Origin: an uncultured virus (IMG/VR IMGVR_UViG_3300009376_000009) | Taxonomy: Duplodnaviria; Heunggongvirae; Uroviricota; Caudoviricetes | Direction: 5' to 3' (one strand) | Length of the DNA stretch: 64,000 nucleotides | Virus record (IMG/VR): IMGVR_UViG_3300009376_000009 | Part shown: positions 1 through 64,000 of the stretch, in pieces | How positions within the stretch are numbered: position 1 is the first letter of the stretch | Layout of the letters: every line of letters starts with the position of its first letter | Notes under the pieces: model-generated | Seen by the model: the letters and a program-made list of their open reading frames with translations, nothing else | Databases searched by the model: none | What the model was told of the DNA's origin: nothing | Translations under genes and position numbers: made by a program

Positions 1-38
1 TGTTACAAAACGCTTGAGAGAACGTTACAAAACTCTGT

Positions 39-214
39 TCTCCGCCGAAGGCGGAGAGAGAGAGAGAGGCCCGCCGAAGGCGGGCCGTTACAAAACGTTC
101 GCGCCCCGCAGGGGCGCGTTACAAAACCTTCCTCTCGCCCGTTACAAAACCTTCCTCCTGTTCGTTACAAAACGTGTTACAAAACTTCCTCCCCCCCCCC
201 CGCAGGGGGGGGGG
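39..214. repeat. Four GC-rich hairpins with GAA/GCA triloops
   Basis: TCTCCGCC-GAA-GGCGGAGA (39-57), GGCCCGCC-GAA-GGCGGGCC (68-86), CGCGCCCC-GCA-GGGGCGCG (100-118), C11-GCA-G10 (191-214). Confidence 0.85.
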
Positions 215-240
215 CGCTCATCTGCCCCCCGTTACAAAAC

Positions 241-618
241 TCAGGGGATGACCCCGAACCAATTTGTCGGGTCGTCGGGAGTCTCAGGGTCAGGGGCGCA
301 AAATATGCACGGCGTCCCGCCGTGAAATTGGTTCAGGTCTGTGCCGTCGTGCGCCACCCAATCGGTGTCCGGCATCGTGCCGGTGCAGTTCAATGTCTCT
401 CCGTTACAAAACTTTTCGGTCATCAGGGTCATCATCAGGTGTCGGGTCTTGTCCGATACCGGCAGGCACGAATCGTCTGAGCCGGAGGCCCACACGTAGT
501 CAACCATCGCGTGGATGCTGACTAGGAAGTCATGCAGCCGTTGTAGGCTCCATGCGGGCAGGTTCCTGATGTATCTATGCGACCAAATCTTGCGCTTCTG
601 TGGGTGTGTCTTGTCCAT
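241..618 (-). CDS. Hypothetical protein, cassette 1 (125 aa)
   Basis: ATG is 25 nt from the TATA of GGTTCATATA. C-terminal CxxC. Confidence 0.8.
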   Translation of the reverse strand: MDKTHPQKRKIWSHRYIRNLPAWSLQRLHDFLVSIHAMVDYVWASGSDDSCLPVSDKTRHLMMTLMTEKFCNGETLNCTGTMPDTDWVAHDGTDLNQFHGGTPCIFCAPDPETPDDPTNWFGVIP

Positions 619-639
619 GACCCATCCTGCGTGTCCGGG

Positions 640-700
640 TATATGAACCCTCCTTATCCGTTACAAAACGTTTGTTCGTCCGAGCCGGACGTTTTGTAAC
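640..700 (-). promoter_or_regulatory. Cassette promoter 1: TATA box plus interrupted palindrome
   Basis: GGGTTCATATA at 640-650 (minus strand). GTTACAAAAC 660-669 and GTTTTGTAAC 691-700 are split by a 21-nt insert. Confidence 0.8.
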
Positions 701-821
701 ATTTGAAATGTTGCGTTACAAAACTTTCACCGTCCGTTACAAAACGTTAGAGAGAAAGCGTTACAAAACTTAGAGAGAGAGTGTTACAAAAGTTTGCAAA
801 TCGTTACAAAATCTGTAACGC

Positions 822-1250
822 TCAAGAGTCCCTCCTGATGCTGATGCAGTAGGAGGTAACGTCTTCCATCTCCCAACCCTTCGATTCGATGAACTGTTGT
901 AGGGGCCAATTCCAGCCGCCGCCCATGTACTCGGCGTCGCCCTCCGGCGATAGGAAGTCATACAGTATACCGCCGTCGAATACTAGGAATAGGTCACCCT
1001 CGCACTCGTGGCTGCTGAACCCCCTGTCGCCGCCCCCTGTGGCGAATGAGAAGGTGTCCTTGAACAGCGTGCAGCCTGAATGGGCGGAGTTCAGGGCAGG
1101 AGCAGGGTATAGGGGGTTACCGTCCTCATCGTCGCAGGTGAAGCGGGCATTGAGCCACTCACGGATGACTGACGCCATCTTGCGTGCTGCTGGTGGTAGG
1201 TGTTCGATGGCGAAGTCTGCGTGGTAGGCGGGTGTCCCGTCTGCGTCCAT
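822..1250 (-). CDS. Hypothetical acidic protein, cassette 2 (142 aa)
   Basis: Leaderless ATG at the conserved promoter spacing. Acidic, protein-like composition. Confidence 0.85.
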   Translation of the reverse strand: MDADGTPAYHADFAIEHLPPAARKMASVIREWLNARFTCDDEDGNPLYPAPALNSAHSGCTLFKDTFSFATGGGDRGFSSHECEGDLFLVFDGGILYDFLSPEGDAEYMGGGWNWPLQQFIESKGWEMEDVTSYCISIRRDS

Positions 1251-1271
1251 GCTACGTCAGCATGAAGCCCC

Positions 1272-1311
1272 CCTATAAACCCCTGCTCTTTGTTACAAAA
1301 CGTTTTGTAAC
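1272..1311 (-). promoter_or_regulatory. Cassette promoter 2
   Basis: GGGTTTATAGG plus perfect palindrome GTTACAAAACGTTTTGTAAC at 1292-1311. Confidence 0.8.
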
Positions 1312-1431
1312 ATTTTATATGTTGCCGTTACAAAACTTTTCGTTACAAAACTTTCAGAGAGAGAGAGGGGTGTTACAAAATGTTCAGAGAGAGAGCGTTA
1401 CAAAACCTGTGCGTTACAAAACCTGTAACGC

Positions 1432-1821
1432 CTACTCGTCAACCTCCTGCGCGTCGCGTGCCTGCTGCTTGAGTGCGTTGATGAGTCCGGTGTTGAATTG
1501 GCGGGTCGTTACAAAACTTATGTTAGCGTCCCACCCGCGAGCGCGGCGAAGGAAGTCCTCTGTTACAAAACTTGGAACCCACGTCCAGCCCCACGCAGCG
1601 CGAGCCATGCCGATGCGCTCCATCAGGCTAGCGACCGAGAAGGTCTTGGGGAAGGGGAACGCCCCCCCGCGTCGGTACATACGGGTGTCGTAGTCGGCAG
1701 GGATGCTGCCGAACCCGCACACCATGCCGAGGAAGGCAAGGCCATGTGGGTCGTTACAAAACTCTAGTTCTTGAGGGGTCAGGTCGTCGCTGCATTCGGT
1801 GGTGTCTATGATGAGGGGCAT
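1432..1821 (-). CDS. Hypothetical protein, cassette 3 (129 aa)
   Basis: GGAGTGA Shine-Dalgarno upstream of the start, own promoter at 1861. Confidence 0.8.
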   Translation of the reverse strand: MPLIIDTTECSDDLTPQELEFCNDPHGLAFLGMVCGFGSIPADYDTRMYRRGGAFPFPKTFSVASLMERIGMARAAWGWTWVPSFVTEDFLRRARGWDANISFVTTRQFNTGLINALKQQARDAQEVDE

Positions 1822-1860
1822 GTCGGGTCACTCCGTTCTGTATGTCGCTCCACTTCCTAG

Positions 1861-1900
1861 TATATGAACCCCTCGACCCTGTTACAAAACGTTTTGTAAC
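1861..1900 (-). promoter_or_regulatory. Cassette promoter 3
   Basis: GGGTTCATATA plus palindrome at 1881-1900. Confidence 0.85.
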
Positions 1901-2020
1901 ATCGAATATATTGTCCGTTACAAAACTTTCAGAGAGAGAGAGTGTTACAAAACTTTCAGAGAGAGAACGTTACAAAAGTTTCTCTCAGAGAGAGAGCGTT
2001 ACAAAACTTCGTTACAAAAC

Positions 2021-2257
2021 TTATTCTTCACCGAATCGTCTGCAACCCGACTCGTCGTCCTCGATTACCACGTCATCTATCAGGTCGCAGGCGCAGCGTA
2101 CACAGGCTATCGCCCTCCTGAACTTTCCTTCATCGGCTAGACGGATGGCGTCGTTACAAAACTCTAACATCAGTCGGACCTTTGCACATTTCAGCGCATC
2201 TGCATTTTTCACTAACACGTACTCATCGGCCTCGCCGCCGCGCCGCACTTCGCTCAT
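2021..2257 (-). CDS. Hypothetical protein, cassette 4 (78 aa)
   Basis: Leaderless ATG 25 nt from TATA. Cys-containing acidic C-terminus. Confidence 0.8.
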   Translation of the reverse strand: MSEVRRGGEADEYVLVKNADALKCAKVRLMLEFCNDAIRLADEGKFRRAIACVRCACDLIDDVVIEDDESGCRRFGEE

Positions 2258-2278
2258 GACCCATCCTGTCGTTCGTAG

Positions 2279-2318
2279 TATATGAACCCCTCGACTGTGT
2301 TACAAAACGTTTTGTAGC
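2279..2318 (-). promoter_or_regulatory. Cassette promoter 4
   Basis: GGGTTCATATA plus palindrome with one mismatch at 2299-2318. Confidence 0.85.
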
Positions 2319-2402
2319 ATCACATATACTAACCCGCGTTACAAAACTTTTAGGCTAAGAGAGAGAGCGTTACAAAATGTTTAGAGAGAGAACGTTACAA
2401 AA

Positions 2403-2614
2403 GTTCCCCACTATCCTCCGCCCCCATACCGGGGGGCGAGGGACTTCGGGGGTCGCGTCGTATGGTACGCGCTCCCCCTACATCGCCCCGGTCTTCAAGG
2501 GTCGTCCCGGCTCCGTCGAGCCGATGCCGTCCTCTCGTGGGGTTCTGCGTGGGGTCGGATTCATCTTCTACCAGCCTTGCTCGATGCTTACAGCCGCTTC
2601 CGGTTCCTCCTACA
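2403..2614 (-). ncRNA. Candidate structured non-coding RNA, cassette 5 (~210 nt)
   Basis: Own cassette promoter but no ORF at the expected start. Three GC-rich hairpins plus a possible CCCCAC/GTGGGG closing helix. Confidence 0.55.
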
Positions 2615-2635
2615 AATTGTCCTGTGCGCCACCAC

Positions 2636-2675
2636 TATATGAACTTGCCTATGCCGTTACAAAACGTTTTGTAAC
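2636..2675 (-). promoter_or_regulatory. Cassette promoter 5
   Basis: AGTTCATATA plus palindrome at 2656-2675. Confidence 0.8.
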
Positions 2676-2761
2676 GTCCATTATGTTGCGTCGTGCGTTA
2701 CAAAACTTGTAACGGTCAGAGAGAGCAGACAGAGAGGAAGAGCGTTACAAAACTTTTAGGC

Positions 2762-3094
2762 TCAAAAGTCCGCGATTATCAGTCCTCCCTCAATCGTTAC
2801 AAAACTTCCGTCAATCAATTCGGTCTTGGTAAACTCAATAACCGTCGTATGGTCGCGCAGGTCTTCAAGGCTCGTGATGCTGTCGTAATTCTCCTGCACT
2901 TCCGCGAGGTTCTCATACTCGGTGTACTCGCAGCAAATGTCTATGGGATAAAACTCAATCTCAATGCCGCAATCCTCTTCAAGTTGCGTGAGGTATTCGT
3001 ACAACGCTATACGCCCGTAATACGAGAAGTTTGCTTCGCGGTTGCACTCTCTGAACGCATCAATAAACATCGTCTGCGTGACCGTTTCTTTCAT
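2762..3094 (-). CDS. Hypothetical acidic phage-type protein, cassette 6 (110 aa)
   Basis: Leaderless ATG 25 nt from TATA. The NFSY..R.ALYEYL..LEE / DICCEYTE pattern resembles phage hypothetical proteins. Confidence 0.85.
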   Translation of the reverse strand: MKETVTQTMFIDAFRECNREANFSYYGRIALYEYLTQLEEDCGIEIEFYPIDICCEYTEYENLAEVQENYDSITSLEDLRDHTTVIEFTKTELIDGSFVTIEGGLIIADF

Positions 3095-3115
3095 GTTACG
3101 CGCTGTTGTTCCTAG

Positions 3116-3155
3116 TATATCAACCCTGTTACTGTGTTACAAAACGTTTTGTAAC
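3116..3155 (-). promoter_or_regulatory. Cassette promoter 6
   Basis: GGGTTGATATA plus palindrome at 3136-3155. Confidence 0.85.
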
Positions 3156-3234
3156 ATCAGTAATATTGCTTGCGTGTTACAAAACTTTTGAGGCAAAAGA
3201 AAGAGAGAGAGAGAGTGTTACAAAACTTTTAGGT

Positions 3235-3513
3235 TCAAGGGCAGTAATAGGCTACTACTGTGTAGTCCTCCTTTGATAGAAGGAATCCAATCTCGGTGGT
3301 GTCGCCCTCGGCATCAAGGATGAAGATGAGTCCGCGACTCTTCCAATCCTTTTGGTTGACTGCGTGCATGGCTTGGTATACCCTTTCCTTCGATACGCTG
3401 ATTGGGGTTCCAAGCATTCGCCAATCGCCGGTCGGTCTGACCAATAACTCGCAGTCGGCCAAGTCCTTGATACTTGCTCTCCAAGCATCCTTGTCGGGGC
3501 CACTCTTACTCAT
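3235..3513 (-). CDS. Hypothetical protein, cassette 7 (92 aa)
   Basis: Leaderless ATG 25 nt from TATA. Confidence 0.8.
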   Translation of the reverse strand: MSKSGPDKDAWRASIKDLADCELLVRPTGDWRMLGTPISVSKERVYQAMHAVNQKDWKSRGLIFILDAEGDTTEIGFLLSKEDYTVVAYYCP

Positions 3514-3534
3514 GTTACGCGCACGGACTCCGAG

Positions 3535-3574
3535 TATATGAACCCACCGACGGCGTTACAAAACGTTTTGTAAC
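3535..3574 (-). promoter_or_regulatory. Cassette promoter 7
   Basis: GGGTTCATATA plus palindrome at 3555-3574. Confidence 0.85.
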
Positions 3575-4040
3575 ATTCGCCCGTTCGCGCCCGCGCCGTT
3601 ACAAAACGTTGAGAGAGAGTGGGTGTTACAAAACGTTGTTACAAAACGTTGGCCTCCGTTACAAAACGTTTGGTGCAGAAAGTGCATCAAGTGTAGCCAA
3701 ACTCACCTAATGCAGATTTCGCAGCAGGTGTGATAGGCGCAGTAAGTGTTTTGGGGGTTACTTAGTGTTAGAATGAAACTAAGTGCAAGAGTTACATTTA
3801 AGTGTAGAATATGCAGCGAGTGCAGTTTTTGCACCGTTACAAAACATTTCCATAGGGGTTACAAAACATTAGGCGAAAAATAACCCGTTACAAAACGTCC
3901 CGAATCCAACTCTTCAAATACGAATCGCAAGCGTGAAATCGCTTGGAGGGGTCATACAGGCCGTTGCGCGTTGATTTGGGGTCAAAGTACTACCCCCACT
4001 TCATAAACGCTCTAAACACGTGTTTTTCGACCCCACAACA

Positions 4041-4177
4041 GGTTGATATACTCGTATGCTGTCCGGTATGGACTCCGGCGACGCGACTCGCCAAGTTGAT
4101 ATACTACTACCTCGTCTGATACCGGCGCGGCGCACCGTTACAAAACTTAATCGTTACAAAACCGCAGGTTCATATAC
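4041..4177 (+). promoter_or_regulatory. Three tandem rightward TATA elements
   Basis: GGTTGATATAC at 4041, AGTTGATATAC at 4094, GGTTCATATAC at 4167. The TATA of the last lies 25 nt before ATG 4198. Confidence 0.7.
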
Positions 4178-4197
4178 TCCTACTACGTCCCGCGTAC

Positions 4198-4653
4198 ATG
4201 GCGACAGGCTTCCCCTGCCGATACCGCAAGTGTAACGGAGTAGTCCACACCGGCAAGTGTCCGGTAGCGGCTGCACGAGGCAGAGCAGGAGGCAAGCAGA
4301 CCGGCGAGAGCAAGGCACGCACCGGAGAAGCCAACGGACGATTCAAGCACGGCTACCGAGATTGCTGCGAGACACTCACCACTAGCCCCCACCATATTCT
4401 ATGCGCCCACGCGAGGCACAGCATGAGGAAGAACATCAGAGCCAAGACTAATATCGAGGCACAGCCCGTCAGAGTGACCGTAGAGTGGGCTTCGATTTCG
4501 CTTGACTGCAAGGCTGTCGCGACGATGCTCCGGGGCGTAGACGGACTCTGCGCCTGCGGGACTACGCTGCCTGCGGTGCAGGCTCAGAGGATTCACCCGG
4601 AGGACGTGACGCAGAATCCAGCACGAGTGATATGCAACGCTTGCGACTGCTGA
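4198..4653 (+). CDS. Cys/His-rich putative Zn-binding protein
   Basis: Several C/H clusters, a terminal CxxC, and a GEANGRFKHG motif resembling NUMOD3-type DNA-binding motifs. Confidence 0.75.
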   Translation: MATGFPCRYRKCNGVVHTGKCPVAAARGRAGGKQTGESKARTGEANGRFKHGYRDCCETLTTSPHHILCAHARHSMRKNIRAKTNIEAQPVRVTVEWASISLDCKAVATMLRGVDGLCACGTTLPAVQAQRIHPEDVTQNPARVICNACDC

Positions 4654-4672
4654 TGCGCACCTTCTTAAGCAT
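4637..4672 (+). promoter_or_regulatory. Class II early promoter (ACGCTTGCGA-N19-TAAGCA)
   Basis: Motif at 4637, TAAG at 4666, ATG at 4691. Confidence 0.8.
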
Positions 4673-4690
4673 GGACGAGGACGGAGAGAT

Positions 4691-4969
4691 ATGACCGAGC
4701 AGCCCCCTGCCGATATACCAACTGAGCCTGACCGCCTCCTGCGGGAGAAGAAGAATGCCGTCCACCTGTGGCGCATCCTCCTTGACTGCCTTGACTGCGG
4801 CGACTGCATAGAAGACTTCCAGCGGCAGCCCGGAATCCAATTCAAGATTAGCCACCTGACGACTATCCTGACGACATGGCTCAAAGAAGCCGAGGACAAC
4901 GTAGAGTATCACGGCAAGAGCGACATGGAGAGAATCAAACTGATGTTGGAGAGTGGCCTCAATGAGTAA
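4691..4969 (+). CDS. Hypothetical protein (92 aa)
   Basis: Leaderless start 25 nt after TAAG. Confidence 0.8.
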   Translation: MTEQPPADIPTEPDRLLREKKNAVHLWRILLDCLDCGDCIEDFQRQPGIQFKISHLTTILTTWLKEAEDNVEYHGKSDMERIKLMLESGLNE

Positions 4970-5255
4970 CTCCACCGGAGAGATACGAGCAGTAGACGTC
5001 TGCTACCAATGCGGCGGCCCTCTACTTAACAATCAATTTGAGATGCTCAAGAGCGACCAAATGACCGACTTCCCGAATGGAGTATGGATAGACCAAAAGT
5101 ATTGCGTGGGCGAGGGAACTCTCAACTGCGCTTCGCTCCCGCGTGAAGTTAGACGCGGCCCTCTCTACGACGAGTGGATTACCTACGAAGCCGCAGACCT
5201 TCACACAGAGATTCAGGCTAAAAGAAACTCTGACGACGACGCTTGCGACGAGTAA
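4962..5255 (+). CDS. Hypothetical protein with CxxC
   Basis: ATG overlaps the upstream stop. CYQCGG knuckle. Confidence 0.75.
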   Translation: MSNSTGEIRAVDVCYQCGGPLLNNQFEMLKSDQMTDFPNGVWIDQKYCVGEGTLNCASLPREVRRGPLYDEWITYEAADLHTEIQAKRNSDDDACDE

Positions 5256-5274
5256 ACGGCATAGTTATAAGCAT
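5239..5274 (+). promoter_or_regulatory. Class II early promoter
   Basis: ACGCTTGCGA at 5239, TAAG at 5268, ATG at 5293. Confidence 0.8.
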
Positions 5275-5292
5275 GATTAACGAGGACAAAAT

Positions 5293-6324
5293 ATGAGCAA
5301 CACCCCCACACCCGAACTGCGGAACCTCCTGTCCGCCTTTGACGCCTTCGGCAAGTCTGCCGAGGGTGAAACAGGAATCGAAGTACTCAAGAACGCCGGT
5401 ATGGACTTCCGCGTAGAGTTGGAACCAATCTACCGGAGCAACAACGGCGGAGCAGTCAAGGACGGCTCCCGATTCAGGAGAGTCAGCCGAACCGACACTC
5501 ACGCCACGCTCGGAGTCGTATCTACCGGCTTCGTCCCATTCCAGCCCCGCGAGATGGCTGAGATTGGCGAGAAGATTGCTAAGGGCCGCGACGTCCTATG
5601 GGACAGGGTCGGCATGACTCACGGCGGCGCACGGATGATGATGAGTTTCCAACTGCCCGAAGAGTTCTCCTTCGGCAACGGCAACGACTCCGAGAGCATT
5701 CAGACGTTCTTCTACCTGATGAACGCGCACGACGGCTCTAGCGGCATGAAGATAGTGCCTTCACCCGTCCGCCTCGCCTGCTCCAACCAATTCCCGATGC
5801 TTGACGGCTTCCTCCGCAAGATGGGAGTCAACCCGAAGGACTTGTCTATCAGGCACAGCAGCCTCATGCACGGCAAGATGGAGAAGGTCATCAGCGCACT
5901 CAACATCGTAGACAACCTCTCGGAGCAATTCGCACAGGCTAACGCCGAGTTGCTTGAAGTCGAGATGGACGTCGGCGCACGGACGGAGTACTACATCGAA
6001 GTCCTCGGCCTCAAGACCGACCCGGAGTTGATTGACCTTGTCGAGAACCCCTTCGGCCTCGCTACACGCGGCAAGAACACCCTCAACGACCTCATCGAAA
6101 TCGAGGCTCTTGAGCGCAACAACGTAGGCGAGATGAACGACAGCGCCTTCCAAGCCTTCACCACGATAACGGACTTCCTTGACCACCGCAACGTCCACAA
6201 CAAGGACGGCTCAATCAACGAGCAGCGAGTCGAGTCGGCCATCATGGGGCCATCAGCACGCCTCAAGAACAAGGCTTGGGAGATTCTTGACGAGCGCGTC
6301 ATCGAAGCGCGACAAGTTGCGTGA
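5293..6324 (+). CDS. DUF932/DUF945-family phage/plasmid protein
   Basis: Motifs R.DT..TLGVVS..F.P.Q, NAHDGSSG, PVRLACSNQ and IRHS. Confidence 0.85.
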   Translation: MSNTPTPELRNLLSAFDAFGKSAEGETGIEVLKNAGMDFRVELEPIYRSNNGGAVKDGSRFRRVSRTDTHATLGVVSTGFVPFQPREMAEIGEKIAKGRDVLWDRVGMTHGGARMMMSFQLPEEFSFGNGNDSESIQTFFYLMNAHDGSSGMKIVPSPVRLACSNQFPMLDGFLRKMGVNPKDLSIRHSSLMHGKMEKVISALNIVDNLSEQFAQANAELLEVEMDVGARTEYYIEVLGLKTDPELIDLVENPFGLATRGKNTLNDLIEIEALERNNVGEMNDSAFQAFTTITDFLDHRNVHNKDGSINEQRVESAIMGPSARLKNKAWEILDERVIEARQVA

Positions 6325-6682
6325 GTGAGTCTAACAAACCGAGCCTAAAAGTAACTTCCTATCCCATTCCAAAATCACAACCGAAAGGAGAATCTCACGA
6401 CGAGCAAGGCGTAGCCTCATCTGACTGTGAGAAAGTCGTCGTCCCTATGGAACCACGAGCCGCCTGCCCTGACGAGGGGCAACGGGCAGCACGTGATGGG
6501 GCGGCGCACCCCCAACAACGAAAACCCAAGTCCTCTCCCCTGCGGCGTCCGCCTTGACGAAGGCCCACAGGATTGCTTGAACGCAGGGTCGGGGCAACAA
6601 ACTTTTGTAACGCATGGGGGCGAGTGGAGTTGTCCTCGCTCGCTCCCGCCTGCGTTTCTTGGGGTTAAAAGTAACTTGGAGA

Positions 6683-6703
6683 TTTTTTTGTGACGATTTT
6701 TTT
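6683..6703 (+). terminator. Archaeal T-tract terminator
   Basis: Two T7 runs upstream of the next promoter. Confidence 0.6.
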
Positions 6704-6798
6704 CGATGCCTCTGACGACGACAGAGAGAGAGATGAGAGAGAGAAGATTTCATCTAAAAGTAAGTCCCGCGTGCGACCCGAAGTGATAGACGACGGCG

Positions 6799-6833
6799 AC
6801 GCTTGCGATACGGAACCGTCATCTTCTTAAGCA
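6799..6833 (+). promoter_or_regulatory. Class II early promoter
   Basis: ACGCTTGCGA at 6799, TAAG at 6828, ATG at 6853. Confidence 0.8.
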
Positions 6834-6852
6834 ACGACAGAGAGGCGTGGTC

Positions 6853-7386
6853 ATGCAAGAGATAGTGCGTAGAGGCAAGGACTCTGACGTCTTCACAGGA
6901 CTCAAACTTGTGAACAAGCACAACGGCCACATGGCTATCGTTACGGGCGCGAACGTTACTGACTACGGCAGCGTACAATGGGACGTGCAGAAGCACACCG
7001 AGTCTTTCTCTCTAACATGGAATGCTAGGGACATAGCGAAGCATTGGTATCTCTGCACGCACGAAGAGTATGACCAACTACTCAGACTCTCATCAGAGTT
7101 GGCTGCACCCGACGCCAAACTCGTAGAGGCGACGGGCATCATCCCTATCAAGAGGGGGGAGATGACGCAAGTTAAGAGTCAAGGCTCAGAGTCAATCATA
7201 TACAGGTGGGAATATCACTACATCAAGCAGGACGAATCCTACGTGGACGAGTTGAAGCCTGTGGTCGTTAACTTCCGCCTAAAACTAAACTCCGATGATG
7301 CAGGCGAATTGACCGGGTACAACATCATTGATGAGCCTCTTCCCAACAGAGACTACAATCCGTTGGAGAACAAAGAAGAAGAGTGA
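6853..7386 (+). CDS. Hypothetical protein
   Basis: Long ORF. Start reassigned to ATG 6853 from promoter spacing. Confidence 0.8.
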   Translation: MQEIVRRGKDSDVFTGLKLVNKHNGHMAIVTGANVTDYGSVQWDVQKHTESFSLTWNARDIAKHWYLCTHEEYDQLLRLSSELAAPDAKLVEATGIIPIKRGEMTQVKSQGSESIIYRWEYHYIKQDESYVDELKPVVVNFRLKLNSDDAGELTGYNIIDEPLPNRDYNPLENKEEE

Positions 7387-7396
7387 GGGTTCTTTT

Positions 7397-8752
7397 ATGG
7401 GAAAACTAACATACAAGGAGTTGGCCGAAGGCCCAATGCTTGATGCGCTGCCCGAAGACTATGTTACTCGCATTGAAGCGCACGAATCTATCATCTTCAT
7501 GGAGCGTGCGGCTATGCCGGCTATGATGCCCGTCACTACCGCCGAAATAATGAACGAGATACCGACCGGTTGTCTAGTATTTTCACGGACGAGGAACAAC
7601 CCACGCCTGCAACGTGAGTACGGTGGGTCAAGCCTCGCCTTGCTCCGAATGGCTCAGGACTCAAACTACCGCGTCTTTGAGGAAACACTTTCACCCGACC
7701 CTACCGATTGGAACACTTTGGAGTTTAGCAGCCCGGACACGCATCTCCGAAGCAGAAACCGGCTCATCACGCAACTAGAGTATCAGCGACTCACTTGGAA
7801 AGCGCGACGACGTTTCCGACTAACGAAATACTTCGCTGCGCCTAAAAGAAACTTGGAATTGATGTGGCGACAGGCAGCATCGCTTGGGACGACGCCATTA
7901 GAGTTTTTCTCAAACATAGTCAACAACGGGAACCTAATCTCTACAACGTCGAAGAACATCTACCGCGCTAAGTCGAGGAACTCATTCTCCACACGCGCCC
8001 TATCAGGGACGGCAAATAGCAAGCAGTATCAGTACGCACGAACCAACGCGCATATCGTCTACACCCCCGTCTTTGAGAGGCTACTCTCGGAACACTCGGA
8101 GAAGTGGAGGAACCAAGAGACACACACGGCTGCATACGACAAGGGACGCAAAGCCCACACCTTCGTAACTCAGGCGATTAAATCAGCAGAGCAACGCATA
8201 CAGAATCTTGGGATAAAACTAACTTCGCAGGCATCAACGATGGATTGCGACCTCTTCAAGTCAAAGCCAAGTCGAGCAGCAAGCCTTCTCTTGGAATGGT
8301 CATGGTCAGCAAACTTTGCAACGCTGCACAACCAAGTAGGGAATGAAGACGTCCCTATGGAAAAGGGCTGGGCGGATAGCGTGATGGAGTCGGGAGGATT
8401 CCTACACTCTCTACGGAGAGGGATGACCATTGAGAATCACAACGACCTCATTGAGCCAACGGAAGATGATTGGGAGGAAGCACAGTCCTTCTTCGATAAT
8501 CACGACGACCTTTGCATCGCGGCAGGAATTGGATTCAACACCTCGACTGCGAAAAGATACAAACTCCCGAAGACATTCTCTCAATATGTAGGCATCATCG
8601 AAGCCATAGAATCATCGGAGTCAGCAGTCAAAAGAAACGCGGACTCAATACGCTCATTCCTTCAAATGACTCTGAGGGAAATGCGTGACCGCGTAAATCA
8701 GATTGGAAGCGGTTACGTTGAGCGCGACGGTGTCCGGGTGCGGGACACGTAA
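7397..8752 (+). CDS. Hypothetical protein (~451 aa)
   Basis: Long ORF with a GAGG Shine-Dalgarno before ATG 7397. No recognised motif. Confidence 0.8.
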   Translation: MGKLTYKELAEGPMLDALPEDYVTRIEAHESIIFMERAAMPAMMPVTTAEIMNEIPTGCLVFSRTRNNPRLQREYGGSSLALLRMAQDSNYRVFEETLSPDPTDWNTLEFSSPDTHLRSRNRLITQLEYQRLTWKARRRFRLTKYFAAPKRNLELMWRQAASLGTTPLEFFSNIVNNGNLISTTSKNIYRAKSRNSFSTRALSGTANSKQYQYARTNAHIVYTPVFERLLSEHSEKWRNQETHTAAYDKGRKAHTFVTQAIKSAEQRIQNLGIKLTSQASTMDCDLFKSKPSRAASLLLEWSWSANFATLHNQVGNEDVPMEKGWADSVMESGGFLHSLRRGMTIENHNDLIEPTEDDWEEAQSFFDNHDDLCIAAGIGFNTSTAKRYKLPKTFSQYVGIIEAIESSESAVKRNADSIRSFLQMTLREMRDRVNQIGSGYVERDGVRVRDT

Positions 8753-8817
8753 ACGGCGACTAAAAGTAACTTTGGGGAAATCGGCAACTTCATAAGCATA
8801 CACGAGGACGGAATGAT

Positions 8818-8898
8818 ATGGCGAAGTGTCCGAAGTGCAAGGTGGAGTGGCTTGACCACACCTTCAACGAGCGACTCTCATGCAAGGGGTTGAACTGA
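8818..8898 (+). CDS. 26-aa CxxC microprotein (not in ORF track)
   Basis: MAKCPKCKVEWLDHTFNERLSCKGLN. ATG is 25 nt after TAAG (8793) and the stop abuts the next ATG. Confidence 0.65.
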   Translation: MAKCPKCKVEWLDHTFNERLSCKGLN

Positions 8899-9246
8899 AT
8901 GGAGCCTAAAAGAATCTTCACAGGAATTGCTGACGCTCACGGCTTAGAATCATTTCACGAAGCCGGGGAGGTTGGGGTTTCTGAGGGAGTCGCAGGATTC
9001 CGTGTGAGAGCGAATAGACACAGGCACGCACTAATCTATTGGGTGAAATTAGATGACGTCCAAGTGAAGGTCATAAGTGCGATATTGTCCGACGAGAAGA
9101 ACGATGAGAGATTCATGGATGCGTGTCGCCTGCTACATGACGCCGACTTCGTTGAGTCTGTGGCTGTTGAACACGAAATGCGTCGCAGTTGGGATATGCT
9201 ACCCGACCACAAACTTGACCCGTTTTGGAGTGGAGATAATGAGTAA
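8899..9246 (+). CDS. Hypothetical protein
   Basis: Tightly packed in the operon. Confidence 0.8.
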   Translation: MEPKRIFTGIADAHGLESFHEAGEVGVSEGVAGFRVRANRHRHALIYWVKLDDVQVKVISAILSDEKNDERFMDACRLLHDADFVESVAVEHEMRRSWDMLPDHKLDPFWSGDNE

Positions 9247-9634
9247 ACTTCCGGCTAAAAGTAATTGGGTTCTCTACCCGAACGGAAGGGTCCGAGGACA
9301 GGCCTTCCTCATCAAGAAGATTGACGGTACGCACCGTTACTATTTCGCTTCGGAGAACCCTGTTACCGTAGGGAAGAAAGGCTCTATGAGAAATAACGTT
9401 CTGTGGATTCAGAAGAAGATGAAGGAGAAGGGCGTGAGCATGAGTTTCCGTCGTGACCGCAACGGAGGCTTTTGGCTATCCCACACTCTCACAGGCACAT
9501 ACGGACGTGGCCCTGTTCTCTCCATCGAAGACTTGATGGAAAACGGATGGGAAATACACGAAACGATTGAACCCTCAGAATCAAACGGCTACCGACGCAT
9601 CTACCTAAGCGAAGACGGAAGAACAAGCGTATGA
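9239..9634 (+). CDS. Hypothetical protein
   Basis: GGAG Shine-Dalgarno, start overlaps the upstream stop. Confidence 0.75.
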   Translation: MSKLPAKSNWVLYPNGRVRGQAFLIKKIDGTHRYYFASENPVTVGKKGSMRNNVLWIQKKMKEKGVSMSFRRDRNGGFWLSHTLTGTYGRGPVLSIEDLMENGWEIHETIEPSESNGYRRIYLSEDGRTSV

Positions 9635-9644
9635 GTGTGAAGTG

Positions 9645-9743
9645 ATGAATATGGTGTCTGATACCTACGCTTTCTTTTCCTTCGTGTTGGGGATTATGCT
9701 CGGAATACAACTCTGCCTCATTCTTTTCACAGTATTTTCCTGA
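9645..9743 (+). CDS. 32-aa single-TM microprotein
   Basis: MNMVSDTYAFFSFVLGIMLGIQLCLILFTVFS fills the intergenic gap. Confidence 0.5.
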   Translation: MNMVSDTYAFFSFVLGIMLGIQLCLILFTVFS

Positions 9744-9762
9744 GTGATGGAGGCTAAAAGTA

Positions 9763-10065
9763 ATGTTGTTCAAAGTCACAGGCCTCATCAGGAATGGACG
9801 TTGGGATAACGTCGCAGAAGAGTGGGAGTTAGCACGAATTACTCCAAGATTTTTTCCTCGCTATCAGGAGGCTAAAAGTTTTTTTGACGGAGAGATAGTA
9901 TCAGGAACGATGTGGCGCAAGAACGAGGACGACGCAAGGAATACTTATAGCGTAATTGAAACCGTTGGAAATGTTTGGCCGGAAGGCGCACGAGCAAAGA
10001 ACAAGGCACTCATAGATGAAGTCATAGAGATGATACAGGACAGGCGGTGGAGCCATGAAGTTTAG
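9763..10065 (+). CDS. Hypothetical protein
   Basis: GGAGG Shine-Dalgarno. Confidence 0.8.
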   Translation: MLFKVTGLIRNGRWDNVAEEWELARITPRFFPRYQEAKSFFDGEIVSGTMWRKNEDDARNTYSVIETVGNVWPEGARAKNKALIDEVIEMIQDRRWSHEV

Positions 10066-10378
10066 TCGAGAGATGAAGGACTACTTTAGGGAGAGCATGG
10101 GGAACTCGCTCACACCGGGTCATGCTGCCGACTATCTCACAAACCTGTTCTTAGATGAGGCATGGGAAGGCAGGGACTACGATAGAGGCGATAATCCCTC
10201 ATGGGGGTGTCTGTTAAACTCAAAGGCATACAGGGATATGGTAGAGGCTTTCCGATGGTGCGATGAGCGATGGGGCTGCAACTCTACTCAAGAGTTCAAA
10301 GAGGCATTGTTCTCTAAGATGGACTATCAACGCGACCCCATCTATACCGAGATGAGGATATACCTGTGTGGTGAATAG
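10055..10378 (+). CDS. Hypothetical protein
   Basis: Start overlaps the upstream gene, Shine-Dalgarno present. Confidence 0.8.
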   Translation: MKFSREMKDYFRESMGNSLTPGHAADYLTNLFLDEAWEGRDYDRGDNPSWGCLLNSKAYRDMVEAFRWCDERWGCNSTQEFKEALFSKMDYQRDPIYTEMRIYLCGE

Positions 10379-10392
10379 GAAGGTAAAAGTAA

Positions 10393-10572
10393 ATGAGCGC
10401 AAACTGCATAAGGTGTAGAAACGCTATCATGGGGCAAGGACATAGAGTAAGCATTCTCCTGCATCGTAACAACGAGAGCGAATACGCTGCTGCCTCAATA
10501 CGAGGCAAAGTCTGCGGCAACTGCTTCCTTTGGCTTGACGCTGTGAGCATCGAGCAAGGGTCGAAGTTTTGA
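10393..10572 (+). CDS. 59-aa Zn-finger protein (not in ORF track)
   Basis: MSANCIRC...KVCGNCFLWLD has two CxxC motifs and a GGAAGG Shine-Dalgarno. Confidence 0.7.
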   Translation: MSANCIRCRNAIMGQGHRVSILLHRNNESEYAAASIRGKVCGNCFLWLDAVSIEQGSKF

Positions 10573-10616
10573 AGGCTAAAACTAATGCCTGCAATATTTC
10601 CAACGTTACAAATCCA

Positions 10617-10652
10617 ACGCTTGCGAGTAGCATACGACAAGTTGATAAGCAT
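10617..10652 (+). promoter_or_regulatory. Class II early promoter
   Basis: ACGCTTGCGA at 10617, TAAG at 10646. Confidence 0.75.
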
Positions 10653-10688
10653 GAATCACGAGGGCTATTCATAGCGGAGAGAGAGAGT

Positions 10689-10970
10689 ATGATTCGACAG
10701 AAGGGACAGCGTCTATGGGAGCCTGCTGTGGTGGCTCACTTGAAGAAACAGAGTGAGCCAATAGACGGCAGAACAATCCTTGCTGAAACCGTGATGCAAT
10801 ACCCGAAGGGAACGAAGAAGACGTTGAGTCAAGCACGCTCTTGCCCCAACCTATTCCAACTTGCGCGGTGGGCGAATAACGAGCCATCCATCAAAGTCAC
10901 TCTGATACGCATAGAAGGCTTAACAGGCTCAAGCAAAGCAGTCAATCATTACGAATGGGTGGGTGAATAA
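10689..10970 (+). CDS. Small basic winged-helix-like protein
   Basis: Shares a sequence pattern with five other small ORFs in the window. Confidence 0.65.
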   Translation: MIRQKGQRLWEPAVVAHLKKQSEPIDGRTILAETVMQYPKGTKKTLSQARSCPNLFQLARWANNEPSIKVTLIRIEGLTGSSKAVNHYEWVGE

Positions 10971-10972
10971 GG

Positions 10973-11377
10973 ATGGGACGAAGAACGCGAAGCAAGACTC
11001 CAAACAGTAATGTACTGAGAGCCGTAGCACAATATCTTCACAACAACGGCCCTTCAACAGTAGAGAATATTGTCGAGAATGCTGTCTTCAAATCAGGTAA
11101 GCCTCTACGCATGAGTAGAATGGCTATGACGACAAGACAACTCTCATCCACACTAGCAGGACACAAGGACTTCTTCGTCTTTAATCGAGCGCAGAAAAGG
11201 GGAGCAGGGGAGTGGGCTATTGAGCCTAAAAGTAAACTCTTGAGTGACTTCGTTGATAGGAAGGACAGCCCTGCTACCGCAGCGTTGAAGAAGAAACTTG
11301 GGATGGCGGCCTACAAGAAGCAACTAGATGCGCGACGGACTAGACCGTCGTATATTCGCAAGTCGTCAAGAGGCTAG
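10973..11377 (+). CDS. Basic winged-helix-like DNA-binding protein
   Basis: YLHNNGPSTVENI...TTRQLSSTL..HKDF...GEW pattern. Confidence 0.7.
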   Translation: MGRRTRSKTPNSNVLRAVAQYLHNNGPSTVENIVENAVFKSGKPLRMSRMAMTTRQLSSTLAGHKDFFVFNRAQKRGAGEWAIEPKSKLLSDFVDRKDSPATAALKKKLGMAAYKKQLDARRTRPSYIRKSSRG

Positions 11378-11397
11378 TCCGATAAGGAGGCAATAAG

Positions 11398-11661
11398 ATG
11401 GGAGATTTAGTCCATTATTTCGTGCTAATATGCCGAAAGTGTAACCTTCCCATGAACAACAATAGAAGTGAAAAAGGAGTCATAGTCATAGGTTGCTCAG
11501 AATGCGGTATCGAAGTGAACAAGGAAGAGCGTGTGATGGATAAGGATGACTTCATTGATACTCACTTGACTCAATACGGTCAGCCCATCAAAGAAGATGA
11601 TGATGAGGACGATTACTCCCCCGAAGAAGAAGACTTCTTTGCGTCCGGCGGTGACCATTAG
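11398..11661 (+). CDS. Zn-ribbon protein with acidic tail
   Basis: CRKC...CSECG, D/E-rich C-terminus, AAGGAGG Shine-Dalgarno. Confidence 0.8.
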   Translation: MGDLVHYFVLICRKCNLPMNNNRSEKGVIVIGCSECGIEVNKEERVMDKDDFIDTHLTQYGQPIKEDDDEDDYSPEEEDFFASGGDH

Positions 11662-11908
11662 ACGGGGGAATTAGATTGGATAATGACTGTCCTGTCGAAG
11701 CGGCGCGAGTCGTTTACGAGAACGAAATCTTAGAGAGAGTAGCCTCAGAAATCGCGGCTAAAAGTAACTCCCCGAAGTCTTTATGTAGTGATAGGCTGTC
11801 CGAAATACAGAGCGAGGGGGCGACAGATGATTAGCCCCATGAAGCAGTTTATCAGGTTCCTGATGGGCCTGTTTGATGACGTGAATATGTTCGATAGGAA
11901 ATGATTAC

Positions 11909-12208
11909 ATGAGAAAGATACAGGCTCGTAGAGCGATAGTAGAAGTCCTGTTGCAGCACCCTGATGGGTTAACAGGACAGGAAATTATCGTGAAGTTAGA
12001 CCCGAAGATTAGCCGTAACAGTATTACCGACACGCGCCATCTTAGTCAGTTGATGAGAGGCGCGAAGGGAGTAGACAGAATCAAGAATGGAGGCGTATCT
12101 TACATGGAAAACCCCGACTCTCTTTCTCTTCACCGATACAAAGTCGTTCTCTACAAAGTTTCAGATGAGAATGCTCTAATGGCGTGGATAGGAGGCAAAC
12201 TCCGATGA
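11909..12208 (+). CDS. Winged-helix-like protein
   Basis: LLQHPDGLTGQEI...TRHLSQLMR pattern. Confidence 0.7.
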   Translation: MRKIQARRAIVEVLLQHPDGLTGQEIIVKLDPKISRNSITDTRHLSQLMRGAKGVDRIKNGGVSYMENPDSLSLHRYKVVLYKVSDENALMAWIGGKLR

Positions 12209-12447
12209 GTAAAATCGAAGACCAAGTTATTGCGAGGATTCAACGGCGAGTAGAGCGTGGTTTCAAGAAATACAACACAGACATGGAGCGCGAAGACTTG
12301 AATCTGATAGATTGGTTACAACACGCACAAGACGAAATGCTTGATGGTGCGATTTATCTTGAGCGATTGAAGGAAGAGTTTGAAATCCGCTTAGATGAAG
12401 CCGTGAAAAAAATCACCGAGGAAATACACGAAGCAAACAGGGGCTAA
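12205..12447 (+). CDS. Small helical protein, MazG-like dNTP pyrophosphohydrolase-type
   Basis: R.ERG.KKY....R.D...WL.HA.DEMLD.AIYL pattern. Confidence 0.6.
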   Translation: MSKIEDQVIARIQRRVERGFKKYNTDMEREDLNLIDWLQHAQDEMLDGAIYLERLKEEFEIRLDEAVKKITEEIHEANRG

Positions 12448-12452
12448 AAGTA

Positions 12453-12890
12453 ATGGACCGATTTAATTCAAACGAACCGTTGGAAGATGAACCTAAAAGT
12501 ATTCCACCGGCATATCGAACCAAGAGTAGTGGAGTCACGCCCCAAGAAGTCTGCAAGACACTTGACGACATTGAGATTGCAGCGTCGCAAACAATCACTA
12601 CCCATGACGAAGCAGATAGTCAATTCAGAAGCATCACAGAACAGGCTGCCGAATTAAATGAGCGCATCAATGAAGCCGGGGTTGTAGACGATGATTACGA
12701 ATACGAAATCTCACACATGAGAGAATTGATTGAAGATGCTGCTCGCTATATGTCGGTTGGTAACTACCGTCAAAATGTCCCAAGAAACGTCATCAAACAC
12801 TTCAAAGACACCATGAAGCGTATGAACGCCATAATCGCGCTCAACAAACAGGCCCGTCGAGAAGGTTCAGAAGATGCAGGAACGAATTGA
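12453..12890 (+). CDS. Hypothetical helical protein
   Basis: ORF packed in the operon. Confidence 0.75.
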   Translation: MDRFNSNEPLEDEPKSIPPAYRTKSSGVTPQEVCKTLDDIEIAASQTITTHDEADSQFRSITEQAAELNERINEAGVVDDDYEYEISHMRELIEDAARYMSVGNYRQNVPRNVIKHFKDTMKRMNAIIALNKQARREGSEDAGTN

Positions 12891-13677
12891 TTTCATTTCG
12901 GGCGACGTGGAAGTAATCGAAGCGGTTGCATTTACTCGTCAAGCAGCCAATATACTCACGAAGCAACCACACGTGGTATTGCGGGTAAAAGAAACTGTCC
13001 TCACTATTGAGGATAAAAGAATTATGTGGAAGTTTCTCGCTCTGCTCGATACAACACAGAAGTTTCCCTTCCTGAATTATCTCAGCGTCGTAGACGTTAT
13101 CCCTCTCAACAGAGTCATCGAAGATTTTCTCCACGATTACCCTAACACTATGTTTCACGTGTGGGTAGAGAAGGGAGTGATTGTCGGCTTTGACGGACAG
13201 CAGCACAATCCTCGTGCTACCTCCGACACGATGCAAGAGATTGCAGAATACATCAAGACCAAAGATGATACTTACGACTACAACATCTGCCTCCGAGAGA
13301 TAAATCGGGGTTGGCGAGCCGGAACGACACGATTCAAGACACAACGAGTCCTAACGGCAGAATATATTTCAGGGAACAAAATTGTTGAGATAGTGTCTAT
13401 TGGTCAAAGAGCGCAGGTAGTCCATATCTCAGCGCGTTATCTATCCGGCTGCGATTTCGTTCAGCCTATCCCAACTCTTGTCTTCAAAGGTGGTTTGTTT
13501 ACAATGCCGGTAAAAGAATTGTATGGGCAGATTGACTTAGTTTTGGACGCACTAAAACTGATGGAGGAAAACCCAATGCCGGAGATAGACACGCACAGCA
13601 AGGCTCACCGAATGACTAGAGTTGGGCGCAACCAATTGGAGTTTGAGCGAGGCGACGAGTGGTTCTCTGCGCTTTGA
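12874..13677 (+). CDS. Hypothetical protein (267 aa)
   Basis: Long ORF overlapping the upstream gene. Confidence 0.8.
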   Translation: MQERIDFISGDVEVIEAVAFTRQAANILTKQPHVVLRVKETVLTIEDKRIMWKFLALLDTTQKFPFLNYLSVVDVIPLNRVIEDFLHDYPNTMFHVWVEKGVIVGFDGQQHNPRATSDTMQEIAEYIKTKDDTYDYNICLREINRGWRAGTTRFKTQRVLTAEYISGNKIVEIVSIGQRAQVVHISARYLSGCDFVQPIPTLVFKGGLFTMPVKELYGQIDLVLDALKLMEENPMPEIDTHSKAHRMTRVGRNQLEFERGDEWFSAL

Positions 13678-13933
13678 GCAATTCTTTCCATCATTTGACT
13701 TCGGACTAAAAGAATTACAGGGGCGCAGTAGCATGGTTTTCGCAATTCCTTCATTTCTCCATAGGTATGTAGAGAGAGATAGAGAGAGGCTAATACAAAC
13801 ATCTTTGAATGAATTAAGAAATTGCCTCATAGCCGCGCAGTCCCACGAATCAATTATTCGACGCAAGCACGATTTAACAAAATGAATATGTTCATAAGCA
13901 TGACTATGGAAGAAAGGTATACGAGGCGATAGT

Positions 13934-14353
13934 ATGTCGGGGAGTAGCAGGAACCTGAGATTGGCTGATTGGCTATACGGCTACCTACACGTGAATGGGC
14001 CAAAGGCTGTGGCTCAAATCAAGGACTACATCAACAATGACCACATGACTGTACCTACGGGTGGTGTACCCGCCACGAAGGTAAGGGGTTCATATTCATC
14101 ACCGCAGATAGCGGGGGTTCTACAATCAAGCCCCCTTTTCCAAAAGGCCGGGTTTGAAAGAGTTACTTATTCATCGGCTCACACCCCATGCGGTACTGTA
14201 TCAGACCACGTCTACCTATGGGAGATAGTGCCTGTCGAAGAAGTTGTAGACAAAATGCTTGCGAATAAGAACAAACATCGTCTACGGAGATTTCAGCCAA
14301 ATGTAATCAAGCAAGAATTGAAGCGACGCGGGGAGGTCATCACAAATGAGTAA
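13934..14353 (+). CDS. Winged-helix-like protein
   Basis: YLHVNGPKAVAQI...SSPQIAGVLQSSPLF. TTCATAAGCAT promoter at 13891. Confidence 0.7.
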   Translation: MSGSSRNLRLADWLYGYLHVNGPKAVAQIKDYINNDHMTVPTGGVPATKVRGSYSSPQIAGVLQSSPLFQKAGFERVTYSSAHTPCGTVSDHVYLWEIVPVEEVVDKMLANKNKHRLRRFQPNVIKQELKRRGEVITNE

Positions 14354-15179
14354 GCATATCATTCAACGAGGCGACGCGGATTTCGTTTGGTCGAAAGAAA
14401 TCGAGAAGGAAGATACGACTCTCTTGGTATTCCATCAAGGCGAAATGGGATTCTCTTCCTTCCTCGCAGGCATGGGACTCATAGGAGAAGAGAAGTGTAT
14501 TTGTCGAGTATTCAGCAAACTTCACAACGTTGGTGCTTTCAATAGTGCGCCCGAACCGACATTTCCTGAGTGGCGACTCTTCCAAAGACGTAACGTTGAT
14601 GGACGTCGTTTCTTCATCCTAAGACTAACTCATGCTCATCCTCTCCCTGATAACGAGTATAACGACCACACTTGGCTCTACACATACCCTATCGTGCGCG
14701 ATATAGTAATGGAGTTGAGTGAGCGTGGTGTAAATGAGTTGGTGTATCTCACGAGCAACTTGCTACAATCCGTTGGTGGCTACGACGACGAGTATGCAAC
14801 TCTTGGGGATGAGGACGTGGCTGTTTACGATTACATCAACCACGAAGATAATGCGCTCACATTGGAGGGCGTAGAAATCGAAAAGCAAATTGTCTTGGCT
14901 GCTCCTTCGTGGACGTTTGCTTCTGTATTCAAGAACTTCTGCATGAATAAGATTCGGGGAGTATGGATTGCTATTGGAGGGAGGAACGTAGAAGACTTCA
15001 TTGATACTAAAACTACTGACTCACTCCTTTACTACTGTGACTTCGTATTAGGTTTAGACCACAACAAACCGAAGGTTGAGGAATATATCAATGTGTTGAA
15101 TGACTTTGAACATCTCGCTCGACCCTTTGACCTTGACCGCGCTATGGCTGATGCAGGGGTGGATGACTACCATGTCTGA
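14346..15179 (+). CDS. Hypothetical alpha/beta protein, possibly PAC2-like
   Basis: Long ORF. The segment IVRDIVMELSERGVNELVYLTS is reminiscent of the PAC2 fold (weak). Confidence 0.6.
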   Translation: MSKHIIQRGDADFVWSKEIEKEDTTLLVFHQGEMGFSSFLAGMGLIGEEKCICRVFSKLHNVGAFNSAPEPTFPEWRLFQRRNVDGRRFFILRLTHAHPLPDNEYNDHTWLYTYPIVRDIVMELSERGVNELVYLTSNLLQSVGGYDDEYATLGDEDVAVYDYINHEDNALTLEGVEIEKQIVLAAPSWTFASVFKNFCMNKIRGVWIAIGGRNVEDFIDTKTTDSLLYYCDFVLGLDHNKPKVEEYINVLNDFEHLARPFDLDRAMADAGVDDYHV

Positions 15180-16485
15180 GTTTAATGTGTTCCGAAAGAC
15201 GTTAGAGTTTACAGACCGTAATCATTACATTGACGTTCAGAATAAGGTTCCGATTTTTCTGTGTAGTATCGGCGGACATATCTTCAACTGCATTAACAAA
15301 TGCAGTCGTTGCGACTTTGACCCCGACAGTCCACTTGTAGACGAGGAAGAAGATTTCATCATTGAAAACTGTCCGCTTCGACACAACAACCCCCCATTCT
15401 ACACACCTATGTCTCAACTCCCTGATACAAGGATAAATCTAATGTTGAGGGGAGCGAAAGGCTCCGGTAAATCTGTCCTAATTCTAATGTTCCTCGCAGA
15501 AGGAACGGGGCTTATCCATAGCGGCAACGCTGATATGGGTCATGGCTTCCGAACCATGATGGGGCCGAACAGCGTGACCGAGGCCGGTATGTTCGGTTCG
15601 GTGGATGAAGAAGGGACTATCATGGGTCGCCCCCTTGCTCGTGAGATGTGCGGAGGCTTCCTCGGCTTTGAAGAGTTTTCATCCATGAGTGATGCCTCAA
15701 AGAAGGAACACTCGCTCGACATGAAAAACCAACTCCTGACTTCTCTCGATAACGGGCGCGTGCAAAAAGCACTCCGCGCAGGTTGGGTTAATTATACTAC
15801 ACGCTATACGGTATGGGCGGGAACGCAGCCTGCAAGATTTGAGTTGGAGTCCGGCCTTGACCGGCGCTTCTTCATCATAGATATTGAGATGACGCCGGAG
15901 AAGGAGAAGCAATACAAAGAGTCGCAGCACATTCAGGCGAATATGCCGATAGAAGACCGAGTAGAGTTAGCCGAATTATCAATAGAAATCAAGAATTGGA
16001 TTCGTAACAGGATGGAGGAAGCGGTCAGTAATCCCCCCAACGGAGTTATCTTCGATGATGAAGTCGCGGAGTGGATTGAACACCCTGCTGTTCGGTCTTA
16101 CGAAGCAGACCTTTTTAGGCGTCTTTGCATAGGGTATCACATGATGCAGCCGGAGTATCATGGTGGTGGCCCTCTTATAATCACACTTGACCCCACGTTG
16201 GAGTCAATTCTCAATACTTCTCTTGAGATGAGGCGGAGCGTTATGGACGCGGACATGGAATTGATTCGCACGACGTTTTGGCTCAAGGACTTGCCGAAGT
16301 CGGAAGTCGTCAAGGAAGTTTCACGAATGGTTACTAACGGCGACTATCAAAGCGCGAAGCGATGGATGGTTGAAAACTTGGAGCCGCAATCTTGGTATCA
16401 CGAGTTTGAGCCTGAAACTAATCGGAGGGGCAGGAAGGGACTTCTGTGTCGCTTCGGGCCGACAGCAAAGGAGGATGAGATTTGA
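15172..16485 (+). CDS. mcm: MCM-like AAA+ helicase
   Basis: INLMLRGAKGSGKS (Walker A), SVTEAGMFG, GFLGFEEFS (Walker B), LDRRF (Arg finger). Confidence 0.75.
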   Translation: MSEFNVFRKTLEFTDRNHYIDVQNKVPIFLCSIGGHIFNCINKCSRCDFDPDSPLVDEEEDFIIENCPLRHNNPPFYTPMSQLPDTRINLMLRGAKGSGKSVLILMFLAEGTGLIHSGNADMGHGFRTMMGPNSVTEAGMFGSVDEEGTIMGRPLAREMCGGFLGFEEFSSMSDASKKEHSLDMKNQLLTSLDNGRVQKALRAGWVNYTTRYTVWAGTQPARFELESGLDRRFFIIDIEMTPEKEKQYKESQHIQANMPIEDRVELAELSIEIKNWIRNRMEEAVSNPPNGVIFDDEVAEWIEHPAVRSYEADLFRRLCIGYHMMQPEYHGGGPLIITLDPTLESILNTSLEMRRSVMDADMELIRTTFWLKDLPKSEVVKEVSRMVTNGDYQSAKRWMVENLEPQSWYHEFEPETNRRGRKGLLCRFGPTAKEDEI

Positions 16486-17111
16486 GAAGTCAGCGCGAGA
16501 TTCAAGAGCGATTGGCTACCACGAATGACGCCTTCGTTATCGAAGTGCTTCGTTGGGTGCTTGAAGGCGATTGTTCGCTGTGCGCCCATCGAAAGCGGCA
16601 TGAGTATGAAATTGGAGTCCACAGTCAGGAATACGAACCCACTTATCTTGAAGTGAAGCATAATTGGCCGGAAGGGACTGTAATGAATCACATGGCGAAT
16701 CACATTGATTACGATATTACGAAGGCGAGTCATGTCGAAGCAGCGCGAGAGCAATCAATCAATACGCTTGATTCGGCGGAGGAAATCGTAAACAGAATCA
16801 CAACATATCTGAACGAGTTGGAAGAACAGAAAGAGGCTGTTGGAGGCATCAATTCTGATTTCGTGGCCGACGCCGCAAGACTCATCGGACAGGCTAATAC
16901 GAGTCTAAAACTTGTTGCGCAACTCAAGAAGGAAATCGGTGTAGATTCTCAACTTCTTCTCGCGCAGGCGCAAATGAATGATATGAGTCGTTTGCTTGTA
17001 GACGTTCTTGCAGGCCACCCCGAATTACTAGACCAAGTCGAATTGCGTATGTCCGCCCTAAAAGAACCTGTGAATATTCTTGATGTTGATTATCAGGAGG
17101 TTACAGATTGA
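16482..17111 (+). CDS. Zn-finger plus coiled-coil protein
   Basis: CSLCAH...HMANH followed by a helical C-terminal half. Confidence 0.75.
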   Translation: MRSQREIQERLATTNDAFVIEVLRWVLEGDCSLCAHRKRHEYEIGVHSQEYEPTYLEVKHNWPEGTVMNHMANHIDYDITKASHVEAAREQSINTLDSAEEIVNRITTYLNELEEQKEAVGGINSDFVADAARLIGQANTSLKLVAQLKKEIGVDSQLLLAQAQMNDMSRLLVDVLAGHPELLDQVELRMSALKEPVNILDVDYQEVTD

Positions 17112-17389
17112 CTAAAAGAAAGTGGAGAAGTGATTCCCCTCGTCTTCTCAATACAAGACCTATCTACACGAAGGATTGGCCGAGGCTGATTCAGAAGATG
17201 AAGGATGATGGCTTAGTCGCCGTGATATTGTCTGATGGTGTGAAGTGGTATCATGGCGCGTATGAGATTAAGCCACCCGCGATTCGTTTCGTGTGGGAAT
17301 TGACTACTTCGCAATATAGACGATTGGTTGACTATATTCTCGTGAATGACCCATTCCACGTGCCTGCGAGACGAAGAGACTTCGGCTAA
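17108..17389 (+). CDS. Hypothetical protein
   Basis: TTG start with AGGAGG Shine-Dalgarno, overlapping the upstream stop. Confidence 0.75.
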   Translation: MTKRKWRSDSPRLLNTRPIYTKDWPRLIQKMKDDGLVAVILSDGVKWYHGAYEIKPPAIRFVWELTTSQYRRLVDYILVNDPFHVPARRRDFG

Positions 17390-17448
17390 AAGTAACTTCA
17401 TAAAGATGAAATTGAGAAAATTGGGCGCGAAAAATTGGAGGCCGAAAA

Positions 17449-18123
17449 ATGGGAAGTTTGATATTCACAAAGGATGATACGAAGTTTCTTCATCAGTATT
17501 CTTGCTTGGTTATGTATGACCACGTAGACATTACGCCCGACCAACCGAACATTACCTACGTCCTTCGCACGAAGAAGTTTTCTGAGCAGGACGTCTTGTA
17601 TTGGCTCCCGTATATCAAGAGCCAACTCATAGTGTGCATGGATAGGTTTCCGCGATTGAGCAAGGCTACGAAGGAGTTGGTCATGTTCGACAAACCCGAC
17701 CTAAAAGAAAATCATAACAAACTATCTCATTCTACAAGAATCATCCTAAAAGAAACCGATAGACTGCGAGCCTATCACCATGCTCAATACGTTCCGATTC
17801 CTTACGCGCTTAGTTTCATCAAGAGCAACGTCACCAACTTGGCCTTCTTCCGTCGTTTAGCGACGATTGGTTTTGAGTTACCGGACGTCTACACTCACGC
17901 CTTATTCGCATTCGGCATCTCTCCTGTTCCGGGTCGAGTTAATTGGCCCACGAAAACGAAGCAAGAAGACGGGCCGCCACACCCCTTCCGTAGTGATGAT
18001 AGATATTGGAGTGAGATTATTGAGTCTTCTACTTCTGTGGCGAATCAAGTGAGGATTCAGGCTAAGGAACAACTACCAAAGGGGGTTAAGAAGACAATTC
18101 AAGAGGAAGCAAAATGGGTATGA
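17449..18123 (+). CDS. Hypothetical protein (224 aa)
   Basis: GGAGG Shine-Dalgarno, long ORF. Confidence 0.8.
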   Translation: MGSLIFTKDDTKFLHQYSCLVMYDHVDITPDQPNITYVLRTKKFSEQDVLYWLPYIKSQLIVCMDRFPRLSKATKELVMFDKPDLKENHNKLSHSTRIILKETDRLRAYHHAQYVPIPYALSFIKSNVTNLAFFRRLATIGFELPDVYTHALFAFGISPVPGRVNWPTKTKQEDGPPHPFRSDDRYWSEIIESSTSVANQVRIQAKEQLPKGVKKTIQEEAKWV

Positions 18124-18305
18124 TTCACGTCGCCTTCTGTTTCGCTTTCCTCATCATTCTTGGTATACTGTTTGAGGTATTCACGGTGCTACTCGCTAAT
18201 GTGATTCAGGACTCTACATTCTATGCTAAAAGTAATTCGTCTGAGCCTATGGACGACGAAGGCTACATTTACTCCGCGATGTATCTCAGTATGCACGACG
18301 AATGA
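18114..18305 (+). CDS. Small membrane protein
   Basis: N-terminal hydrophobic helix. Confidence 0.65.
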   Translation: MGMIHVAFCFAFLIILGILFEVFTVLLANVIQDSTFYAKSNSSEPMDDEGYIYSAMYLSMHDE

Positions 18306-18336
18306 CTTATGAACACTTCCCGCTACCTTAAAAGTA

Positions 18337-18747
18337 ATGAGTGCAAACAATAGGAGGATTCGACGCATCCTTGTAGACCTACTTTGGGAACATGGGGCGA
18401 TGACGAAAGAGCGCATGGCTGCCCTTTTAAGTGAACATAAAAGTATCAGAACGGTTCCTTCACCACATTCTCTCGCTGCATTACTCTCCAAGAACCCACA
18501 AATCGTATCTGTCGGCAAAGAAAGCGTAGAAAATGTTGTTGGAGTGAAAGCAAATCATCTCATCTATGATATTGACCGTAAGTTGATTCAAGAACAAGGA
18601 GATATTAACCTAACAAGAACACCGACAGTAATGACTCCGAGTCAGATGAGGGAAGCGACACGATGCGAGAAATGCGGACGTATCAGAATCAAACCGAAGG
18701 GACACAGCGTATGTCTACATTGTGTACGAAAATCGGAAGCATCTTAA
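18337..18747 (+). CDS. Winged-helix plus C-terminal Zn-ribbon regulator
   Basis: LWEHGAMTKE...PSPHSLAALLSKNPQI and CEKC...CLHC. Confidence 0.75.
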   Translation: MSANNRRIRRILVDLLWEHGAMTKERMAALLSEHKSIRTVPSPHSLAALLSKNPQIVSVGKESVENVVGVKANHLIYDIDRKLIQEQGDINLTRTPTVMTPSQMREATRCEKCGRIRIKPKGHSVCLHCVRKSEAS

Positions 18748-18769
18748 GCATCAAAAGGGTGGTAGATTC

Positions 18770-18898
18770 GTGAAAAGTGAGTGGGAGTATTCCTGTGAAG
18801 AGCATCAGGGCAGCATGGCGTTTTGGCGCACAATAATGGGCTTTTTCAACACCGTTTTGACTGTTCTCATTACTCTAAAAGTATTCAGTTTACTTTAG
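18770..18898 (+). CDS. 42-aa membrane microprotein (not in ORF track)
   Basis: GTG exactly 25 nt after TAAG (18745). Hydrophobic C-terminal helix. Confidence 0.6.
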   Translation: MKSEWEYSCEEHQGSMAFWRTIMGFFNTVLTVLITLKVFSLL

Positions 18899-18954
18899 CC
18901 ATCCATAGAATATGTTAAGTAGCATTTGGGGTATAGGGAAAGTGAGGGAAGGGC

Positions 18955-19302
18955 ATGGAAGACCTATCGAGCATCATCGAGATGGTTCTGAGTATGCACG
19001 ACCAAGTAGACACTTCCGGCATTATAAATGAGCGAAATCTAAACGAGTTGGATTTCGTTAGGCATCTTCTGATAATCAGGACAAATCCTGATTACGAAGA
19101 AGGTATGTGCGAGAGGACTGACGGCATCATCGCTGATAACCCCCTGTCTTGTGACTTTCTTCGTGGCCTAAAAGTAGCCCTTCTCATGTCCCTTGCCGCC
19201 GAGCCTATTTTCGGCCCCCCTACCCCGCATAGAAAGGTCTTAGTCGAGATGTATACTATGGCTGACGCAATTATCTTGGAGCAGAGCATAGATACCGATT
19301 AG
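18955..19302 (+). CDS. Hypothetical protein
   Basis: ORF with a purine-rich Shine-Dalgarno. Confidence 0.75.
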   Translation: MEDLSSIIEMVLSMHDQVDTSGIINERNLNELDFVRHLLIIRTNPDYEEGMCERTDGIIADNPLSCDFLRGLKVALLMSLAAEPIFGPPTPHRKVLVEMYTMADAIILEQSIDTD

Positions 19303-19460
19303 TTACCTTCATAAGCATGATGATGCAGCGTATATCATGGAGCGAGTTTCTCCGAGCGCGACAGCGTGGGCGGCGGGGTCGCTCCGGGTGTTAGTCTACC
19401 TAATCATAACCCCCCGTCCGAATCGAGTGAGAAGACTTGCAATAATAGGAGGAAGTAATC

Positions 19461-20363
19461 ATGGGATATGTTGAGATTTGGTCACAGAAACACCGACCTA
19501 ACCTTGACGAGATAATAGGGCAAGAGTATGTGCTTGACCAAGTGAAATCAATGCAGCATTTCATATTCCACAGCGAGCAAGCCGGAACGGGCAAGACAAG
19601 TCTTGCACACGCGCTCGCCAAAGATAAGGGGTGGCCTATCCATGTCTTCAATGCAAGCAGCAAGAACACTCGTGGGATAGAGTTTGTCGAAGAGCATTTA
19701 CTCCCAATGTCGAGGACAGGTAACTCGGAGCAGATATTCCTACTTGATGAGGCAGACCAACTGACTCCTGCGGCACAGTCCGCGCTCAAGGGAGTCATCG
19801 AGAACGCACAGGGTTACTTCATTCTCACTTGCAATAATCTCAGCAAGATTACTGAGTGGTTGAAGTCAAGATGTGTGGTGTGTTACTTTTCGGCTATAAC
19901 TAAGTCGGACATAATCACACGCCTCGCGCACATAGCAAGTATAGAGGGGGTCGAGATAACTAACGAGGAACTTGGGATGATTGCGAAAGCACACGTAGGC
20001 GATTTGCGAAACAGTATCAATGCTCTCCAAGCATACGACGGACTTTACGACCCTACAAGTAACGCACAGAAGCGGTTCCTCTTTTCATTGGAAGGCGAGT
20101 GCGTTAATGCCTCATCGTTCCTCCAACTAGCATTCAAGGAACGCGACTACGAACACGCCTTGTTGGTCTTTGAGAAGCGACAGCACCCTGCTCTTCCTTT
20201 GAGGGCTGTTAGGGACATTTTCAATTACGGGATGCAAAGTGAGGCAAAGACTGAATCCAAACTAAAACTAATTGACGCTGCGGTTACAGCAGAGCGAGAT
20301 TTCATAATGGGAGTCCAGCCTTCAATCATAGCAGCCAACTTTGTTCGCCTATGCGTGACGTGA
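19461..20363 (+). CDS. rfcS: Replication factor C small subunit (clamp loader)
   Basis: W.QKHRP, AGTGKTS, FNASS, LLDEADQLT..AQ.AL, KSRC, GDLR.SIN.LQ. Confidence 0.95.
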   Translation: MGYVEIWSQKHRPNLDEIIGQEYVLDQVKSMQHFIFHSEQAGTGKTSLAHALAKDKGWPIHVFNASSKNTRGIEFVEEHLLPMSRTGNSEQIFLLDEADQLTPAAQSALKGVIENAQGYFILTCNNLSKITEWLKSRCVVCYFSAITKSDIITRLAHIASIEGVEITNEELGMIAKAHVGDLRNSINALQAYDGLYDPTSNAQKRFLFSLEGECVNASSFLQLAFKERDYEHALLVFEKRQHPALPLRAVRDIFNYGMQSEAKTESKLKLIDAAVTAERDFIMGVQPSIIAANFVRLCVT

Positions 20364-20420
20364 CCACTACCTTCATAAGCATGATTAGACTCCGTTAGAT
20401 TACCCAAGAAGGAATGCAGC

Positions 20421-21671
20421 ATGGATGAGAACGTCTTGAATAATGTCGCTAAGACGCTGAATGTGGACGCAGGAATTGTCCGCGCTCGCGCAGAAGAGAT
20501 ACTCACTCAACAGGGCGACGCTTGGATAGCAGCAGGCAAGTCCGAGAGTGATTGCGGCATACTTGCTCTACGTGTGGCTGCGCGTATGATTAACACCGAC
20601 AATGCACGCCTCAAGAGAGCAGGCGTCACAACCTTTGAAGGAATGTTCGTTGATATGCCCCGCCCTAAGATGTGGGGCGAGTGGGGCTACAAGAAGATGA
20701 AGACTCAGTTGCTTGCTGCATCACCCGATGCTCGTCAGGCTCTCATAGATTCAGGAGCCGTCGTCCTTTACGACGACAACCACGACGGCACGTTCATTCG
20801 CTATGCGCGTGAGGACTTCGGTGGTAACGAAGCCGAGTTTAGCGAGTTGCCGAAGCATACCATGCGCTTAGATGAGAACACTCACTTCTACCCTGTATGG
20901 GATAAGTCCAATGCGACCTTCCCGTCCGGTGACGCCAACTTCAAGTTTGGTCGCCCACGACCACAGGATGACCGCGAGCGCGTTTCCTTGTTCTACGGCA
21001 GGCCTCAAGGTTCAACTGACGATGTTGCTTTGATTGAAGTCAGAGCGCAAGGAAAGGCTGCTGATATTCAACACTCTACCTTCACAACCGGCACTATACC
21101 ACTACGCGCAGGAGCGAAGGGCAAGAACGGTTTGGGTCGAGCATACGCAAAGCCCGAAGTTTCAATTCTGACGGAAGATGATTCATTGTCTTCGCTATTC
21201 CCCGCCCCGCCCATACAAAGCGATAACGATGGTGGGTTCTCAGGACTAATCCCTACGCTAAGTGAAACTTTTGATTGGCTCCCAAACCTAATGGCTTTGG
21301 AAGGCTACTTCAACGAAAATCACGGCAAGGAAGGATGGTTCGATAGAAAGGTCGCGCTTGTTACTGAGGTAATTCACATTGACCCACGCGAAAACGGTGG
21401 TTTCATCCTAGTCTGCTCAGATTTGGATATTACTTCCACCGCCGCGACTTTGGACGTATACGTGTCCGCACAGGAAGAGATTTCTTTCGGCGTAGGCACG
21501 AAACTCATGGTAATCGGTCAAACATGGCGCAGCCAAGAAGGAGAGCAGCGTTTGACTGTGAATGGTTGGTTCCCCTTTGATTCTACGGCAGGAGTCGAAG
21601 TTGTTGGAACGAATATCTACGGTGAGGCTATAACTACTCAAGGCGACGAAGACTCAGGATGGGATGAATGA
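20421..21671 (+). CDS. Probable ssDNA-binding protein (RPA/OB-fold)
   Basis: OB-like C-terminal region, acidic tail ending WDE, position between RFC and the RecA-like ATPase. Confidence 0.6.
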   Translation: MDENVLNNVAKTLNVDAGIVRARAEEILTQQGDAWIAAGKSESDCGILALRVAARMINTDNARLKRAGVTTFEGMFVDMPRPKMWGEWGYKKMKTQLLAASPDARQALIDSGAVVLYDDNHDGTFIRYAREDFGGNEAEFSELPKHTMRLDENTHFYPVWDKSNATFPSGDANFKFGRPRPQDDRERVSLFYGRPQGSTDDVALIEVRAQGKAADIQHSTFTTGTIPLRAGAKGKNGLGRAYAKPEVSILTEDDSLSSLFPAPPIQSDNDGGFSGLIPTLSETFDWLPNLMALEGYFNENHGKEGWFDRKVALVTEVIHIDPRENGGFILVCSDLDITSTAATLDVYVSAQEEISFGVGTKLMVIGQTWRSQEGEQRLTVNGWFPFDSTAGVEVVGTNIYGEAITTQGDEDSGWDE

Positions 21672-22702
21672 TGGCGCAAAATTGGGGCGATTCTAAGGGG
21701 GTCAAAGGTACTACGGTACAGGCGGCCCCTAAAGGGAAGTCGGGTAAAGTGGTCCCGAAGGCAGTCGTCTATGACCGAGAATACTATGCGAATCTATTCA
21801 CTAATTCAATGGCGCAAGCGATTGAAACAAGGATGGCTCTTGTTGGTCACGAGAATACGTGCAAGACAGGCCTTGCTGCTTCTCTCTTGGAGAAGGAGAT
21901 AATGCGCGGCGACGTTGTCTATGTTTTCGATGTGGATAATTCGGCTCGCTCTACTTTGGACTACATCTACCCGGATAAACCGAACATAAAAGTAATCCCA
22001 CTCCTTGATGAGATGGACGATTCCATATTCCACGAGGATAACTCGATTGACTATCAGGCTCTACTCAACAAGACGAAGTTTTACATCAATATTATTGCTG
22101 AGAGTGTCGAGTCAGGGGATAACGTAGGCGGTATCATTTTCGATGGCGGCTCTACCTTCCTCAAGTGGTGTGAGTTTGCTATGCGCCAATCTCTACTCGA
22201 TAAGGGAGTCATTGAGAACGAAGATGACTCCTTCAATCAGAAGGAATGGCGCGAGCGCAATCGCTTGAACCGTGATGTAATCACTCGTATTCATGCTCTA
22301 CCCGTCAGTAAAGTATTCTACACCTACCACTTGAAGGCCGTTCAGCAATACATGGACGACGGAAGTGGAAAGAAGGTGCTTATGGCCGTTGGTGAAAGGC
22401 CCGAATGGGAAAAGGGAACCATGCGGAAGTTTACACAGCAGATATTCCTGAGTCGTTACATGAAAAAGGCTGATATGGCCGCAGGCGTGAAGGGCGACAG
22501 GAAGTTGGGCGATAACCAATGGGTTGTGCGTGCAACTGTCGAGGAAATGAAGGGTGCAGGCATGGAGTTTGTCGGTTCTACTCACGACGTTCTTTCTGTG
22601 AAGAACGGCGAAGTAACATGGTTTGGTCTACCTTTCTTGCAGTCTGAACCTGAACCTGAGCCTGAGCCTGAACCTGAAATCGAAACTGATGAAAAGGCTT
22701 AG
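21668..22702 (+). CDS. RecA/RadA-superfamily ATPase
   Basis: GHENTCKT Walker A, VYVFDVDN, IIFDGGS Walker B, (EP)n tail. Confidence 0.8.
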   Translation: MMAQNWGDSKGVKGTTVQAAPKGKSGKVVPKAVVYDREYYANLFTNSMAQAIETRMALVGHENTCKTGLAASLLEKEIMRGDVVYVFDVDNSARSTLDYIYPDKPNIKVIPLLDEMDDSIFHEDNSIDYQALLNKTKFYINIIAESVESGDNVGGIIFDGGSTFLKWCEFAMRQSLLDKGVIENEDDSFNQKEWRERNRLNRDVITRIHALPVSKVFYTYHLKAVQQYMDDGSGKKVLMAVGERPEWEKGTMRKFTQQIFLSRYMKKADMAAGVKGDRKLGDNQWVVRATVEEMKGAGMEFVGSTHDVLSVKNGEVTWFGLPFLQSEPEPEPEPEPEIETDEKA

Positions 22703-22712
22703 GTGAATCTCA

Positions 22713-23639
22713 ATGGTTGTCTACATCGGTAAAACCCAATTATCTACTCTGTTGAAAATGACGCAGCGACCTCAGACTATTGCGGGTAAAAGTAACTCAC
22801 AAGTCAATGCTTGTATGTTGACTGTGGCTTGGCCTCGTATCTACACTTGCTCGTTAGTCAAGGATGGTGTATCGAGTGTGTCTATCTTTTCACAACCACT
22901 CTCAGGACACGCCTCTCCGAAAGAGGGTGAAACAACGATTGAGTCAAGCAACGGACAAATCCCTATCGTGAATATCGAAGACACTTTGGGCGCATTGAAT
23001 CACCACAGCGAGAAACTCACGCTCATTCACAAGGAAGGCAACAAACTCTTGGTTAAGTCCAAAAGTAAGCAGACCACTCTCACGTCTAACGCTGATGCTT
23101 TGGCGTTTCCCCATAGCCCCGCCTCTCTCCAAGAATGGTATGCAAAATCCGTGTCTATCGCGGGTAAGGTTCTGAGCGAAGGAGTTTACGAATTGAATGA
23201 TGGCGAAAAAGTCACTCCATTCCATTCTTATTTCAATGTAGATGTGAATACTCTGCATGAAGCGTTGCGTTGCGTGAACATGAATAATCAGAAGTTGAAT
23301 GAGTATACTTTCGTTGGTTCAAATCATACCGCAAAAGATGGACTAAAAGTAATCACCGGTAATCAACTCAAGGGGCAGACGGAGTATACGTTGGACTTCC
23401 CTTTGAGTCAAGACTGCAAAGTCAGAAGCCTAAGTCTAAAGGGGAGCAACTATCAGGGGTTCAAGGCTACTTTCGGTGGTGGATTAGACCACATTATGCG
23501 AATCACACGGAATAGCAAGGCTGACCTTCACTTCGTAGATTTGAGGGACAAAGGGCAGGGGATTAAACTCATCATTGAATTAGGTGAGGGTGATTTCCTG
23601 CTTCAATCGTCAATAGGAGATTGTGAAGTCTATGTCTGA
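22713..23639 (+). CDS. Probable divergent PCNA-like sliding clamp
   Basis: Size, beta-rich two-domain pattern and context between RFC and PolB. Confidence 0.55.
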   Translation: MVVYIGKTQLSTLLKMTQRPQTIAGKSNSQVNACMLTVAWPRIYTCSLVKDGVSSVSIFSQPLSGHASPKEGETTIESSNGQIPIVNIEDTLGALNHHSEKLTLIHKEGNKLLVKSKSKQTTLTSNADALAFPHSPASLQEWYAKSVSIAGKVLSEGVYELNDGEKVTPFHSYFNVDVNTLHEALRCVNMNNQKLNEYTFVGSNHTAKDGLKVITGNQLKGQTEYTLDFPLSQDCKVRSLSLKGSNYQGFKATFGGGLDHIMRITRNSKADLHFVDLRDKGQGIKLIIELGEGDFLLQSSIGDCEVYV

Positions 23640-24090
23640 TTGGTTCGATATAGCAGCAAGACGAAGCAAGAAGACGGGTAAGCGTGTCGGGCCGAAAGTT
23701 TACATCAAGAAAGGAGATGAAAAACCCTTGTTCCCCGATGCAGATGGTAAACTTCCTCACGTGATTTACGTTGCGGACGCTACTCTCATTTCAGAGGGTA
23801 AAAGTATTGACGTGTATTCCATGCAAGTAGAACTCCAAACAGCAGGGACGCAAACTGTGACTTGGAAAGGTGCGAATGGGGAAAACTTCGTTGCCTCTAT
23901 CAAAATTAGGCAGGAGTTAGACCCTCTATACCGTGACCCTCTATGGTTGATGGAACAATACTTGGAGAAGGAAAGGAGCATGGCTGATATAGCCGACCAA
24001 TTTGGGATAACACCAACGGCTATCCACCAATGGCTACTTAAGCATGATATTCCTACCCGTAGCAAGGGAAGGAAGAAGCATGATAATTGA
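23632..24090 (+). CDS. HTH DNA-binding protein
   Basis: WL.EQY.EKERSMADIADQFGITPTAIHQWL.KHDIP.R. Confidence 0.85.
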   Translation: MSDWFDIAARRSKKTGKRVGPKVYIKKGDEKPLFPDADGKLPHVIYVADATLISEGKSIDVYSMQVELQTAGTQTVTWKGANGENFVASIKIRQELDPLYRDPLWLMEQYLEKERSMADIADQFGITPTAIHQWLLKHDIPTRSKGRKKHDN

Positions 24091-26314
24091 GAGCATGGGC
24101 CGTCGAAAGGTCAATATTCGTTATCGGAATGAGGACGGAGAGAGACAACATAAAATCATTGAAGATGTGTGGCCTTATTGCTTTGTTGAAACTGAACACG
24201 CCCCGCTATTCGATGCTGCTTCAAAGGAAGATGGTTACTTAGGCGTATACGGAGAAAAACTAACGAAACTCGTGGTTGCTACGCCTGCACAGATACGTGA
24301 CGTGAAGGCGAAAGCAGACCTTTTCAGCGTACCTACTTGGGAGGCAAACGTTCCTTATGTGAATAGGGCCATTTGTGACCACCTTAAAAGTAACTCTCCT
24401 ATCCCAAACTACAACCACAGAATATGGTATCTCGATTGTGAGTGGAATCCTACGACGAATAAGATGAGGGTAATTGTAGTTAAGGACTCGTTCACGAATA
24501 ATGAATATGTATGGTTCGTAAATCCTGCCTTAGAGTTAACTCAGGAATATTCCGAGTTTGGTGATTACCAATACGATGTGCCTGCGAGGGGCTTCCCTAA
24601 CGAAAGGCTGATGCTTGTTGATTTCCTACGTCACATGGAGCGACAAGACCCCGATGTGATAACGGGATGGTATGTTACGGGGGCTGACGTCAAGCAGATT
24701 ATTGAACGCTGTCGCTTGAATGGGGTTGAACCAAGAAGTCTATCACCCATGAATAGACTACGCTATGAGTTTGGTGATTGGGCGCAGCCTATTGTTGGAC
24801 GTATGTGCATTGACCTGATGATTGCTACCGCAAAACTATGGGAGTTGAAGAACGGAAAACTCCCCGGTTACAAACTTGATGACGTGGCGTTTGAAATCCT
24901 CGGTGAAAGGAAGATTGAGTTACCTGACGGACACGACACCTACCTATCCGACCTTCCTTTGTATATTCACTACTGTCGCCAAGATGTTAGGCTACTCCCT
25001 AAACTCGACCTAAAAGTAAATGCAATCAATTACTACCTTGCCTTGCAACACCTTGTTCAATGCGATATTCGCACTACTCCGTTCATCACGAAAATGTTCA
25101 CTTGTCTTGCTCTTCAAGATTCTGAATGGGAACGTCGTATACCTTCTCGACCCCAATTCGATAAGGTGGATTACGAGGGAGCAGACATAATGGAAGTGAC
25201 TAAGGGACTCTACGAAAATGTCGGCATTCTCGATGTGATGGCTATGTATCACAGCAACGCGAAGCAATACAACATTTCATGGGAGATGCTTACTTCCGAA
25301 GACGGAGTTGACTGTGGTAATGGGACTTGCTTCCTGCTTCCGAATGGGGAAAGGGGAATGCTCGTTAGGCAAATGGATAACATGACCGTTCTTAGAGATG
25401 CGTTCAAGGTGGCGCGAAGGAATGCAGAAACCGAGGAAGAGCGACAACGATGGGACACCATGCAGTATGCCTGCAAGTCGTTAGTGGCTTCGATGTATGG
25501 TGTAGCGGGTGATTCCAAGTATGGCTTGTATCACCCTGAGATAGCAGCAGCAATTACTCACACATCAAGACAAACTCTCAACAAACTCAAAGAAGAGGCC
25601 AAGAAGCAGGGGCTTGAGGTTTTCTACGGTCACACAGACAGCGTCTTCGTTATCATGTCTTCTCCCGAAGAAGGAGAAAAGGCTCTACGAAAAATCAATC
25701 ACGAGATGCGACCTATTGAGGTTCAATTTGAGAAGTGGTGTGAGCGAATGTTGTTGATTGCGAAAAATCGTTATGCCGCAAATGTCGTGTGGAGTGACGG
25801 GGCGAGTCACAAAGATACCCTCTACATCAAAGGGATAGAGATGAAGCAGTCGCGTATGCCGGTCATAATGAAAGATTGCATGAAGGACGTGGTTGGTGGT
25901 ATTCTCTCCGGTGAGTCTGAAAAGGAAATTACCGAGAGCGTTACAGAACTCATCCTAAAAGTAATCGAAGGCGAGATAGAGCCTGCGAACCTTTGCATGA
26001 AAGGTAAATTGGAAAAGAACCTGAGTGACTACAAGGTATTGTCCGGCCCAAGCGCGGGAGCAGCGTGGGCTAATGAGTTTCTTGGGAAGGGGTATCGGAA
26101 GGGTTCGTTTTTCCTCGTTACCCTGAATAATGAGGGAAAATATATTGCATTCGATGACCCGAAAGAAATTGAGGGTAAGTATACTATCGGATTCAAGGAA
26201 TTGGCGGAACGTTTCATCGTGAAGAAAGTCATGCCGTATTTCAATCTCATGGGGTGGGATTCGCAGCCTCTCTTCAATACTCTACGCGGTCTTGGAAGCC
26301 TCACGTGGGTATAG
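24080..26314 (+). CDS. polB: Family B DNA polymerase
   Basis: Exonuclease motifs YLDCE, YKLDDVA and YCRQDV. Polymerase motifs DVMAMYHS, KSLVASMYG, YGHTDS, KNRY and KGIE. Confidence 0.95.
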   Translation: MIIESMGRRKVNIRYRNEDGERQHKIIEDVWPYCFVETEHAPLFDAASKEDGYLGVYGEKLTKLVVATPAQIRDVKAKADLFSVPTWEANVPYVNRAICDHLKSNSPIPNYNHRIWYLDCEWNPTTNKMRVIVVKDSFTNNEYVWFVNPALELTQEYSEFGDYQYDVPARGFPNERLMLVDFLRHMERQDPDVITGWYVTGADVKQIIERCRLNGVEPRSLSPMNRLRYEFGDWAQPIVGRMCIDLMIATAKLWELKNGKLPGYKLDDVAFEILGERKIELPDGHDTYLSDLPLYIHYCRQDVRLLPKLDLKVNAINYYLALQHLVQCDIRTTPFITKMFTCLALQDSEWERRIPSRPQFDKVDYEGADIMEVTKGLYENVGILDVMAMYHSNAKQYNISWEMLTSEDGVDCGNGTCFLLPNGERGMLVRQMDNMTVLRDAFKVARRNAETEEERQRWDTMQYACKSLVASMYGVAGDSKYGLYHPEIAAAITHTSRQTLNKLKEEAKKQGLEVFYGHTDSVFVIMSSPEEGEKALRKINHEMRPIEVQFEKWCERMLLIAKNRYAANVVWSDGASHKDTLYIKGIEMKQSRMPVIMKDCMKDVVGGILSGESEKEITESVTELILKVIEGEIEPANLCMKGKLEKNLSDYKVLSGPSAGAAWANEFLGKGYRKGSFFLVTLNNEGKYIAFDDPKEIEGKYTIGFKELAERFIVKKVMPYFNLMGWDSQPLFNTLRGLGSLTWV

Positions 26315-26349
26315 ACAGCATTATAAGCATCATTTGGAGTGGTTTATGT

Positions 26350-26703
26350 ATGAGTCGAGGACGCAAGTTTACCGGAAAGCCCACAGTCAAGCAGTTGCAG
26401 ACTGAATTACAAGAGGCACGAGCCGAGTTTAATGCGTTCGCAAATGCGGCTGTTACGGACATAATGAAGTTGAATCACATCGTCTTCGGTATGCTCGATG
26501 AACAGGGGAAGATAACGAGAATTACGTGCGTTAACTGCAAGGAAGAAGCCATTCGTCCTGAAATAGAGGGGATTGAGAACACGGAAGACTGCCCTAATTG
26601 TGGTAGAAACCTACACAAGACTGAACAGATTAACTTACAGGATATGCAGAACGCAATCCTTGAAGTTGAACCCTCAGAAGATGGCGCGGATTCTGAGGAA
26701 TAG
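26350..26703 (+). CDS. Coiled-coil plus Zn-ribbon protein
   Basis: CVNC...CPNCG. TTATAAGCAT promoter at 26321. Confidence 0.8.
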   Translation: MSRGRKFTGKPTVKQLQTELQEARAEFNAFANAAVTDIMKLNHIVFGMLDEQGKITRITCVNCKEEAIRPEIEGIENTEDCPNCGRNLHKTEQINLQDMQNAILEVEPSEDGADSEE

Positions 26704-26705
26704 TT

Positions 26706-26990
26706 ATGGCGAAAAGAGCAAGGCGCAAATACCAATGGTTACCCTGTGTAATTCGATTTCTTGAAACTACATGGCCCCGTTACGTATCGTATGACGAAAT
26801 CATCACTAACGCAACATTGGGTGGAGCAGATAGAAACAACTCAACGTTGAGGCAATCCTCTCGTGTTTGTCCGACTAAAACTTCCTTCACATCTTGCATG
26901 AGGGGCGACCCTCGTTTTCAGAAGGTAAAAGTAACTACGCATAATATTTCAGGGAAGTATAGAGAAACGGTATGGAGGTTGAAAAAGTGA
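26706..26990 (+). CDS. Small basic winged-helix-like protein
   Basis: PTKTSFTSCMRGDPRF...VWRL pattern. Confidence 0.7.
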   Translation: MAKRARRKYQWLPCVIRFLETTWPRYVSYDEIITNATLGGADRNNSTLRQSSRVCPTKTSFTSCMRGDPRFQKVKVTTHNISGKYRETVWRLKK

Positions 26991-27859
26991 CGTTAGCGAC
27001 AGCAGCACAATCAGAAGCATCTTCCTACGTTCCCGATGCCGAGGATTTCCTTAGAGTCAGTAAATCATCTTTGATGACGTATCTCATGTGTCCTCGTCAA
27101 TTCTATTGGAGGTATGTAGCAGGACTCCCTTCCCCTCCCCCTACTGAGCCTATGATTAGGGGAGGTCGGGTTCACTCCGTCTTGGAAGACGGACTTCTCA
27201 AAGGGCCGGACTCTATACCGGCTTCGGCCATCGAACACCAAGTTAGTGACGACCCTGCGATAGACTCCATGCAAATCTTGCTTCATCAGATAGCGCATGA
27301 CTTGGGTTCTTTTGAGGTATTAGAGGCCGAAGTGAAGCACGAAATCTACGAAAACTACGAGGGCAACGATGTGATATGGGTTGGTATGATTGATGGTCTT
27401 CTGAAAGTTGAGGGCTTAGGCGTCGTCATTGTTGAGTTGAAGACAGGGAAGATGAACGTTGGTAAACTCGGACGCACACGCAAGGAGTTAATCTACTACC
27501 GTCGTCTATTGGAAATAGGCTTCTCTCAGTCAGAATACTACGAAGAGCCGACCCATTTCCTCTACCTTTCCCCCGACTATCTACCCCCCGAAGACGGAAG
27601 TGAAGATAAGTTGCTTCTTGAGGGTAACAAGCGGGGTAAACGATTGTGGCTTGGTCCCGAACAAGGAATTGCGATATTGGAGCCAATCGGTCAGCGTAGT
27701 ATCAATGTTTTCTCACAATCTTTATCCGACACTATGCAACAGTTGAAACTCCAACAATGGCCTATGAAGTGGAGCGATTACTTCTGTCCGTTGTGGTGCG
27801 AGTTTTGCATGAATTGCGAGGCTGAATTAACAGGCGAAACTGCTAACTTCTTGGAGTGA
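26972..27859 (+). CDS. Cas4-like PD-(D/E)XK exonuclease
   Basis: S.S....Y..CPRQ, G..VH..LE, GMID, VELKTG and a C-terminal Cys cluster. Confidence 0.9.
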   Translation: MEVEKVTLATAAQSEASSYVPDAEDFLRVSKSSLMTYLMCPRQFYWRYVAGLPSPPPTEPMIRGGRVHSVLEDGLLKGPDSIPASAIEHQVSDDPAIDSMQILLHQIAHDLGSFEVLEAEVKHEIYENYEGNDVIWVGMIDGLLKVEGLGVVIVELKTGKMNVGKLGRTRKELIYYRRLLEIGFSQSEYYEEPTHFLYLSPDYLPPEDGSEDKLLLEGNKRGKRLWLGPEQGIAILEPIGQRSINVFSQSLSDTMQQLKLQQWPMKWSDYFCPLWCEFCMNCEAELTGETANFLE

Positions 27860-27863
27860 GAAT

Positions 27864-28037
27864 ATGTCCGAAATGAACAGGGTAAAAGTAACCTGCGCTT
27901 CCTGTGGAAAGGATGATGATTGGGAGGGCTTTGAGGATATGGTTCGTGTGACCGGCCAAGAAGGGAGTAAGCCTGAAATGATTACTGTTGGTGGTTGTGC
28001 GTGTGGTCATCAGCAACAAATCCAAATGCCGGAGTAG
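27864..28037 (+). CDS. 57-aa Zn-ribbon protein (not in ORF track)
   Basis: MSEMNRVKVTCASCG...GCACGH with a GGAGTGA Shine-Dalgarno. Confidence 0.7.
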   Translation: MSEMNRVKVTCASCGKDDDWEGFEDMVRVTGQEGSKPEMITVGGCACGHQQQIQMPE

Positions 28038-28042
28038 TTTTC

Positions 28043-29047
28043 ATGTTAATTCAATTTCCACGAGAGATAGGTTTACGCCGTAACATTTGCGAGAGCAGGG
28101 ATTCTTTCGATTCGTATGTTACCAATCTCAACGGCAAGGCTTCTTGCTACACGAGCCTCTACGCCTTCGGCAAGAGGCATCCAATTCGACGTCACAAGAT
28201 GGATATTGAGTCAGTAATTATTGACCGTGCGTGGTGGGATTTTGATACCCCGGAGGGGGGTAGCCTGTCTGACGTCAAAGAGGACGTAGGATTGCTCCTA
28301 AATAGGCTTAACGGCGACGTTCGACTCGTGTTTACGGGTCGTGGATTTCACGTTCACCAACTATTCACAAAACCTGTCTTTGGAAGGGCAATTTCAAAGC
28401 ACATTGAGAGGTATCAACGAGAGGTTGCTTATGACCTAAAAACATTGGATGGTGTAGGGCATCCTCAGAAATTGACTAGGATTCCTGATACGTGGAACCC
28501 CACACGAGAAAAATGGTCGGTCAATGTTTGTGCTAAAAGTTTTGCAGCGAACCCTTTGACCTACAAGATTCCCCCCATGCCTGACCCTCGCCTTGCCTAT
28601 CTTGACCCATTCAGGGGAGAAGTCAGAACATCTGATTTTGATATTGTTCAATGGATTAGCGATAATCCGATAAAAGACCTATCTCCTATCATCACGGAGT
28701 TTAACGGAGAAATCGGAAGTATCGAACAAATCCCAATTCCGCCTTGTCTTGATAGGGCGATACGTCACGAGAACCCAAAACATTTCGTTAGGGTGGCTCT
28801 TGCGCAACACTTAGCCGAGAATCTTCGTTGGTTCGCACACCCCTCTACGCTCACGCCTGAGCAAAGGCGAGATATTGTAGAAAAGATGGTTGCGTTCATG
28901 GCGACGTTAGAATGGAGGGACTTCAATCCTGCCGTCACGCGCTTTCATGCGGAGAGTCTTGTTGATTACGAGAAATCCCCTTCATCTTCATGGTATTTCA
29001 ACAATGGGCTATGTGACGGCCACGATTGTTGGGCGCACCAACACTAA
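28043..29047 (+). CDS. Archaeo-eukaryotic primase with fused PriL-like C-terminal domain
   Basis: WWDFD, FTGRGFHV, TRIPDTWN, and C-terminal PPCL...H..R. Confidence 0.9.
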   Translation: MLIQFPREIGLRRNICESRDSFDSYVTNLNGKASCYTSLYAFGKRHPIRRHKMDIESVIIDRAWWDFDTPEGGSLSDVKEDVGLLLNRLNGDVRLVFTGRGFHVHQLFTKPVFGRAISKHIERYQREVAYDLKTLDGVGHPQKLTRIPDTWNPTREKWSVNVCAKSFAANPLTYKIPPMPDPRLAYLDPFRGEVRTSDFDIVQWISDNPIKDLSPIITEFNGEIGSIEQIPIPPCLDRAIRHENPKHFVRVALAQHLAENLRWFAHPSTLTPEQRRDIVEKMVAFMATLEWRDFNPAVTRFHAESLVDYEKSPSSSWYFNNGLCDGHDCWAHQH

Positions 29048-29065
29048 TTCGGAGGTAAAAGTAAT

Positions 29066-29209
29066 ATGACTCTAACAAGACTCTCCGCAAATGCCCCTTG
29101 CCCTTTCTGTGGAAGCACGGCAGGCCTCATTGACCTACATGGTTCAATGACCTGTGTGACTTGCAAACAGAAAGTCGAAGGCTGCTGTGGCGGCAATTGC
29201 AATATCTAA
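29066..29209 (+). CDS. 47-aa Cys-rich Zn-finger protein (not in ORF track)
   Basis: CPFCG...HG...CVTC.....GCCGG with a GGAGGT Shine-Dalgarno. Confidence 0.75.
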   Translation: MTLTRLSANAPCPFCGSTAGLIDLHGSMTCVTCKQKVEGCCGGNCNI

Positions 29210-29279
29210 TCGGTTTTTTTAACGATATTTCCATCGTTACAAAACAACCTTTTATGTAGACTTAGGCTTAGGCTTAGGT

Positions 29280-30029
29280 ATGCTGCTCATAGATGACCGC
29301 GAGAACCCGAAACTAATCGCCAAATTGCTCATGCGAATGGGTGACGCCAATCAGTCAGACGAGGGAGAGGCGAAAGTCCTCCGAATGAAAACTTCCGATT
29401 ACCGCATAGGTGATTGGGGAATTGAGGCAAAAGAAATCAACGACCTATACCGTTCTATCTTGGGTATCGGAAGAAGTAGGACAATCATAACTCAACTCCG
29501 AGAATTGGAAGAAGGAGTAGAGAAGCCTTTCCTCGTGGTTTATGGAACTCAACTCAAGCCCTATGTGCGTGGTAACCCCAAGCGCAAGACTATGGCGATA
29601 GAGATAGCCCGGATGAAACAAGTCACCAAGCAATTCAAACTTACATTCTATCAGAGATTTCCCAATATTCAATACATGGAATTACTGACGATGGATGATT
29701 TCGTGGAGTGGTTGATAATCAACCACACTCAATTGAATGTTGCGGCTAAAACTAAGGAGAGCGATTTGCCGTTGGACGTTAAGAAGAGTTTAGAGAAGAG
29801 TAAGTTGGATTCAAGGATTGCTGTTCTCTCATCTGTGCGTGGTGTTTCACCTAAGCAGGCCGAAGCCCTCTTAGAGAAGTTTGGTAGCCTACCTAAGATT
29901 CTCCACAGCAGACAAACTCAGAAGGCTCTTATGGAAGTAGAAGGTATTGGGAGAACGAAGGCGAGAAATATCTTGGCTCTCAGGGACAAACTCATTGATG
30001 CGGACGGCAATCAGAAAAAGTATTACTGA
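29280..30029 (+). CDS. ERCC4/XPF (Hef-type) nuclease with HhH domain
   Basis: IDDRE, SDY, IEAK...DL..SI..GR, and a double HhH (RGVSP, EGIGRTKA). Confidence 0.9.
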   Translation: MLLIDDRENPKLIAKLLMRMGDANQSDEGEAKVLRMKTSDYRIGDWGIEAKEINDLYRSILGIGRSRTIITQLRELEEGVEKPFLVVYGTQLKPYVRGNPKRKTMAIEIARMKQVTKQFKLTFYQRFPNIQYMELLTMDDFVEWLIINHTQLNVAAKTKESDLPLDVKKSLEKSKLDSRIAVLSSVRGVSPKQAEALLEKFGSLPKILHSRQTQKALMEVEGIGRTKARNILALRDKLIDADGNQKKYY

Positions 30030-33000
30030 TACGGCCTGAACTCATTCGTTTGTGACTTACCTTGCATACCTGCTCTTCTGAAATGGAGTTGAAGGTCGTG
30101 GAAGATTACAGAGTCTTGCGTTGCCGTATCATTAGCCTCATTCCTTCGGGTGAGAGTTACCTTTAGCCTATTGTTTGGTGTATTCGCCCCGCTTAGGTTG
30201 TTGGTAGGGATTAACTCGATATTCTGCCTGCTCGTATTGGTGGGAACGGGTATTGCCCTTGTGAGTGAGGCTCCTGTATCAACACATTCGATAGTGATTT
30301 GAACGATTGCTTTCCCTCCTGTTCCTCCTTCCCCGCACGAAACTACCGCAGAGAGAGCGATTTCCTCAGAGATTGCATCAGATGGAACAGAGATAATCGT
30401 TTGTAGAGAGGCCTTATGGAATACTGTGCTTTCCTCAGAAGGGTGTGTACCGCTTGGGGGTAGACTATACCCCTCATCAGACATAGTTGTCGTCCCGGCG
30501 TCAATCTTCAAATCGGTATTGTCGTTGTAGGGTTTCATTACCGAAGGTATAGACACAGGTTTCTTTTGACCCAAAACTGAGAATTGTCCTTGATGACTGA
30601 ATGAATCACCGGCCAAATCCATGCGTCCTCTGATATTCCCATAAGCGGCTGATGATAAGTCATTGATTGCACTTCCTACTCCAAAGTTAGTTGTTCCTGA
30701 TGCTTGGGTTACTTCCTGAGTCCCACCCAACGGCATATTATCTGTGGAGTTGGAATCAACTTCTGCCCCCACAGTTATACTTGGCCCACTTGTATTCTGC
30801 ACGTGATAACCCGGCTCCGCAGGTGGAGGCGGAGGCGTGGGGAAGAGATAGGAAATAACAGAATCTACTGCTTTTGATTCGTCCTTCTCTAACTGTAACC
30901 TAACCTCAATTCTGTCGGGCCTTATCTTATACATGACCTTCTGAATTACCAAAACTTCTGACGATAGGTTAAGCCCTGCGTCTGTGAGAGTAACATAGGT
31001 AGCGGGGGTGTATGCGAAGTCAGGAACAATGTGTAATCTTGGGCCATGAAATGCTGCCCTGCTTGAGAACGTTAAGCATATCTCTCCATATTCTCTGACT
31101 CCAAGTGGGAAGATGCTGTTCGCGTTGTACGCAGAGAATGAAGAGTGGCCTATTACATCATGCTTGTTCTTCAAGACGTCTGCTCCTGCTGGATTGCCGC
31201 ATCGGTGTCGCAAGAGAGCGCGGCAATACTCTGCATTGAAGGAGATTACAAACTTGGCTCCGTCACTATTGAGAGAGGACGAATAAGATTGAGGGACAGT
31301 AATCTCGTAGAATCCACTATGTTTTACCGTAACTGTTTGCTCCCCATTGGTTGCTTTGCTCGCAATTAGAGTGGGGCCGCTACCTCCGGTTCCCGAAGAC
31401 GTAGAGAAAGCATAATCTGTTAGTCCAACAATGAACTCAGCGTTGTCTATGTCCGTTCCTGATTGTCCGTTCTTGAGAGCAACCCATACTCTCAGTTCAT
31501 TACTCGTAGTATCGCTATCAAGAGGGCATCGCTTAGGCACATGGACTATTTGCGTGGCGTAAGAGAGAGATTTCGCCCCATACCAATAGAAATTGTCGTC
31601 CCATGCTACATCATTCCCTGCTACAACCGTAGATTGACCGTATCGGTGATATATGTCCGTAGACGTTTTCTGATTGCCGTCAAGAGCGTTTACCATACCG
31701 GAGAAAGGAACGCCACCTGTCCCTACTAACGTCCAAGCGCGGTGTCGGTCACGTGGGACACTTGAAGAGTCCTCATCGTAGTCTAACGTGCCTTGTAGGG
31801 CAATCTGAGGGTCGGCTATGTAGCCATATCTACCATCAGTCAGCATTGGTTCGTGGTCTGCGCTATCTAAGCGAGGCGCGACCAATAGAGAGAGGGCGGG
31901 GGTGTTTAATGTTTCATACTCAGCCTTTGCTACCGCCAATGCTTCTTCATGGCTTTTAACTTCCGGGCTTTGAACCACTTTCCACTTAGCGGTGCTTGTG
32001 AATGGGGTAGTAGTTGCAGGCCAATCCACGAAAGAAAGAGCGTCATCGTAGTAGACTCTCACCTTGTCTATCTGTCCCTCAATATCCATCTTCATGTTGC
32101 TAATATTTATGTTTGCTCTCGTCAGAGCAAGACCGGAGTTATACTTAGGTCTAAACTCTATCCTTCCATCCCTCCCCTGTAAGAAGCAGAACGAAGTCTT
32201 GTATGTGTCGCCTACACCTGAGCCTTCTTGTATTCTACTGAGTATGCTACCGAAGTCCATATTGCGAGTATCTAAGGGTGACCCATAAGAATCCGTATTT
32301 CCTACCGTTCCATCCACAGTCATATTAGACGTAATTGGGACATTGTTAATATCGAAAGTGGTATAGAGTTGAGTAGGAGGCAGCCATTGACGAACAAGTG
32401 CGCTATTCCATAGTAATCTAAACTTGTCGCTCTCATAGTAACTTCCTGAGTTGGGTGATTTTGCATATCCATCAACCTTCATCATAAGTCGCAGCATATA
32501 CTGACTACTAACTGATGAGTTAACAGTAATATCATCAAAGTCAGGCTCACTTCCTTCAATACTCATAGTCATATCTATGCTTCTATCAGCGTAAGGAACA
32601 TTGGAGAGTTGTGCTGCTAATTCGTTTTCAACAGCCGAAGGTGACTCAGTAGTAGAGGCGTCTATGTTGTTTGTCGAAGTAGTCCAAACACCATTGAGTT
32701 GTATCGGTATACTGAAGGCATCACCACCACCATTAGAGAAGATAGAAGAAATATCCGTGAAAGAGTTATCGTTCGTTTTACCCGCGCCTGTGGTTTCGTT
32801 TATCCCCCAAGCGACAGGTATACCATACGGAATGTTGTGTAGGTGAGTCCATAACCAACCCCCTTGTATTCCGTCATCGTAATTTCCTGCTCCGGGTATC
32901 AATTTATGCACGAGTAGACTATCATTTGAGGACGAAGTTGTAGCGAGTCCACTAACTGTATACACGACACCACCAAAGATTAGTGCTGCGCCTACATTTA

Positions 33001-36000
33001 CCCCCAAAGTTTCAAAGTTTTCTCCGGCTACAACAAGTTTTTTTCCGATTTTCAGAGAGCCTCCGTAGTCGTATGTTCCGTAGTAAGTGGTATCTGCCGC
33101 AGAAGATGTGGTTTTATCAATAGCAGTTTCTACCTTTCCTGACCACGAAAAGTATCTCTCGGCTATCTGCCTATCTCTTCCTGTTCCTTTCCCGCAAGTA
33201 ATCCTACCTAACCCTGTATCATCAAACTCGCTAACATCATCGCAGACAATATGTGTGTGCCTTTCTTTTAGGTCATTTGTTGCAAGAGTTGCGGTAGTAA
33301 CAAGTCTTCTGCTATTGGGGTGGTGTTCAAAGGGTGGTTGTCCTGTTGTTTTGTAAGAGGATATGGCTTCTGCGTAGTAGTTATCAATCAACATAGGAAA
33401 GCCCTCAACAGTCGCTATGTAATCACCCAAGTCTGTTTTGTTACCGCTTGTCTGCCCGCTTATGCCTCCATTGGTAGCAGTATTGAGGTTGAAGAAAGGA
33501 GAGGTATCTATGACTATGAATGCCCCACCTTTCGATTCCCAATCTTGATAGACTGCTTCATCTACATGAGAGCCAGCAATAGGAGCATAACGGATGCCTC
33601 CTTGCTCTCCATTATCTGCTCCCTTCCATGTGCCTGCGGCCATGACCATATACCCGCTATCGCTTCCGTCCTCTATTTGGTATGTCCCATTATGAAGGTC
33701 AGTATTGAATAGGTGAATGTAATCCCCGGTGCTAAAGCCATGACTGCTCTTAGTGACTCGGAGTTTTGTATCTGATGAGTTTTCACTTAGAGTTATCCCT
33801 GAAGTAACCGCAGCATCAAAATTAACAGGCTTGGAGAATGCGTTATTCGTGCTTGGGTCGTTTGTGGAATCTATGTTCCAAATATTGTAATCGTCCTTGA
33901 CCTTCAACTCAGTAAACCTATCGGGCGTTCCTTCGGTAGTACTTTGGTCGGTGTAAGAGAGAGAAACCTTGTAGTTTGTGCTTGATGGGTATAGTAACCC
34001 AAACTCTTCTTTCCGTGTTGCTCCATCAGCATTTGCTGACCCGTTGTTTCGCATATCAGACCATAGGAGCCAAATATGTTTGTAGTCATTCTTGACGTTA
34101 AGGGTATACACCCTCGTTGGAATAGATGTGCCTTCAAAACTTGCTGTTGTAGGATAGGAGCGACCAATATATTCACAGCCAACCAAGTATCTATCGTTAC
34201 CCGTAGCATACTTTCCTCTGTAAATGAATGTTGTATAGCCATACAGAGGATGATGCAACTGTCCTATTCCACTATTCGGGGAATCATCATACAAATCGTT
34301 ATCTCCTGTTGAAGAGATTTTGACGTTGCTTTGGTTTACCCCTACTGTTGCTATCAAGTTACCATACGCTATCGGTGTAGATTCAATCTGACCGAAATGG
34401 TATTGGAACCATAGAGATTGGGGAAGGTCTTGCATCCAACGGGCATGGACTGCTCTACTTGTGGTATCATAGGTTGCTGATGGAACAAGACTTGTTTGGC
34501 CTGTGTCTTTTGACCATTGTAGACGGTCACTTGAGTCTGTTAGGTCATCAGAAGTATACGTTCCAAACTCTGCTCCGCTACCATAGAGAGTTTCGGTTTC
34601 GACTAACCATACATAATCCCCCGACAATACAGTTGGGTCAAAATAATTGAATGACTTGCGAATAGTCTTGACTTTGTGAATAACATCTGTGAACGTAGTA
34701 TCGCTATTTGATGTGCCTCCTTGATACTGACCCACGAAAAACTTGTCGCCAACTTTTAGGCCGGGGTTTGCATCGAAGATTACGTGATAGAAGGGGGTTT
34801 CGTTGTGAGGGGCAGCAGGATGATAAGCACGGACAATAGTTTGGACGATTTCAGGCCTATCGGCTATATCAGGAGTTATCCATGTGGGCTTATACTTCCC
34901 TGCATACGCTATGAGTCCTGACCCGGCGGTAAAGTTGATATGACTTTGGTTGAAGTAGAGTTTCTGATTTGTCCCAATATCTTCTGTCGCTGTGGGTGTG
35001 ATTGATGCCCCGTTATGAGATGCTGAGTTTGTAATCGTAACGGCCCCCGAAGACCATCCGGGGTCACCCGCCAAGAGCATTACGGTTCTCACCGCCCCAC
35101 CGTTATATTCCTCACCTATTCCTGTAACTGCTACTCCATCGTATGCGTCCCAAATAGAGTTAGGCCCGAAAGTATCTTCATTGGTATACATCTGTATTGG
35201 GTGTCCTGAACCCATCTGAGTCCTTTGGTCTGTTCTCTCTACATACGTATCATCTACATCAAATCCTACTGTTGGCTTCAATTCTTTTAGTTTCCTGACC
35301 CCAAGATACATAATTTCATTGAACCCTTCGGCATCATGCAGCCAATATGGGTTTGAGTCTTCATCACTATCAAGCCCTGACTGTCCTATTTCCCACATGG
35401 GTAACTGCTTTGCGAGTCCTGAGAGTCTATCAATCCCCTCTACGGAAATTACTCTCCCCCCACCAACAGACTGTCCTACGTTTACCTGAGATATAACCCC
35501 ATTCCACAGAGGTCTATCAATTCTTGCGCTTCCTAAATCGTTAGCGAAGAACAGAATATTCCAATCGGAAAGAGAAGAAGATAAGAAGATATTTTTCAAA
35601 TGGTGTGAAAAGTCAGCAGTAGACGTTCCGTCATCATCAACTTTGTCGTCGTAAACTTTGAAACCTAACTGAGATGATTTGTTGATAGGCGACTCCATTC
35701 TGAGGTCATTGATAGGAGCCATTTCTCTGCTATCAGGGTGGTCAGTTAAGGGGTGATAAAGGGCTGCCCTATCTACGAAGAGAGTGATAGACGAGGCGTG
35801 GGTGTAACTTGCCGTTGGAAGTGCTGTAATTTCCCAACCGTAGAGTTGTTCAGGAGTAATCGTGAAACTTCCTGTCGTTTGCTTCAATACCCCATCTTGA
35901 TAGACCTTGTATTGATTGTTGTCGTAGTCTAAGACCACATCAATATCCAACCACGAAGCATCGTTATCAACAGCAGAGGCAGTAGTAGAGCCATCATAGA

Positions 36001-36985
36001 GAAGGGGGTGCATAGTATACGCAGACAAATCCACATCATACGACACAACCGTAGTCGCTAATCCATTATCAAGATTCGCTGCTGCCGGAGCAGCACTCCC
36101 CAATTTCAAAGTTACTCTTGGGATAATTGTACCGTTGTTCGTACCGGTTATTCCCGTCAATGCTCTGACTGCTAATCTGACTGTGAATATGTCCTCATTG
36201 AGTTTACTGTTCAGAGTACCGTCGTAGCAAATTGCAACTTGGCTACCGGCAGAGTTATGCTGTTTATGGAAAGATTGAATGCACAAGAATGGGGTTTTCG
36301 CAGGAGAAGTGAGTGGGGCGAACACATCATGGGGCGCACCAACGTCGTCAACATCTTCGCTCGTATTCACAATCCTTTCACCCGTCCACACCCCTGCAAG
36401 ATGCGCTCTTTGCACAAAGTTTCCTGTGGACGAAGTCATCTGTCCCGAAATCGAATAGTTGGAAGACTCAAAGTTAGCCTCCGTGTAGTTTTTCATAGAG
36501 GCGCGACCAAAAGTGGCGTCGTTATCTCCCGTAGCCACGATGTAGCGTGTTGAAGAGTCGAAACTATTGGAAATCAGTTGATAGCCTTCTGAACCTGCTG
36601 TTCCATTTGCGCCATACTTACCCCTATTAGGAATATGACCATCAGGATATTGTAACTGCGCTCGACCTTCCCACTTGTTAGGATTTTGTCGGATAATATC
36701 GTGTGATACCCACTCGTAAACCCCCTTATTACTGAGCCTTTTATTGGTTGTAGTAGAGAGAAAGGCGCTGCCTATACTTCTATCTCTATCCGCAAAGCAC
36801 CAACGGTAACGGGGATTCAGAGTTGCTTCTCCATTCATAGGATTGCCGAAGTGACTTTTTGCATGGTCGTAATCAGCAGTAGCACTTGGGATATTTTCGT
36901 CATCAGGGATTGCCCGCGCCCCTGTGAAATCGTCGTAATAGCCCGCAAGCCATATTCCGTAGTTTTGTGTTACTGACCTAACCAT
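30023..36985 (-). CDS. Large tail-tip / baseplate hub protein (2320 aa)
   Basis: Directly downstream of the tape measure gene. Beta-rich with tail-hub-like segments (DGRIEFRP, IDKVRVYY). Confidence 0.7.
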   Translation of the reverse strand: MVRSVTQNYGIWLAGYYDDFTGARAIPDDENIPSATADYDHAKSHFGNPMNGEATLNPRYRWCFADRDRSIGSAFLSTTTNKRLSNKGVYEWVSHDIIRQNPNKWEGRAQLQYPDGHIPNRGKYGANGTAGSEGYQLISNSFDSSTRYIVATGDNDATFGRASMKNYTEANFESSNYSISGQMTSSTGNFVQRAHLAGVWTGERIVNTSEDVDDVGAPHDVFAPLTSPAKTPFLCIQSFHKQHNSAGSQVAICYDGTLNSKLNEDIFTVRLAVRALTGITGTNNGTIIPRVTLKLGSAAPAAANLDNGLATTVVSYDVDLSAYTMHPLLYDGSTTASAVDNDASWLDIDVVLDYDNNQYKVYQDGVLKQTTGSFTITPEQLYGWEITALPTASYTHASSITLFVDRAALYHPLTDHPDSREMAPINDLRMESPINKSSQLGFKVYDDKVDDDGTSTADFSHHLKNIFLSSSLSDWNILFFANDLGSARIDRPLWNGVISQVNVGQSVGGGRVISVEGIDRLSGLAKQLPMWEIGQSGLDSDEDSNPYWLHDAEGFNEIMYLGVRKLKELKPTVGFDVDDTYVERTDQRTQMGSGHPIQMYTNEDTFGPNSIWDAYDGVAVTGIGEEYNGGAVRTVMLLAGDPGWSSGAVTITNSASHNGASITPTATEDIGTNQKLYFNQSHINFTAGSGLIAYAGKYKPTWITPDIADRPEIVQTIVRAYHPAAPHNETPFYHVIFDANPGLKVGDKFFVGQYQGGTSNSDTTFTDVIHKVKTIRKSFNYFDPTVLSGDYVWLVETETLYGSGAEFGTYTSDDLTDSSDRLQWSKDTGQTSLVPSATYDTTSRAVHARWMQDLPQSLWFQYHFGQIESTPIAYGNLIATVGVNQSNVKISSTGDNDLYDDSPNSGIGQLHHPLYGYTTFIYRGKYATGNDRYLVGCEYIGRSYPTTASFEGTSIPTRVYTLNVKNDYKHIWLLWSDMRNNGSANADGATRKEEFGLLYPSSTNYKVSLSYTDQSTTEGTPDRFTELKVKDDYNIWNIDSTNDPSTNNAFSKPVNFDAAVTSGITLSENSSDTKLRVTKSSHGFSTGDYIHLFNTDLHNGTYQIEDGSDSGYMVMAAGTWKGADNGEQGGIRYAPIAGSHVDEAVYQDWESKGGAFIVIDTSPFFNLNTATNGGISGQTSGNKTDLGDYIATVEGFPMLIDNYYAEAISSYKTTGQPPFEHHPNSRRLVTTATLATNDLKERHTHIVCDDVSEFDDTGLGRITCGKGTGRDRQIAERYFSWSGKVETAIDKTTSSAADTTYYGTYDYGGSLKIGKKLVVAGENFETLGVNVGAALIFGGVVYTVSGLATTSSSNDSLLVHKLIPGAGNYDDGIQGGWLWTHLHNIPYGIPVAWGINETTGAGKTNDNSFTDISSIFSNGGGDAFSIPIQLNGVWTTSTNNIDASTTESPSAVENELAAQLSNVPYADRSIDMTMSIEGSEPDFDDITVNSSVSSQYMLRLMMKVDGYAKSPNSGSYYESDKFRLLWNSALVRQWLPPTQLYTTFDINNVPITSNMTVDGTVGNTDSYGSPLDTRNMDFGSILSRIQEGSGVGDTYKTSFCFLQGRDGRIEFRPKYNSGLALTRANINISNMKMDIEGQIDKVRVYYDDALSFVDWPATTTPFTSTAKWKVVQSPEVKSHEEALAVAKAEYETLNTPALSLLVAPRLDSADHEPMLTDGRYGYIADPQIALQGTLDYDEDSSSVPRDRHRAWTLVGTGGVPFSGMVNALDGNQKTSTDIYHRYGQSTVVAGNDVAWDDNFYWYGAKSLSYATQIVHVPKRCPLDSDTTSNELRVWVALKNGQSGTDIDNAEFIVGLTDYAFSTSSGTGGSGPTLIASKATNGEQTVTVKHSGFYEITVPQSYSSSLNSDGAKFVISFNAEYCRALLRHRCGNPAGADVLKNKHDVIGHSSFSAYNANSIFPLGVREYGEICLTFSSRAAFHGPRLHIVPDFAYTPATYVTLTDAGLNLSSEVLVIQKVMYKIRPDRIEVRLQLEKDESKAVDSVISYLFPTPPPPPAEPGYHVQNTSGPSITVGAEVDSNSTDNMPLGGTQEVTQASGTTNFGVGSAINDLSSAAYGNIRGRMDLAGDSFSHQGQFSVLGQKKPVSIPSVMKPYNDNTDLKIDAGTTTMSDEGYSLPPSGTHPSEESTVFHKASLQTIISVPSDAISEEIALSAVVSCGEGGTGGKAIVQITIECVDTGASLTRAIPVPTNTSRQNIELIPTNNLSGANTPNNRLKVTLTRRNEANDTATQDSVIFHDLQLHFRRAGMQGKSQTNEFRPYQ

Positions 36986-36995
36986 ACTCTCACTC

Positions 36996-39900
36996 TCAGC
37001 CCGAAATCGTAATCCCTGATAGGCTCCCTGCTCTTCTCTCTATTTGCAGCAGTATCTCATCTGCTACTTCGTCCGTAGTCATTCCATTGAAGTTGTTAGT
37101 CATTATGACCTCAGTATTGGTGATTAGAGTTTCTACTCCCTTATTGACTACTTGCTTCACCAAATCTCCTGTGACGTTAGACGCAGCAAATCCGAAGAAC
37201 AACTCTTCTCGTGCGTCTGCAAACTCATAGAGAGCATTTGTTGCATCGGTCAATTCACCTTGAATACCTGAAATCACTCCTTCCGTTTGACTTCGGGCGG
37301 CTATGGAGTCTAATGTGCGGATTGCTCCTTCAATCTCTGCTACCGTAGTCAAACCTACGGCCACCATCTCTTTCCATATTTCAAGTTGTTCCGCAGCCTC
37401 TCCAATAAAGACAAACTGAGGGTCTTGCGCCATACGGAATGCTTCTTCGGCTGCCGCCATTTCTTTTAGCCTATCTACACCTACCTTGTCTATCAACGCT
37501 TTCTCTCTTGCTAATTCATTGGCTCTTTCTGCGTTTCCAACCATTACCTCCCATTTTTGCTGTTCCGCCGTCAAATCACTTGGAATCACATGGCCTTTAC
37601 TTTCTAGTTCCGAAATCTCAGCGTTGATTACCTCCAATTCCTTTTTCGCAGCAGCCAATTCACTAGCCGAACCTTCAATACCTGTCGAGAAAATGCGAAG
37701 TATTTCATCGGCATCTAAAAGAACGCTTTGAGAAATAGTATCGTCTAGTTCTGAGAACTCCGTATTGAAAATCCCCATCCATTCAGCAACCTTCGTAATT
37801 GCGTAACCTACCAAGAGGAAGATACCTACGACCTTAACGAATCTCCCAATAGTAATCAATGAAGAGTTCACAGCAGCCCCCAATGTGCCTGCCGCCCATG
37901 CTGCTCTGAGATTTGCTGCACCCAAAGCATCAGCCGCCAACGCAGCAAAAGTTTTCGCCTCGGCATCAGCATTGGTAACCATTACGCTGTGCATCATGTT
38001 TGCGATATAGGGTAACATACTCGCAGTAGACAATACCATAGCAATTCTTGCGCTCTTTTCGCTATTACCGAATAGAGTCAAGACGCCAGCAGCAGCCATT
38101 GAAGCAAGCGAGAATTGATTGATTAGAGCAGTCCTTGCTTGCATAGTTTTCATGCTAATTTTACGCTGTTCCTCTGCCTCGCGCTCCTTGTCTAACTCTA
38201 TCTGTATTTCTTTTGCTCTTTTCGACCCATAGTGCGACGCCAGCAAGTCTTCTATCAATCTACTCTCTTCTTCGCGGCTCTGATTTGCCGCCCTTATCAG
38301 TTGGATAGCCTTTGTTACTTTATCTAACTCCTTACCCCGTTCTTTTTGTATCAGTTCCATTAGAGTCGCACCTTCGGCCAAATCCAAATTGATTTGTCTT
38401 GTAGCCTGCCCTCTCCGAACAGTAATATCCTCATACTTTTCCTCTAAATCTACCATTCGGATAGTTTGAAGTAATTTCTTCTTCTCTTTATCGTCAGCAG
38501 TAGCGATTAGCGCCTGCTCTTCCAAAAGTCCCTTTTTGACGGTTTGTTGGGTCAGTAACCTCTCACGATTAGCGACAGCCATCTGTGAGTTTGCTTCCAA
38601 CGTGTCTTGGTAACCCTGTAACTGTTCTTCGGTCAAGTCTATGGCTGTGATTTGCATTACTGTCTGCAATTCGTGAATCTCTTTCAATTCTTTGCGGTAA
38701 CCCTTCATTACACTATTCAAATGGTCTTGTTGGGCGGTGACGTCGCCGAGTTTTTCTTGGTATCGCCCTAAGAACCCTTCCCTAACTAACTCGTCACCAG
38801 CAATTGCACGAGTCAAAACTCTGTATGTCTGCGATGCTACGTTTAATTGGTTTAGGCTAATTGTAGCCTGAATCATTGGGGCTGCAACTTTTTCAACTAA
38901 CTTGATAAATCCACCCAATGAGGCTATTACAGGGCCGAGTATTCCGGTAGACAATTCTCCTAAGACAATAGTAAAATCAGTCTGCCTTTCTGTTGCTCTA
39001 GTAAGGGAAGGAATAAGTTCGTCAGAAAGCGTGGCTTGGTAGTTATACAACTCTGCTTCGGCAATACGCAAGGAAGTAATATTTTCCCTAAGACGCCTAT
39101 CAACCTCTTCCTGCGCGGGGCTGAGAGCAAGAGTTGCTTCAAGAGCCAACTCTTCTACACGCCCATAATTTTCCATCAGTTTAATGAGTCGAACATAGTG
39201 TCTGTTACCTGCGACTAACTGTGCGATATTCTGCTTTTCTGCTGCTGTTTTGTCCTCCATATTGATAACTAAATCTCTGATTATATCGGATAGCGGTCTT
39301 AGGTTTCCATCTGCATCCTTTGTGGCGACACCCAATTCATGTAGAGCAGTAGCGGCCCCTGATGTATCAGCACCAAGACGAGCGTAAATCATCTTAAGGG
39401 CGCGTCCGCCCTTTCCTTGCTCTTCACCAGCCTCAATCAGCGTAGCAGACATAGCGGCCATATACGCTATGCTCTCCCCTGTTAGATGGGCCTGAGAAGC
39501 GAATTGATTCATCACATACGTAATCTGCGACATGGTTGCTGCCGACCTGTTCTCAACTGTGTTTAGTTGGTCGAGAACACTCATCGAGTTTGCTCTGATT
39601 TGAATGGCTCGCTCTTCCATAGTCAAGTTTTCTTCCAATGCGTCAGTCATGAAATGAGTCTGTTGTTGTAGGTTAATCATACGTTGCATCGCGGCCTCAG
39701 TTTCCATACCGCTAATCAAACCGAATATCATCCCAATTTCCGTTCCCGGCGCTACCATTCCCGGCCCAAGAACACCACCTAACTGAGCCATGCGTGCGGC
39801 AGCCCTGAGAGATTCGTCTGCTGCGAACGCAAAGCCTTCTCCTATGTGGGCTACGGCTTTTGCTACTTGCTCTGCATCTTCTCCTTCTTGAACGAACTTC

Positions 39901-40199
39901 TCAAACTCAATTCTCGCTTCACCAACCGCTTTGGCTATCGGAAGTAAGTCATCAACCATCTGAGCAAATGGTTCTCCAAGCACCATAGCGGCTTCTTCAA
40001 TGCCGCTAAATGCGTCAAGCATTAGGCTGTTCATTGTTGTAGACATAGCCTGTGCGTCTTTCAGCATACGGTCTGCTTGGAACGTTCCTACCACGTCGAA
40101 GTAAACCCTCGACGCTCCCGCCCTAAGAACAACCATGAGAACGCCCATTAGGGCGAGCATTACGGGAGCAAATGCCCCCAAACTAAGAACTAACGACAC
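36996..40199 (-). CDS. Tail tape measure protein
   Basis: 1067 aa, helical and Ala-rich, with GEEQGKGGRALKMIYARL...LGVATKDADGNLRPL core. Confidence 0.9.
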   Translation of the reverse strand: MSLVLSLGAFAPVMLALMGVLMVVLRAGASRVYFDVVGTFQADRMLKDAQAMSTTMNSLMLDAFSGIEEAAMVLGEPFAQMVDDLLPIAKAVGEARIEFEKFVQEGEDAEQVAKAVAHIGEGFAFAADESLRAAARMAQLGGVLGPGMVAPGTEIGMIFGLISGMETEAAMQRMINLQQQTHFMTDALEENLTMEERAIQIRANSMSVLDQLNTVENRSAATMSQITYVMNQFASQAHLTGESIAYMAAMSATLIEAGEEQGKGGRALKMIYARLGADTSGAATALHELGVATKDADGNLRPLSDIIRDLVINMEDKTAAEKQNIAQLVAGNRHYVRLIKLMENYGRVEELALEATLALSPAQEEVDRRLRENITSLRIAEAELYNYQATLSDELIPSLTRATERQTDFTIVLGELSTGILGPVIASLGGFIKLVEKVAAPMIQATISLNQLNVASQTYRVLTRAIAGDELVREGFLGRYQEKLGDVTAQQDHLNSVMKGYRKELKEIHELQTVMQITAIDLTEEQLQGYQDTLEANSQMAVANRERLLTQQTVKKGLLEEQALIATADDKEKKKLLQTIRMVDLEEKYEDITVRRGQATRQINLDLAEGATLMELIQKERGKELDKVTKAIQLIRAANQSREEESRLIEDLLASHYGSKRAKEIQIELDKEREAEEQRKISMKTMQARTALINQFSLASMAAAGVLTLFGNSEKSARIAMVLSTASMLPYIANMMHSVMVTNADAEAKTFAALAADALGAANLRAAWAAGTLGAAVNSSLITIGRFVKVVGIFLLVGYAITKVAEWMGIFNTEFSELDDTISQSVLLDADEILRIFSTGIEGSASELAAAKKELEVINAEISELESKGHVIPSDLTAEQQKWEVMVGNAERANELAREKALIDKVGVDRLKEMAAAEEAFRMAQDPQFVFIGEAAEQLEIWKEMVAVGLTTVAEIEGAIRTLDSIAARSQTEGVISGIQGELTDATNALYEFADAREELFFGFAASNVTGDLVKQVVNKGVETLITNTEVIMTNNFNGMTTDEVADEILLQIERRAGSLSGITISG

Positions 40200-40264
40200 T
40201 AATCATCCACTCCACCAAATGCCTTACGGCTCGCTATACGATTAGATTAGGCTCAAGTGTTGTT

Positions 40265-40537
40265 TTAACCTTTTTCTGCGCGTTTTCGGGCCTGTCTACG
40301 CTCATTTCTACGCCGTATAACCGCAGAAGAGTCATCGGCTGTTAGTTTTCTAAGGCCGGTGGAAGATTTTGCGCCGGTTGCTTGGTTAATTTTGTCCTGC
40401 ATATCAATCGCTACATTCATATCTAATTCCATGAGATGCCGTCCGCCCGGCTGCGTATAGTGTAGCCATAATTGAGAGGGAAGAACCCCCTTGAAGGCCA
40501 TGCACAACGAAGGTGCTACTCTGACGAAGTCAAAAAA
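40265..40537 (-). CDS. Tail assembly chaperone, -1 frameshift extension (gpT-like)
   Basis: The -1 frame is open from slippery T-TTT-TTG (40537-40531) to the stop at 40265. Confidence 0.75.
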   Translation of the reverse strand, partial: FFDFVRVAPSLCMAFKGVLPSQLWLHYTQPGGRHLMELDMNVAIDMQDKINQATGAKSSTGLRKLTADDSSAVIRRRNERRQARKRAEKG

Positions 40538-40872
40538 CCTACCGCGCCTTCCGTTTCGTCGCCTCTAACGAAAGCGAGTATCGGCATCAACTCTTCAAGG
40601 GTAAATAGATTTTGGTCGAAGTCTTTATCAAGAACGCAAGATGCAAGCCACTCAGTTAGTTGTGCCTCTATTCCGCATCCTGCTTTATCCAAAGCCTCTG
40701 CAAACTCTATTTGCTGTGCCTCGTCCCATTCAGAAGGGTCACCCCAACTATCAAATGACCTGAATACTCTTGCTTGAGCATTACTGATAGCGAGCCGTTC
40801 CATACCGGATGCTTGTCGCACCCATACTTTCGTCCCGTCGTCTAACTCAAACTCTTTCTTCTTGACGGGCAT
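40516..40872 (-). CDS. Tail assembly chaperone (gpG-like)
   Basis: Acidic 118 aa, between tail tube and tape measure, slippery site near the 3' end. Confidence 0.8.
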   Translation of the reverse strand: MPVKKKEFELDDGTKVWVRQASGMERLAISNAQARVFRSFDSWGDPSEWDEAQQIEFAEALDKAGCGIEAQLTEWLASCVLDKDFDQNLFTLEELMPILAFVRGDETEGAVGFLTSSE

Positions 40873-41017
40873 TTTTCTTCCACTTCCTTCTTCTCTTCAC
40901 CCGTTTGGGCTGCTTCACTTCACTAATCAGACGAACAGTCCCGTCTTCCTGTATTTTCCAAGTGCCTATGCTGTTGATAAAGGTTTTCTCTGACGTCATA
41001 GAGAATACCTAACTGTT

Positions 41018-41215
41018 CTAAGCCACGTCATACCAAACTACTGTTAGGGCAAGACCGGACGCACCATGCTTAGAAACCATGTCGCATGAGATAATCACAT
41101 CGTTATTCGCAATTGCGGCCCGTAGAGAAGTTTGGATAGAAGCGGCTGTTCCTTCAAATGTGCTTACTTTTAACTTAGTTTTGTCCGCAATCACCGTGCC
41201 GCCGTTGTTAGCCAT
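41018..41215 (-). CDS. Small hypothetical virion protein
   Basis: ORF within the tail operon. Confidence 0.7.
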   Translation of the reverse strand: MANNGGTVIADKTKLKVSTFEGTAASIQTSLRAAIANNDVIISCDMVSKHGASGLALTVVWYDVA

Positions 41216-41219
41216 CTAC

Positions 41220-41432
41220 TCAGTCCTCCTTCTTAGGAGCAGGCTTTTTCTTGGGTGCAGCCTTTTTAGGTGCTGCCTTCTTTGGTAAGTTCATAGACCC
41301 ATGAGGGAATCTCAGAGCGAACCTACGGCACTTATCCTCAGACATATTCAGAACTTCGGGGAACCAATTCTCAGGAATTGCGCGTCCCAAACTTGCGGCC
41401 CATTCTAATGATACCATGTTTAACAGCCTCAA
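41220..41432 (-). CDS. Small protein with KKAAPKK tail
   Basis: Lys/Ala/Pro-rich tail. True start may be a few codons later. Confidence 0.7.
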   Translation of the reverse strand: MRLLNMVSLEWAASLGRAIPENWFPEVLNMSEDKCRRFALRFPHGSMNLPKKAAPKKAAPKKKPAPKKED

Positions 41433-43033
41433 TATACACTTGTTGCAAGTTGCGTTCCCTTCAACTTGACCTCAATTGCCTTTGCTGCGCCTGTTGCCGT
41501 TGAGTCATAAAAGGCTTGGAAATTGACGCTCATGCGAGCAGGGTCACGACCACTCACGGAGGCTTCGGGAGCCTCAAATCGCACGTTGTATAGTTTGATT
41601 TCCATGTGGTCTGCGTCATCTGCATCTTGGAACTTCATCCTCAATGCTGGCCTTCCTTTGCCTCCCTGAATCTTATGGACTGTCGTTGAAGTCGCCAAGT
41701 CCTCGTAACTTGGCTCTCCCTTCATACCCGTTGTTCCGTCGTATAGAATCTCATTGAACTCCATCGAGCCGGTAATCTCTCTCGTTCTTGAGGGAGGGAT
41801 TCTTTGAATGGTGTTAGCACCGACAGCATAAGCCGAATCTATGTCCCTGTTAATATTCATCTCAAGACTAACTGATTGAATCTTCGTGGAAGTATTCAGC
41901 GAACCGTCAATGTAGAGTTCAGCACCGGAGAAGTGAAGAGCATCCACATCGTTACCGGAGAAAGTAACTCCTGTTTGGATTGCAGCAGGCGCAGCCTCAG
42001 ACTGACCTACCCAATCAACGGAAGCCATCACATACTCGTTTAGATTCGCACTAAGCGACATTCGTGTGGCGACCATACCTGTGAAAGTATGCTCTTTAGA
42101 CTCACGACCTACACGGATTGTAAACGAAGGGTAAACATCGGCTGTTCCAACAGGCTCGTTGAAAACGTGCTTGCTTGCTCCACCGAGATTGGCGGTAAAC
42201 GTTCCAACAGCCGTCCCATTTGCGCCTACCCCTGTAATCTCAGAAGAACCGTCAACTGCGTAGTTTGCTACGTTAGTTAGTGTTACTGAACCAGCACTCA
42301 CTCCTGAACCGGGTGCAGTAACGTAGGCGTAGACTCGACCCGGTTCTATTCCATCAGCATGATTTACGTATTGGACTACGGGAGTATCAACGGCTACTGT
42401 TCCGTTTGAGAAGGCAGCAGACATAGCATGGTCGCTATACTCAATAACTCCTGTGAGAGTAGAACCCGATACTCCGCTATATGAGAAGTAAAATCCGGTT
42501 GTTGACCCACCGGGGCTTCCCATAATTCCATAACCGAGATTAGTTGCGTCAACAGTAACCCCGTTGTGAGTATTCCATGTTGCAGTAGTGGTGTTATCGA
42601 GAGTGATTGTTCCCAAGTTTGCTGTGTAAGCAACATTCAATGCGTCTTGCTGTCCGTTGCGAACCTCCCAATATCCAATCGTAGTAGACTTGACTGCTGT
42701 TCCGCTTCCTGATGCGTAGCCAAAGCCACCTGTCCCTGTAATGCTGTCGTAGAAATCGTTCTCTGCGGTTACAGGAAGGAAAGCGAGAAGAACGTTACCC
42801 ATGAAGTCATCGGGCTGCACAGCGAAGTTGAATGACCCCTCGCCATACTTGGTGTTAGTTACTGCCTTTGAAGCCACCTGTCGGCTCATATCTGAGCGAA
42901 CAAGTAGGTCGAAAGTCTGCTTAAAGGACTCGTCATCAACCTCTCCAAAAGTCTGTGTGCCGGAAGGCTCTGTTCCAAACGTGGACTCCTTCTCAATAGA
43001 AACATACCGATTTAACCACTCTGCTGTCGCCAT
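41429..43033 (-). CDS. Major tail tube protein with internal inserted domain
   Basis: KESTFGTEP N-terminus, YPSFTI.VG, REITGSMEF. No sheath gene is seen. Confidence 0.85.
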   Translation of the reverse strand: MATAEWLNRYVSIEKESTFGTEPSGTQTFGEVDDESFKQTFDLLVRSDMSRQVASKAVTNTKYGEGSFNFAVQPDDFMGNVLLAFLPVTAENDFYDSITGTGGFGYASGSGTAVKSTTIGYWEVRNGQQDALNVAYTANLGTITLDNTTTATWNTHNGVTVDATNLGYGIMGSPGGSTTGFYFSYSGVSGSTLTGVIEYSDHAMSAAFSNGTVAVDTPVVQYVNHADGIEPGRVYAYVTAPGSGVSAGSVTLTNVANYAVDGSSEITGVGANGTAVGTFTANLGGASKHVFNEPVGTADVYPSFTIRVGRESKEHTFTGMVATRMSLSANLNEYVMASVDWVGQSEAAPAAIQTGVTFSGNDVDALHFSGAELYIDGSLNTSTKIQSVSLEMNINRDIDSAYAVGANTIQRIPPSRTREITGSMEFNEILYDGTTGMKGEPSYEDLATSTTVHKIQGGKGRPALRMKFQDADDADHMEIKLYNVRFEAPEASVSGRDPARMSVNFQAFYDSTATGAAKAIEVKLKGTQLATSVY

Positions 43034-43091
43034 ACTGATACCTCTACGTGGTTTTCCTACCCTATATCTGTCTTATCAACGTTTGCACCGT

Positions 43092-44147
43092 CTATCTATG
43101 AGTCATTTTGATTCTACGAGTGTAATTCAGCATTAGAGTGTGAACACAAACGTTCTCATCGTTGTCTACTTTGACGTCAAAAGTAGTTGAGAATCCTGTA
43201 ATACTGTCCGTAGTGCCTTGTAGCCCTGTATTTGTATACAATTCGTCGAAAACTTCACCGAGGATATTCAGACAAGAACGGTAAGCATTTTCGTAGTTAG
43301 TATCACGCACAGTTACGTAAACTTCGACGGAATAATCCTGATTTATCGTGGCCCCACCCAAAGTTTCAAACTCTCCATTATCAAGGCCTCTTAAGACTAC
43401 ATGGATAGAGGGTGTAGAAATCCTGTTCTGCATATCTGATGAAAGGTCATATCCATATACGATAGAAGAATCAGGGACTTGAGTTTTTAGGAACATACGG
43501 TCTGAACTCTGTATCTGCTGCACGACAGAAAGACCCATTCTGACTAAAGCATCTTGCGCGAAATCAGAAACCATCAACTCTTCAGGGTCGAATGCTCCAT
43601 ACTTCGATACGTAAACGCTACCCCATTGGACTTCACCACTTGTATTCCCAAATGTTATGCTATTCGATGCAGAAGTTGCTCCTACTACTGAGTAAAAGGA
43701 ATCATCCCCATCTGCGTCCCGAATAATATCATATACATAGAGTTTCGCATTACCACTTGCGTCCAAAGTTAGCCTTAGAATGGTTGGAACAGGACTACTT
43801 TCTGATTGGGTTAAGTCTAAGTCCGAGATAGTTACAGTTGTAGCACCCACAAGGTCAAGTTGTGTGGCGTTACCTTTACTTTTAACTTCTACTTTCTTGA
43901 CCCCATTATCAAGGCTCAACAAAACTGCTCCGTTGGTAGGCGCAGTTGTGAAGATGAAAGAAGCAACCATTGTGTAAGCAGTTGTTTCGGGTGAGAGTGT
44001 ATATGTGCTGTTTGTAATCACCCAATAACCACCGGAAGCAGAGCCACCACTCCCACTAAATGCAGCATCGTTACTCGTAGTTGGGTTTTCACCTTGCATT
44101 CTTGTAGACCAATACTGAGTTGTAGTTGCTATTCCCATATCAATCAC
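43092..44147 (-). CDS. Tail terminator-like protein with N-terminal beta-sandwich domain
   Basis: Position before the tail tube. C-terminal TPSIHV / YSVEVYVTVR pattern. Confidence 0.6.
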   Translation of the reverse strand: MIDMGIATTTQYWSTRMQGENPTTSNDAAFSGSGGSASGGYWVITNSTYTLSPETTAYTMVASFIFTTAPTNGAVLLSLDNGVKKVEVKSKGNATQLDLVGATTVTISDLDLTQSESSPVPTILRLTLDASGNAKLYVYDIIRDADGDDSFYSVVGATSASNSITFGNTSGEVQWGSVYVSKYGAFDPEELMVSDFAQDALVRMGLSVVQQIQSSDRMFLKTQVPDSSIVYGYDLSSDMQNRISTPSIHVVLRGLDNGEFETLGGATINQDYSVEVYVTVRDTNYENAYRSCLNILGEVFDELYTNTGLQGTTDSITGFSTTFDVKVDNDENVCVHTLMLNYTRRIKMTHR

Positions 44148-45142
44148 TAATCTCTATATCCTGCAATTCCTTTTAAGTTCGCAATAAGTTGATTGAGAGT
44201 ATCGTCGTATGTTTCCTGATTTAACTCAAACATTACACGTTCATACCAAGCCTGCATAAATTGTACTCGTGGGAATCCGGGGTGTCTTTGGGGAGCCTTG
44301 AGATAGGCCACGTAATTTTTCGCTCGTGACCTTCTTGCTCCTTGCGTTGCAAATAGCAAGAATAACTTCTCGCTGTATGGGAAATCATTGACGCCTTCCT
44401 CATACATCTCGGTAAGGTTCGTCATCTTTCCTTCGTGGTAGCCTTTCACTCCTGTCGGCTCTTCTTCTTGCGGATTATCAAACGAACCTGCGACATGACG
44501 AATCCATCTCGTAGCCTTACGTGACGATTCTCTATGCGCCAAACTCCCTTTTAGGACGGAAAACACATCTCCGTCTACTTTCCTGCTTTTTGCTAGCCCT
44601 CCTAAGTGATGGGCTAACTCAAGTTTGATTATGGCCTCATTATAACCATCACCTAATGCGGTTCTCAATGCTATGTTGTGAGAAAGCCGCCCTATATTCG
44701 TCGTATGCTCTTCCATAGTCTTCCTTATTACGGACTTATCCAAGTGGACTTGAAATCCCAACATCATTGGGCCAACTGCCTTCGTTCCTATACCCTTCGC
44801 TAATCCTCCTGTATTGAATCTGTGACCAAATCGTATGGGTGAACCAAAACCTTCCTGTCTGCTCTTGAAATCTTCGTAGCGTTGCCTATTCATGTTTGCG
44901 CCCCATCTCTGTATCTTATTCAACAGTCGCTTTTCGTGATGAGTAACAGGAGAACGGTCAGTTTCGCCCCTCAAGAATCCTCTTGATTTATCCACTTGTC
45001 TACTCTTGTAGATACGCCCCGCTTTAGGCTTAGGCATTTTTCCGCCGAGACTACGACGAGGGCCACGAGCAATCCCCTTAACATTGGATATAGTCTTCTT
45101 CTTTGGTCGTTTCTTGGGCCTACTGCCGCCTCTGATTACCAT
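44147..45142 (-). CDS. Basic neck/tail-completion protein
   Basis: Position. YEEG...HPG.P...FM pattern of HK97 gp10-like proteins. Very basic N-terminus. Confidence 0.55.
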   Translation of the reverse strand: MVIRGGSRPKKRPKKKTISNVKGIARGPRRSLGGKMPKPKAGRIYKSRQVDKSRGFLRGETDRSPVTHHEKRLLNKIQRWGANMNRQRYEDFKSRQEGFGSPIRFGHRFNTGGLAKGIGTKAVGPMMLGFQVHLDKSVIRKTMEEHTTNIGRLSHNIALRTALGDGYNEAIIKLELAHHLGGLAKSRKVDGDVFSVLKGSLAHRESSRKATRWIRHVAGSFDNPQEEEPTGVKGYHEGKMTNLTEMYEEGVNDFPYSEKLFLLFATQGARRSRAKNYVAYLKAPQRHPGFPRVQFMQAWYERVMFELNQETYDDTLNQLIANLKGIAGYRD

Positions 45143-45152
45143 TCTAACACCA

Positions 45153-45683
45153 TCAATCTACTGAACCAAGATGGGCTAATCGCCGTAGATTAGTTGTGCC
45201 TCTCTCTCGTAATAGGTTACCCCGTATACTCTCTCCATCTACGAAAAATGTCCCTTCATCTTCCATATAGTATGCGGCAGCCAAATCACCACCTATTTCT
45301 CTGAGGATATGAGCCATCTCGCCCTGTTGAACGGTTACGCCGTCTGCGTGGTCTGCTGAAAGCCCTGTAACTCCTGTTAGTTGATTACCGCTTCTTCCCG
45401 TCCAAGCGAAGGAATCTCCATCAATATTCCCATTACCGGGAACGCCAAACGCACCACCGGAAGTTAAATCAACGGTAGTACTTGCTACCGAGTGTGCGCC
45501 ATCGAGAGTAGTTTCGGCTGATTCTCGGCTTGGAACATCTCGTCCATAATCACGAAACTCTTGGTCAATATCTATCGAGGCTCTGCGAATAGCAGCAGTC
45601 AATTTACTCAATGCTTGCGTGCGCTGTGCGCTATTTAGACCCAATCTTGAGCCAACATCACTTGTAGAACAGTAGTAAACCAT
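45153..45683 (-). CDS. Head-tail adaptor-like protein
   Basis: YCSTSDV..RL, AI.RAS..ID and DLAAAY patterns. Confidence 0.65.
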   Translation of the reverse strand: MVYYCSTSDVGSRLGLNSAQRTQALSKLTAAIRRASIDIDQEFRDYGRDVPSRESAETTLDGAHSVASTTVDLTSGGAFGVPGNGNIDGDSFAWTGRSGNQLTGVTGLSADHADGVTVQQGEMAHILREIGGDLAAAYYMEDEGTFFVDGESIRGNLLRERGTTNLRRLAHLGSVD

Positions 45684-45873
45684 TTGTTATCACCGTGAAA
45701 AATCCAATCGCAATCAAGTATAGCATACGCTTCTGCATCTTGTGATAGGACACGAGCGACTTTTCAATGTTATTTAAGGTAACGCTGTGGTCTGCGGTTA
45801 GACTTTGGATGCGTGCAAGCGCATTCACTACGTTACTACACCACTCATACCAAGCGTCTTGACGAACCATCAA
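45658..45873 (-). CDS. Small coiled-coil plus TM protein
   Basis: C-terminal hydrophobic helix. Confidence 0.7.
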   Translation of the reverse strand: MMVRQDAWYEWCSNVVNALARIQSLTADHSVTLNNIEKSLVSYHKMQKRMLYLIAIGFFTVITNGLLLFYK

Positions 45874-46124
45874 ACCATCTCAAAAGTAGACATTCCCATC
45901 GCTGCTGCGACAATTGCTATGAGCGCGAACATCACTTTCTGCATAGTAGACATATAATCCGAAAGAAGGTCGTTAGTTACTTTTAGTTCAGAAGTGATAG
46001 ACGCAAGGCCTGTTTTGGTTTCGACGTGAGATTGCACTAAGCGTTCTATGACGGTATCATGTCGGGCAACTTCTGCCTCAACATGGTCTAAACGCACTTC
46101 TACCACAGCAGTAGATGAAGGCAT
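45870..46124 (-). CDS. Coiled-coil plus C-terminal TM protein (possible lysis factor)
   Basis: Heptad pattern followed by VMFALIAIVAAAMG. Confidence 0.7.
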   Translation of the reverse strand: MPSSTAVVEVRLDHVEAEVARHDTVIERLVQSHVETKTGLASITSELKVTNDLLSDYMSTMQKVMFALIAIVAAAMGMSTFEMV

Positions 46125-46127
46125 GAA

Positions 46128-46454
46128 TCAACCTACCCGTAGTCCGGGGTCAATAGGAACATCATCAGGGTCTACTGTCTCTGTATCAGGGCAGTTACGC
46201 TTATCGTGGCCTGTGTTACCACAAACACTACATTTGCGAGTAGACATGGCTTCCTCAATCTTTTCGACTTCGTCAGCGATAGCATCAGCGTGTTCTTCGC
46301 CTTCCTCTGCTATGTTGATAACTTCGTCAAGAGTTATCTTGCCGTCTGCGTTGACTTCTTGATATTTCCTCATAGCCCATAATGCGGCTGCTCCAACAAC
46401 GGCCAATAGACCAAGCCACAACTCTAACTCAACTCCGTATATCTCCATTTTCAT
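46128..46454 (-). CDS. Membrane protein with EF-hand-like loop and CCHC zinc knuckle
   Basis: N-terminal TM helix, NADGKITLDE, CSVCGNTGHDKRNC. Confidence 0.8.
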   Translation of the reverse strand: MKMEIYGVELELWLGLLAVVGAAALWAMRKYQEVNADGKITLDEVINIAEEGEEHADAIADEVEKIEEAMSTRKCSVCGNTGHDKRNCPDTETVDPDDVPIDPGLRVG

Positions 46455-46621
46455 TCCCTCTCGTATAGTATCTGTTTAACTGCCGACAATGGTATAACTG
46501 TAAAGTGTCGTTCCTCTCCCGGTCTGTAAATCTTGAACCCATGCGGTGTTTCTTCAATGTTTACCCTTGTGTATGACTTTTCAGGTGGTTGGTAAACTAT
46601 TTTCCCTAATCTCCCCGGCAT
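46451..46621 (-). CDS. 56-aa hypothetical protein (not in ORF track)
   Basis: MPGRLGKIVYQPPEK...ILYERE. Its stop overlaps the next ATG. Confidence 0.7.
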   Translation of the reverse strand: MPGRLGKIVYQPPEKSYTRVNIEETPHGFKIYRPGEERHFTVIPLSAVKQILYERE

Positions 46622-46744
46622 ATTACCACATTCCCGCTTGTATTCTCAGGAAAATTGCTGCTCAAATCATCACTCCAATTCGATGCAGAAACCATGAAAC
46701 CCACCCATCACCAACGTCCAATGTAATTCCGTAATCCTCTTCGG

Positions 46745-47029
46745 TCACTCTTCTTCCTCACTTTCTTCGGAAGGTTCTTCTTGAAGTGGGGCTTCTTGAT
46801 TTGCGTTTCTGATAGCGACTTGTTTGGAAATCTCAGTAACGTCACTCTTGAGATTCTTGATGACCGTATCTACATCGTTAACAGCCTTCTCAAGTACTCT
46901 GAGCCATACTAATCTATCAGATGCTACTGATTGAAGGCGGGACATTTCCGCAGTTAGAATCTGCACCATCTCTGCATCGGATGGGGTAGGAGAAATCTCA
47001 CTTATCTCTGCACTCGCCTCTTCGCTCAT
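46745..47029 (-). CDS. Coiled-coil acidic protein
   Basis: Heptad pattern. Confidence 0.7.
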   Translation of the reverse strand: MSEEASAEISEISPTPSDAEMVQILTAEMSRLQSVASDRLVWLRVLEKAVNDVDTVIKNLKSDVTEISKQVAIRNANQEAPLQEEPSEESEEEE

Positions 47030-47064
47030 GTTTATACGACCTTCTGTGTCTACTTAAAGTGTTC

Positions 47065-47283
47065 TCAGTCGAACCAACTCGGTGCGTTTGGGATATTATC
47101 GTAGGCTTCTTGTGGCGTAACGTAATCTTGCGGTAGAGTGAGAAGAGTAGTCCTATAAGTTTGTAACTCTGCCTTCTGCTCATCTGTAAGTGCGTCGTAT
47201 CGTATTGATAATTGGTAGGAGTCCATTAGCCGAAGCCGTTCATCCCTATATCCTCTTAATTCATCCCATTCCATTTCATTCAC
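47065..47283 (-). CDS. Tail fibre assembly chaperone
   Basis: W..LR..RD..L...D...YR..L..LP...P..PSW pattern, directly after the fibre gene. Confidence 0.8.
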   Translation of the reverse strand: MNEMEWDELRGYRDERLRLMDSYQLSIRYDALTDEQKAELQTYRTTLLTLPQDYVTPQEAYDNIPNAPSWFD

Positions 47284-47284
47284 C

Positions 47285-50200
47285 CTAACTAAAATCTACA
47301 TACACTATACAGGAAACATGACCGAAACTCAGACTTCCACCAACCCGCTTTACTTGTAGAGAATCGCCCTCAGACACAGCAAACGTAAGCCCTGTTTTAG
47401 TGAAATTGTAGTTTGTTCCATTTGAGTTAACCATAGTATCGGCGGTGAGTGTGAAGTCTTCTATATCAGAGCCGGAAGTGCCTCCATTCTTACGCACACG
47501 GAAAGTCTGCGTTGCTGTGCCGCTAAGAGATGTGCCTGTCGAAGAAAGAGAGACTGCCCTCACTACACCGGCTTTCGGCATTGGGAAAAGATTTGACCCA
47601 CTTGTAGATGCGGCTGGAACGGGTATTCTCAAATCATAGGTGTTTGTGCCTAAACTATCTCGCTGGTAGAAATATTGCGCCCAACTGTTAAAGTCATCGT
47701 TATCAAACGCAGACAACTTGATTTCACTTATCAATTTCCTGCGTTCCCCTGCACCATAGTCCAATAAGATTAACTCATCCCGCGTCCCATCTACGTCCGC
47801 CGTCATATCCGTTAATTCAGTTAGGTCAAGAGAAATAGTGCTTGAGTAATCTCCGCTTGTCGTATTCGATTGGGAAATATCTAATCCTGTGCCGACTGAT
47901 ATATCAACTCCGGTCATATCACCACTACCGCCGCCGCCGGTCATATCATCTACAACTAGGTCAATAGTCCCATCTCCATCCTGATAGGTAGCAGAAATCC
48001 TCGTTTCCGTGTTAGATGTAAACATGGCCCCTACTATATCCTGAACTTCCTCGTTTGAAAGTTGAGTGTTCGTATCGGTATCGGTTGCTACCAAATCTAT
48101 TGTCCCGTCGCCATCTTGATAAGTAGCGGTGATATTAGTTTCAGTATTTCCTGAAAACATTCCGCCGACTATGTCTTGAACTTCCTCAGTTGTGAGTTGG
48201 GTGTCGGCGGTCATATCAGTTACTTCTAAGTCTATTGTTCCATCGCCATCTTGATAAGTAGCAGAAATCCTCGTTTCGGTATTACCTGAGAACATACCTC
48301 CGACTATATCCTGAACTTCCTCAGTTGAGAGTTGAGTATTCGTATCAGTAGCGGCAATAGTCATATTTGTGCCGGACGGAGTGAGGCTTATATTGCTTCC
48401 AGCAACCAATTTAATGTCTTGTGTCCCACTTCCTGCGCCACTTTCAGTCAATCGAAGGAGAACATCGGCACTACTGTCTACCCATGAAGTCGCATATTCG
48501 TTCTGAGTATTAGTGTTGGCCGTCATATCATCTACGACTAAATCTATCGTTCCATCTCCATCTTCATAGGTAGCCGAAATCCTAGTTTCGGTGTTCGACG
48601 TAAACATAGCGCCTACTATGTCTTGAACCTCTTCCGTTGTAAGATTAGTGTCTAAGTCATCCACAACTAGGTCTATGGTTCCGTCACTATCCTCGTATGT
48701 AGCCGTAATCCGGGTTTCGGTATTGCTTGTAAACATAGCACCGACAATATCCTGAATATCCTCTGTGGGGTCAGTCCATGACCCAACTCCACTAAGACCG
48801 GAGTATTTGAGATAATTACCCGTAGACCCCCCACTTGGAAGATGAATATTTCCTGCGGTTGTTGGGTGACTATATTGAGTTGAGGCAAATGTAATTGAGT
48901 CGGCTCCTGCTGATGTAGTAATTGTAACGTTGCTTCCCCCCACCAACGTTAGGGTATCTGTCGCTCCGTCTGCTACCACATCATCTTGCCCTGATACTGA
49001 TATAGTCTTGAATGCCTCTCCTGCCCCACCCGATGCGGTAGTGTCTATTGCATCTTGTAGGTTATCGAGAGTCATATACTTCCATTCCGAAGCAGTTTCG
49101 TCCCATAGCAGAATCTTATCGTCAGTAGCATCTGATGACTCATCTAATTCAGTAAGAGTTACGGGGTCTGCAATACTGAATGTAGTAGTTGAAAGAGCAA
49201 GGCCATTACCTGCTGAATACGTAGTATTGGTATCTGCGGTCATATCGTCTACGACTAAGTCTATTGTTCCATCACCATCCTGATATGTCGCTGAGATTCT
49301 TGTTTCTGTGTTACCACCGAACATAGCCCCTACTATGTCTTGAATATATTCATCACTCCGAGGTTGAGTGTCGGCGGTCATATCGTCTACGACTAAGTCA
49401 ATAGTCCCGTCACCGTCCTCGTATGTGGCCGCAATCCTAGTTTCCGTGTTACCACCAAACATAGCCCCCACAATGTCTTGCACAGCCTCGGTAGTCAATG
49501 GCGCACCGTCCAATGTAGTCACTACATCTATTGTTCCATCCCCGTCCTGATATGTAACTGCCGTGTTGGTTTCGGTATTCGATGTAAACATAGCCCCCAC
49601 AATATCTTGAACTTCTTCTGTGGTGAGTTGGGTATTTGCGGTCATATCATCTACAACCAAGTCTATTGTCCCATCTGCATCATCATAGGTGACCGAAATC
49701 CTTGTTTCGGTGTTGCTGGTGAACATCGCTCCTACAATATCTTGAATGTCTTCTGCGGGGTCAGCCCATGTTGCTACTCCTGAGAACCCACCATACTTCA
49801 AATAATTACCTGATGAACCCCCTGTTGGAACGTGCTTATTGCCCGCAGTTGTTGGATGAGTATAGACTGTGTCTGTATCTGTCGCAGCAATAGTCATATC
49901 TGTGCCGGACGGAGTAAGAGAAATATTACTCCCTGCGACCAACTTAATGTCTTGTGTCCCTGAGCCTGCTCCACTTTCTGTTAACCTAAGAAGAACATCA
50001 CTACTGCTATCTACCCAAGACGTTGCATATTCGTTCTGCGTGTTGTTATCAGTAGTCATATCATCAACTACGAGGTCAATTGTTCCATCCCCGTCTTGAT
50101 AGGTGGCCGCTATTCTCGTTTCAGTATTGGAAGTGAACATGGCTCCTACAATATCTTGCACTTCTTCGGTAGAAAGATTAGTGTCCGCAACATAGTCGGG

Positions 50201-53200
50201 AGTAGCCCATGTCGCTACTCCGCTAATGCCGGAGTATTTCAAGAATTGACCTGACGACCCCCCTGATGGAATGTGAATATTCCCCGCAGTAGTTGGATGA
50301 GTATAGACGGTGTCGGTATCAGTAGCAACAAAGTCAAGTGTTCCATCCCCATCTTGATATGTGACCGAAATATTAGTTTCTGTGTTACCTGAAACCATCG
50401 CCCCTACTATGTCTTGAACTTCTTCGGTTGAAAGTTGAGTATTCGTATCAGCAGTCATATCATCAACAACAAGGTCAATGGTTCCATCACCATCTTCGTA
50501 TGTTGCTGAAATACGAGTTTCTGTGTTACTTGAAAACATGGCCCCTACTATATCTTGCACAGCCTCGGTAGTCAAAGGAGCGCCATCAAGAGTTGTGACG
50601 ACGTCTATCGTCCCATCACCATCCTGATACGTAACTGATGTGTTAGTTTCAGTATTGCCTGAAAACATGGCCCCTACCAAATCTTGAATATATTCATCAG
50701 TCCGAGGTTGAGTATCTGTGGCGACGAAATCAAGGGTTCCATCACCATCCTCATACGTCACAGAAATGTTTGTTTCAGTATTCCCTGATACCATCGCCCC
50801 AACAATGTCCTGCACTTCCTCAGTCGTAAGGGCAGCGACATAATCAGGAGTAGCCCATGACCCAACCCCACTCAAACCTGAGTATTTCAAGAATTGGCCT
50901 GATGAACCACCGGCAGGAAGATGATGATTACCCGCAGTTGTAGGGTGAGTATAGACTGTATCATTGTCGGTGGCTACGAAATCGAGAGTCCCGTCATCGT
51001 CTTGATATGTGACTGAAATATTAGTTTCAGTATTGCCCGATACCATAGCACCCACAATATCTTGAACTGCTTCCGTAGTCAAGGGCGCACCATCAAGGGT
51101 AGTAACCACATCAATAGTGCCGTCACCATCTTGATAGGTAACAGAAGTATTCGTTTCGGTGTTCGACGTAAACATAGCCCCGACTATATCCTGCACTTCC
51201 TCAGTTGTAAGTTGGGTATCAGCCGTCATATCGTCTACGACTAAATCTATTGTTCCGTCGCTATCATCATAGGTAACTGAAATCCTAGTTTCCGTATTCG
51301 ATGTAAACATGGCTCCGACAACATCTTGAATATCTTCTGTGGGGTTAGTCCAAGTTGCTACCCCACTTGTTAGAGCATATTTCAAATAATCGCCCGACGA
51401 ACCCCCGGTTGGGACGTGCTTGTTTCCAGCAGTAGTAGGGTGAGTATAGACGGTATCTGTATCTGTCGCCACGAAATCAATCGTTCCATCACCATCCTGA
51501 TAAGTAACTGAGATATTAGTTTCCGTGTTACCTGTGAGCATACCACCTACTATGTCTTGCACTTCCTCCGTTGTTAGGTTGGTATCTAAATCATCAACGA
51601 CAAGGTCAATAGTCCCATCTCCGTCTTCGTATGTAGCCGAGATTCGTGTTTCGGTATTTCCTGAGAACATGGCTCCTACTATGTCCTGAACGGCTTCTGT
51701 CGTAAGTGGTGCGCCGTCAAGAGTAGTAACCACATCTATTGTTCCATCCCCGTCTTCGTAAGTAACTGATGTATTGGTTTCTGTGTTGCCTGAGAACATG
51801 GCTCCGACAATATCTTGCACCGCTTCGGTAGTTAGTGGTGCGCCATCGAGAGTTGTAACTACATCAATAGTCCCGTCTCCATCTTGATAGGTCACAGAAG
51901 TATTAGTTTCAGTATTCCCTGAAAACATGGCTCCTACAATATCTTGAACTTCCTCAGTAGATAACTGAGTATTAGTGTCTGCGGTCATGTCGTCCACAAC
52001 TAAGTCAATTGTGCCGTCACCGTCTTCGTAAGTGGCGGCAATACGAGTTTCAGTATTCCCTGAAAACATAGCCCCGACAATATCCTGAACGGCTTCGGTG
52101 GTCAATGGTGCGCCATCTAAGGTCGTGACCACATCTATTGTGCCGTCGCCATCTTGATATGTAACTGCTGTATTGGTTTCGGTATTACCGGAGAACATAG
52201 CACCGACAATATCCTGAATATACTCATCAGTCCGGGGCTGTGTATCAGTAGCAGCAATAGTCATATCTGTCCCATCAGGGGTTAACGAAACGTTAGAGCC
52301 AGCAACCAATTTAATATCCTGTGTTCCTGAACTTGCCCCACCTGCTGTTAAGCGCAGAAGAACATCGTTAGAGGAATCAACCCAAGAAGAAGTGTAGGTA
52401 TTTTGGGTGTTAGTGGTTGTGTCGGGAGGAACTACCCAATCACCGTCCTCCCTAAGATACTTGGTAGTAGTGGCTCCGCCATCTCTTGCAGGAACTAAAG
52501 CGGCTGTGCCGGGGCTTGTTGAGCCTGCGAACGTCGAGTAAGTGGTATCAGGAGAAGTTAAGGTAATGAGGAAGGGGTCGCCCGAAGTCCCGGCTCCTGT
52601 TAAGTTCGTCCCAAGTGAGCCTGTGGCGGTCACAAACTTCACATATTCGCCTTCTTGCACATCTTCGTTGTCGCCGCCACTATCTACAATCTTGAAGCCA
52701 TCCCCCATGTCTACTGTATCTGTATTTGTCGTAAAAGTAAGTGCGCTTTGCATATAGGTCGTCAAGCGACTCATAGTGGCCTTCCTATTCGTTCCTCCTG
52801 CGCCATTATCTACAATCATAAGGTCAGCATCAACTAACGCTTCACCAATGTCGGTCATACCATCAATATCAAGACTAAATGCTGTTCCTGATAATCCGAT
52901 ACCACCGTTTGCCGTAGCAGAATACGTAGTATTTGTGTCTGCGGAGGAAAATGTAATTGTGTCCGTTCCAGCATTCGTGGTAATCGTCATACCACCCGCC
53001 GCTACAAGAGTTAAGTCATCTCCCGCAGAAGCCGCAAGTGAAGTTTGGCCGGACACCGCAATACTGTCGAAAGCGTTAGCACTACCCCCCGCCGCAGCCC
53101 ACTCAATACCGTCCGCCCCCGAATTAACGGTCAAAACTTGGTTTGCGGTTCCAATCGCTAATACGCCTAATGCACCATGTCCTTGTCCGTACAATACTGA

Positions 53201-54322
53201 GTTTCTAGCAGCGTATTCGATACCCGTTCCTCCTGCGGCCACAGGTAATCTGAGTGTGCTTCCTCTTGCTCTGTAAACTCCTTCTGCTACTTGAGTGTAA
53301 TTCCAATCTCCAAGCACTTTGGGTCTTTTCACCGTATGAATCTCTGATGAGTTAATATCGGTGAATAACGTAGAGCCATAGAGTTTTGCACCACCTTCTA
53401 TCTCCAACGAATAGCAATCCAAAATTAGATTAGAGCGAATCTGTGCATAATGTGCTGAGTTTGTTGGTTTACCTATTTTAAGGCCGTGATATTTCACATT
53501 GAAAGTATTGAATCCTGCTGTTCCCGATGGCCCACGATTAGCGTCGCCATTGACGGGAAGATACCACGTCGTTGAATTAGGAACAAACCTAACTGTCGAA
53601 AGCCCCCAATCAGTAGCAACGACACCCCTATGAGCAGTAACGGATGCGGTAGGTGAAACGTCCATATCCAAAGTAAGTGACCCATCAAAACTGAACTCCT
53701 TCGTTAAATCCGCTTCTGTGCGAGTCAACGGTTTGATAGGAGCATCAGAATCAAGGCTAAGAGCATCTACTTTTCCAAAAGAATTGCTTTGAGTTGGGAC
53801 AAAAGTAGGTGAGAAGTAAACTGTTGAAGAGTCTGTAATGAATTGAAGATGAGGATATACCCCGTCTTCCAAAGCAATACTGATATTCGCTCCGGGCTTG
53901 AACTTAAAAGTTACATTTCCCCTTGAAGTAGAATTATCGAACATTCCGTTTTCTGCTGTATTGAGTGAAGCGTCCGTAAGGAACGTAACATAGCAATTGT
54001 TGGTTGGGGCTGACCCTGTAAACACCACCGAAGCAGTAGAAGTTGACGATATACAACCCGCCTTCTTGATTACAAGGGGGGCGTTGCCTTTGAGATTTGC
54101 TACCGCATTGAGTCTAAACCCTCTCCCTGTGGCGGTATCATTCTGAATAGTTATGCTGTTACAATAGAAATCGGAATCAAAATGCGCTGCATTTGTCGCA
54201 GTCCCGGTGAAAACTAAGTCATCCGTGCCGCCCGAAGTAAGTGTGGGCGCACCCACTTCGGCCCAATTGTCTGCTTCTGTAACTACGGAAGATGCAGAGC
54301 CATCCCAAGTAAATGTTCCCAT
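47285..54322 (-). CDS. Long repetitive tail fibre / adhesin (2345 aa)
   Basis: About 23 QDIVGAMF.GNTET...TY.DGDGTID repeats, an LPVAAGGTG fibre motif, and a chaperone gene downstream. Confidence 0.85.
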   Translation of the reverse strand: MGTFTWDGSASSVVTEADNWAEVGAPTLTSGGTDDLVFTGTATNAAHFDSDFYCNSITIQNDTATGRGFRLNAVANLKGNAPLVIKKAGCISSTSTASVVFTGSAPTNNCYVTFLTDASLNTAENGMFDNSTSRGNVTFKFKPGANISIALEDGVYPHLQFITDSSTVYFSPTFVPTQSNSFGKVDALSLDSDAPIKPLTRTEADLTKEFSFDGSLTLDMDVSPTASVTAHRGVVATDWGLSTVRFVPNSTTWYLPVNGDANRGPSGTAGFNTFNVKYHGLKIGKPTNSAHYAQIRSNLILDCYSLEIEGGAKLYGSTLFTDINSSEIHTVKRPKVLGDWNYTQVAEGVYRARGSTLRLPVAAGGTGIEYAARNSVLYGQGHGALGVLAIGTANQVLTVNSGADGIEWAAAGGSANAFDSIAVSGQTSLAASAGDDLTLVAAGGMTITTNAGTDTITFSSADTNTTYSATANGGIGLSGTAFSLDIDGMTDIGEALVDADLMIVDNGAGGTNRKATMSRLTTYMQSALTFTTNTDTVDMGDGFKIVDSGGDNEDVQEGEYVKFVTATGSLGTNLTGAGTSGDPFLITLTSPDTTYSTFAGSTSPGTAALVPARDGGATTTKYLREDGDWVVPPDTTTNTQNTYTSSWVDSSNDVLLRLTAGGASSGTQDIKLVAGSNVSLTPDGTDMTIAATDTQPRTDEYIQDIVGAMFSGNTETNTAVTYQDGDGTIDVVTTLDGAPLTTEAVQDIVGAMFSGNTETRIAATYEDGDGTIDLVVDDMTADTNTQLSTEEVQDIVGAMFSGNTETNTSVTYQDGDGTIDVVTTLDGAPLTTEAVQDIVGAMFSGNTETNTSVTYEDGDGTIDVVTTLDGAPLTTEAVQDIVGAMFSGNTETRISATYEDGDGTIDLVVDDLDTNLTTEEVQDIVGGMLTGNTETNISVTYQDGDGTIDFVATDTDTVYTHPTTAGNKHVPTGGSSGDYLKYALTSGVATWTNPTEDIQDVVGAMFTSNTETRISVTYDDSDGTIDLVVDDMTADTQLTTEEVQDIVGAMFTSNTETNTSVTYQDGDGTIDVVTTLDGAPLTTEAVQDIVGAMVSGNTETNISVTYQDDDGTLDFVATDNDTVYTHPTTAGNHHLPAGGSSGQFLKYSGLSGVGSWATPDYVAALTTEEVQDIVGAMVSGNTETNISVTYEDGDGTLDFVATDTQPRTDEYIQDLVGAMFSGNTETNTSVTYQDGDGTIDVVTTLDGAPLTTEAVQDIVGAMFSSNTETRISATYEDGDGTIDLVVDDMTADTNTQLSTEEVQDIVGAMVSGNTETNISVTYQDGDGTLDFVATDTDTVYTHPTTAGNIHIPSGGSSGQFLKYSGISGVATWATPDYVADTNLSTEEVQDIVGAMFTSNTETRIAATYQDGDGTIDLVVDDMTTDNNTQNEYATSWVDSSSDVLLRLTESGAGSGTQDIKLVAGSNISLTPSGTDMTIAATDTDTVYTHPTTAGNKHVPTGGSSGNYLKYGGFSGVATWADPAEDIQDIVGAMFTSNTETRISVTYDDADGTIDLVVDDMTANTQLTTEEVQDIVGAMFTSNTETNTAVTYQDGDGTIDVVTTLDGAPLTTEAVQDIVGAMFGGNTETRIAATYEDGDGTIDLVVDDMTADTQPRSDEYIQDIVGAMFGGNTETRISATYQDGDGTIDLVVDDMTADTNTTYSAGNGLALSTTTFSIADPVTLTELDESSDATDDKILLWDETASEWKYMTLDNLQDAIDTTASGGAGEAFKTISVSGQDDVVADGATDTLTLVGGSNVTITTSAGADSITFASTQYSHPTTAGNIHLPSGGSTGNYLKYSGLSGVGSWTDPTEDIQDIVGAMFTSNTETRITATYEDSDGTIDLVVDDLDTNLTTEEVQDIVGAMFTSNTETRISATYEDGDGTIDLVVDDMTANTNTQNEYATSWVDSSADVLLRLTESGAGSGTQDIKLVAGSNISLTPSGTNMTIAATDTNTQLSTEEVQDIVGGMFSGNTETRISATYQDGDGTIDLEVTDMTADTQLTTEEVQDIVGGMFSGNTETNITATYQDGDGTIDLVATDTDTNTQLSNEEVQDIVGAMFTSNTETRISATYQDGDGTIDLVVDDMTGGGGSGDMTGVDISVGTGLDISQSNTTSGDYSSTISLDLTELTDMTADVDGTRDELILLDYGAGERRKLISEIKLSAFDNDDFNSWAQYFYQRDSLGTNTYDLRIPVPAASTSGSNLFPMPKAGVVRAVSLSSTGTSLSGTATQTFRVRKNGGTSGSDIEDFTLTADTMVNSNGTNYNFTKTGLTFAVSEGDSLQVKRVGGSLSFGHVSCIVYVDFS

Positions 54323-54333
54323 ATTCTACCCCC

Positions 54334-54804
54334 TTAATCAGAGGATTTCAGACTACCACTCAGTTGCGCGGTAGTAGTGCCGCCAACCTTCGTTGTAGTG
54401 GCCTTTACCTTAAACGCGCTCCCTCCCTTTTCTTCTATCGCTCTAATGGCCTCAAGTGCCTGCTTCTCAAATGAGGTTAACTGCTTGTTGAACCTAACAT
54501 CTTGAGTGCCTTGTTCCTTTTCGGGAACCCATGCAGGAATCGTATCTATCAGAACACGCAAGCAATCAGTTGCAACTAAAAACTTGATGGCGGATTCTTT
54601 TAGTGTAGTATCAGGCACATTGTCTGCTGTTCCACCAACATAACCCGCCGCACGTGTCTTTTTGTTGACTTCGGCTGTCCGAATAGTGAGATATTCACTA
54701 ATCGTATTCTCATTTAGTCCTCGTGGCCTATTGAGAAGGTCACGAATCTGTGCTGTCGTTACCGCCACTACCCCACCTACTATCGTAATCCGATGGAACA
54801 TCAA
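54334..54804 (-). CDS. Putative head-tail connector
   Basis: Follows the capsid genes. Helical VTTAQIRDLL pattern. Start uncertain. Confidence 0.55.
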   Translation of the reverse strand: MMFHRITIVGGVVAVTTAQIRDLLNRPRGLNENTISEYLTIRTAEVNKKTRAAGYVGGTADNVPDTTLKESAIKFLVATDCLRVLIDTIPAWVPEKEQGTQDVRFNKQLTSFEKQALEAIRAIEEKGGSAFKVKATTTKVGGTTTAQLSGSLKSSD

Positions 54805-55102
54805 TGATTACAGCGTCATTTGAAGGTTTGTTCGTCCTATCCAATACCAAAACAAGCCTTGAGCCAACAATGGCGTGAGCCATCATGCTATTTGGAAGCC
54901 AATACAGTTTCGTTCTATCATCAAGAAGCGTAATAGGATGGTTTGCGTGTTGAGTAGAAGGGTTTCGTAGAAGTCGGACTAAAAACCCATCTCCACTTAA
55001 CCAATGCTTGAGTCTGTGCTGCATATCAGCGACTTTGGCGGAAGGAGGCATAGGAATCCCCGCCTTCTTCATCTTAGATGCTAATTCGGCCTTCGTAACC
55101 AT
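54740..55102 (-). CDS. Hypothetical protein with HeH/SAP-like N-terminus
   Basis: TKAEL...KKAGIP....AKVADM. Confidence 0.7.
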   Translation of the reverse strand: MVTKAELASKMKKAGIPMPPSAKVADMQHRLKHWLSGDGFLVRLLRNPSTQHANHPITLLDDRTKLYWLPNSMMAHAIVGSRLVLVLDRTNKPSNDAVIIDVPSDYDSRWGSGGNDSTDS

Positions 55103-55115
55103 GTAACTCTACTCT

Positions 55116-55250
55116 TCACTCTTTCTTGGCTTTACTTTTAGCCGCACTCTTCTTCTTTGGAGCCTTCTTTGGAGGGATTACGTCGTAATTCCCGTCTTCA
55201 CGGAGAACATACTGTGTGCCGTCAGGCTCAGTCCAGCCTTCGTCGGCCAT
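55116..55250 (-). CDS. 44-aa protein with Lys-rich tail (not in ORF track)
   Basis: MADEGWTEPDGTQY...KKAPKKKSAAKSKAKKE fills the intergenic gap. Confidence 0.7.
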   Translation of the reverse strand: MADEGWTEPDGTQYVLREDGNYDVIPPKKAPKKKSAAKSKAKKE

Positions 55251-55255
55251 CTAAA

Positions 55256-55705
55256 TCAATATCCTTCGACGTAAGTGATGTAGAGATACATCTTTCCGGC
55301 TGTTAGGGCCGCAGTAGCGATTGTAAATAGGACGCTTCGTGCAGCAGTCAGTTTCTTTGAAGCCACAAGGCCACCAACCTGAGTTGCCGCCACATAAGCC
55401 GCGTTGTCGAAAGCAGTTGCGGCCTTGATTATAGCAGCCCCATCAGTAGCGACACCGAGAGCGACAGTAGCAGAACCACCCGAAGCAAGGGGAGTTACTA
55501 CGTCCCATGTAGCCCTTGTGATTATTGCGTTATCAGGAAGAGTAGAAGCCTTTCCATCTGCATTAGTCATGGTAATTGCGCCTGCTGCACCGCCTTGTGT
55601 GCCGAAGTCATACATGAAACATTGAGTCTTTTCATTGTGCGGAGCGAGATGGGTGTTACCAATCAAGTCTTGTAACTTGCGGTTCCGGTTATTCTGTGCC
55701 GACAT
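55256..55705 (-). CDS. Minor capsid / decoration protein
   Basis: Follows the major capsid gene. LPDNAII...V.T, TAGKMYLYITY beta pattern. Confidence 0.7.
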   Translation of the reverse strand: MSAQNNRNRKLQDLIGNTHLAPHNEKTQCFMYDFGTQGGAAGAITMTNADGKASTLPDNAIITRATWDVVTPLASGGSATVALGVATDGAAIIKAATAFDNAAYVAATQVGGLVASKKLTAARSVLFTIATAALTAGKMYLYITYVEGY

Positions 55706-55732
55706 TTCACTTCCTCCTTTCAATCAGTTATC

Positions 55733-56626
55733 TCACGCAACCCCGGTAATCTTGCAAATCCGGTTATTCTTGCCCGAAGCCGCGCCATCTTGGTGTTCGT
55801 GGATAACCGACCCAAAGAAAGAGGTCAGAAGCCAATCGTAACCAACGCCGGGAAGCCTCGTCAACTCTGTTTCCATAAAGCCCTCCCCGTTGTATTGGAA
55901 GAACTCTGCGGTTTCAGCACCCGGTATTAGCAGAAGTGCGTCACTTGCAACAGTCGAATCCCTTGAGTAGTAAACTCTCAAGTTTGCGATACGTCCCATG
56001 TGGTCTTGTAGTGACTCAACCACGTTGCCGAAGAGTTGAGTGTTTAGCATGGCGCTTCTCTTGCCTGCTGGAAGGATAAGAGCCATTGGCTCGTCACCCG
56101 AAACTCTTGCGTTAGCGAAGATTAAGTCCATAGCGGCAAGGAGGTCGCCTTCCTCATCAGCACCAGCAGACCCAAAGGTTGTAGTAGCAGCCTGAGTCTG
56201 TCCTGCACCGGCTGCAAGAGCCGATAGAATCTCGGAGTCAATCTTGTCTGCACGAGCGCGAATAATTCCCAACTGCTGTCGGTCAATGTTCTCCCATGAC
56301 TCTCCGCGTAGGCGGACTGAGTCGAGGAAAGTCACACGGCCCTGACCCTTGTAGAGTTTGGTCGTGTAGTTCTCGGTTCCAACCTTCGTAGGGTCTACGA
56401 TGGCGTTATCATCAAGGGGGTACGAAAAAGTCCCGTTCACGCCGGTATACCACTTGAAATCCATCCAAGAAACCGAGCGAACCCCAACAACGTTTGTCCC
56501 AACGGCTATGGTCGTAGATTGTAGTTGAATGAAATCGCGGAGTGTTTGCTCGATAACAGCATCACCCGTCGAAAATGGGCCTGCGGCTGCGTCTACGTTC
56601 AAAATCTCTTCTAGTGTTCTACTCAT
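55733..56626 (-). CDS. Major capsid protein (HK97 fold)
   Basis: 297 aa in portal-protease-decoration-capsid order, with an ARADKIDSEIL spine helix. Confidence 0.8.
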   Translation of the reverse strand: MSRTLEEILNVDAAAGPFSTGDAVIEQTLRDFIQLQSTTIAVGTNVVGVRSVSWMDFKWYTGVNGTFSYPLDDNAIVDPTKVGTENYTTKLYKGQGRVTFLDSVRLRGESWENIDRQQLGIIRARADKIDSEILSALAAGAGQTQAATTTFGSAGADEEGDLLAAMDLIFANARVSGDEPMALILPAGKRSAMLNTQLFGNVVESLQDHMGRIANLRVYYSRDSTVASDALLLIPGAETAEFFQYNGEGFMETELTRLPGVGYDWLLTSFFGSVIHEHQDGAASGKNNRICKITGVA

Positions 56627-56639
56627 ACTAACTTCCTCC

Positions 56640-57116
56640 TTATGCTATATTCGCTCCTGCGGTCATAACTGTAATCAAGTTACCCTCAGTTGTTGCTGTG
56701 CCGGTTACGCCTGCATTAGTTAGGCCATCACCTGCTCCTGAGTCTACAAGAGCAGTTGTTACTTCTCCTGTTCCGACATACAGTCCGATTTTCTTTGCGG
56801 AAGAACCGCTTGAAGTTACTGCAAGACCGTCGTTTCCGGCATAGACCGTTAGTCCGGTAGTCCATGTCTGCGAAGCCGCCGACTGCACTTGAAGAACACC
56901 ACCGAGAGGATAGAAAGACACCTTAGCGGCGGTAATATCCATTGTTCCGCCTGCGGCCCTCTCGGACTCGCCTGCTGAAATCCCTATTGCGACTTCACCA
57001 ACGGCGGTCAAATCAAGCAAGTTGTTTGTTCCGTCGTGGGTCATAATCTTGCCTGCGCCCTTAACAATCTTGTCGTCAATCATCAGTCCGTGTATTGGGT
57101 CTGCAAAGTTTACCAT
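56640..57116 (-). CDS. Capsid cement/decoration protein
   Basis: Gly/Ala/Thr-rich, between protease and capsid genes. Confidence 0.65.
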   Translation of the reverse strand: MVNFADPIHGLMIDDKIVKGAGKIMTHDGTNNLLDLTAVGEVAIGISAGESERAAGGTMDITAAKVSFYPLGGVLQVQSAASQTWTTGLTVYAGNDGLAVTSSGSSAKKIGLYVGTGEVTTALVDSGAGDGLTNAGVTGTATTEGNLITVMTAGANIA

Positions 57117-57117
57117 A

Positions 57118-58389
57118 TCAAATCAACTCCTTAATCTCTTCAAACATCGGCGCACGCTGGTCGCCCTCATCTTGAGCGAGTGTGCCGTTCCATGCCTTAG
57201 CCCATGCGTTCCAGCAGCGAGCATAGATTTGCTCATCTGAAGTAACCATTACGCCGTTGAGGAAGTTAGCGACTACTCGCTGCTCCCCCTCGGAAGCGAC
57301 TATTGGTGTGGAATCGTCAGTCAAATCGTCAACAGGCTCCATTACGACAGGCTCTTCGGTAGGATGAGCCTCTTCCCAAGAAGAGATTAGGTTCTCGATT
57401 GTGTCTGTCTTGAGGTCTTCGTGACCGGACATACCCAATTCGGTTGCTCTCTCAACAAGGGCGGAGCGTGCCTCTTCCTCTCGTGCAGCCTCGGCGTCAG
57501 TAAACTCCTTCACTTGAGCCTGACTCATTACGAGTTGTGCTTTGAGGTCTTCGATTTCGTCTGTGCTGTCGGGAATCTCAGTTACTATCTCATCGGTCAT
57601 AGCGGTCACCTTCTCACAGTTGTTATTCTCGGAAGAAACTGAATGACTTATCAAGGTTGCCTCCATAACAGGGGTTTCAAGCCTCTCAACTGATTCTATG
57701 TTCGCTTTTTCATACGCAGGCCGATGAACAATAGCCAAATGGTCGAATGTGAAGTCTTCTCCGAAGATAATTCCATCTTCATCAGCCTGAATAGGTACTC
57801 CTGAGCCTCCAATGGAAACCCCATAGTCAGAACGAAGCCACAAACCGGACTCAAGAGCCTCAAATAATTCGGGCCTCATTACGTGCGCGATATATCTGAC
57901 TTCGTAACCCCCATCAGTTTTAGGATGAAAAGAGGCAGCATGAATTACCCCAACTACTGCTTTATCCACCCCACCATCCATATTGCGGTCAAAACCTGCA
58001 CCGCCTTCGATAGCATCAGGATGATTGAGAGTTAAATCGGCCCCCTGCATCTGCCGTGCGACATTTCTCGCTCCTTCCTCAGTCACAGCCCAACCATTCT
58101 TATTCAGGCCATCATGGAATGCTATGCCTCGTATCTCTATAATCGTATTTCCTGTCGTTGCTTCAACAACGCTTAGTGCTGAGTCTATATCAAGGTCAAT
58201 AGTAACTGCTATCTTGCGGCACTCCCCATCAATCAACTTCTCATCAGGAGCGCAAACCTGAGTTGCGTATTTCCGCTTTCGCTTCTTCCGCTTATCTTTG
58301 CGTGGGGCTTCTGCGATTACTTCTGTTACTTGGATTTCGTCGCAACAACTGCCCTCGCATCCACACGACATGGTATATGTAGCATACAT
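57118..58389 (-). CDS. Prohead protease with C-terminal scaffold
   Basis: NKNG, LNH, GVSIG, HLAIVHRPAY..A, followed by an acidic coiled coil. Confidence 0.85.
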   Translation of the reverse strand: MYATYTMSCGCEGSCCDEIQVTEVIAEAPRKDKRKKRKRKYATQVCAPDEKLIDGECRKIAVTIDLDIDSALSVVEATTGNTIIEIRGIAFHDGLNKNGWAVTEEGARNVARQMQGADLTLNHPDAIEGGAGFDRNMDGGVDKAVVGVIHAASFHPKTDGGYEVRYIAHVMRPELFEALESGLWLRSDYGVSIGGSGVPIQADEDGIIFGEDFTFDHLAIVHRPAYEKANIESVERLETPVMEATLISHSVSSENNNCEKVTAMTDEIVTEIPDSTDEIEDLKAQLVMSQAQVKEFTDAEAAREEEARSALVERATELGMSGHEDLKTDTIENLISSWEEAHPTEEPVVMEPVDDLTDDSTPIVASEGEQRVVANFLNGVMVTSDEQIYARCWNAWAKAWNGTLAQDEGDQRAPMFEEIKELI

Positions 58390-58404
58390 AGTGTCTTAAG
58401 AATC

Positions 58405-58764
58405 CTACGATATACCCTCTATGATGCCCCACGTCAGTAACTCATTGATTACGTCCTGTATCGCAGCATAGTCCTCAATATCGCAAGTGGTATCAGTATA
58501 CACGTAACCAACCTCATATTCTTCGTAGGTTTCAGGCCCAACGAATACCCTATACCCCTTCTTATCGTCTTGATAATCCAATGAAACGTAGAGAATGAAC
58601 ATTCCATTATCGTTTTCCTTCGCTATAACCTCTCCTTGAGTATCGTAACACGTCATAACCGGGTTATGAGGGGAGAAAAAGCCGCTACTACTGCTTCCGA
58701 TGAGTAAAAGGAGTAGAAGAGTAACGGCTGTCGCCTCGCGCATTAGCCCTCCAACCAATACCAT
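58405..58764 (-). CDS. Membrane-anchored small beta protein
   Basis: N-terminal hydrophobic helix and VFVGPETYEEYEVG. Confidence 0.7.
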   Translation of the reverse strand: MVLVGGLMREATAVTLLLLLLIGSSSSGFFSPHNPVMTCYDTQGEVIAKENDNGMFILYVSLDYQDDKKGYRVFVGPETYEEYEVGYVYTDTTCDIEDYAAIQDVINELLTWGIIEGIS

Positions 58765-59729
58765 TTCTCGTCATTCAATACGGCTCCGTAGTATACTCTG
58801 AATTGTATACTGAGATAATCCTCTCGCGTAACGTTGAAGAAATCAATGTAGTGATAATCCCAATCGTAGTGGTATGTGTCGTAGGTGGATGAACCATTGT
58901 AGAGAAGACGTAGTTGGGACGTTGTTGTCGTATTATTGATGTAGACGTCAATTGTTACGGTAACTGTAACATTCGCCATACAACTGAAATCAACATCGAA
59001 GTCATTCAGCAATTTACTGCTATTCGTAGTGTTGTTGGTATACCAATAAGAGTTGACTGAGTAGAAGAAAGCATCGCAATCCTCTGTGACTTCCTCTTCC
59101 TCTTGCTCATATTCACAAGAGCCATCATCGTGAGTAGCGGTTTCGTTGTAGTTAAGGGCTACGGGGTCTGTGCAGCCATATATCGCTTGTTCCTGCTCCC
59201 CTTCATCAAAATCGAAATCAATGACTACGTTCTCAAATAGGTCTATGGTTCCGTTTTCAACCTCAATAAAGGCGTGATGCGTTCCTTCGCTCAAATTATG
59301 AAATCTCTCCGCAAAGAAATACTGATTACGGAATGCGGGGCTTACTCCACTTCGTTCCTCCCCATCCAATGAGATGTAGTATTCAATAGTGTGTGCGGTG
59401 TTACAGTAGTTATCATCTTGTAATTCAACATTGAATAAGGCGTCGTATTCGATAACGTAATGATTTACGTTTAGGCTCCAAGACTCTTCACAAGAATGTG
59501 GAGTTATGTCGGGGTCATCGTCCTCTGCCCCCAACCAAGCGATACCGAAATCAATACCACTCTGATGAAGGCCGGTCATCAATAGAGCAAGAATAGAGCC
59601 TATTGTGATTATAAGCGACCTTAACTCAGTAAAGCGGTCATTCAATTCAGAAATGATGCTTGGCTCATCATGCCTATGGGGATGAGAGGGAGTTACCTCA
59701 TGTGAGTGTGTTGCATCGCTCGCGCTCAT
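58743..59729 (-). CDS. Membrane-anchored acidic surface protein
   Basis: TM helix, GCTDPVALNYNETATHDDGSC motif, many N-x-S/T sequons. Confidence 0.8.
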   Translation of the reverse strand: MSASDATHSHEVTPSHPHRHDEPSIISELNDRFTELRSLIITIGSILALLMTGLHQSGIDFGIAWLGAEDDDPDITPHSCEESWSLNVNHYVIEYDALFNVELQDDNYCNTAHTIEYYISLDGEERSGVSPAFRNQYFFAERFHNLSEGTHHAFIEVENGTIDLFENVVIDFDFDEGEQEQAIYGCTDPVALNYNETATHDDGSCEYEQEEEEVTEDCDAFFYSVNSYWYTNNTTNSSKLLNDFDVDFSCMANVTVTVTIDVYINNTTTTSQLRLLYNGSSTYDTYHYDWDYHYIDFFNVTREDYLSIQFRVYYGAVLNDEKWYWLEG

Positions 59730-59736
59730 ATCTTAG

Positions 59737-60063
59737 TCATGGCGCGAGTGTTTCTTCAAAGTTGAGGGAGTCTGAGATAATTTCCGCGTTTGCAACGAAG
59801 CGATTCTTACAGATAATTTCACCGTAGGTTTCGTTTATCGCATACTGCTCGTAGATACTTGGGGTAACATACAACCACGAATCGCGGGTGTCGTTGGTAG
59901 TTACAATTAGCACAAAGACAATGTTGTTCGTGCCTTTATTCGTTACTATGGTGTTCTCACGGACTTCACAGAAAGAGGCATCCAAGAAAATGCCGGTGAC
60001 CCCAATCGAAGCGCACATGAGTAGTGCTACTATCCCGATTGCAACTTTTTTCTTGCTAGACAC
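59737..60063 (-). CDS. Membrane-anchored small beta protein, paralogue of 58405-58764
   Basis: KKK plus hydrophobic helix, and LYVTPSIYEQYAIN. Confidence 0.7.
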   Translation of the reverse strand: MSSKKKVAIGIVALLMCASIGVTGIFLDASFCEVRENTIVTNKGTNNIVFVLIVTTNDTRDSWLYVTPSIYEQYAINETYGEIICKNRFVANAEIISDSLNFEETLAP

Positions 60064-60092
60064 CCTTATTCATGCTGATAGCGTCGGGGTGA

Positions 60093-61484
60093 TTAGTCAA
60101 CATTTCCATCATAATCTTCGTTTCCGGGCTGAGAGTTTTCCAAAGGTGTTTCGCCAACGTTTGCAGGCTCTAAGTCCTTCCTTTCATCTCCATCTGCTTC
60201 AAGGGGTAGATTCAACATATCAAGAGTTTGATTTAGGGTTAAGATACCGTTACTGTAACCCAATACTGCTCTCTGCATAACATTCAATGGGGTTTCGCTA
60301 TCCATCGCGTCAAATCGAATTACCGGCAAATCTTGTCTGCGGTATGGAATATTGAGTAAATCCAAGTGAATGCCGAAAAGGGCTATGCAGGCTTCTCCAA
60401 GAATCTTGTGCATTCGACTAATCGCTTGAACAGCCCATAGATTAGCATTGAAAGTCGCAGCGAAGGTGCTTCCGCGCTCCTGTCCTGCGGCCACACGCGG
60501 CACTTGAAGCACAGCCGCAATATCTGCGTTTATTGCGTCTAAAAAGTCGCTACTGTTAGGCAGGGAGTTTTCCAAGTCTACATGATGCAATTCTACGTAG
60601 TGGGGAAGGACAGGGATTTGGTCGCCTCGTAGACCTTCAAAGAGCGATATTACCTCGTCCATAATGTGAGTTAGTCGTTCATTCTGTTCTGCGGGGTCTT
60701 GAATATGCTCAATCGCCTCCTTGTTAATCGTAATGAATTGCTTGGTCATTGAGTCCTCAAGCGACAGTCGGTTATTCATCGAGTTATACTTCATGCGTAT
60801 GGCTTGCTTTAGGGCCGAGAATCGAGAAGCACCCCAAATACCGTAAGTTTTCCGTCCTCTGTTATCCACGAACCAATTGCTGCGGTAATCAATCTTGATA
60901 TGCAGAATCTCGTTAGCAGGGATTTCCTTAGCATTAAGTTTCATTTCCCTTAACAAATACTTCGTGGCTCTCGTTATGGGATTGTCTTCTGTCGCATCGA
61001 AAATAGAATCTATCCCGCCTCTTTCGTCTACAATAGTAATCTGCTTAACAGGAAGGTTCTGTAAGTCAGTAATACCGACTCCTGCCTTTCCGACTATCTT
61101 ATTCACATCGTTCCCATATACCATCATGTTTCTCATGGCGTTGATGAGAATATCATCGAAATCAATGCGCTCTTCTACCAATTCACGTATAGCATCTCTG
61201 ATTTGAGCGTTCTTCCCCTTCTCGTAGTTTACTTCGTAGTTATTGGCTGTGAGCGATACCGCACGAACAGCCCCATTCAATTCAGGGTCAAGTTTCAGCA
61301 TCAAGTCATACATATCAAACTCGTTGTCGTAGTTACTATCGCTCTGTAACCTCTCTGTATCTCGCATGACGTCAGGAATACCCGCAACAGCGCGAAAACT
61401 CTTATTCGTAGGGATTCTACCGCTTGCGGTCTGCCTCTTTGGTTCGCTTCTCCAAAACTGATACCATTTCGGCCCTTCTACCAT
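60093..61484 (-). CDS. Portal protein
   Basis: MVYGN, EILHIK, YGIWG.S, IAAVLQVP, GILTLNQ...ML. Confidence 0.9.
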   Translation of the reverse strand: MVEGPKWYQFWRSEPKRQTASGRIPTNKSFRAVAGIPDVMRDTERLQSDSNYDNEFDMYDLMLKLDPELNGAVRAVSLTANNYEVNYEKGKNAQIRDAIRELVEERIDFDDILINAMRNMMVYGNDVNKIVGKAGVGITDLQNLPVKQITIVDERGGIDSIFDATEDNPITRATKYLLREMKLNAKEIPANEILHIKIDYRSNWFVDNRGRKTYGIWGASRFSALKQAIRMKYNSMNNRLSLEDSMTKQFITINKEAIEHIQDPAEQNERLTHIMDEVISLFEGLRGDQIPVLPHYVELHHVDLENSLPNSSDFLDAINADIAAVLQVPRVAAGQERGSTFAATFNANLWAVQAISRMHKILGEACIALFGIHLDLLNIPYRRQDLPVIRFDAMDSETPLNVMQRAVLGYSNGILTLNQTLDMLNLPLEADGDERKDLEPANVGETPLENSQPGNEDYDGNVD

Positions 61485-61595
61485 GATTATCCCTTAAAAC
61501 AAGTGCCTTATCAACTTTCGGCTGTTTTTCGCATTATTTCGGTTTTTTCAGCGATTTTCAGAAAGAATTAACTGTGTGACTGCTCCCCTATACCC

Positions 61596-61713
61596 CAATT
61601 CCTTTATTCCTTCAAAGACGTAGATAATAGAATATGCTTACTATCTCATAGTTACTCTAAGAACAGGAGGGGGGCATCTCCAAAATAGCCTCTTTGAAGG
61701 AATAAAGGAATTG
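61596..61713. repeat. Perfect 23-bp inverted repeat with 72-nt spacer
   Basis: CAATTCCTTTATTCCTTCAAAGA (61596-61618) and its reverse complement (61691-61713). Confidence 0.9.
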
Positions 61714-61812
61714 CTTTACTTCTTCGCAGTATGCCGATTTAATTATTTTTCGGCCTATCAAAATTACCGAAAGAAAGAATGATTATAACTCACCTGTTGC
61801 TCATCTTGTTCA

Positions 61813-63297
61813 ATGGGGGCGGAACCTGTCGCTGGTGGCTATACGGGCCGCACCAAGTTTGTCGGCGGACAAGACCTAATTGAGAAGTTTGCTCAAGAAC
61901 GAGCATTTGCGAGCGAAATGGACTTTGCTCGATTTTTGCATGAAATTGAGCCGAGGCGAAGCGTTAGTGGTTGGCGTGCTGCTATCAGTAGATGGAAAAT
62001 GGAGGATAAGAAGAACATCTTCCAAATCCCTCCTGATGAATACAGCGAAACAACCCCCTCGCGTATACGTGTTTACCACGACAAGGCAAATGACGTCTAT
62101 CTGACTATGTTGGATAATGCAAATGAGATGATTGCTGTTAGTGGCGAAACACACAGGGAAATGAGAAAAGCATACTCCAAAGATGGCTCTAATCTCAGTA
62201 TGAGGGAAATGAGCCGTGAGTTTGGCTTCCCCGAATCATGGGTTTACGAATACGTCAAAATTAACCGATGGAATCACCAAATGGATATTCACACCGATGA
62301 AGAGATTCAAAATCGGTCAGAAGAAGACCTTGTTCAAGAAATTGTAGATACTAAACGGAATATAGTCTTGGAAAAGGCTAATCGAAAATATTGGCGTGAA
62401 ATATCGAAAGATGCCGACAGAATGCGTCTTCTTGACGATTATCTGCTGAATGAGTTTAGAGAAGCACTAAAAACGCAGAATCTTGCTCCTAAAAAGGTCA
62501 CAAAACTGAAAATGGCGAAAGCAGAGCCATTTGCGGTGGTAATTTCCCCTACCGACCTTCATTTCGGTGAAAAGTGTTGGGTAGACGAAACCGGCAACGA
62601 ATATGATACCGAAGAAGCCCGATTGAGGCTTCTTGATAGGACTGAGAACCTAATTTCTCGACTTCCGGGTCGTCCTGAGAAGATTTTTCTTGCTACGGGT
62701 TCTGATTGGTTCCATGTTGATAATCCACAAGGTTCTACAACGAAAGGGACGTTACAGGATATGTCTACGACCCCAACTCAAATCTTCATGGATGGTTGTC
62801 TATTGGCGAGAGAACATATTGAGTTGCTGAGAAAGGTTTCTCCTGTTGAAGTGGTTTTTATGCGAGGTAATCACGATAGACACATGGCTTTGGCTCTGAT
62901 GATGTATCTTAGTGCGGTTTACGAGAATACTGATGACGTAAAAGTAATATGCAACCCAATGATACGTCAATATCTTACATGGGGTAATAATCTGCTTGGC
63001 TTTACGCATGGTGATGGGGTCAAAGGTAATGATTTGCCTCTTCTTATGGCTACTGAGGAACGAAAGGCTTGGGGTGATTGCGAACACCATACTTGGTTTC
63101 ACGGACACCTGCACCACATGAAGTTAACTGAGAAGGGTGGAACGACTGTTGTTCAATTACCGAGTTTGGCGGGAAATGATAGATGGACGTTTAGTAAGGG
63201 GTATACTGACTCAAGACCGGGGATTTGCGCCCATCTTCTCGACAAGGACTTAGGGTTAATTGGTAACCTATTTGCTCCGGTGATTTTGGATGAGTAG
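61813..63297 (+). CDS. Calcineurin-like metallophosphoesterase with N-terminal HTH region
   Basis: DLHFG, GSDWFH, GNHD, HGD, GHLHH. Confidence 0.9.
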   Translation: MGAEPVAGGYTGRTKFVGGQDLIEKFAQERAFASEMDFARFLHEIEPRRSVSGWRAAISRWKMEDKKNIFQIPPDEYSETTPSRIRVYHDKANDVYLTMLDNANEMIAVSGETHREMRKAYSKDGSNLSMREMSREFGFPESWVYEYVKINRWNHQMDIHTDEEIQNRSEEDLVQEIVDTKRNIVLEKANRKYWREISKDADRMRLLDDYLLNEFREALKTQNLAPKKVTKLKMAKAEPFAVVISPTDLHFGEKCWVDETGNEYDTEEARLRLLDRTENLISRLPGRPEKIFLATGSDWFHVDNPQGSTTKGTLQDMSTTPTQIFMDGCLLAREHIELLRKVSPVEVVFMRGNHDRHMALALMMYLSAVYENTDDVKVICNPMIRQYLTWGNNLLGFTHGDGVKGNDLPLLMATEERKAWGDCEHHTWFHGHLHHMKLTEKGGTTVVQLPSLAGNDRWTFSKGYTDSRPGICAHLLDKDLGLIGNLFAPVILDE

Positions 63298-64000
63298 TTT
63301 CAATACTGATTTTGCTATGGCGCGTAGTCGTACTGATGTGAAATATTTCTACCGATGGCTTGGTTATACGTGGGGGGAGCATATTGGCGAATGGATGGAG
63401 ATGTATGGGGCGCGTGATGATTCCTCTGTTCATCGTGTTTGCGTAATTGCTCCACGTGACCACAGCAAATCTACTACTCTGCGGGTAAAACTACTTCACT
63501 CTGCTCTTTTTGAGAAGTGGCGTAACAAACCTTTCACCTGTTGGCTCTTTTCAGCAAGCAAGGACTTGGCTATGCGACGTTTGGAGGAAATTAGGGAGGA
63601 TATGAAGCGTCACCCTCAACTCAGTAAGTATCTCAATACGAAAAGAGGCAACAAACTTGAATTACATTTCAATAACGGGGCATGGATTCGTGCTACTTCG
63701 GTTGGAGCCGCTATTCGTGGGGAGCATCCCGCCTGTATTGCATTTGATGACGTTCTTGACGATATGGGCGATATGGATTGGACGAATATTCGACATTGGT
63801 TCCGAAAGAAGGTCACTCCTATGCTTAGTCCCGGCACTTCCATATATGTCGTCGGCACACCGATGAGTATGGTAGACCTATACCATAGCGAGATGTTACA
63901 GAATGAGGCTTGGAAATCAGGCGTATGGTCGAGTATTCCTAATTGGGATGAATACAAATCAAATCCCGATATAGAACCGGAAGCACTTTGGCCTGAGTTT
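63290..64000 (+). CDS. terL: Terminase large subunit (truncated by window end, not in ORF track)
   Basis: Translation from ATG 63290 gives IAPRDHSKST (Walker A), IRGEHP..IAFDDV (Walker B) and VVGTP. Confidence 0.9.
   Translation, partial: MSSFNTDFAMARSRTDVKYFYRWLGYTWGEHIGEWMEMYGARDDSSVHRVCVIAPRDHSKSTTLRVKLLHSALFEKWRNKPFTCWLFSASKDLAMRRLEEIREDMKRHPQLSKYLNTKRGNKLELHFNNGAWIRATSVGAAIRGEHPACIAFDDVLDDMGDMDWTNIRHWFRKKVTPMLSPGTSIYVVGTPMSMVDLYHSEMLQNEAWKSGVWSSIPNWDEYKSNPDIEPEALWPEF

Follow-up and report, generated by a model that had tools for sequence, protein, structure and literature searches.

The array and the genes around it

The stretch of DNA analyzed here (the window, 64,000 nucleotides) opens with a block of small early genes among which a short word, GTTACAAAA, recurs. 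The features needed below are as follows, in window coordinates except for the last.

2..4162, + strand: array of GTTACAAAA(C) sites; 52 sites, the right half of a module of about 9.4 kb extending about 5.3 kb left of base 1
68..214, + strand: three GC-rich hairpins between sites (68-86, 100-118, 192-214), each closed by a GAA or GCA loop of three bases
241..618, − strand: early ORF, 125 aa; one in-frame site (403)
640..700, − strand: promoter of ORF 241-618; TATA 640-647; the site at 660 ends 12 nt upstream of it and has a split inverted partner at 691
822..1250, − strand: early ORF, 142 aa; homologs in L008 and L029
1272..1312, − strand: promoter of ORF 822-1250; TATA 1272-1279, palindromic site pair 1291-1312
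1432..1821, − strand: early ORF, 129 aa; three in-frame sites (1508, 1562, 1753)
1861..1901, − strand: promoter of ORF 1432-1821; TATA 1861-1868, palindromic pair 1880-1901
2021..2257, − strand: early ORF, 78 aa; one in-frame site (2153)
2279..2319, − strand: promoter of ORF 2021-2257; TATA 2279-2286, palindromic pair with one mismatch
2400..2615, − strand: promoter-driven unit without an ORF, candidate non-coding RNA
2636..2675, − strand: promoter of the ORF-less unit; TATA 2636-2643, palindromic pair 2656-2675
2762..3094, − strand: early ORF, 110 aa (phrog_9974); one in-frame site (2796)
3116..3156, − strand: promoter of ORF 2762-3094; TATA 3116-3123, palindromic pair 3135-3156
3235..3513, − strand: early ORF, 92 aa
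3535..3575, − strand: promoter of ORF 3235-3513; TATA 3535-3542, palindromic pair 3555-3575
4137..4200, + strand: rightward promoter closing the array; TATA 4169, sites ending 23 and 7 nt before it
23632..24090, + strand: small HTH gene before polB; rival candidate binder, disfavoured
29236..29245, + strand: outlying site; the TATA-like box of the nuclease gene at 29280 (ERCC4/Hef) follows 5 nt downstream
L002:8840-9715, + strand: Cys4 gene, 291 aa (P0001), candidate binder; off the window, in the left part of the module

The initial annotation, made from the letters alone, had described some 50 co-oriented half-sites in the first 4.2 kb and only isolated copies later, and exact counting agrees: the + strand carries 52 copies between 2 and 4162, 46 of them the exact 10-mer GTTACAAAAC (word count), and elsewhere in the window the word occurs only at 29236 (+) and 6603 (−). 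Chance would supply 0.02 copies per 4.17 kb, with a maximum of one in 300 draws from a first-order Markov null. Every one of the six − strand copies within the array is the partner in an inverted pair, giving five 20-bp palindromes and the split pair 660/691; the exact 20-bp palindrome finds no match in viral contigs, although near-palindromes are frequent in relatives. By location, 39 of the 52 copies are intergenic away from promoters, seven are promoter-proximal and six lie in ORFs. Runs of (GA)3 or longer are present in 13 of 37 short inter-site spacers. Within the window, spacings range from 12 to 500 nt and show no helical or fixed period (phase coherence 0.07-0.27). Iteron and parS arrays have regular, helically phased spacing, and the suggestion of such an array finds no support here, where neither regular spacing nor a cognate Rep or ParB was found; ORF 12874 has a weak 53-aa ParB-like PHROG stretch (E 0.005), which is also present in the array-less genome G002.

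Base 1 of the window is not where the array starts. Contig L002, which overlaps the window at 99.99% identity, adds 33 + and 7 − copies in the preceding 5.3 kb, bringing the whole to 85 + and 13 − copies, or about 98 sites over about 9.4 kb beginning directly after the terminase gene. Strict polarity does not hold, since the sites are inverted among the rightward genes left of base 1; what is constant in both gene blocks of this virus, and in L007, is a single orientation relative to transcription. The array is covered by Logan contigs from three runs of one study (one of them possibly the window's source) and in pieces by contigs from one run of a second study, and strain L355, roughly 90% identical, carries 69 + and 8 − copies in the same layout; an assembly artefact is therefore ruled out. 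The three hairpins are likewise kept in L355 and were not found in six other lineages. Their pairing register gives three-base GNA loops on the + strand, and a reading as RNA UNCG hairpins was rejected. No tRNA was found, and Rfam gave no match in 1-6900.

Judged by its genes, the window virus is a group C magrovirus, that is, a virus of Poseidoniales, the host likewise being read from gene content. The criteria used were a head-tail module with an archaeal-type replication block (PolB, clamp loader), a PolD-exonuclease-like insertion, no DNA ligase and a size of 65-100 kb. Window genes match portal, terminase, tail tube, tape measure, PolB, RFC, Cas4-like and Hef/ERCC4 proteins; Metallophos_2 at 61813-63297, between portal and terminase, is the putative PolD-exonuclease-like insertion in the structural module; neither DNA ligase nor integrase was found among the 46 ORFs scanned; and the longest contig carrying P0001 measures 70,516 nt. 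MCM, primase, clamp and RadA were not confirmed in family-library searches of window ORFs, and a terminase search of prokaryote genomes gave no match. Magroviruses, among the most abundant marine viruses, include a group C described as having PolB, RFC, an uninterrupted polymerase, a phosphoesterase inserted in the structural module and a genome of about 70 kb (PMC5434244). That description, as far as consulted, contains no repeat array, promoter motif or early regulator, nor did term look-ups in three further accounts return one (PMC11706807; PMC10160649; PMC5628999), and literature matches listed for the 10-mer were all unrelated.

Promoter geometry and in-gene sites

At all seven leftward promoters of the window, which form a 74-nt repeat family, a site ends exactly 12 nt upstream of the TATA box. 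The same distance recurs in 23 of 24 cases when the GTTACAAAA lineage is pooled and in 8 of 9 in L355, and other lineages have recurring distances of their own (14 or 27 in G004; 23-24 in L047, L057 and L064). None of the seven window BREs fits VRAAA, the Pyrococcus consensus, which may not be the Poseidoniales one. At the rightward promoter closing the array the nearer site overlies the BRE, with identical spacing in L008, and the outlying site at 29236 has a counterpart in G006, where the word is present at the same ERCC4/Hef nuclease promoter. Because one site stands at an invariant 12 nt from each TATA, promoter control is part of the array's job; the initial annotation's remark that the copies far exceed what promoter function needs still fits the 45 of 52 that lie elsewhere. 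Archaeal activators, in the survey consulted, mostly bind upstream of BRE-TATA elements with weak BREs (PMC5937170).

The sites within genes are under DNA-level selection. FCN and FVT peptides are motif-coded in 23 of 23 instances in TATA-called module genes (a few double-counted through nested ORF calls) versus neither of two in 15,450 aa of core ORFs, and in array-less L017 the homolog of ORF 1432-1821 retains the FCN peptide but encodes it by other codons. Activation alone does not explain these in-gene copies.

Lineage words and the first gene

Relatives carry arrays at the same place, next to the terminase, and in all genomes checked the array is restricted to the block adjoining that gene. 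A protein-loading array remains the best reading. The initial annotation would have given it up had the motif not been conserved in relatives, and that condition does not apply, since relatives keep the array; the word itself, however, is lineage-specific. An ACAAA-like core is common to most words, and that of L034/L036 has no U-tract. Orientation relative to transcription also varies, being opposite in the rightward genes of L004/L008 to that in L002/L007 and mixed in other lineages; this difference is a counter-point to activation.

Presence of the array goes with that of the module's first gene, which encodes a fast-evolving, beta-rich protein with four cysteines (Cys4, zinc). Among 41 array-bearing loci the first gene belongs to the Cys4 family at E<1e-10 in 37, weakly in two and not in two, a tally that is partly circular, many of these rows having themselves been part of the profile; until they joined it, the eight GGTTACAAAAA loci reached only 1.7e-4 to 0.025. 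The two without a family match, L046 and L078, have first genes that align only at HHalign E 0.07. Twelve array-less loci, which represent only one or two loss events and include the possibly incomplete G002, comprise ten with no Cys4 gene and two, from one virus, with a weak match elsewhere. Neither array nor Cys4 gene is found in G415 (75 kb) or G416, and array-less L025/L027 have a weakly similar ORF (E 0.0034; HHalign E 0.038).

Word and protein also change together. In a clade with near-identical terminases, words are mixed in the terminase tree while the first-gene tree is split by word. L066 and L069 are 96% identical through the terminase up to the module edge and unrelated past it, so that protein and word are swapped together, and a second word switch is seen in the L081/L209 clade. 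The L002 group and the L209/L227 group, however, have nearly the same word alongside very divergent proteins. Since the gene adjoins the array and moves with it, the co-variation is confounded, and linkage alone could produce it. To judge from sequence comparison, the pairing of words with Cys4 versions points to an exchangeable switch by which the opening of infection is turned on or off.

In the window virus the promoter of the Cys4 gene itself has no site. Searches of Pfam, PHROGs, PDB sequences and the ESM Atlas gave no family for the protein, and Foldseek against the PDB gave no match at E<=0.001 for the whole model or its C-terminal part, the best rows being DUF35-like zinc-ribbon/OB folds at E 0.04-0.08. 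The wide VIA search reached Z 2.3 (rmsd 4.4, 60 aligned) and 2.9 (rmsd 3.4, 54 aligned), and BFVD returned one unnamed match, A0A516M115 (E 5.5e-6). The fold searches covered the whole model and the C-terminal part, and their failure does not show the fold to be new. On the host side, the family has a single weak, stop-ridden match in 401 genomes. The searches gave the protein no DNA-binding family or fold, and the window virus's copy is acidic (net −9), which is a counter-point to its being the binder.

A candidate early-gene cassette

The array, its geometry, selection on in-gene sites, lineage dialects, block swaps, co-occurrence with the first gene and lack of host enrichment are observed. 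The explanation that we favour, to which we assign just short of an even chance, is that the word is bound by a regulator which the virus itself encodes, most likely the beta-rich Cys4 (zinc-ribbon) protein, in an exchangeable early-gene cassette that activates promoters served by host TBP/TFB; that this protein binds DNA, binds this word and activates is inferred. After entry, host RNA polymerase with TBP/TFB would transcribe the site-free first gene, whose product would bind at the sites 12 nt before the TATA boxes of the module's leaderless, weak-BRE promoters and turn each of these on, aiding TFB/TBP loading. The extra intergenic and in-gene copies would raise local occupancy until a block of about 9 kb is coated and comes under common control; where a site lies over the BRE (4153, 29236), it may hold back a later promoter. 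Protein, word and small genes would recombine as a single cassette, which would give each lineage its own dialect, much as in a lambdoid immunity region or the Cluster A stoperators.

The initial annotation had proposed DNA entry and end protection, and it is possible, though unlikely, that injection begins with the module, which would be a long terminal repeat like that of T5. The product of its first gene would then coat the DNA as it enters, binding some 100 sites so as to draw it in, shield it or license further transfer, promoter placement being secondary. Restriction to the terminase-adjoining block, sites within genes and DNA-type hairpins kept in L355 suit this. Depth gives a further weak hint, from contigs only: in two runs the module is covered about 1.5 times as deeply as the sequence past it (9.3 against about 6, and 6.4 against about 4), and a third run has 16.8 against 13.4. 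Coating, however, needs no invariant distance to TATA; moreover, array-less relatives have the same core genes, the spacing is uneven, orientation is not tied to the genome end and the hairpins are lineage-restricted. Unlikely to much the same degree is that the protein and its sites act as a stoperator-type repressor, shutting the early module after use and blocking related superinfecting viruses through promoter occlusion and elongation road-blocks at in-gene sites. Asymmetric multi-copy sites at junctions and in genes, their one orientation to transcription in the window virus, the two sites over BREs and dialects that follow the cognate gene, as reported for Cluster A (PMC6550527), fit this proposal, but the dominant site lies upstream of the BRE, in the position of archaeal activators, the BREs are weak, no integrase was found among the ORFs scanned, and orientation is reversed in the L004/L008 rightward genes.

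Binding by a host protein, as hijacked activator or sponge, with dialects mirroring different hosts, is improbable. Early genes rely on host machinery, most dialects share the ACAAA-like core, and a host factor with few sites of its own would escape genome counts; yet in 251 genomes of the host order the word is no commoner than chance would have it (0-10 copies each, 502 in total), it flips with the first gene between viruses 96% identical through the terminase, and array and first gene are lost together. The sponge for a host regulator raised at the outset is disfavoured by the lack of host enrichment and by word switching between near-identical viruses. Slightly more doubtful still is binding by another viral protein, for example the product of the HTH gene (23632-24090) or of the winged-helix-like gene that follows the terminase. 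Five array-bearing genomes have the former gene and the array-less G002 and G003 lack it, but it also occurs in array-less G415 and G416, and its recognition helix is identical across viruses with different words; the latter is present in array-less genomes and has no BLAST match in array-bearing G410, G411, G412 and G007. Both were rejected. Terminator stacks, in which sense-strand U4 tracts and (CU)n end short transcripts, were also among the initial proposals and are very improbable. The sense strand of the window virus does read TTTT, and site clusters follow each stop codon, but six copies lie inside ORFs, invariant bases are not U, the distance to TATA is fixed, partners are palindromic, the L034/L036 word lacks a U-tract and the A-rich strand is the sense strand in the L004/L008 rightward genes. 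The (GA)n spacers may still help termination.

A bolder form of the favoured cassette, which we consider rather unlikely, is that a zinc protein of new fold, the first product of infection, would coat a first-entering terminal repeat at about 100 sites, fire its promoters and draw in or shield the genome, its specificity swapped as a cassette to give co-occurring magroviruses private dialects deciding superinfection. On that reading it would be the first transcription regulator, and the first early-gene switch, to be described for viruses of Poseidoniales, and no fewer than 12 protein-word pairs would form a natural series from which a new code of DNA recognition could be read.

To our knowledge the hosts of magroviruses are uncultured, and nothing is therefore known of how magrovirus infection starts. 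The cassette lends itself to a host-free test: the protein is named, its site is predicted, the promoter geometry is exact and nature supplies about a dozen protein-word pairs. Were that test passed, the known DNA-binding folds would gain a new one, a lytic archaeal virus would be seen to use a swappable cassette resembling an immunity region, the codon and peptide imprints of the early genes (FCN, FVT, VTK) would be accounted for, and archaeal genetics would acquire orthogonal pairs of activator and site.

Comparison with known systems

The literature consulted gave no account of the present array. In Cluster A mycobacteriophages, many short asymmetric stoperators lie at junctions and in genes, mostly in one orientation to transcription (PMC6550527; see also PMC9283540), and the motif drifts between lineages along with the cognate phage gene (PMC6550527). 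The present array is similar in its many asymmetric short sites and in a motif that diverges with its candidate regulator (here confounded by linkage); its orientation matches in the window virus and L007 but is reversed in L004/L008 rightward genes and mixed in other lineages. Unlike the genome-wide stoperators, the sites lie within about 9 kb, one at a fixed distance upstream of every TATA. The Cluster A repressor is an HTH immunity protein whereas the Cys4 candidate has no HTH match, and stoperators block elongation and a prophage confers immunity, whereas no sign of lysogeny was found in this archaeal virus.

For TFB-RF1 and Ptr2, too, the site is described as lying at a fixed distance directly ahead of a weak BRE-TATA (PMC5937170). 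These, however, are host regulators of known fold that use one or two sites per promoter and recruit TFB or TBP, in contrast to a candidate viral protein without fold match, dozens of extra sites and lineage dialects. The T5 first-step-transfer region, with its injection stop signal, is similarly a terminal block in which small, earliest genes are accompanied by many repeats and palindromes. Its boxes lie in a single untranslated region, recur across 25 phages and have been proposed as sites for host DnaA (10.1101/866236), whereas the present word shows no host enrichment, stands beside every promoter and differs between lineages. Finally, in haloviruses HF1 and HF2, archaeal tailed viruses, repeated intergenic elements likewise carry early-gene promoters; the HF2 repeats are described as shared throughout the genus, and the description consulted mentions no cognate protein (PMC8707807), whereas the word studied here has multiplied, extends into ORFs and is exchanged along with a gene.

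Array and module

The repeat array is a real feature of the window. An exact search of the 64 kb recovered 52 plus-strand copies of GTTACAAAA within 2-4162, 46 of them as the complete 10-mer, against 0.02 expected under a Markov null, which bears out the dense, co-oriented array described in the initial annotation. Copies later in the window, described there as isolated, number just two (29236, plus; 6603, minus), and the reported (GA)n spacers were likewise recovered, with (GA)3 or longer present in 13 of 37 short spacers between array copies. The k-mer map proposed at that time placed the copies, while its spacing check detected no periodicity across the window array. Six minus-strand copies lie inside the array span, each as half of an inverted pair; by place, the 52 copies comprise 6 within ORFs, 7 that are promoter-proximal and 39 in other intergenic sequence.

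This layout was recovered in independent contigs and in a strain of roughly 90% identity. One contig, L002, matches the right end of the window at 99.99% identity and also overlaps the left end, which gives the gene order terminase, winged-helix-like gene, 291-aa gene, rightward small genes bearing 7 inverted sites, and array reaching window base 1. The whole module carries 85 plus and 13 minus copies across ~9.4 kb.

Where the word falls inside genes, the DNA is selected rather than the peptide, because the homologous gene of array-less L017 retains FCN with different codons. Specifically, in TATA-called module genes the array word spells the FCN/FVT peptides in 23/23 cases over seven loci, some counted twice owing to nested ORF calls, as against 0/2 in core ORFs (15,450 aa).

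Several smaller features accompany the array. GC hairpins with three-base GAA or GCA loops, a type stable in single-stranded DNA, occur at window 68-214, at L002:11856 and in the ~90% identical strain L355, which has one additional hairpin with an altered stem and unchanged loop. The divergent-promoter gap (3660-3830 and 3900-4130), which is similar in L001, contains inverted segments and repeats rich in TGCA. The lone reverse copy at 6603 lies in the gap past the DUF932 gene, where L001 likewise has one reverse copy (11166).

Virus identity

Window genes include PolB, RFC, Cas4-like and Hef/ERCC4 nucleases, portal, terminase, tail tube and tape measure. A phosphoesterase gene sits between portal and terminase, an arrangement that Philosof et al. 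(PMC5434244) give as the mark of group C, and by gene content the virus is probably a group C magrovirus of ~70.5 kb. Between the divergent portal and phosphoesterase genes, an inverted repeat (61596-61713) has perfect 23-nt arms set 72 nt apart, and a 2345-aa tail-type protein (47285-54322, minus) is encoded with ~22 internal repeats of 129-141 nt.

Promoter geometry

Every leftward unit of the window array is preceded by a TATA-like box, placed 29 nt upstream of the ATG in 5/7 cases, a distance that fits expectation for leaderless transcripts. The site nearest the TATA ends 12 nt before the box in 7/7 of these promoters, in 23/24 pooled over six loci of the window lineage and in 8/9 in L355; other lineages have recurring distances of their own. 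Compared with VRAAA, the BREs of the seven leftward promoters yield no match (0/7). One study places the usual binding site of archaeal activators upstream of BRE-TATA and describes TFB-RF1 as working at weak BREs (PMC5937170). At the rightward promoter (4169), sites lie 7 and 23 nt upstream, an arrangement shared with the related locus L008, and the outlying copy at 29236 precedes the TATA-like box of the ERCC4 gene, a promoter at which the relative G006 also carries the word.

A full promoter of the 12-nt type also precedes a unit (2400-2615, minus) containing no ORF >28 aa, which is a candidate non-coding RNA. Its RNA fold has a z of -2.33, Rfam returned no match, a related strain shows non-triplet indels within the unit, and a 27-nt piece recurs in the same sense at 10540-10566.

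Dialect words and the first gene

Among the best 80 of 128 terminase loci, 42 with at least 3.5 kb downstream were used and 38 dropped; 30 of the 42 have an array and 12 have none. A further 20 loci came from a second scan: 11 with arrays entered the count, 7 proved too short and 2 were duplicates. Four more genomes likewise have the array limited to the corresponding block. The word differs by lineage, the dialects including GTTACAAAAC, GGTTACAAAAA, GCTACAAATTT, TATCTACAAAT, TTACCAACAAAT, ACCCTACAAAA, GCCTACAAAAC, CCCTACGAAGT and TCACGGCCAAAA. At the array position, L025 (12100-14700) and other array-less loci have (GA)n runs and TATA-like repeats, ATATACTAG and AAGACTATA (5-9 copies), which may serve another form of control or act as TBP decoys.

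The module's opening gene, the 291-aa gene at L002:8840-9715, belongs to a family of 250-420 aa proteins with four conserved cysteines followed by a Y/F-E-x-K strand, comprising only 29 representatives at 50% identity. Its AlphaFold model is beta-rich (pLDDT 78.6; C-terminal part 87.7) and returned no fold match. Of 41 array loci, an expanded profile matches 37 at E<1e-10 and another 2 weakly, leaving 2 unmatched; of 12 array-less loci it leaves 10 unmatched, the other 2 (one virus) matching weakly 9 kb off. The best reversed-sequence null was 0.67, and the tally is partly circular, with an array-less set of one clade plus L011. Neither array nor first gene was found in the genomes G415 and G416. 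An ORF amid the middle genes of array-less L025 (18967-19758), whose Cys4 and RYEK signature is compressed (E 0.0034), is a possible displaced relative of the family.

Among terminases at most 0.025 apart, the terminase tree mixes words, whereas the first-gene tree, built by quick search, splits by word with long branches. Moreover, L066 and L069 share 96% identity as far as the module edge, past which they are unrelated, and the L081/L209 clade shows a second word switch. Gene and word therefore travel as a cassette, a pattern that supports the predicted binding, short of proof. Counted against binding are the acidity of the window virus's Cys4 protein, the pairing of near-identical words with very divergent first-gene proteins, and the lack of a match to the family in array-bearing L046 and L078. 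The L078 first gene encodes a SAP DNA-binding domain scoring above the Pfam cut-off, and those of L046, L074 and L075 align over this stretch. These larger first genes (350-550 aa) are:

L078:4032-5090, first gene with the SAP domain
L046:12832-14208, first gene aligning over the SAP stretch
L074:6899-8149, first gene aligning over the SAP stretch
L075:12178-13833, first gene aligning over the SAP stretch

Possible functions of the array

That one protein uses the array, whether for activation, for coating at entry or at the ends, or for stoperator-like shut-off, which are not exclusive, is very probable. We tentatively favor, at a little short of an even chance, a model in which the Cys4 protein would switch on the module promoters via host TBP/TFB and would coat the block through surplus sites. 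An array serving entry or end coating is unlikely, though a contig depth of ~1.5-fold over the module weakly hints at a terminal repeat; shut-off by the same protein, in the manner of stoperators, is marginally less likely still.

Binding by a host factor is improbable: in host-order genomes, gathered with a Marine Group II 16S probe, the word occurs 502 times in 251 genomes, at most 10 per genome and mostly below the reversed control, and the first-gene protein family was not found in 400/401 genomes searched, the single match carrying stops. Slightly more doubtful is another viral protein. The HTH at 23632 follows array presence across seven genomes, but it is also found in array-less G415 and G416, and its recognition helix is unchanged across viruses with different words; the post-terminase gene, similarly, is present without arrays and was not found in four array genomes. 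The proposal that the copies are terminators, raised in the initial annotation, is the most improbable of these readings.

In organization the array resembles Cluster A stoperators (PMC6550527), and it recalls the HF2 intergenic repeats (PMC8707807) and the T5 terminal region (10.1101/866236); the placement of its sites resembles that of archaeal activator sites. These likenesses do not establish membership in any such system. The array is apparently undescribed so far, no earlier description being found by literature searches or by term look-ups in magrovirus papers.

Other repeated elements

A second word, TAAAAGTAA, is spread over the middle and replication genes in 24 plus and 4 minus copies (6346-29064, also 41164, 43876, 45977, 52732, 55132 and 62939), which almost without exception lie on the sense strand and in many cases fall at start codons; it may mark a second regulon, and it occurs 9 times in the relative G002 and not at all in G004. 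A third, ACGCTTGCGA, lies a short fixed distance upstream of the TATA of rightward early-middle promoters (4637, 5239, 6799, 10617). It is also found in array-less G002 and G003, and it is frequently adjoined by the array word, as at 10605 in the window (one mismatch) and in G006, L051 and L057. Finally, a non-coding element ending CGCAGTACARCGTTTTT (L002:8750-8795), a candidate origin or packaging signal, is conserved in array-bearing and array-less lineages alike; in L024, L025, L047, L051, L054, L057, L066 and L069 it occurs inverted at the module's far edge, which suggests module inversions.

Follow-up and report, generated by a model that had tools for sequence, protein, structure and literature searches.

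A predicted, uncatalogued RNA gene with a swappable loop in the cassette array of a virus that likely infects archaea

What does a viral cassette make when it carries the promoter of its protein-coding neighbours and yet reads TTG-TAG at the expected start? The question is posed by the fifth member of an array of small minus-strand cassettes at positions 1-4150 of the window (the whole stretch of 64,000 nucleotides analysed here), in which each cassette has a common promoter block and GTTACAAAA repeats lie between the cassettes. An earlier note had proposed an early viral non-coding RNA of no recognised family, and the evidence assembled here supports that proposal for what is a predicted RNA: no Rfam family matches it, the only candidate reading frame is not conserved, and a distant homologue has a promoter of its own. 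Cassette 5 is in all probability a real RNA gene, uncatalogued so far, probably expressed, and equipped with a loop that is swapped between strains; its function is approached below by inference only.

The source record is 70,469 bases long and rated complete, and the window represents its first 64 kb. The ends of the record overlap by about 87 nt (window 1-87 against G000 70383-70469), and hence the cassette array is continuous across them, from 67.7 kb to 4.15 kb. Comparison of 41 and 53 window proteins (region 1-64000) with Pfam and PHROGs identified a PolB DNA polymerase, a clamp loader, ERCC4 and PD-(D/E)XK nucleases, a portal, a tail tube and a tape measure protein. Sequence of the virus is present in marine sequencing runs, none of the 22 listed being an RNA run, its promoters are TATA-type and its starts leaderless, and it is likely to be a virus of archaea. 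Magroviruses are described as encoding PolB and ERCC4 (PMC10160649, available text), and by likeness of these two proteins the host might belong to the Poseidoniales. Elsewhere in the window, a 2345-aa protein (47285-54322, minus strand) is built of many near-identical repeats whose units score as THUMP in Pfam, a label that is probably false, and an inverted repeat of 26 nt, with arms about 70 nt apart, lies at 61595-61714, between the portal gene and the nuclease gene that diverges from it.

The array motif differs between lineages (L162, L292, L315, L329, L348, L361, L364 and L379), among which GTTACAAAA, CCTACAAAA, CTACAAATT, CCAACAAAT, CTACGAAGT and others occur. In two of them short GC-rich hairpin stretches with no evident ORF lie between the array repeats (L292, 6776-6860; L162, 6250-6390), and these show no BLAST similarity to the cassette-5 RNA. 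The protein of cassette 6 (2762-3094, minus strand) is an acidic member of phrog_9974 with relatives of 36-54% identity in 37 viral loci, most of which are AT-rich and devoid of a repeat array; it is thus an early gene of wide distribution.

The signals that delimit the predicted RNA, together with the one ATG reading frame of the cassette, are as follows; L343 denotes the distant homologue treated below.

2656-2675, strand not assigned: palindromic GTTACAAAAC-GTTTTGTAAC site that heads the cassette promoter and is common to the coding cassettes (families D5 and I9)
2636-2643, minus strand: archaeal-type TATA box TTCATATA, with equal spacing to the RNA start in L343
2623-2629, minus strand: GCGCACA between the TATA box and the predicted start, identical in L343
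2403-2613, minus strand: predicted non-coding RNA of about 210 nt, based on its start and folding signal, with transcription as a prediction
2394-2411, minus strand: terminal GUGGGG and the first TTTTGTAAC repeat, whose U run is the probable 3' end
2478-2564, minus strand: 28-codon ATG ORF, judged not to be a gene

The full promoter claimed by the earlier note is indeed present: the 53-nt block at 2636-2688, which includes the TATA box (2643-2636), is one of six copies and is 77% identical to the reference copy (family D5). In cassettes 1, 4, 6 and 7 an ATG start lies 22 nt past the TATA box; in cassette 5 the corresponding place, at 21 nt, is occupied by TTG (2615-2613) and TAG (2612-2610), just as the note had read it. 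If its start follows the spacing at which the sister cassettes place their leaderless ATG, the RNA would begin at 2614 or 2613, a position that coincides with the first base of the stem strand GUAGGA. At its 3' end, a terminator search called none of the bacterial type.

The ORF of 28 codons reported in the note (2564-2478) is the sole minus-strand ATG ORF of the cassette. Its ATG is lost in the strain allele X11, where a net +1 indel also shifts the frame, and its product has no entry in the protein collection; on the strength of the lost ATG and the missing entry we judge it not to be a gene. A conserved peptide, which the note had named beforehand as evidence against an RNA, was not seen. 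Read-through of TAG in the TTG frame, which contains three TAG stops, was considered and dropped, given that a neighbouring gene ends in TAG and that X11 shifts the frame.

Folding predictions favour the strand that the promoter faces. The minus strand folds better than its shuffled versions (z -2.61, with 4 of 200 shuffles as good), against z -0.80 for the plus strand, and the signal sits in 2403-2553 (z -4.47); 19 control windows of 150 nt from six coding cassettes gave z values from +0.80 to -2.14. The first 60 nt at the 5' end, 70% of them purines, fold no better than expected (z +0.33). The elements of the predicted fold are listed below, where X5, X6, X8 and X11 denote strain contigs.

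2608-2613, minus strand: 5' strand GUAGGA of the closing stem P1, unchanged in X5, X6, X8, X11 and L343
2554-2559, minus strand: 3' strand of P1, with a mismatch at 2556 in the window
2594-2603, minus strand: P1a, a 3-bp hairpin with a purine loop; the three pairs are the same in L343, and X11 loses the middle one
2555-2548 and 2543-2536, minus strand: two ACCCCACG copies, alternative partners for downstream G runs, unduplicated in L343
2507-2524, minus strand: P4 hairpin of 7 bp with a 4-nt loop, register assigned by hand
2499-2507, minus strand: GGACGA-N-CC motif, common to the window and L343
2448-2478, minus strand: arm 2, whose loop (2467-2460) is complementary to that of arm 3
2413-2444, minus strand: arm 3, a GC-rich hairpin with its core at 2438-2419 and its loop (2431-2426) as candidate loop-loop partner

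The three minus-strand hairpins of the earlier note are present both in the sequence and in the predicted ensemble, in which the pairs 2523-2508, 2478-2448 and 2438-2419 have probabilities of about 1.0, about 0.8 and 0.92-0.98. At 2556 a Watson-Crick pair is formed in X6, X8, X11 and L343, the same change occurring in those three of the five covering runs that differ from the window. The lowest-energy fold (-90.6 kcal/mol) pairs the first ACCCCACG copy with the terminal GUGGGG, and forcing the second copy onto GUGGGG costs just 2.1 kcal/mol, so that either copy can pair, as the note had supposed; its further statement that GTGGGG directly precedes the TTTTG repeat does not hold, as AAC intervenes. 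Several alternative folds are separated by just 2-11 kcal/mol. Imposing an L343-like fold on the window sequence raises its energy by 9-11 kcal/mol, and the 3' architecture given here is accordingly provisional. The 5' stem strand also resembles the reverse complement of the CCTACAAA-type array motif.

A homologue of the element was found among 80 terminase-anchored loci, in L343 at approximately 13814-13980, with 29 of 36 positions identical to the 5' end of the window element. It folds at z -2.78 (0 of 200 shuffles as good) and closes with a perfect P1 of 8 bp. Its 5' side has its own TATA box at the same spacing, followed by GCGCACA, P1 and P1a, and further motifs are colinear with the window: UGAAUCC, GGACGA-N-CC, GUA-N-GGGG-N-GC, a GC arm and a T run. 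At the place of P4 it has a hairpin of 7 bp and a 4-nt loop, 6 of whose 7 pairs are unlike those of the window in a register set by hand. The loop that follows the 5' stem strand in the window is reduced to 8 nt in L343. The arm-2 loop, with its ACC core, could pair over 5-6 bp with the loop of the next hairpin (GGU core) in the window RNA and the L343 RNA alike, with loop-loop duplex energies of -9.1 and -7.9 kcal/mol and a change from U-A to G-C beside the core; this contact is a candidate kissing loop in two sequences registered by hand. Covariation, a check that had been proposed with the RNA, gave no support: in a machine count on the alignment of P1 in the two sequences, 11 of 12 cells were paired and no base pair had changed on both sides. 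The switch suggested in the note is energetically possible, at the 2.1 kcal/mol given above, but not conserved: the X11 allele no longer aligns past 2473, and as L343 has neither the ACCCCACG duplication nor the terminal GUGGGG, such a switch is not a feature of the family.

The unit in L343 lies between direct repeats of about 33 nt, while L358 joins both flanks without the unit, and L359, judged by a BLAST pattern like that of L358, also lacks it. For the L343 copy these sequences indicate that the cassette is a mobile unit, present or absent between direct repeats.

The most distinctive property of the element emerges from a comparison of strains. Eight runs were assembled as contigs, of which five cover the 5' loop (X4, X5, X6, X8 and X11); X7 has no coverage over 2231-2764, X9 covers 2930-3165 only, and X10 yielded nothing. 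Three loop alleles were recovered across four studies, and they differ chiefly in one segment.

2570-2593, minus strand: swappable segment of 24 nt with three unrelated versions, corresponding to the 8-nt loop of L343; the divergence of X11 spans 2559-2602

X4 (study P1, a possible source of the window sequence) and X5 (study P2) are the same as the window. X6 and X8, two samples of study P3 at depths of 3.6-3.8, agree in a second allele, in which 2570-2593 shows 10 substitutions plus 3 or more indel letters, and outside the loop the X6 contig has 7 substitutions in the remaining 670 nt. The third allele, X11 (study P7, depth 7.7), has 17 of its 19 listed substitutions of 2473-2613 within 2559-2602, plus 5 indel letters, and no listed change across 2603-2677; its alignment ends at 2473, with 147 unaligned letters before that position. 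The clustering is strong by a binomial measure in each contig: 10 of 17 substitutions fall in 24 of 694 nt in X6 (p about 1e-9, scan-corrected), 10 of 12 in 24 of 203 nt in X8 (p 3e-8), and 17 of 19 in 44 of 141 nt in X11 (p 2e-7). Residual matches within the segment number 12 and 13 by table count, against 13.9 for random 24-mers scored with a different aligner. Strains are about 99% identical outside the loop. In the assembled sequences, then, the loop alleles have diverged to the level of unrelated sequence on an almost invariant scaffold. For X6 and X8 the sequences do not establish a frameshift, given that their listed indels sum to zero and one X8 insertion is unlisted. X6 further lacks 21 nt (2030-2050) at the 3' end of the cassette-4 gene, which fits a shorter 71-aa allele.

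If the loop were matched elsewhere, its source or target might be recognised. The window loop (2594-2575) has one close match, in the genome of the virus itself.

10540-10559, plus strand: 19/20 sense match of the window loop, at the 3' end of a 59-aa CxxC protein gene (10393-10572)

The match is in frame and its mismatch falls at a third codon position. No shuffle of the window among 100 gave a loop match as good, and for the whole RNA 3 of 1000 shuffles did so; in a control with real DNA, 25 of 262 genome windows of 212 nt had a second-site match as good, many of them from dispersed promoter motifs. For the 24-nt segment itself we arrive at a suggestive p of about 0.01, and the CxxC gene may be a source or target of the loop, or the match may be due to chance. 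Two other alleles of the 59-aa protein have DELS where the window reads DAVS, and the loop therefore matches best the allele of its own strain. The protein has two CxxC motifs and belongs to no family; residues 9-10 and 47-51 vary among its three alleles, one site being W, Y or H, and form a local hot spot.

Beyond this self-match, the window loop matched nothing in 24 related records and had no exact match in 185,579 prokaryote genomes, and short motifs of the other two loops yielded chance-level matches at most, both in the genome and in 407 loci that are mostly fragments. In the sense orientation the L343 RNA agrees with the portal gene of L343 itself at 17/18 positions, the odd one being a wobble (5 of 1000 shuffles as good against 14 kb), and it also matches 40203-40238 of the present genome at 31 of 37 positions; the two matches overlap, so both cannot be the source and at least one is a chance event. 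The stretch 40203-40238 (minus strand) is intergenic, preceding the tape-measure gene, and contains a small GCC-GUAA-GGC hairpin. Chance is taken to explain why 2483-2505 agrees with the cassette-6 gene at 20/23 positions (E 0.046).

Comparison with catalogued RNAs places the element outside known families. The Infernal search that had been suggested was run against Rfam 15, and its best scores were 11-19 bits against gathering thresholds of 32-70; a likeness to SRP RNA, RNase P RNA, c-di-GMP-I and REP motifs is unsupported by Rfam. ARAGORN called no tRNA or tmRNA gene in the window. Box C/D sRNAs are marked by a C box, UGAUGA, and a D box, CUGA, neither of which occurs within 2403-2613. OMEGA, bridge and TIGR guide RNAs combine a fixed scaffold with a variable specificity segment; unlike them, the cassette-5 RNA has a single, internal variable segment and is accompanied by no TnpB, IS110 or Nop-domain gene. 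The only trace of TnpB in the genome is a sub-threshold zinc-ribbon match in a 108-aa ORF (46158-46271), and none of four records has an IS110 recombinase or Nop-domain gene over the cut-off, or the reverse transcriptase gene that a retron or DGR would call for. Any protein partner would therefore come from the host or be a viral protein as yet unrecognised.

Partial likenesses to several viral systems can nevertheless be drawn, to the extent of the available text of the sources cited. The manA RNA is likewise a marine viral RNA of about 200 nt with a multi-arm fold and complementary loops (PMC2864571; 10.64898/2026.07.01.735769), and manA RNAs of less than 200 nt are described as building cages through kissing loops (10.64898/2026.07.01.735769). 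In contrast to manA, the cassette-5 RNA stands alone instead of forming a 5' UTR and has a hypervariable 5' loop, and the manA model (RF01745) found no match in the genome at E up to 10. The mini-CRISPR arrays of archaeal viruses (PMC6858448) share with it a variable short segment, the absence of cas genes and a match to viral sequence; here, however, no direct repeats flank 2570-2593 (the sole internal repeat, of 8 nt, lies downstream), the single match found is to the virus itself, with none in the 24 related records, and the Rfam search returned no CRISPR-repeat family. Racrs and viral crlRNAs are small viral non-coding RNAs with their own promoters and a proposed trans action on host immunity (PMC10651486; 10.1101/2024.10.29.618823), but they mimic CRISPR repeats, and no repeat-like unit is recognised in the present RNA, which is about 210 nt long and multi-armed. 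The closest parallel in organisation is with the PeSL (promoter-early stem-loop) cassettes of the T4-type phages RB49 and phi1, small early genes with repeated strong promoters that are gained and lost by repeat recombination (PMC2839356); in the same way, L343 carries a repeat-flanked unit with its own promoter that L358 lacks at that site. The cassette studied here differs from these in its archaeal-type TATA promoter and in a cargo that is a predicted folded RNA with a swappable loop and not a protein gene.

Searches for further members returned no third one. A covariance model of the two 5' domains found none in 84 sources (926 kb) and the 24 records, of which only 3 are at least 90% complete (31 of 68 loci extend at least 4 kb beyond the terminase). 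The RNA has no homologue in the 37 loci with relatives of the cassette-6 protein and is absent from L162, L291, L292 and L315-L318, which have similar cassette arrays. A 14-nt hairpin pattern gave only chance loci in viral contigs. So did a permissive pattern of the flanks in the 2 of 64 parts of the metagenome contigs that were scanned, and neither a stricter flank pattern nor an exact search for the promoter palindrome hit any viral contig. BLAST gave no match among GenBank phages, a terminase scan of genome contigs revealed no relative, and six short motifs were not found in 6 of the supplement files of PMC10690425. The openly accessible literature, the available part of PMC11706807 included, yielded no paper on non-coding RNAs of marine group II archaeal viruses and no account of an RNA like this one from them.

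As to function, the repeated replacement of one and the same segment points to selection on its sequence, and we lean slightly towards regarding the 24-nt loop as a specificity element. Given that there is no viral effector, that the self-match is to the sense strand and that a homologue is loop-poor, the best fit is an early decoy RNA directed against a sequence-specific host defence, with a swappable loop on a fixed scaffold, a reading to which we assign a probability of roughly one in three. A folded RNA of about 210 nt would be made early from the promoter common to the protein-coding neighbours; P1 would close its 5' end, purine-rich linkers would hold the loop open, and the GC-rich 3' arms and the loop-loop contact would stabilise it. 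With a loop that reads like viral mRNA, the RNA would sequester whichever guide or sensor of the host is directed at that sequence. Recombination between the conserved flanks would exchange the loop, and diversifying selection would retain new versions because the target that they mimic or pair with changes. Alternatively, the segment could be a programmable guide that leads a host or unrecognised viral protein to the DNA or RNA of a competing virus or of the host, with the 3' arms as protein handle. Its guide-like length of 23-25 nt, its wholesale exchange between fixed flanks and the near-perfect matches to viral genes with wobble mismatches, in the window and in the portal of L343, would suit this explanation. 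It is nonetheless unlikely: no known effector gene or flanking repeat is present, L343 does without a long loop and its portal match sits in a paired arm and overlaps the second-locus match, and the window loop, unmatched in the related records and exactly in the prokaryote genomes, has itself as its best match. An antisense regulator, in which the loop would be a seed pairing with a host mRNA or stable RNA and the alleles would follow host strains, appears equally improbable. It would accord with the unstructured, purine-rich 5' domain, the early promoter and the diversifying pattern, but no target was identified, and the single match found is sense to a viral mRNA.

A structural or protein-titrating RNA, perhaps self-assembling through loop-loop contacts like manA and bearing the 5' loop as a tolerant expansion segment, has a somewhat better though still modest chance. 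The complementarity of the arm-2 and arm-3 loops in both homologues and a loop length ranging from 8 to about 45 nt speak for it, whereas the loop-loop pairing is short and known from two sequences, the manA model does not match, and repeated full replacement of the same 24 nt is hard to explain by tolerance alone. The least probable account is that no functional RNA exists and the element is the remnant of a protein gene, or else a GC-rich operator or cruciform in the DNA of the array. TTG-TAG at the start, a startless open frame that crosses the element in both the window and L343, the resemblance of the P1 strands to the dispersed CCTACAAA motif that other relatives carry, and the zero sum of the listed loop indels in X6 and X8 would be compatible with it. 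Against it, the startless frame is shifted in X11, the conservation in L343 concerns nucleotide motifs and helices with offset indels, folding is biased to the promoter strand, and the TATA spacing and 3' T run are kept in L343. The decoy reading remains the preferred one.

A bolder and doubtful extension would unite several of these elements in a programmable viral RNA of a new kind. The 24-nt loop on its repeat-free scaffold would be acquired from viral genes and exchanged through recombination, and the RNA would guide or decoy a nucleic-acid-targeting protein of the marine archaeal host. If true, it would represent adaptive, spacer-like specificity without CRISPR repeats or a known effector. 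The viruses of marine group II archaea are uncultured, and the combination of an early promoter of its own, a mobile cassette in distant viruses and one diversified, exposed loop hints at an arms race conducted through RNA sequence. The loop alleles provide a handle on that conflict, because their matches would expose a rival virus or a host defence invisible to protein-based searches. Should the loop act as a guide, the RNA would represent an RNA-guided system whose build is undescribed.

Follow-up and report, generated by a model that had tools for sequence, protein, structure and literature searches.

A dispersed 19-bp pseudo-palindrome in a group C magrovirus-type genome and its co-occurrence with a DUF932 gene

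The window and its genes

The window is a stretch of 64,000 nucleotides from an uncultured virus (IMG/VR IMGVR_UViG_3300009376_000009) of the group C magrovirus type. Group C magroviruses are tailed viruses of 65-100 kb which encode PolB (nearest to that of haloviruses), a clamp loader and nucleases, have no ligase, and carry a DP1-like exonuclease within their structural module (Philosof 2017). Ligase is also described as absent from group C viruses in PMC5434244. The window has the PolB, clamp loader and nucleases of this group, and an identical clamp loader is present on contigs of 70.5-71 kb. A metallophosphoesterase gene (61813-63297) adjoins the portal gene, with the terminase next in the relative G005. 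Neither a ligase nor an integrase was found among the 62 window ORFs scanned (about 6.5 kb of the genome lie beyond the window), and family searches of these ORFs, many of which could not be assigned to a family, gave no match to ParB- or TetR-type proteins.

Among the first early genes is a DUF932/TIGR03299 gene of 343 aa (5293..6324, plus strand; Pfam PF06067, TIGR03299). Two other plus-strand genes encode proteins with a potential to read DNA. One (18337..18747) specifies a winged-helix and zinc-ribbon protein resembling TFE-alpha/TFIIE-alpha (TFIIE, E 3e-4; 2od5, Z 11.0, rmsd 3.6, 88 aligned) and the other (11909..12208) a small winged-helix-like protein (DUF3860-like). Both are alternative candidate readers of the element described below, and both also occur in relatives devoid of this element, the former with an unchanged recognition helix. 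The left end is occupied by a separate feature, a cassette array (1..4170, plus strand) with 52 plus- and 6 minus-strand copies of GTTACAAAA. A search of viral contigs for the array palindrome returned 0 matches.

A repeated 9-mer under selection

An initial sequence-only reading had reported a strand-polar 9-mer throughout the early and replication genes. All 22 plus-strand copies which it listed are present, as are four minus-strand copies at 41164, 43876, 45977 and 55132, but two plus-strand copies had been overlooked. One (9-mer at 52732) forms part of 52721..52739, TGTATTTG.TCG.TAAAAGTA, and lies antisense in a 2345-aa late gene; the other (9-mer at 62939) forms part of 62928..62946, TACTGATG.ACG.TAAAAGTA, and lies in the sense direction in the DP1-like nuclease gene. 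The window thus contains 28 exact copies, 24 on the plus and 4 on the minus strand, compared to a mean of 0.45 (maximum 3) in 100 dinucleotide shuffles, in agreement with the expectation of less than one chance copy. The first exact copy lies 22 nt past the stop codon of the DUF932 gene.

Copies occur both between and inside genes, as had been proposed: 17 are in the sense strand of coding sequences in two frames (read as X-K-S and L/I/V-K-V), 10 are intergenic or at gene edges and 1 is antisense. All but one of the 28 follow the direction of the gene, and some overlap stop or start codons. Enrichment persists when codons are preserved (17 copies within genes compared to a synonymous-shuffle mean of 1.5, maximum 5, 300 shuffles), and the strands are far from equal. 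The 8-mer core, TAAAAGTA, is strictly polar between 4200 and 30030 (27 plus, 0 minus). The late minus-strand copies, which are in the sense orientation, are themselves enriched (4 compared to 0.36 expected, reached in 0 of 100 shuffles). Concerning the spacing, gaps of 0.45-1.2 kb within the replisome cluster are real, but regularity over the whole early arm is no better than random (CV 1.14 versus 0.95, P=0.87). Together these observations support a selected cis-acting DNA signal which is used in any frame and between genes.

The 9-mer is half of a dyad

On the sequence evidence, the 9-mer does not stand alone as a polar word but makes up the stronger half of a 19-bp pseudo-palindrome, which is degenerate. 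Its consensus is TACTTTTA-SSS-TAAAAGTA, with a spacer fixed at 3 bp, and can be extended to (T)TACTTTTA-SSS-TAAAAGTA(A). The upstream half is present across 136 de-duplicated sites from 15 sequences (near-duplicate sites were removed before counting). Leave-one-genome-out tests show it to be specific to its register (p 5e-23 overall, 7e-8 for the window by itself and 5e-6 for 27 independent sites), and it holds against same-frame shifts (p 1e-22). One-mismatch variants of the word also carry it, while antisense copies of the word also carry a second half (p 0.002-0.02). A spacer of 3 gives the top score both in the pooled set and in the window alone, and matches to the palindrome matrix occur as plus/minus pairs offset by 4 nt. 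The window is among the training sequences of both site matrices. Palindromic EM without a seed arrived at the consensus for both G002 and G014 and at a variant for G009, and G016, which is outside the training set, has 47 plus and 21 minus sites where about 1 is expected.

Site matches are graded, with both strands and both arms enriched. At many sites of the window the weak half can hardly be made out, and no more than 7 early sites score above threshold with the symmetric matrix. Comparison with a 94.6% identical strain revealed differences at 12/256 positions in strong halves and 1/112 in weak halves against a background of 5.4%, with no clear drop at sites. Site turnover is accompanied by amino-acid changes in the proteins in whose genes the sites lie. 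Site centres are intergenic in 43 of 301 cases, compared to 8.8% (86% are within coding sequences), and sites are nearly independent of start codons. A promoter element was rejected: the distance to start codons or to TATA-like TYATAAGCA words is not fixed. From these sequence properties, the dyad is very probably a protein-binding site.

The initial reading had proposed a Chi- or KOPS-like or priming signal, among others. A polar word of the Chi/KOPS or primase type is not supported. Such words are short, lack dyad symmetry and keep their polarity throughout the replicon, whereas the element here is a pseudo-palindrome of 19 bp which is enriched on either strand and has symmetric sites in the late arm. 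That the 8-mer is strictly polar within the early arm would suit such a signal, as would the reversal of polarity near the convergence point in relatives. However, the fixed-spacer dyad largely refutes it, the antisense copies retain their second half, sites beyond the early arm are evenly divided (5 plus, 5 minus) and spacing is irregular. A Chi/KOPS-like, primase or replication-fork signal, or a word acting at the RNA level, is very improbable. The nucleoid or protein-binding option of the same reading fits best.

Distribution and orientation of the sites

The window contains about 72 palindrome sites spread over both arms. The early/replication arm (5208..29754) carries 44 lopsided plus-strand matrix matches, each with a weak TACTTTTA-like half, a G/C-rich 3-bp spacer and a strong TAAAAGTA-like half downstream. 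They start at 5208, 6335, 6655, 6744, 7269, 7390, 7832, 8203, 8750, 8896, 9245, 9744, 9942, 10373, 10566, 11216, 11748, 12005, 12434, 12483, 12975, 13003, 13500, 17376, 17736, 18216, 18318, 18427, 18865, 19158, 19884, 20252, 21976, 22776, 23333, 23788, 24374, 25000, 25945, 26915, 27872, 28426, 29045 and 29736. Half of the 44 have one of the 22 initially listed copies as their right half. The best two-sided site of the window (7390..7408, TTCTTTTA.TGG.GAAAACTA) has a symmetric matrix score of 19.4 and matches on both strands 4 nt apart; another, within the clamp-loader gene (19884..19902, TACTTTTC.GGC.TATAACTA, score 17.1), has its strong half on the left.

A further 26 matrix matches, with no preferred orientation, occupy the late arm and packaging region (30158..63493). 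They start at 30158, 30561, 31319, 32993, 33788, 34628, 36113, 37461, 38434, 38955, 41165, 43167, 43877, 45978, 47275, 48875, 52721, 53789, 53912, 55133, 58950, 59902, 60228, 60940, 62928 and 63475. The symmetric matrix alone finds 22 in this region (1.6 expected), and 17 lie in late coding sequences (synonymous-shuffle mean 1.4, maximum 6, 40 shuffles) in a 9:8 orientation.

The downstream half is consistently the stronger one only in the early arm. Here TAAAAGTA is used at 17 of 31 codon-permitted places and TACTTTTA at 0 of 11. The early arms of relatives are similarly biased (39:7 in G005, 32:5 in G004 and 14:1 in G010) and, together with the window, exceed codon opportunity (p 0.001-0.003), while late arms show no orientation bias relative to that opportunity. 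An artefact of codon usage or strand composition (A-rich coding strands) therefore fails for the early arms of these four genomes; it is possible for G002 and G003, whose asymmetry is within codon expectation.

The initial reading had also suggested that the word and the left-end array might form one system. They do not appear to, because the two are decoupled in relatives (the array word occurs in 66+23 copies in G012, which lacks the palindrome, and the palindrome is present without such an array in G004 and G010) and because the array region of the window has only 2 weak sites in 6.3 kb, 3183..3201 (AACTTTTG.AGG.CAAAAGAA) and a weaker one at 3971. As a residual point for the initial suggestion, the early arm of G012 contains the array word itself at a few scattered positions in the sense direction.

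Transcription-oriented, repeated sites recall the stoperators known from cluster A mycobacteriophages such as L5 and TipsytheTRex, which are present in dozens of genome copies along transcription, some over stop or start codons; L5 has more than 20, all asymmetric 13-mers (PMC9283540). By analogy, a viral winged-helix protein might occupy the sites, block elongation in the sense direction and shut down early transcription. The orientation of 27 of the 28 exact words, several of them over stop or start codons, the greater density of sites in the early arm and the several winged-helix genes of the window (at 10569, 10973, 11909, 13934, 18337 and 26706) are in keeping with this. However, stoperators are 13 bp long, asymmetric, bound by a monomeric repressor, placed in short intergenic spaces and linked to lysogeny, whereas the 19-bp element is a dyad and mostly intragenic. 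Moreover, orientation follows transcription for the early arm and the exact words but not for the full late-arm sites, the winged-helix genes are shared with motif-free relatives, and this is an archaeal virus with no integrase in the 62 ORFs. We consider a stoperator-like repressor improbable.

Programmed nicking or cutting of virion DNA by a dimeric nuclease, of the tf, T5 or phiKMV type, has parallels in layout. According to PMC3517423, phage tf/LUZ24 nick sites also occur in a convergent genome, in tf as 14 sites mainly in the early half, with a consensus starting with TACT, and both plus-strand copies beyond the early arm of the window have good flanks. But the tf sites are almost invariant and restricted to one strand, whereas those here are graded and use both strands with late minus-strand copies enriched, and group C viruses are described as lacking ligase (PMC5434244). 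A nick site is very improbable.

Co-occurrence with DUF932

All 8 near-complete genomes in which DUF932 is full-length, the window included, contain the palindrome family (z 5.5-13.7, as lineage variants), compared to 0 of 5 without a full DUF932 gene (z 0.5-2.7). DUF932 is the sole perfect presence match among 149 gene queries and the best candidate partner by co-occurrence. Since the genomes are related, the 8 versus 5 contrast represents only a few independent events. Two variants can be distinguished, type A (TACTTTTA-N3-TAAAAGTA) and type B (TRCTTTAN-N3-NTAAAGYA), and scoring relatives by the 8-mer alone misses palindrome variants in G016, G013, G014, G015, G009 and G011. All type-A genomes fall into a single clade of the DUF932 tree (UFBoot 75), which includes the G016 lineage. 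The core AAA gene of this lineage groups with motif-free viruses without DUF932 (L095, with an incomplete AAA gene, is omitted from the AAA tree and L038 from alignment A2). The gene at 12453-12890 was rejected as a partner: it follows the 8-mer clade but is absent in G005 and G016.

There are exceptions. G019 encodes a distant DUF932 but lacks the motif (z 1.3). L147 and L148 have a close DUF932 with z ~0 in 21 kb, where the G014 matrix gives a weak 5/1.4 and 6/0.6. G013 has the motif and a DUF932 of separate origin. Three bacterial phages (40-45 kb each) with DUF932 proteins 23-25% identical have no clear comparable palindrome, with weak signals in two. In viral contigs the exact perfect palindrome was found at 3 unrelated loci, without enrichment. 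DUF932/TIGR03299 is itself widespread in phages and plasmids. The DUF932 structure model (pLDDT 88.8) matched no DNA-binding fold (Foldseek gave no match of any kind at E<=0.001; best VIA Z 6.7), and its sequence matched no solved structure.

Another chaperonin-bearing marine virus group, which we take to be magroviruses, is at background for the palindrome in 18 of 19 loci (the group C fragment L373 was excluded from these). This, and the fact that variants track virus lineages and the DUF932 tree, argue against ownership of the site by a dimeric regulator or chromatin protein of the host (Poseidoniales), for which the viral copies would be decoys or recruitment sites while DUF932 would simply go with the same host range or target that factor. 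Nor would a decoy need an orientation bias. A genome scan directed at the host side yielded only a viral contig within a bacterial bin. A host reader would agree with the dyad geometry typical of cellular regulators, with the patchiness of the palindrome on the virus core tree and with our failure to find, among relatives, a viral protein with a DNA-binding fold which co-segregates with the palindrome. The ends of the palindrome arms also match TrmB half-sites, TACT/AGTA (PMC4158304). On balance a host reader is rather unlikely. The reader is probably encoded by the virus; that DUF932 itself binds the palindrome is a tentative proposal based on co-occurrence.

Comparison with known operators

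The DtxR/IdeR box TTAGGTTAGSCTAACCTAA (PMC8464063) and the Haloferax TroR box (PMC10783522) share with the palindrome a length of 19 bp, an 8+3+8 arrangement, a central TTA-SSS-TAA and tolerance of half sites. The four CCTAA repeats of the DtxR/IdeR operator (TTAGG-N4-CCTAA per dimer) are missing here; the outer arms are TACTT/AAGTA and there is no promoter link. TrmB-family sites (TACT-N3-AGTA and TACT-N7-8-GAGTA; PMC4158304) have the outer TACT...AGTA in common with the palindrome but lie at promoters, whereas here the spacer is N11, the inner TTTA/TAAA is conserved, the centre is G/C and the sites are position-independent.

KorB (RK2), Noc/SlmA and RacA act through dimer-read palindromes scattered independently of genes and denser in part of the replicon. 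The sites described here are similarly scattered and denser in one part, but their density is far higher (~1 per kb), the early arm is one-sided and the candidate partner has no assigned fold. In the B. subtilis RTP-Ter system, a symmetric dimer is made to act in a polar way by the unequal halves of the Ter site, and a strong and a weak half could likewise confer polarity here. Ter sites, however, are few and flank the terminus, whereas the ~70 sites here are densest beside the gene-divergence region. The RTP chain 1f4k gives only a generic winged-helix match (E 0.026).

A possible genome coat

Our best overall explanation, to which we give slightly less than an even chance, is a dispersed operator bound by a dimeric, probably viral protein which would coat the early arm. 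A two-fold symmetric protein would read the 19-bp operator on double-stranded DNA. It would be viral and produced before other proteins, with the DUF932 protein, or else a factor co-inherited with it, as the likeliest candidate, and would load every 400-900 bp and most densely on the early/replication arm. It may coat or organise the genome shortly after entry, with the early-entering arm covered, and would serve in protection and in tuning transcription rather than in switching single promoters on or off. In the weakest step, evolution would have placed the weak half upstream in early-arm sites, allowing RNA polymerase travelling in the sense direction to dislodge the protein while opposite traffic is hindered. 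By analogy with RTP, such a coat with polar permissiveness is possible but somewhat speculative. Doubtful as a whole is the full proposal that DUF932/TIGR03299 of group C magroviruses is a sequence-specific dimeric DNA-binder active from the first minutes, co-evolving with 50-130 palindromes per genome, even inside PolB and clamp genes, and forming a coat with early-arm one-way gates for archaeal RNA polymerase.

A literature search on the word, on magrovirus motifs and on DUF932, subscription papers and supplements aside, yielded no description. An apparently strand-polar word can turn out to be half of a dyad, and this one would represent a genome-wide operator strong enough to alter replisome residues. 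The link with the palindrome offers a testable function for DUF932, and the two natural specificity variants, types A and B, would permit an inexpensive swap test for which host culture is not needed. For viruses of Marine Group II archaea, whose hosts are abundant and uncultured, the palindrome may provide a first concrete cis-element for gene control or for protection of the early genome.

Genome layout and gene content

Known from marine metagenomes, the virus has a full genome of ~70.5-71 kb, 64 kb of which is covered by the window. The early/replication arm (~4.2-30.0 kb) runs rightward and encodes DUF932, an AAA ATPase, a clamp loader, PolB, a PD-(D/E)XK nuclease and ERCC4. The structural arm runs leftward, as do the small left-end cassettes within the repeat array, and the DP1-like nuclease adjoins the portal. 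SSB, sliding clamp, primase and MCM-like, as names for unassigned ORFs, are our reading of gene order and sequence. The nearest isolate relatives of the window PolB are haloviral enzymes. The virus fits the description of magrovirus group C in the available part of PMC5434244, from which we infer Poseidoniales as host.

A family-wide winged-helix and zinc-ribbon protein (18337-18747), whose best Foldseek match is TFIIE-alpha, is possibly a viral TFE-like transcription factor. Another family-wide protein (16482-17111), with a CxxC-H/H helix-turn-helix-like N-terminus and a helical C-terminus, is presumably TerS-like; its gene belongs to the early arm and is distant from that of the terminase. 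Five or more small paralogues of winged-helix-like type are also encoded in the early arm (10569-14353, 26706-26990); their presence varies among relatives. A 2345-aa late protein (47285-54322) has ~16 internal repeats and matches phrog_30390 and, weakly, THUMP. Among related genomes (G-numbers), G003 (56406-57923), G009 and G011 carry a Cpn60 chaperonin, not found in the window, between SSB-like and RadA-like genes. A 61-kb contig of the same family (L095) lies inside a bin titled Opitutales bacterium and is probably mis-binned.

Distribution of the 9-mer

The sequence-only reading had described a repeated, strand-polar 9-mer, TAAAAGTAA. Every coordinate that it gave is correct, and two copies had been overlooked (52732 and 62939), so that the window holds 28 copies (24+/4-) vs 0.45 expected. 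With our own gene calls, corrected by hand, the coding strand holds 27 of the 28. Of these 27, 17 fall inside genes, in two frames, vs 1.5 after synonymous shuffling; the enrichment thus survives a codon-preserving shuffle. Across the early arm the 8-mer core occurs 27+/0-, with polar variants TAAAAGAA and TAAAACTA, and copies are spaced no more regularly than expected at random. The late minus-strand copies exceed codon expectation (4 vs 0.36; 0/100 shuffles) and the single antisense copy in the window does not. This speaks against a tf-type nick word confined to one strand, as portrayed in the accessible part of PMC3517423.

Comparison with 19 whole or near-whole virus records and several hundred loci revealed coding-strand enrichment of the 9-mer in many relatives, together with gain and loss of orthologous sites. 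LKSNS at PolB residue 102 is found in the window only among the relatives compared, and LKVI or VKVI in the clamp-like protein is restricted to the lineages densest in sites. Protein sequences are bent to accommodate the sites.

A 19-bp dyad

After de-duplication, 136 sites from 15 sequences were pooled and display strong base preferences from -11 to +10. Leave-one-genome-out and register-shift tests (p 5e-23; window alone, p 7e-8) confirm these preferences, as do 27 independent sites; they survive same-frame shifts, are common to one-mismatch variants and are present, more weakly, in antisense and late copies. In a matrix scan, matches occur as +/- pairs 4 nt apart, and the upstream box is therefore an inverted copy of the core. 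Their symmetric consensus reads (T)TACTTTTA-SSS-TAAAAGTA(A); its central pair is 96% G/C, and a 3-bp spacer is preferred both in the pool and in the window alone. Unseeded palindromic EM recovers this consensus in G002 and G014.

Of the ~72 sites in the window, the early arm has 44, the array 2 and the rest of the window 26; they are matches to a partly self-trained matrix, the window being among its training sets; G016, not in the training set when first scanned, has 47+/21-. Late genes of the window hold 17 sites vs a synonymous-shuffle mean of 1.4, in 9:8 orientation. The site is thus double-stranded and graded, with a dyad symmetry that is characteristic of dimeric DNA-binding proteins. 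Window early sites are extreme, a perfect half being paired with a faint one, and only 7 pass the symmetric-matrix threshold; this explains why a polar 9-mer was originally seen.

Polarity of early sites

In the window early arm, the better half lies downstream at 17/31 permitted places vs 0/11, which exceeds codon opportunity. The same bias beyond codons occurs in G005, G004 and G010 (p 0.001-0.003, window included). It was not found in G002 or G003, and no late arm tested has a half-site orientation bias beyond codons. Site positions are nearly independent of start codons and promoters. A bound protein would sit within heavily transcribed early genes, where a weak upstream half may let the sense polymerase pass; RTP-Ter is an analogue for such polarity.

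A candidate reader

Winged-helix genes, one resembling TFE-alpha, are plentiful in the virus and could supply a reader, but are also present in motif-free relatives. The candidate that we prefer is DUF932 (5293..6324, plus strand). Seeded EM finds the palindrome family in 8/8 near-complete genomes with full DUF932 (z 5.5-13.7) and in 0/5 without it (z 0.5-2.7), in a comparison between genomes related to one another and with a slight advantage to real genomes, since EM on shuffles used fewer rounds. Type A palindromes occur in the window, G005, G002 and G016, and type B (TRCTTTAN-N3-NTAAAGYA) in G009, G013, G014, G015 and the partial G011, which cross-validates the G009 variant (15 vs 3.5). Among 149 gene queries (window, G001, G005), the 8/8 and 0/5 pattern is shown by DUF932 and its G005 orthologue alone. 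The DUF932 tree places all type A genomes in one group (UFBoot 75). The G016 lineage is among them; by its core AAA gene, this lineage falls with viruses that have neither motif nor DUF932 (FastTree 0.998). Exceptions to co-occurrence are G019 (distant DUF932, no motif), loci L147 and L148 (close DUF932, little motif within 21 kb) and G013 (motif present, DUF932 of separate origin). A confident DUF932 model has no DNA-binding fold match, and three bacterial DUF932 phages have no clear dyad. The site is missing from 18/19 loci of a second chaperonin-bearing marine virus group, which we take to be other magroviruses; this comparison of viral loci favours a viral reader over a universal host protein.

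The left array and other dispersed words

The 9-mer had also been proposed as possibly forming one system with the left array. This does not hold: G012 has the window's array word but neither palindrome nor DUF932, and in G004 and G010 the palindrome occurs but that word does not. The array is separate from the palindrome system, and its word differs from lineage to lineage.

The cassette array (window 1-4170; G005, G003, G009, G002, G012, G013, G014, G015, G007, G016) comprises small leftward genes, each cassette having a promoter-like TATATGAACC (read on the minus strand), a palindromic array-word pair (window 1292, 1881, 2299, 2656, 3136, 3555), extra direct copies and AG runs. Lineage-specific words are GTTACAAAA, TACTACAAATT, TATCTACAAAT, GCTACAAATTT, CCTACGAAGT, CGGCCAAA and AATAGTCGC; G004, G010 and G008 have none. 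The arrangement resembles an iteron field or the HF2 intergenic repeats, as far as the available part of PMC8707807 describes them. In G012 (47419-59626) the array word changes orientation near 47 kb and carries on through the early arm as sparse TTTTGTAAC copies on the sense strand.

At the divergence point lies a conserved gene-free core (3660-3830, same position in relatives) in which RGTGYA words recur (as AGTGCAAAAAGTAAA in relatives); it is a candidate origin, terminus or pac region. The word ACGCTTGCG(A) lies 5' of TATA-like TYATAAGCA promoters (4637, 5239, 6799 and 10617, plus; 3934, minus), is found in most relatives of the window's clade and has equivalents elsewhere (CGTTAACTGCG in G007, CCTTACGCTGCGCC in G012, AACTCACG in L147); it is probably a viral activator box. 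G008, with neither DUF932 nor palindrome, has a dispersed word, GGATCTGG, in 53 copies genome-wide (37 sense vs 15 antisense) that survives codon shuffles.

Comparison with known systems

KorB/Noc-type dyads are dispersed operator systems that would work alike; no cognate ParB-family gene was found among the ORFs scanned in the window. Stoperators, from the portion of PMC9283540 available, would also work alike, but they are asymmetric and mostly intergenic, whereas the present site is a dyad and mostly intragenic. The 8+3+8 geometry is common to the IdeR box (PMC8464063, in part), but the element is without IdeR repeats; the outer TACT/AGTA is common to TrmB sites (PMC4158304, in part), but TrmB spacing is absent. 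No description of the element was found in the open-access literature searched. The repeated motif first noticed is thus real and more extensive than claimed, with a different shape, that of a lopsided dyad across the genome. Its sequence features suggest a genome-wide lopsided dyad operator, whose function is putative and for which DUF932 would be a specific and testable candidate partner.
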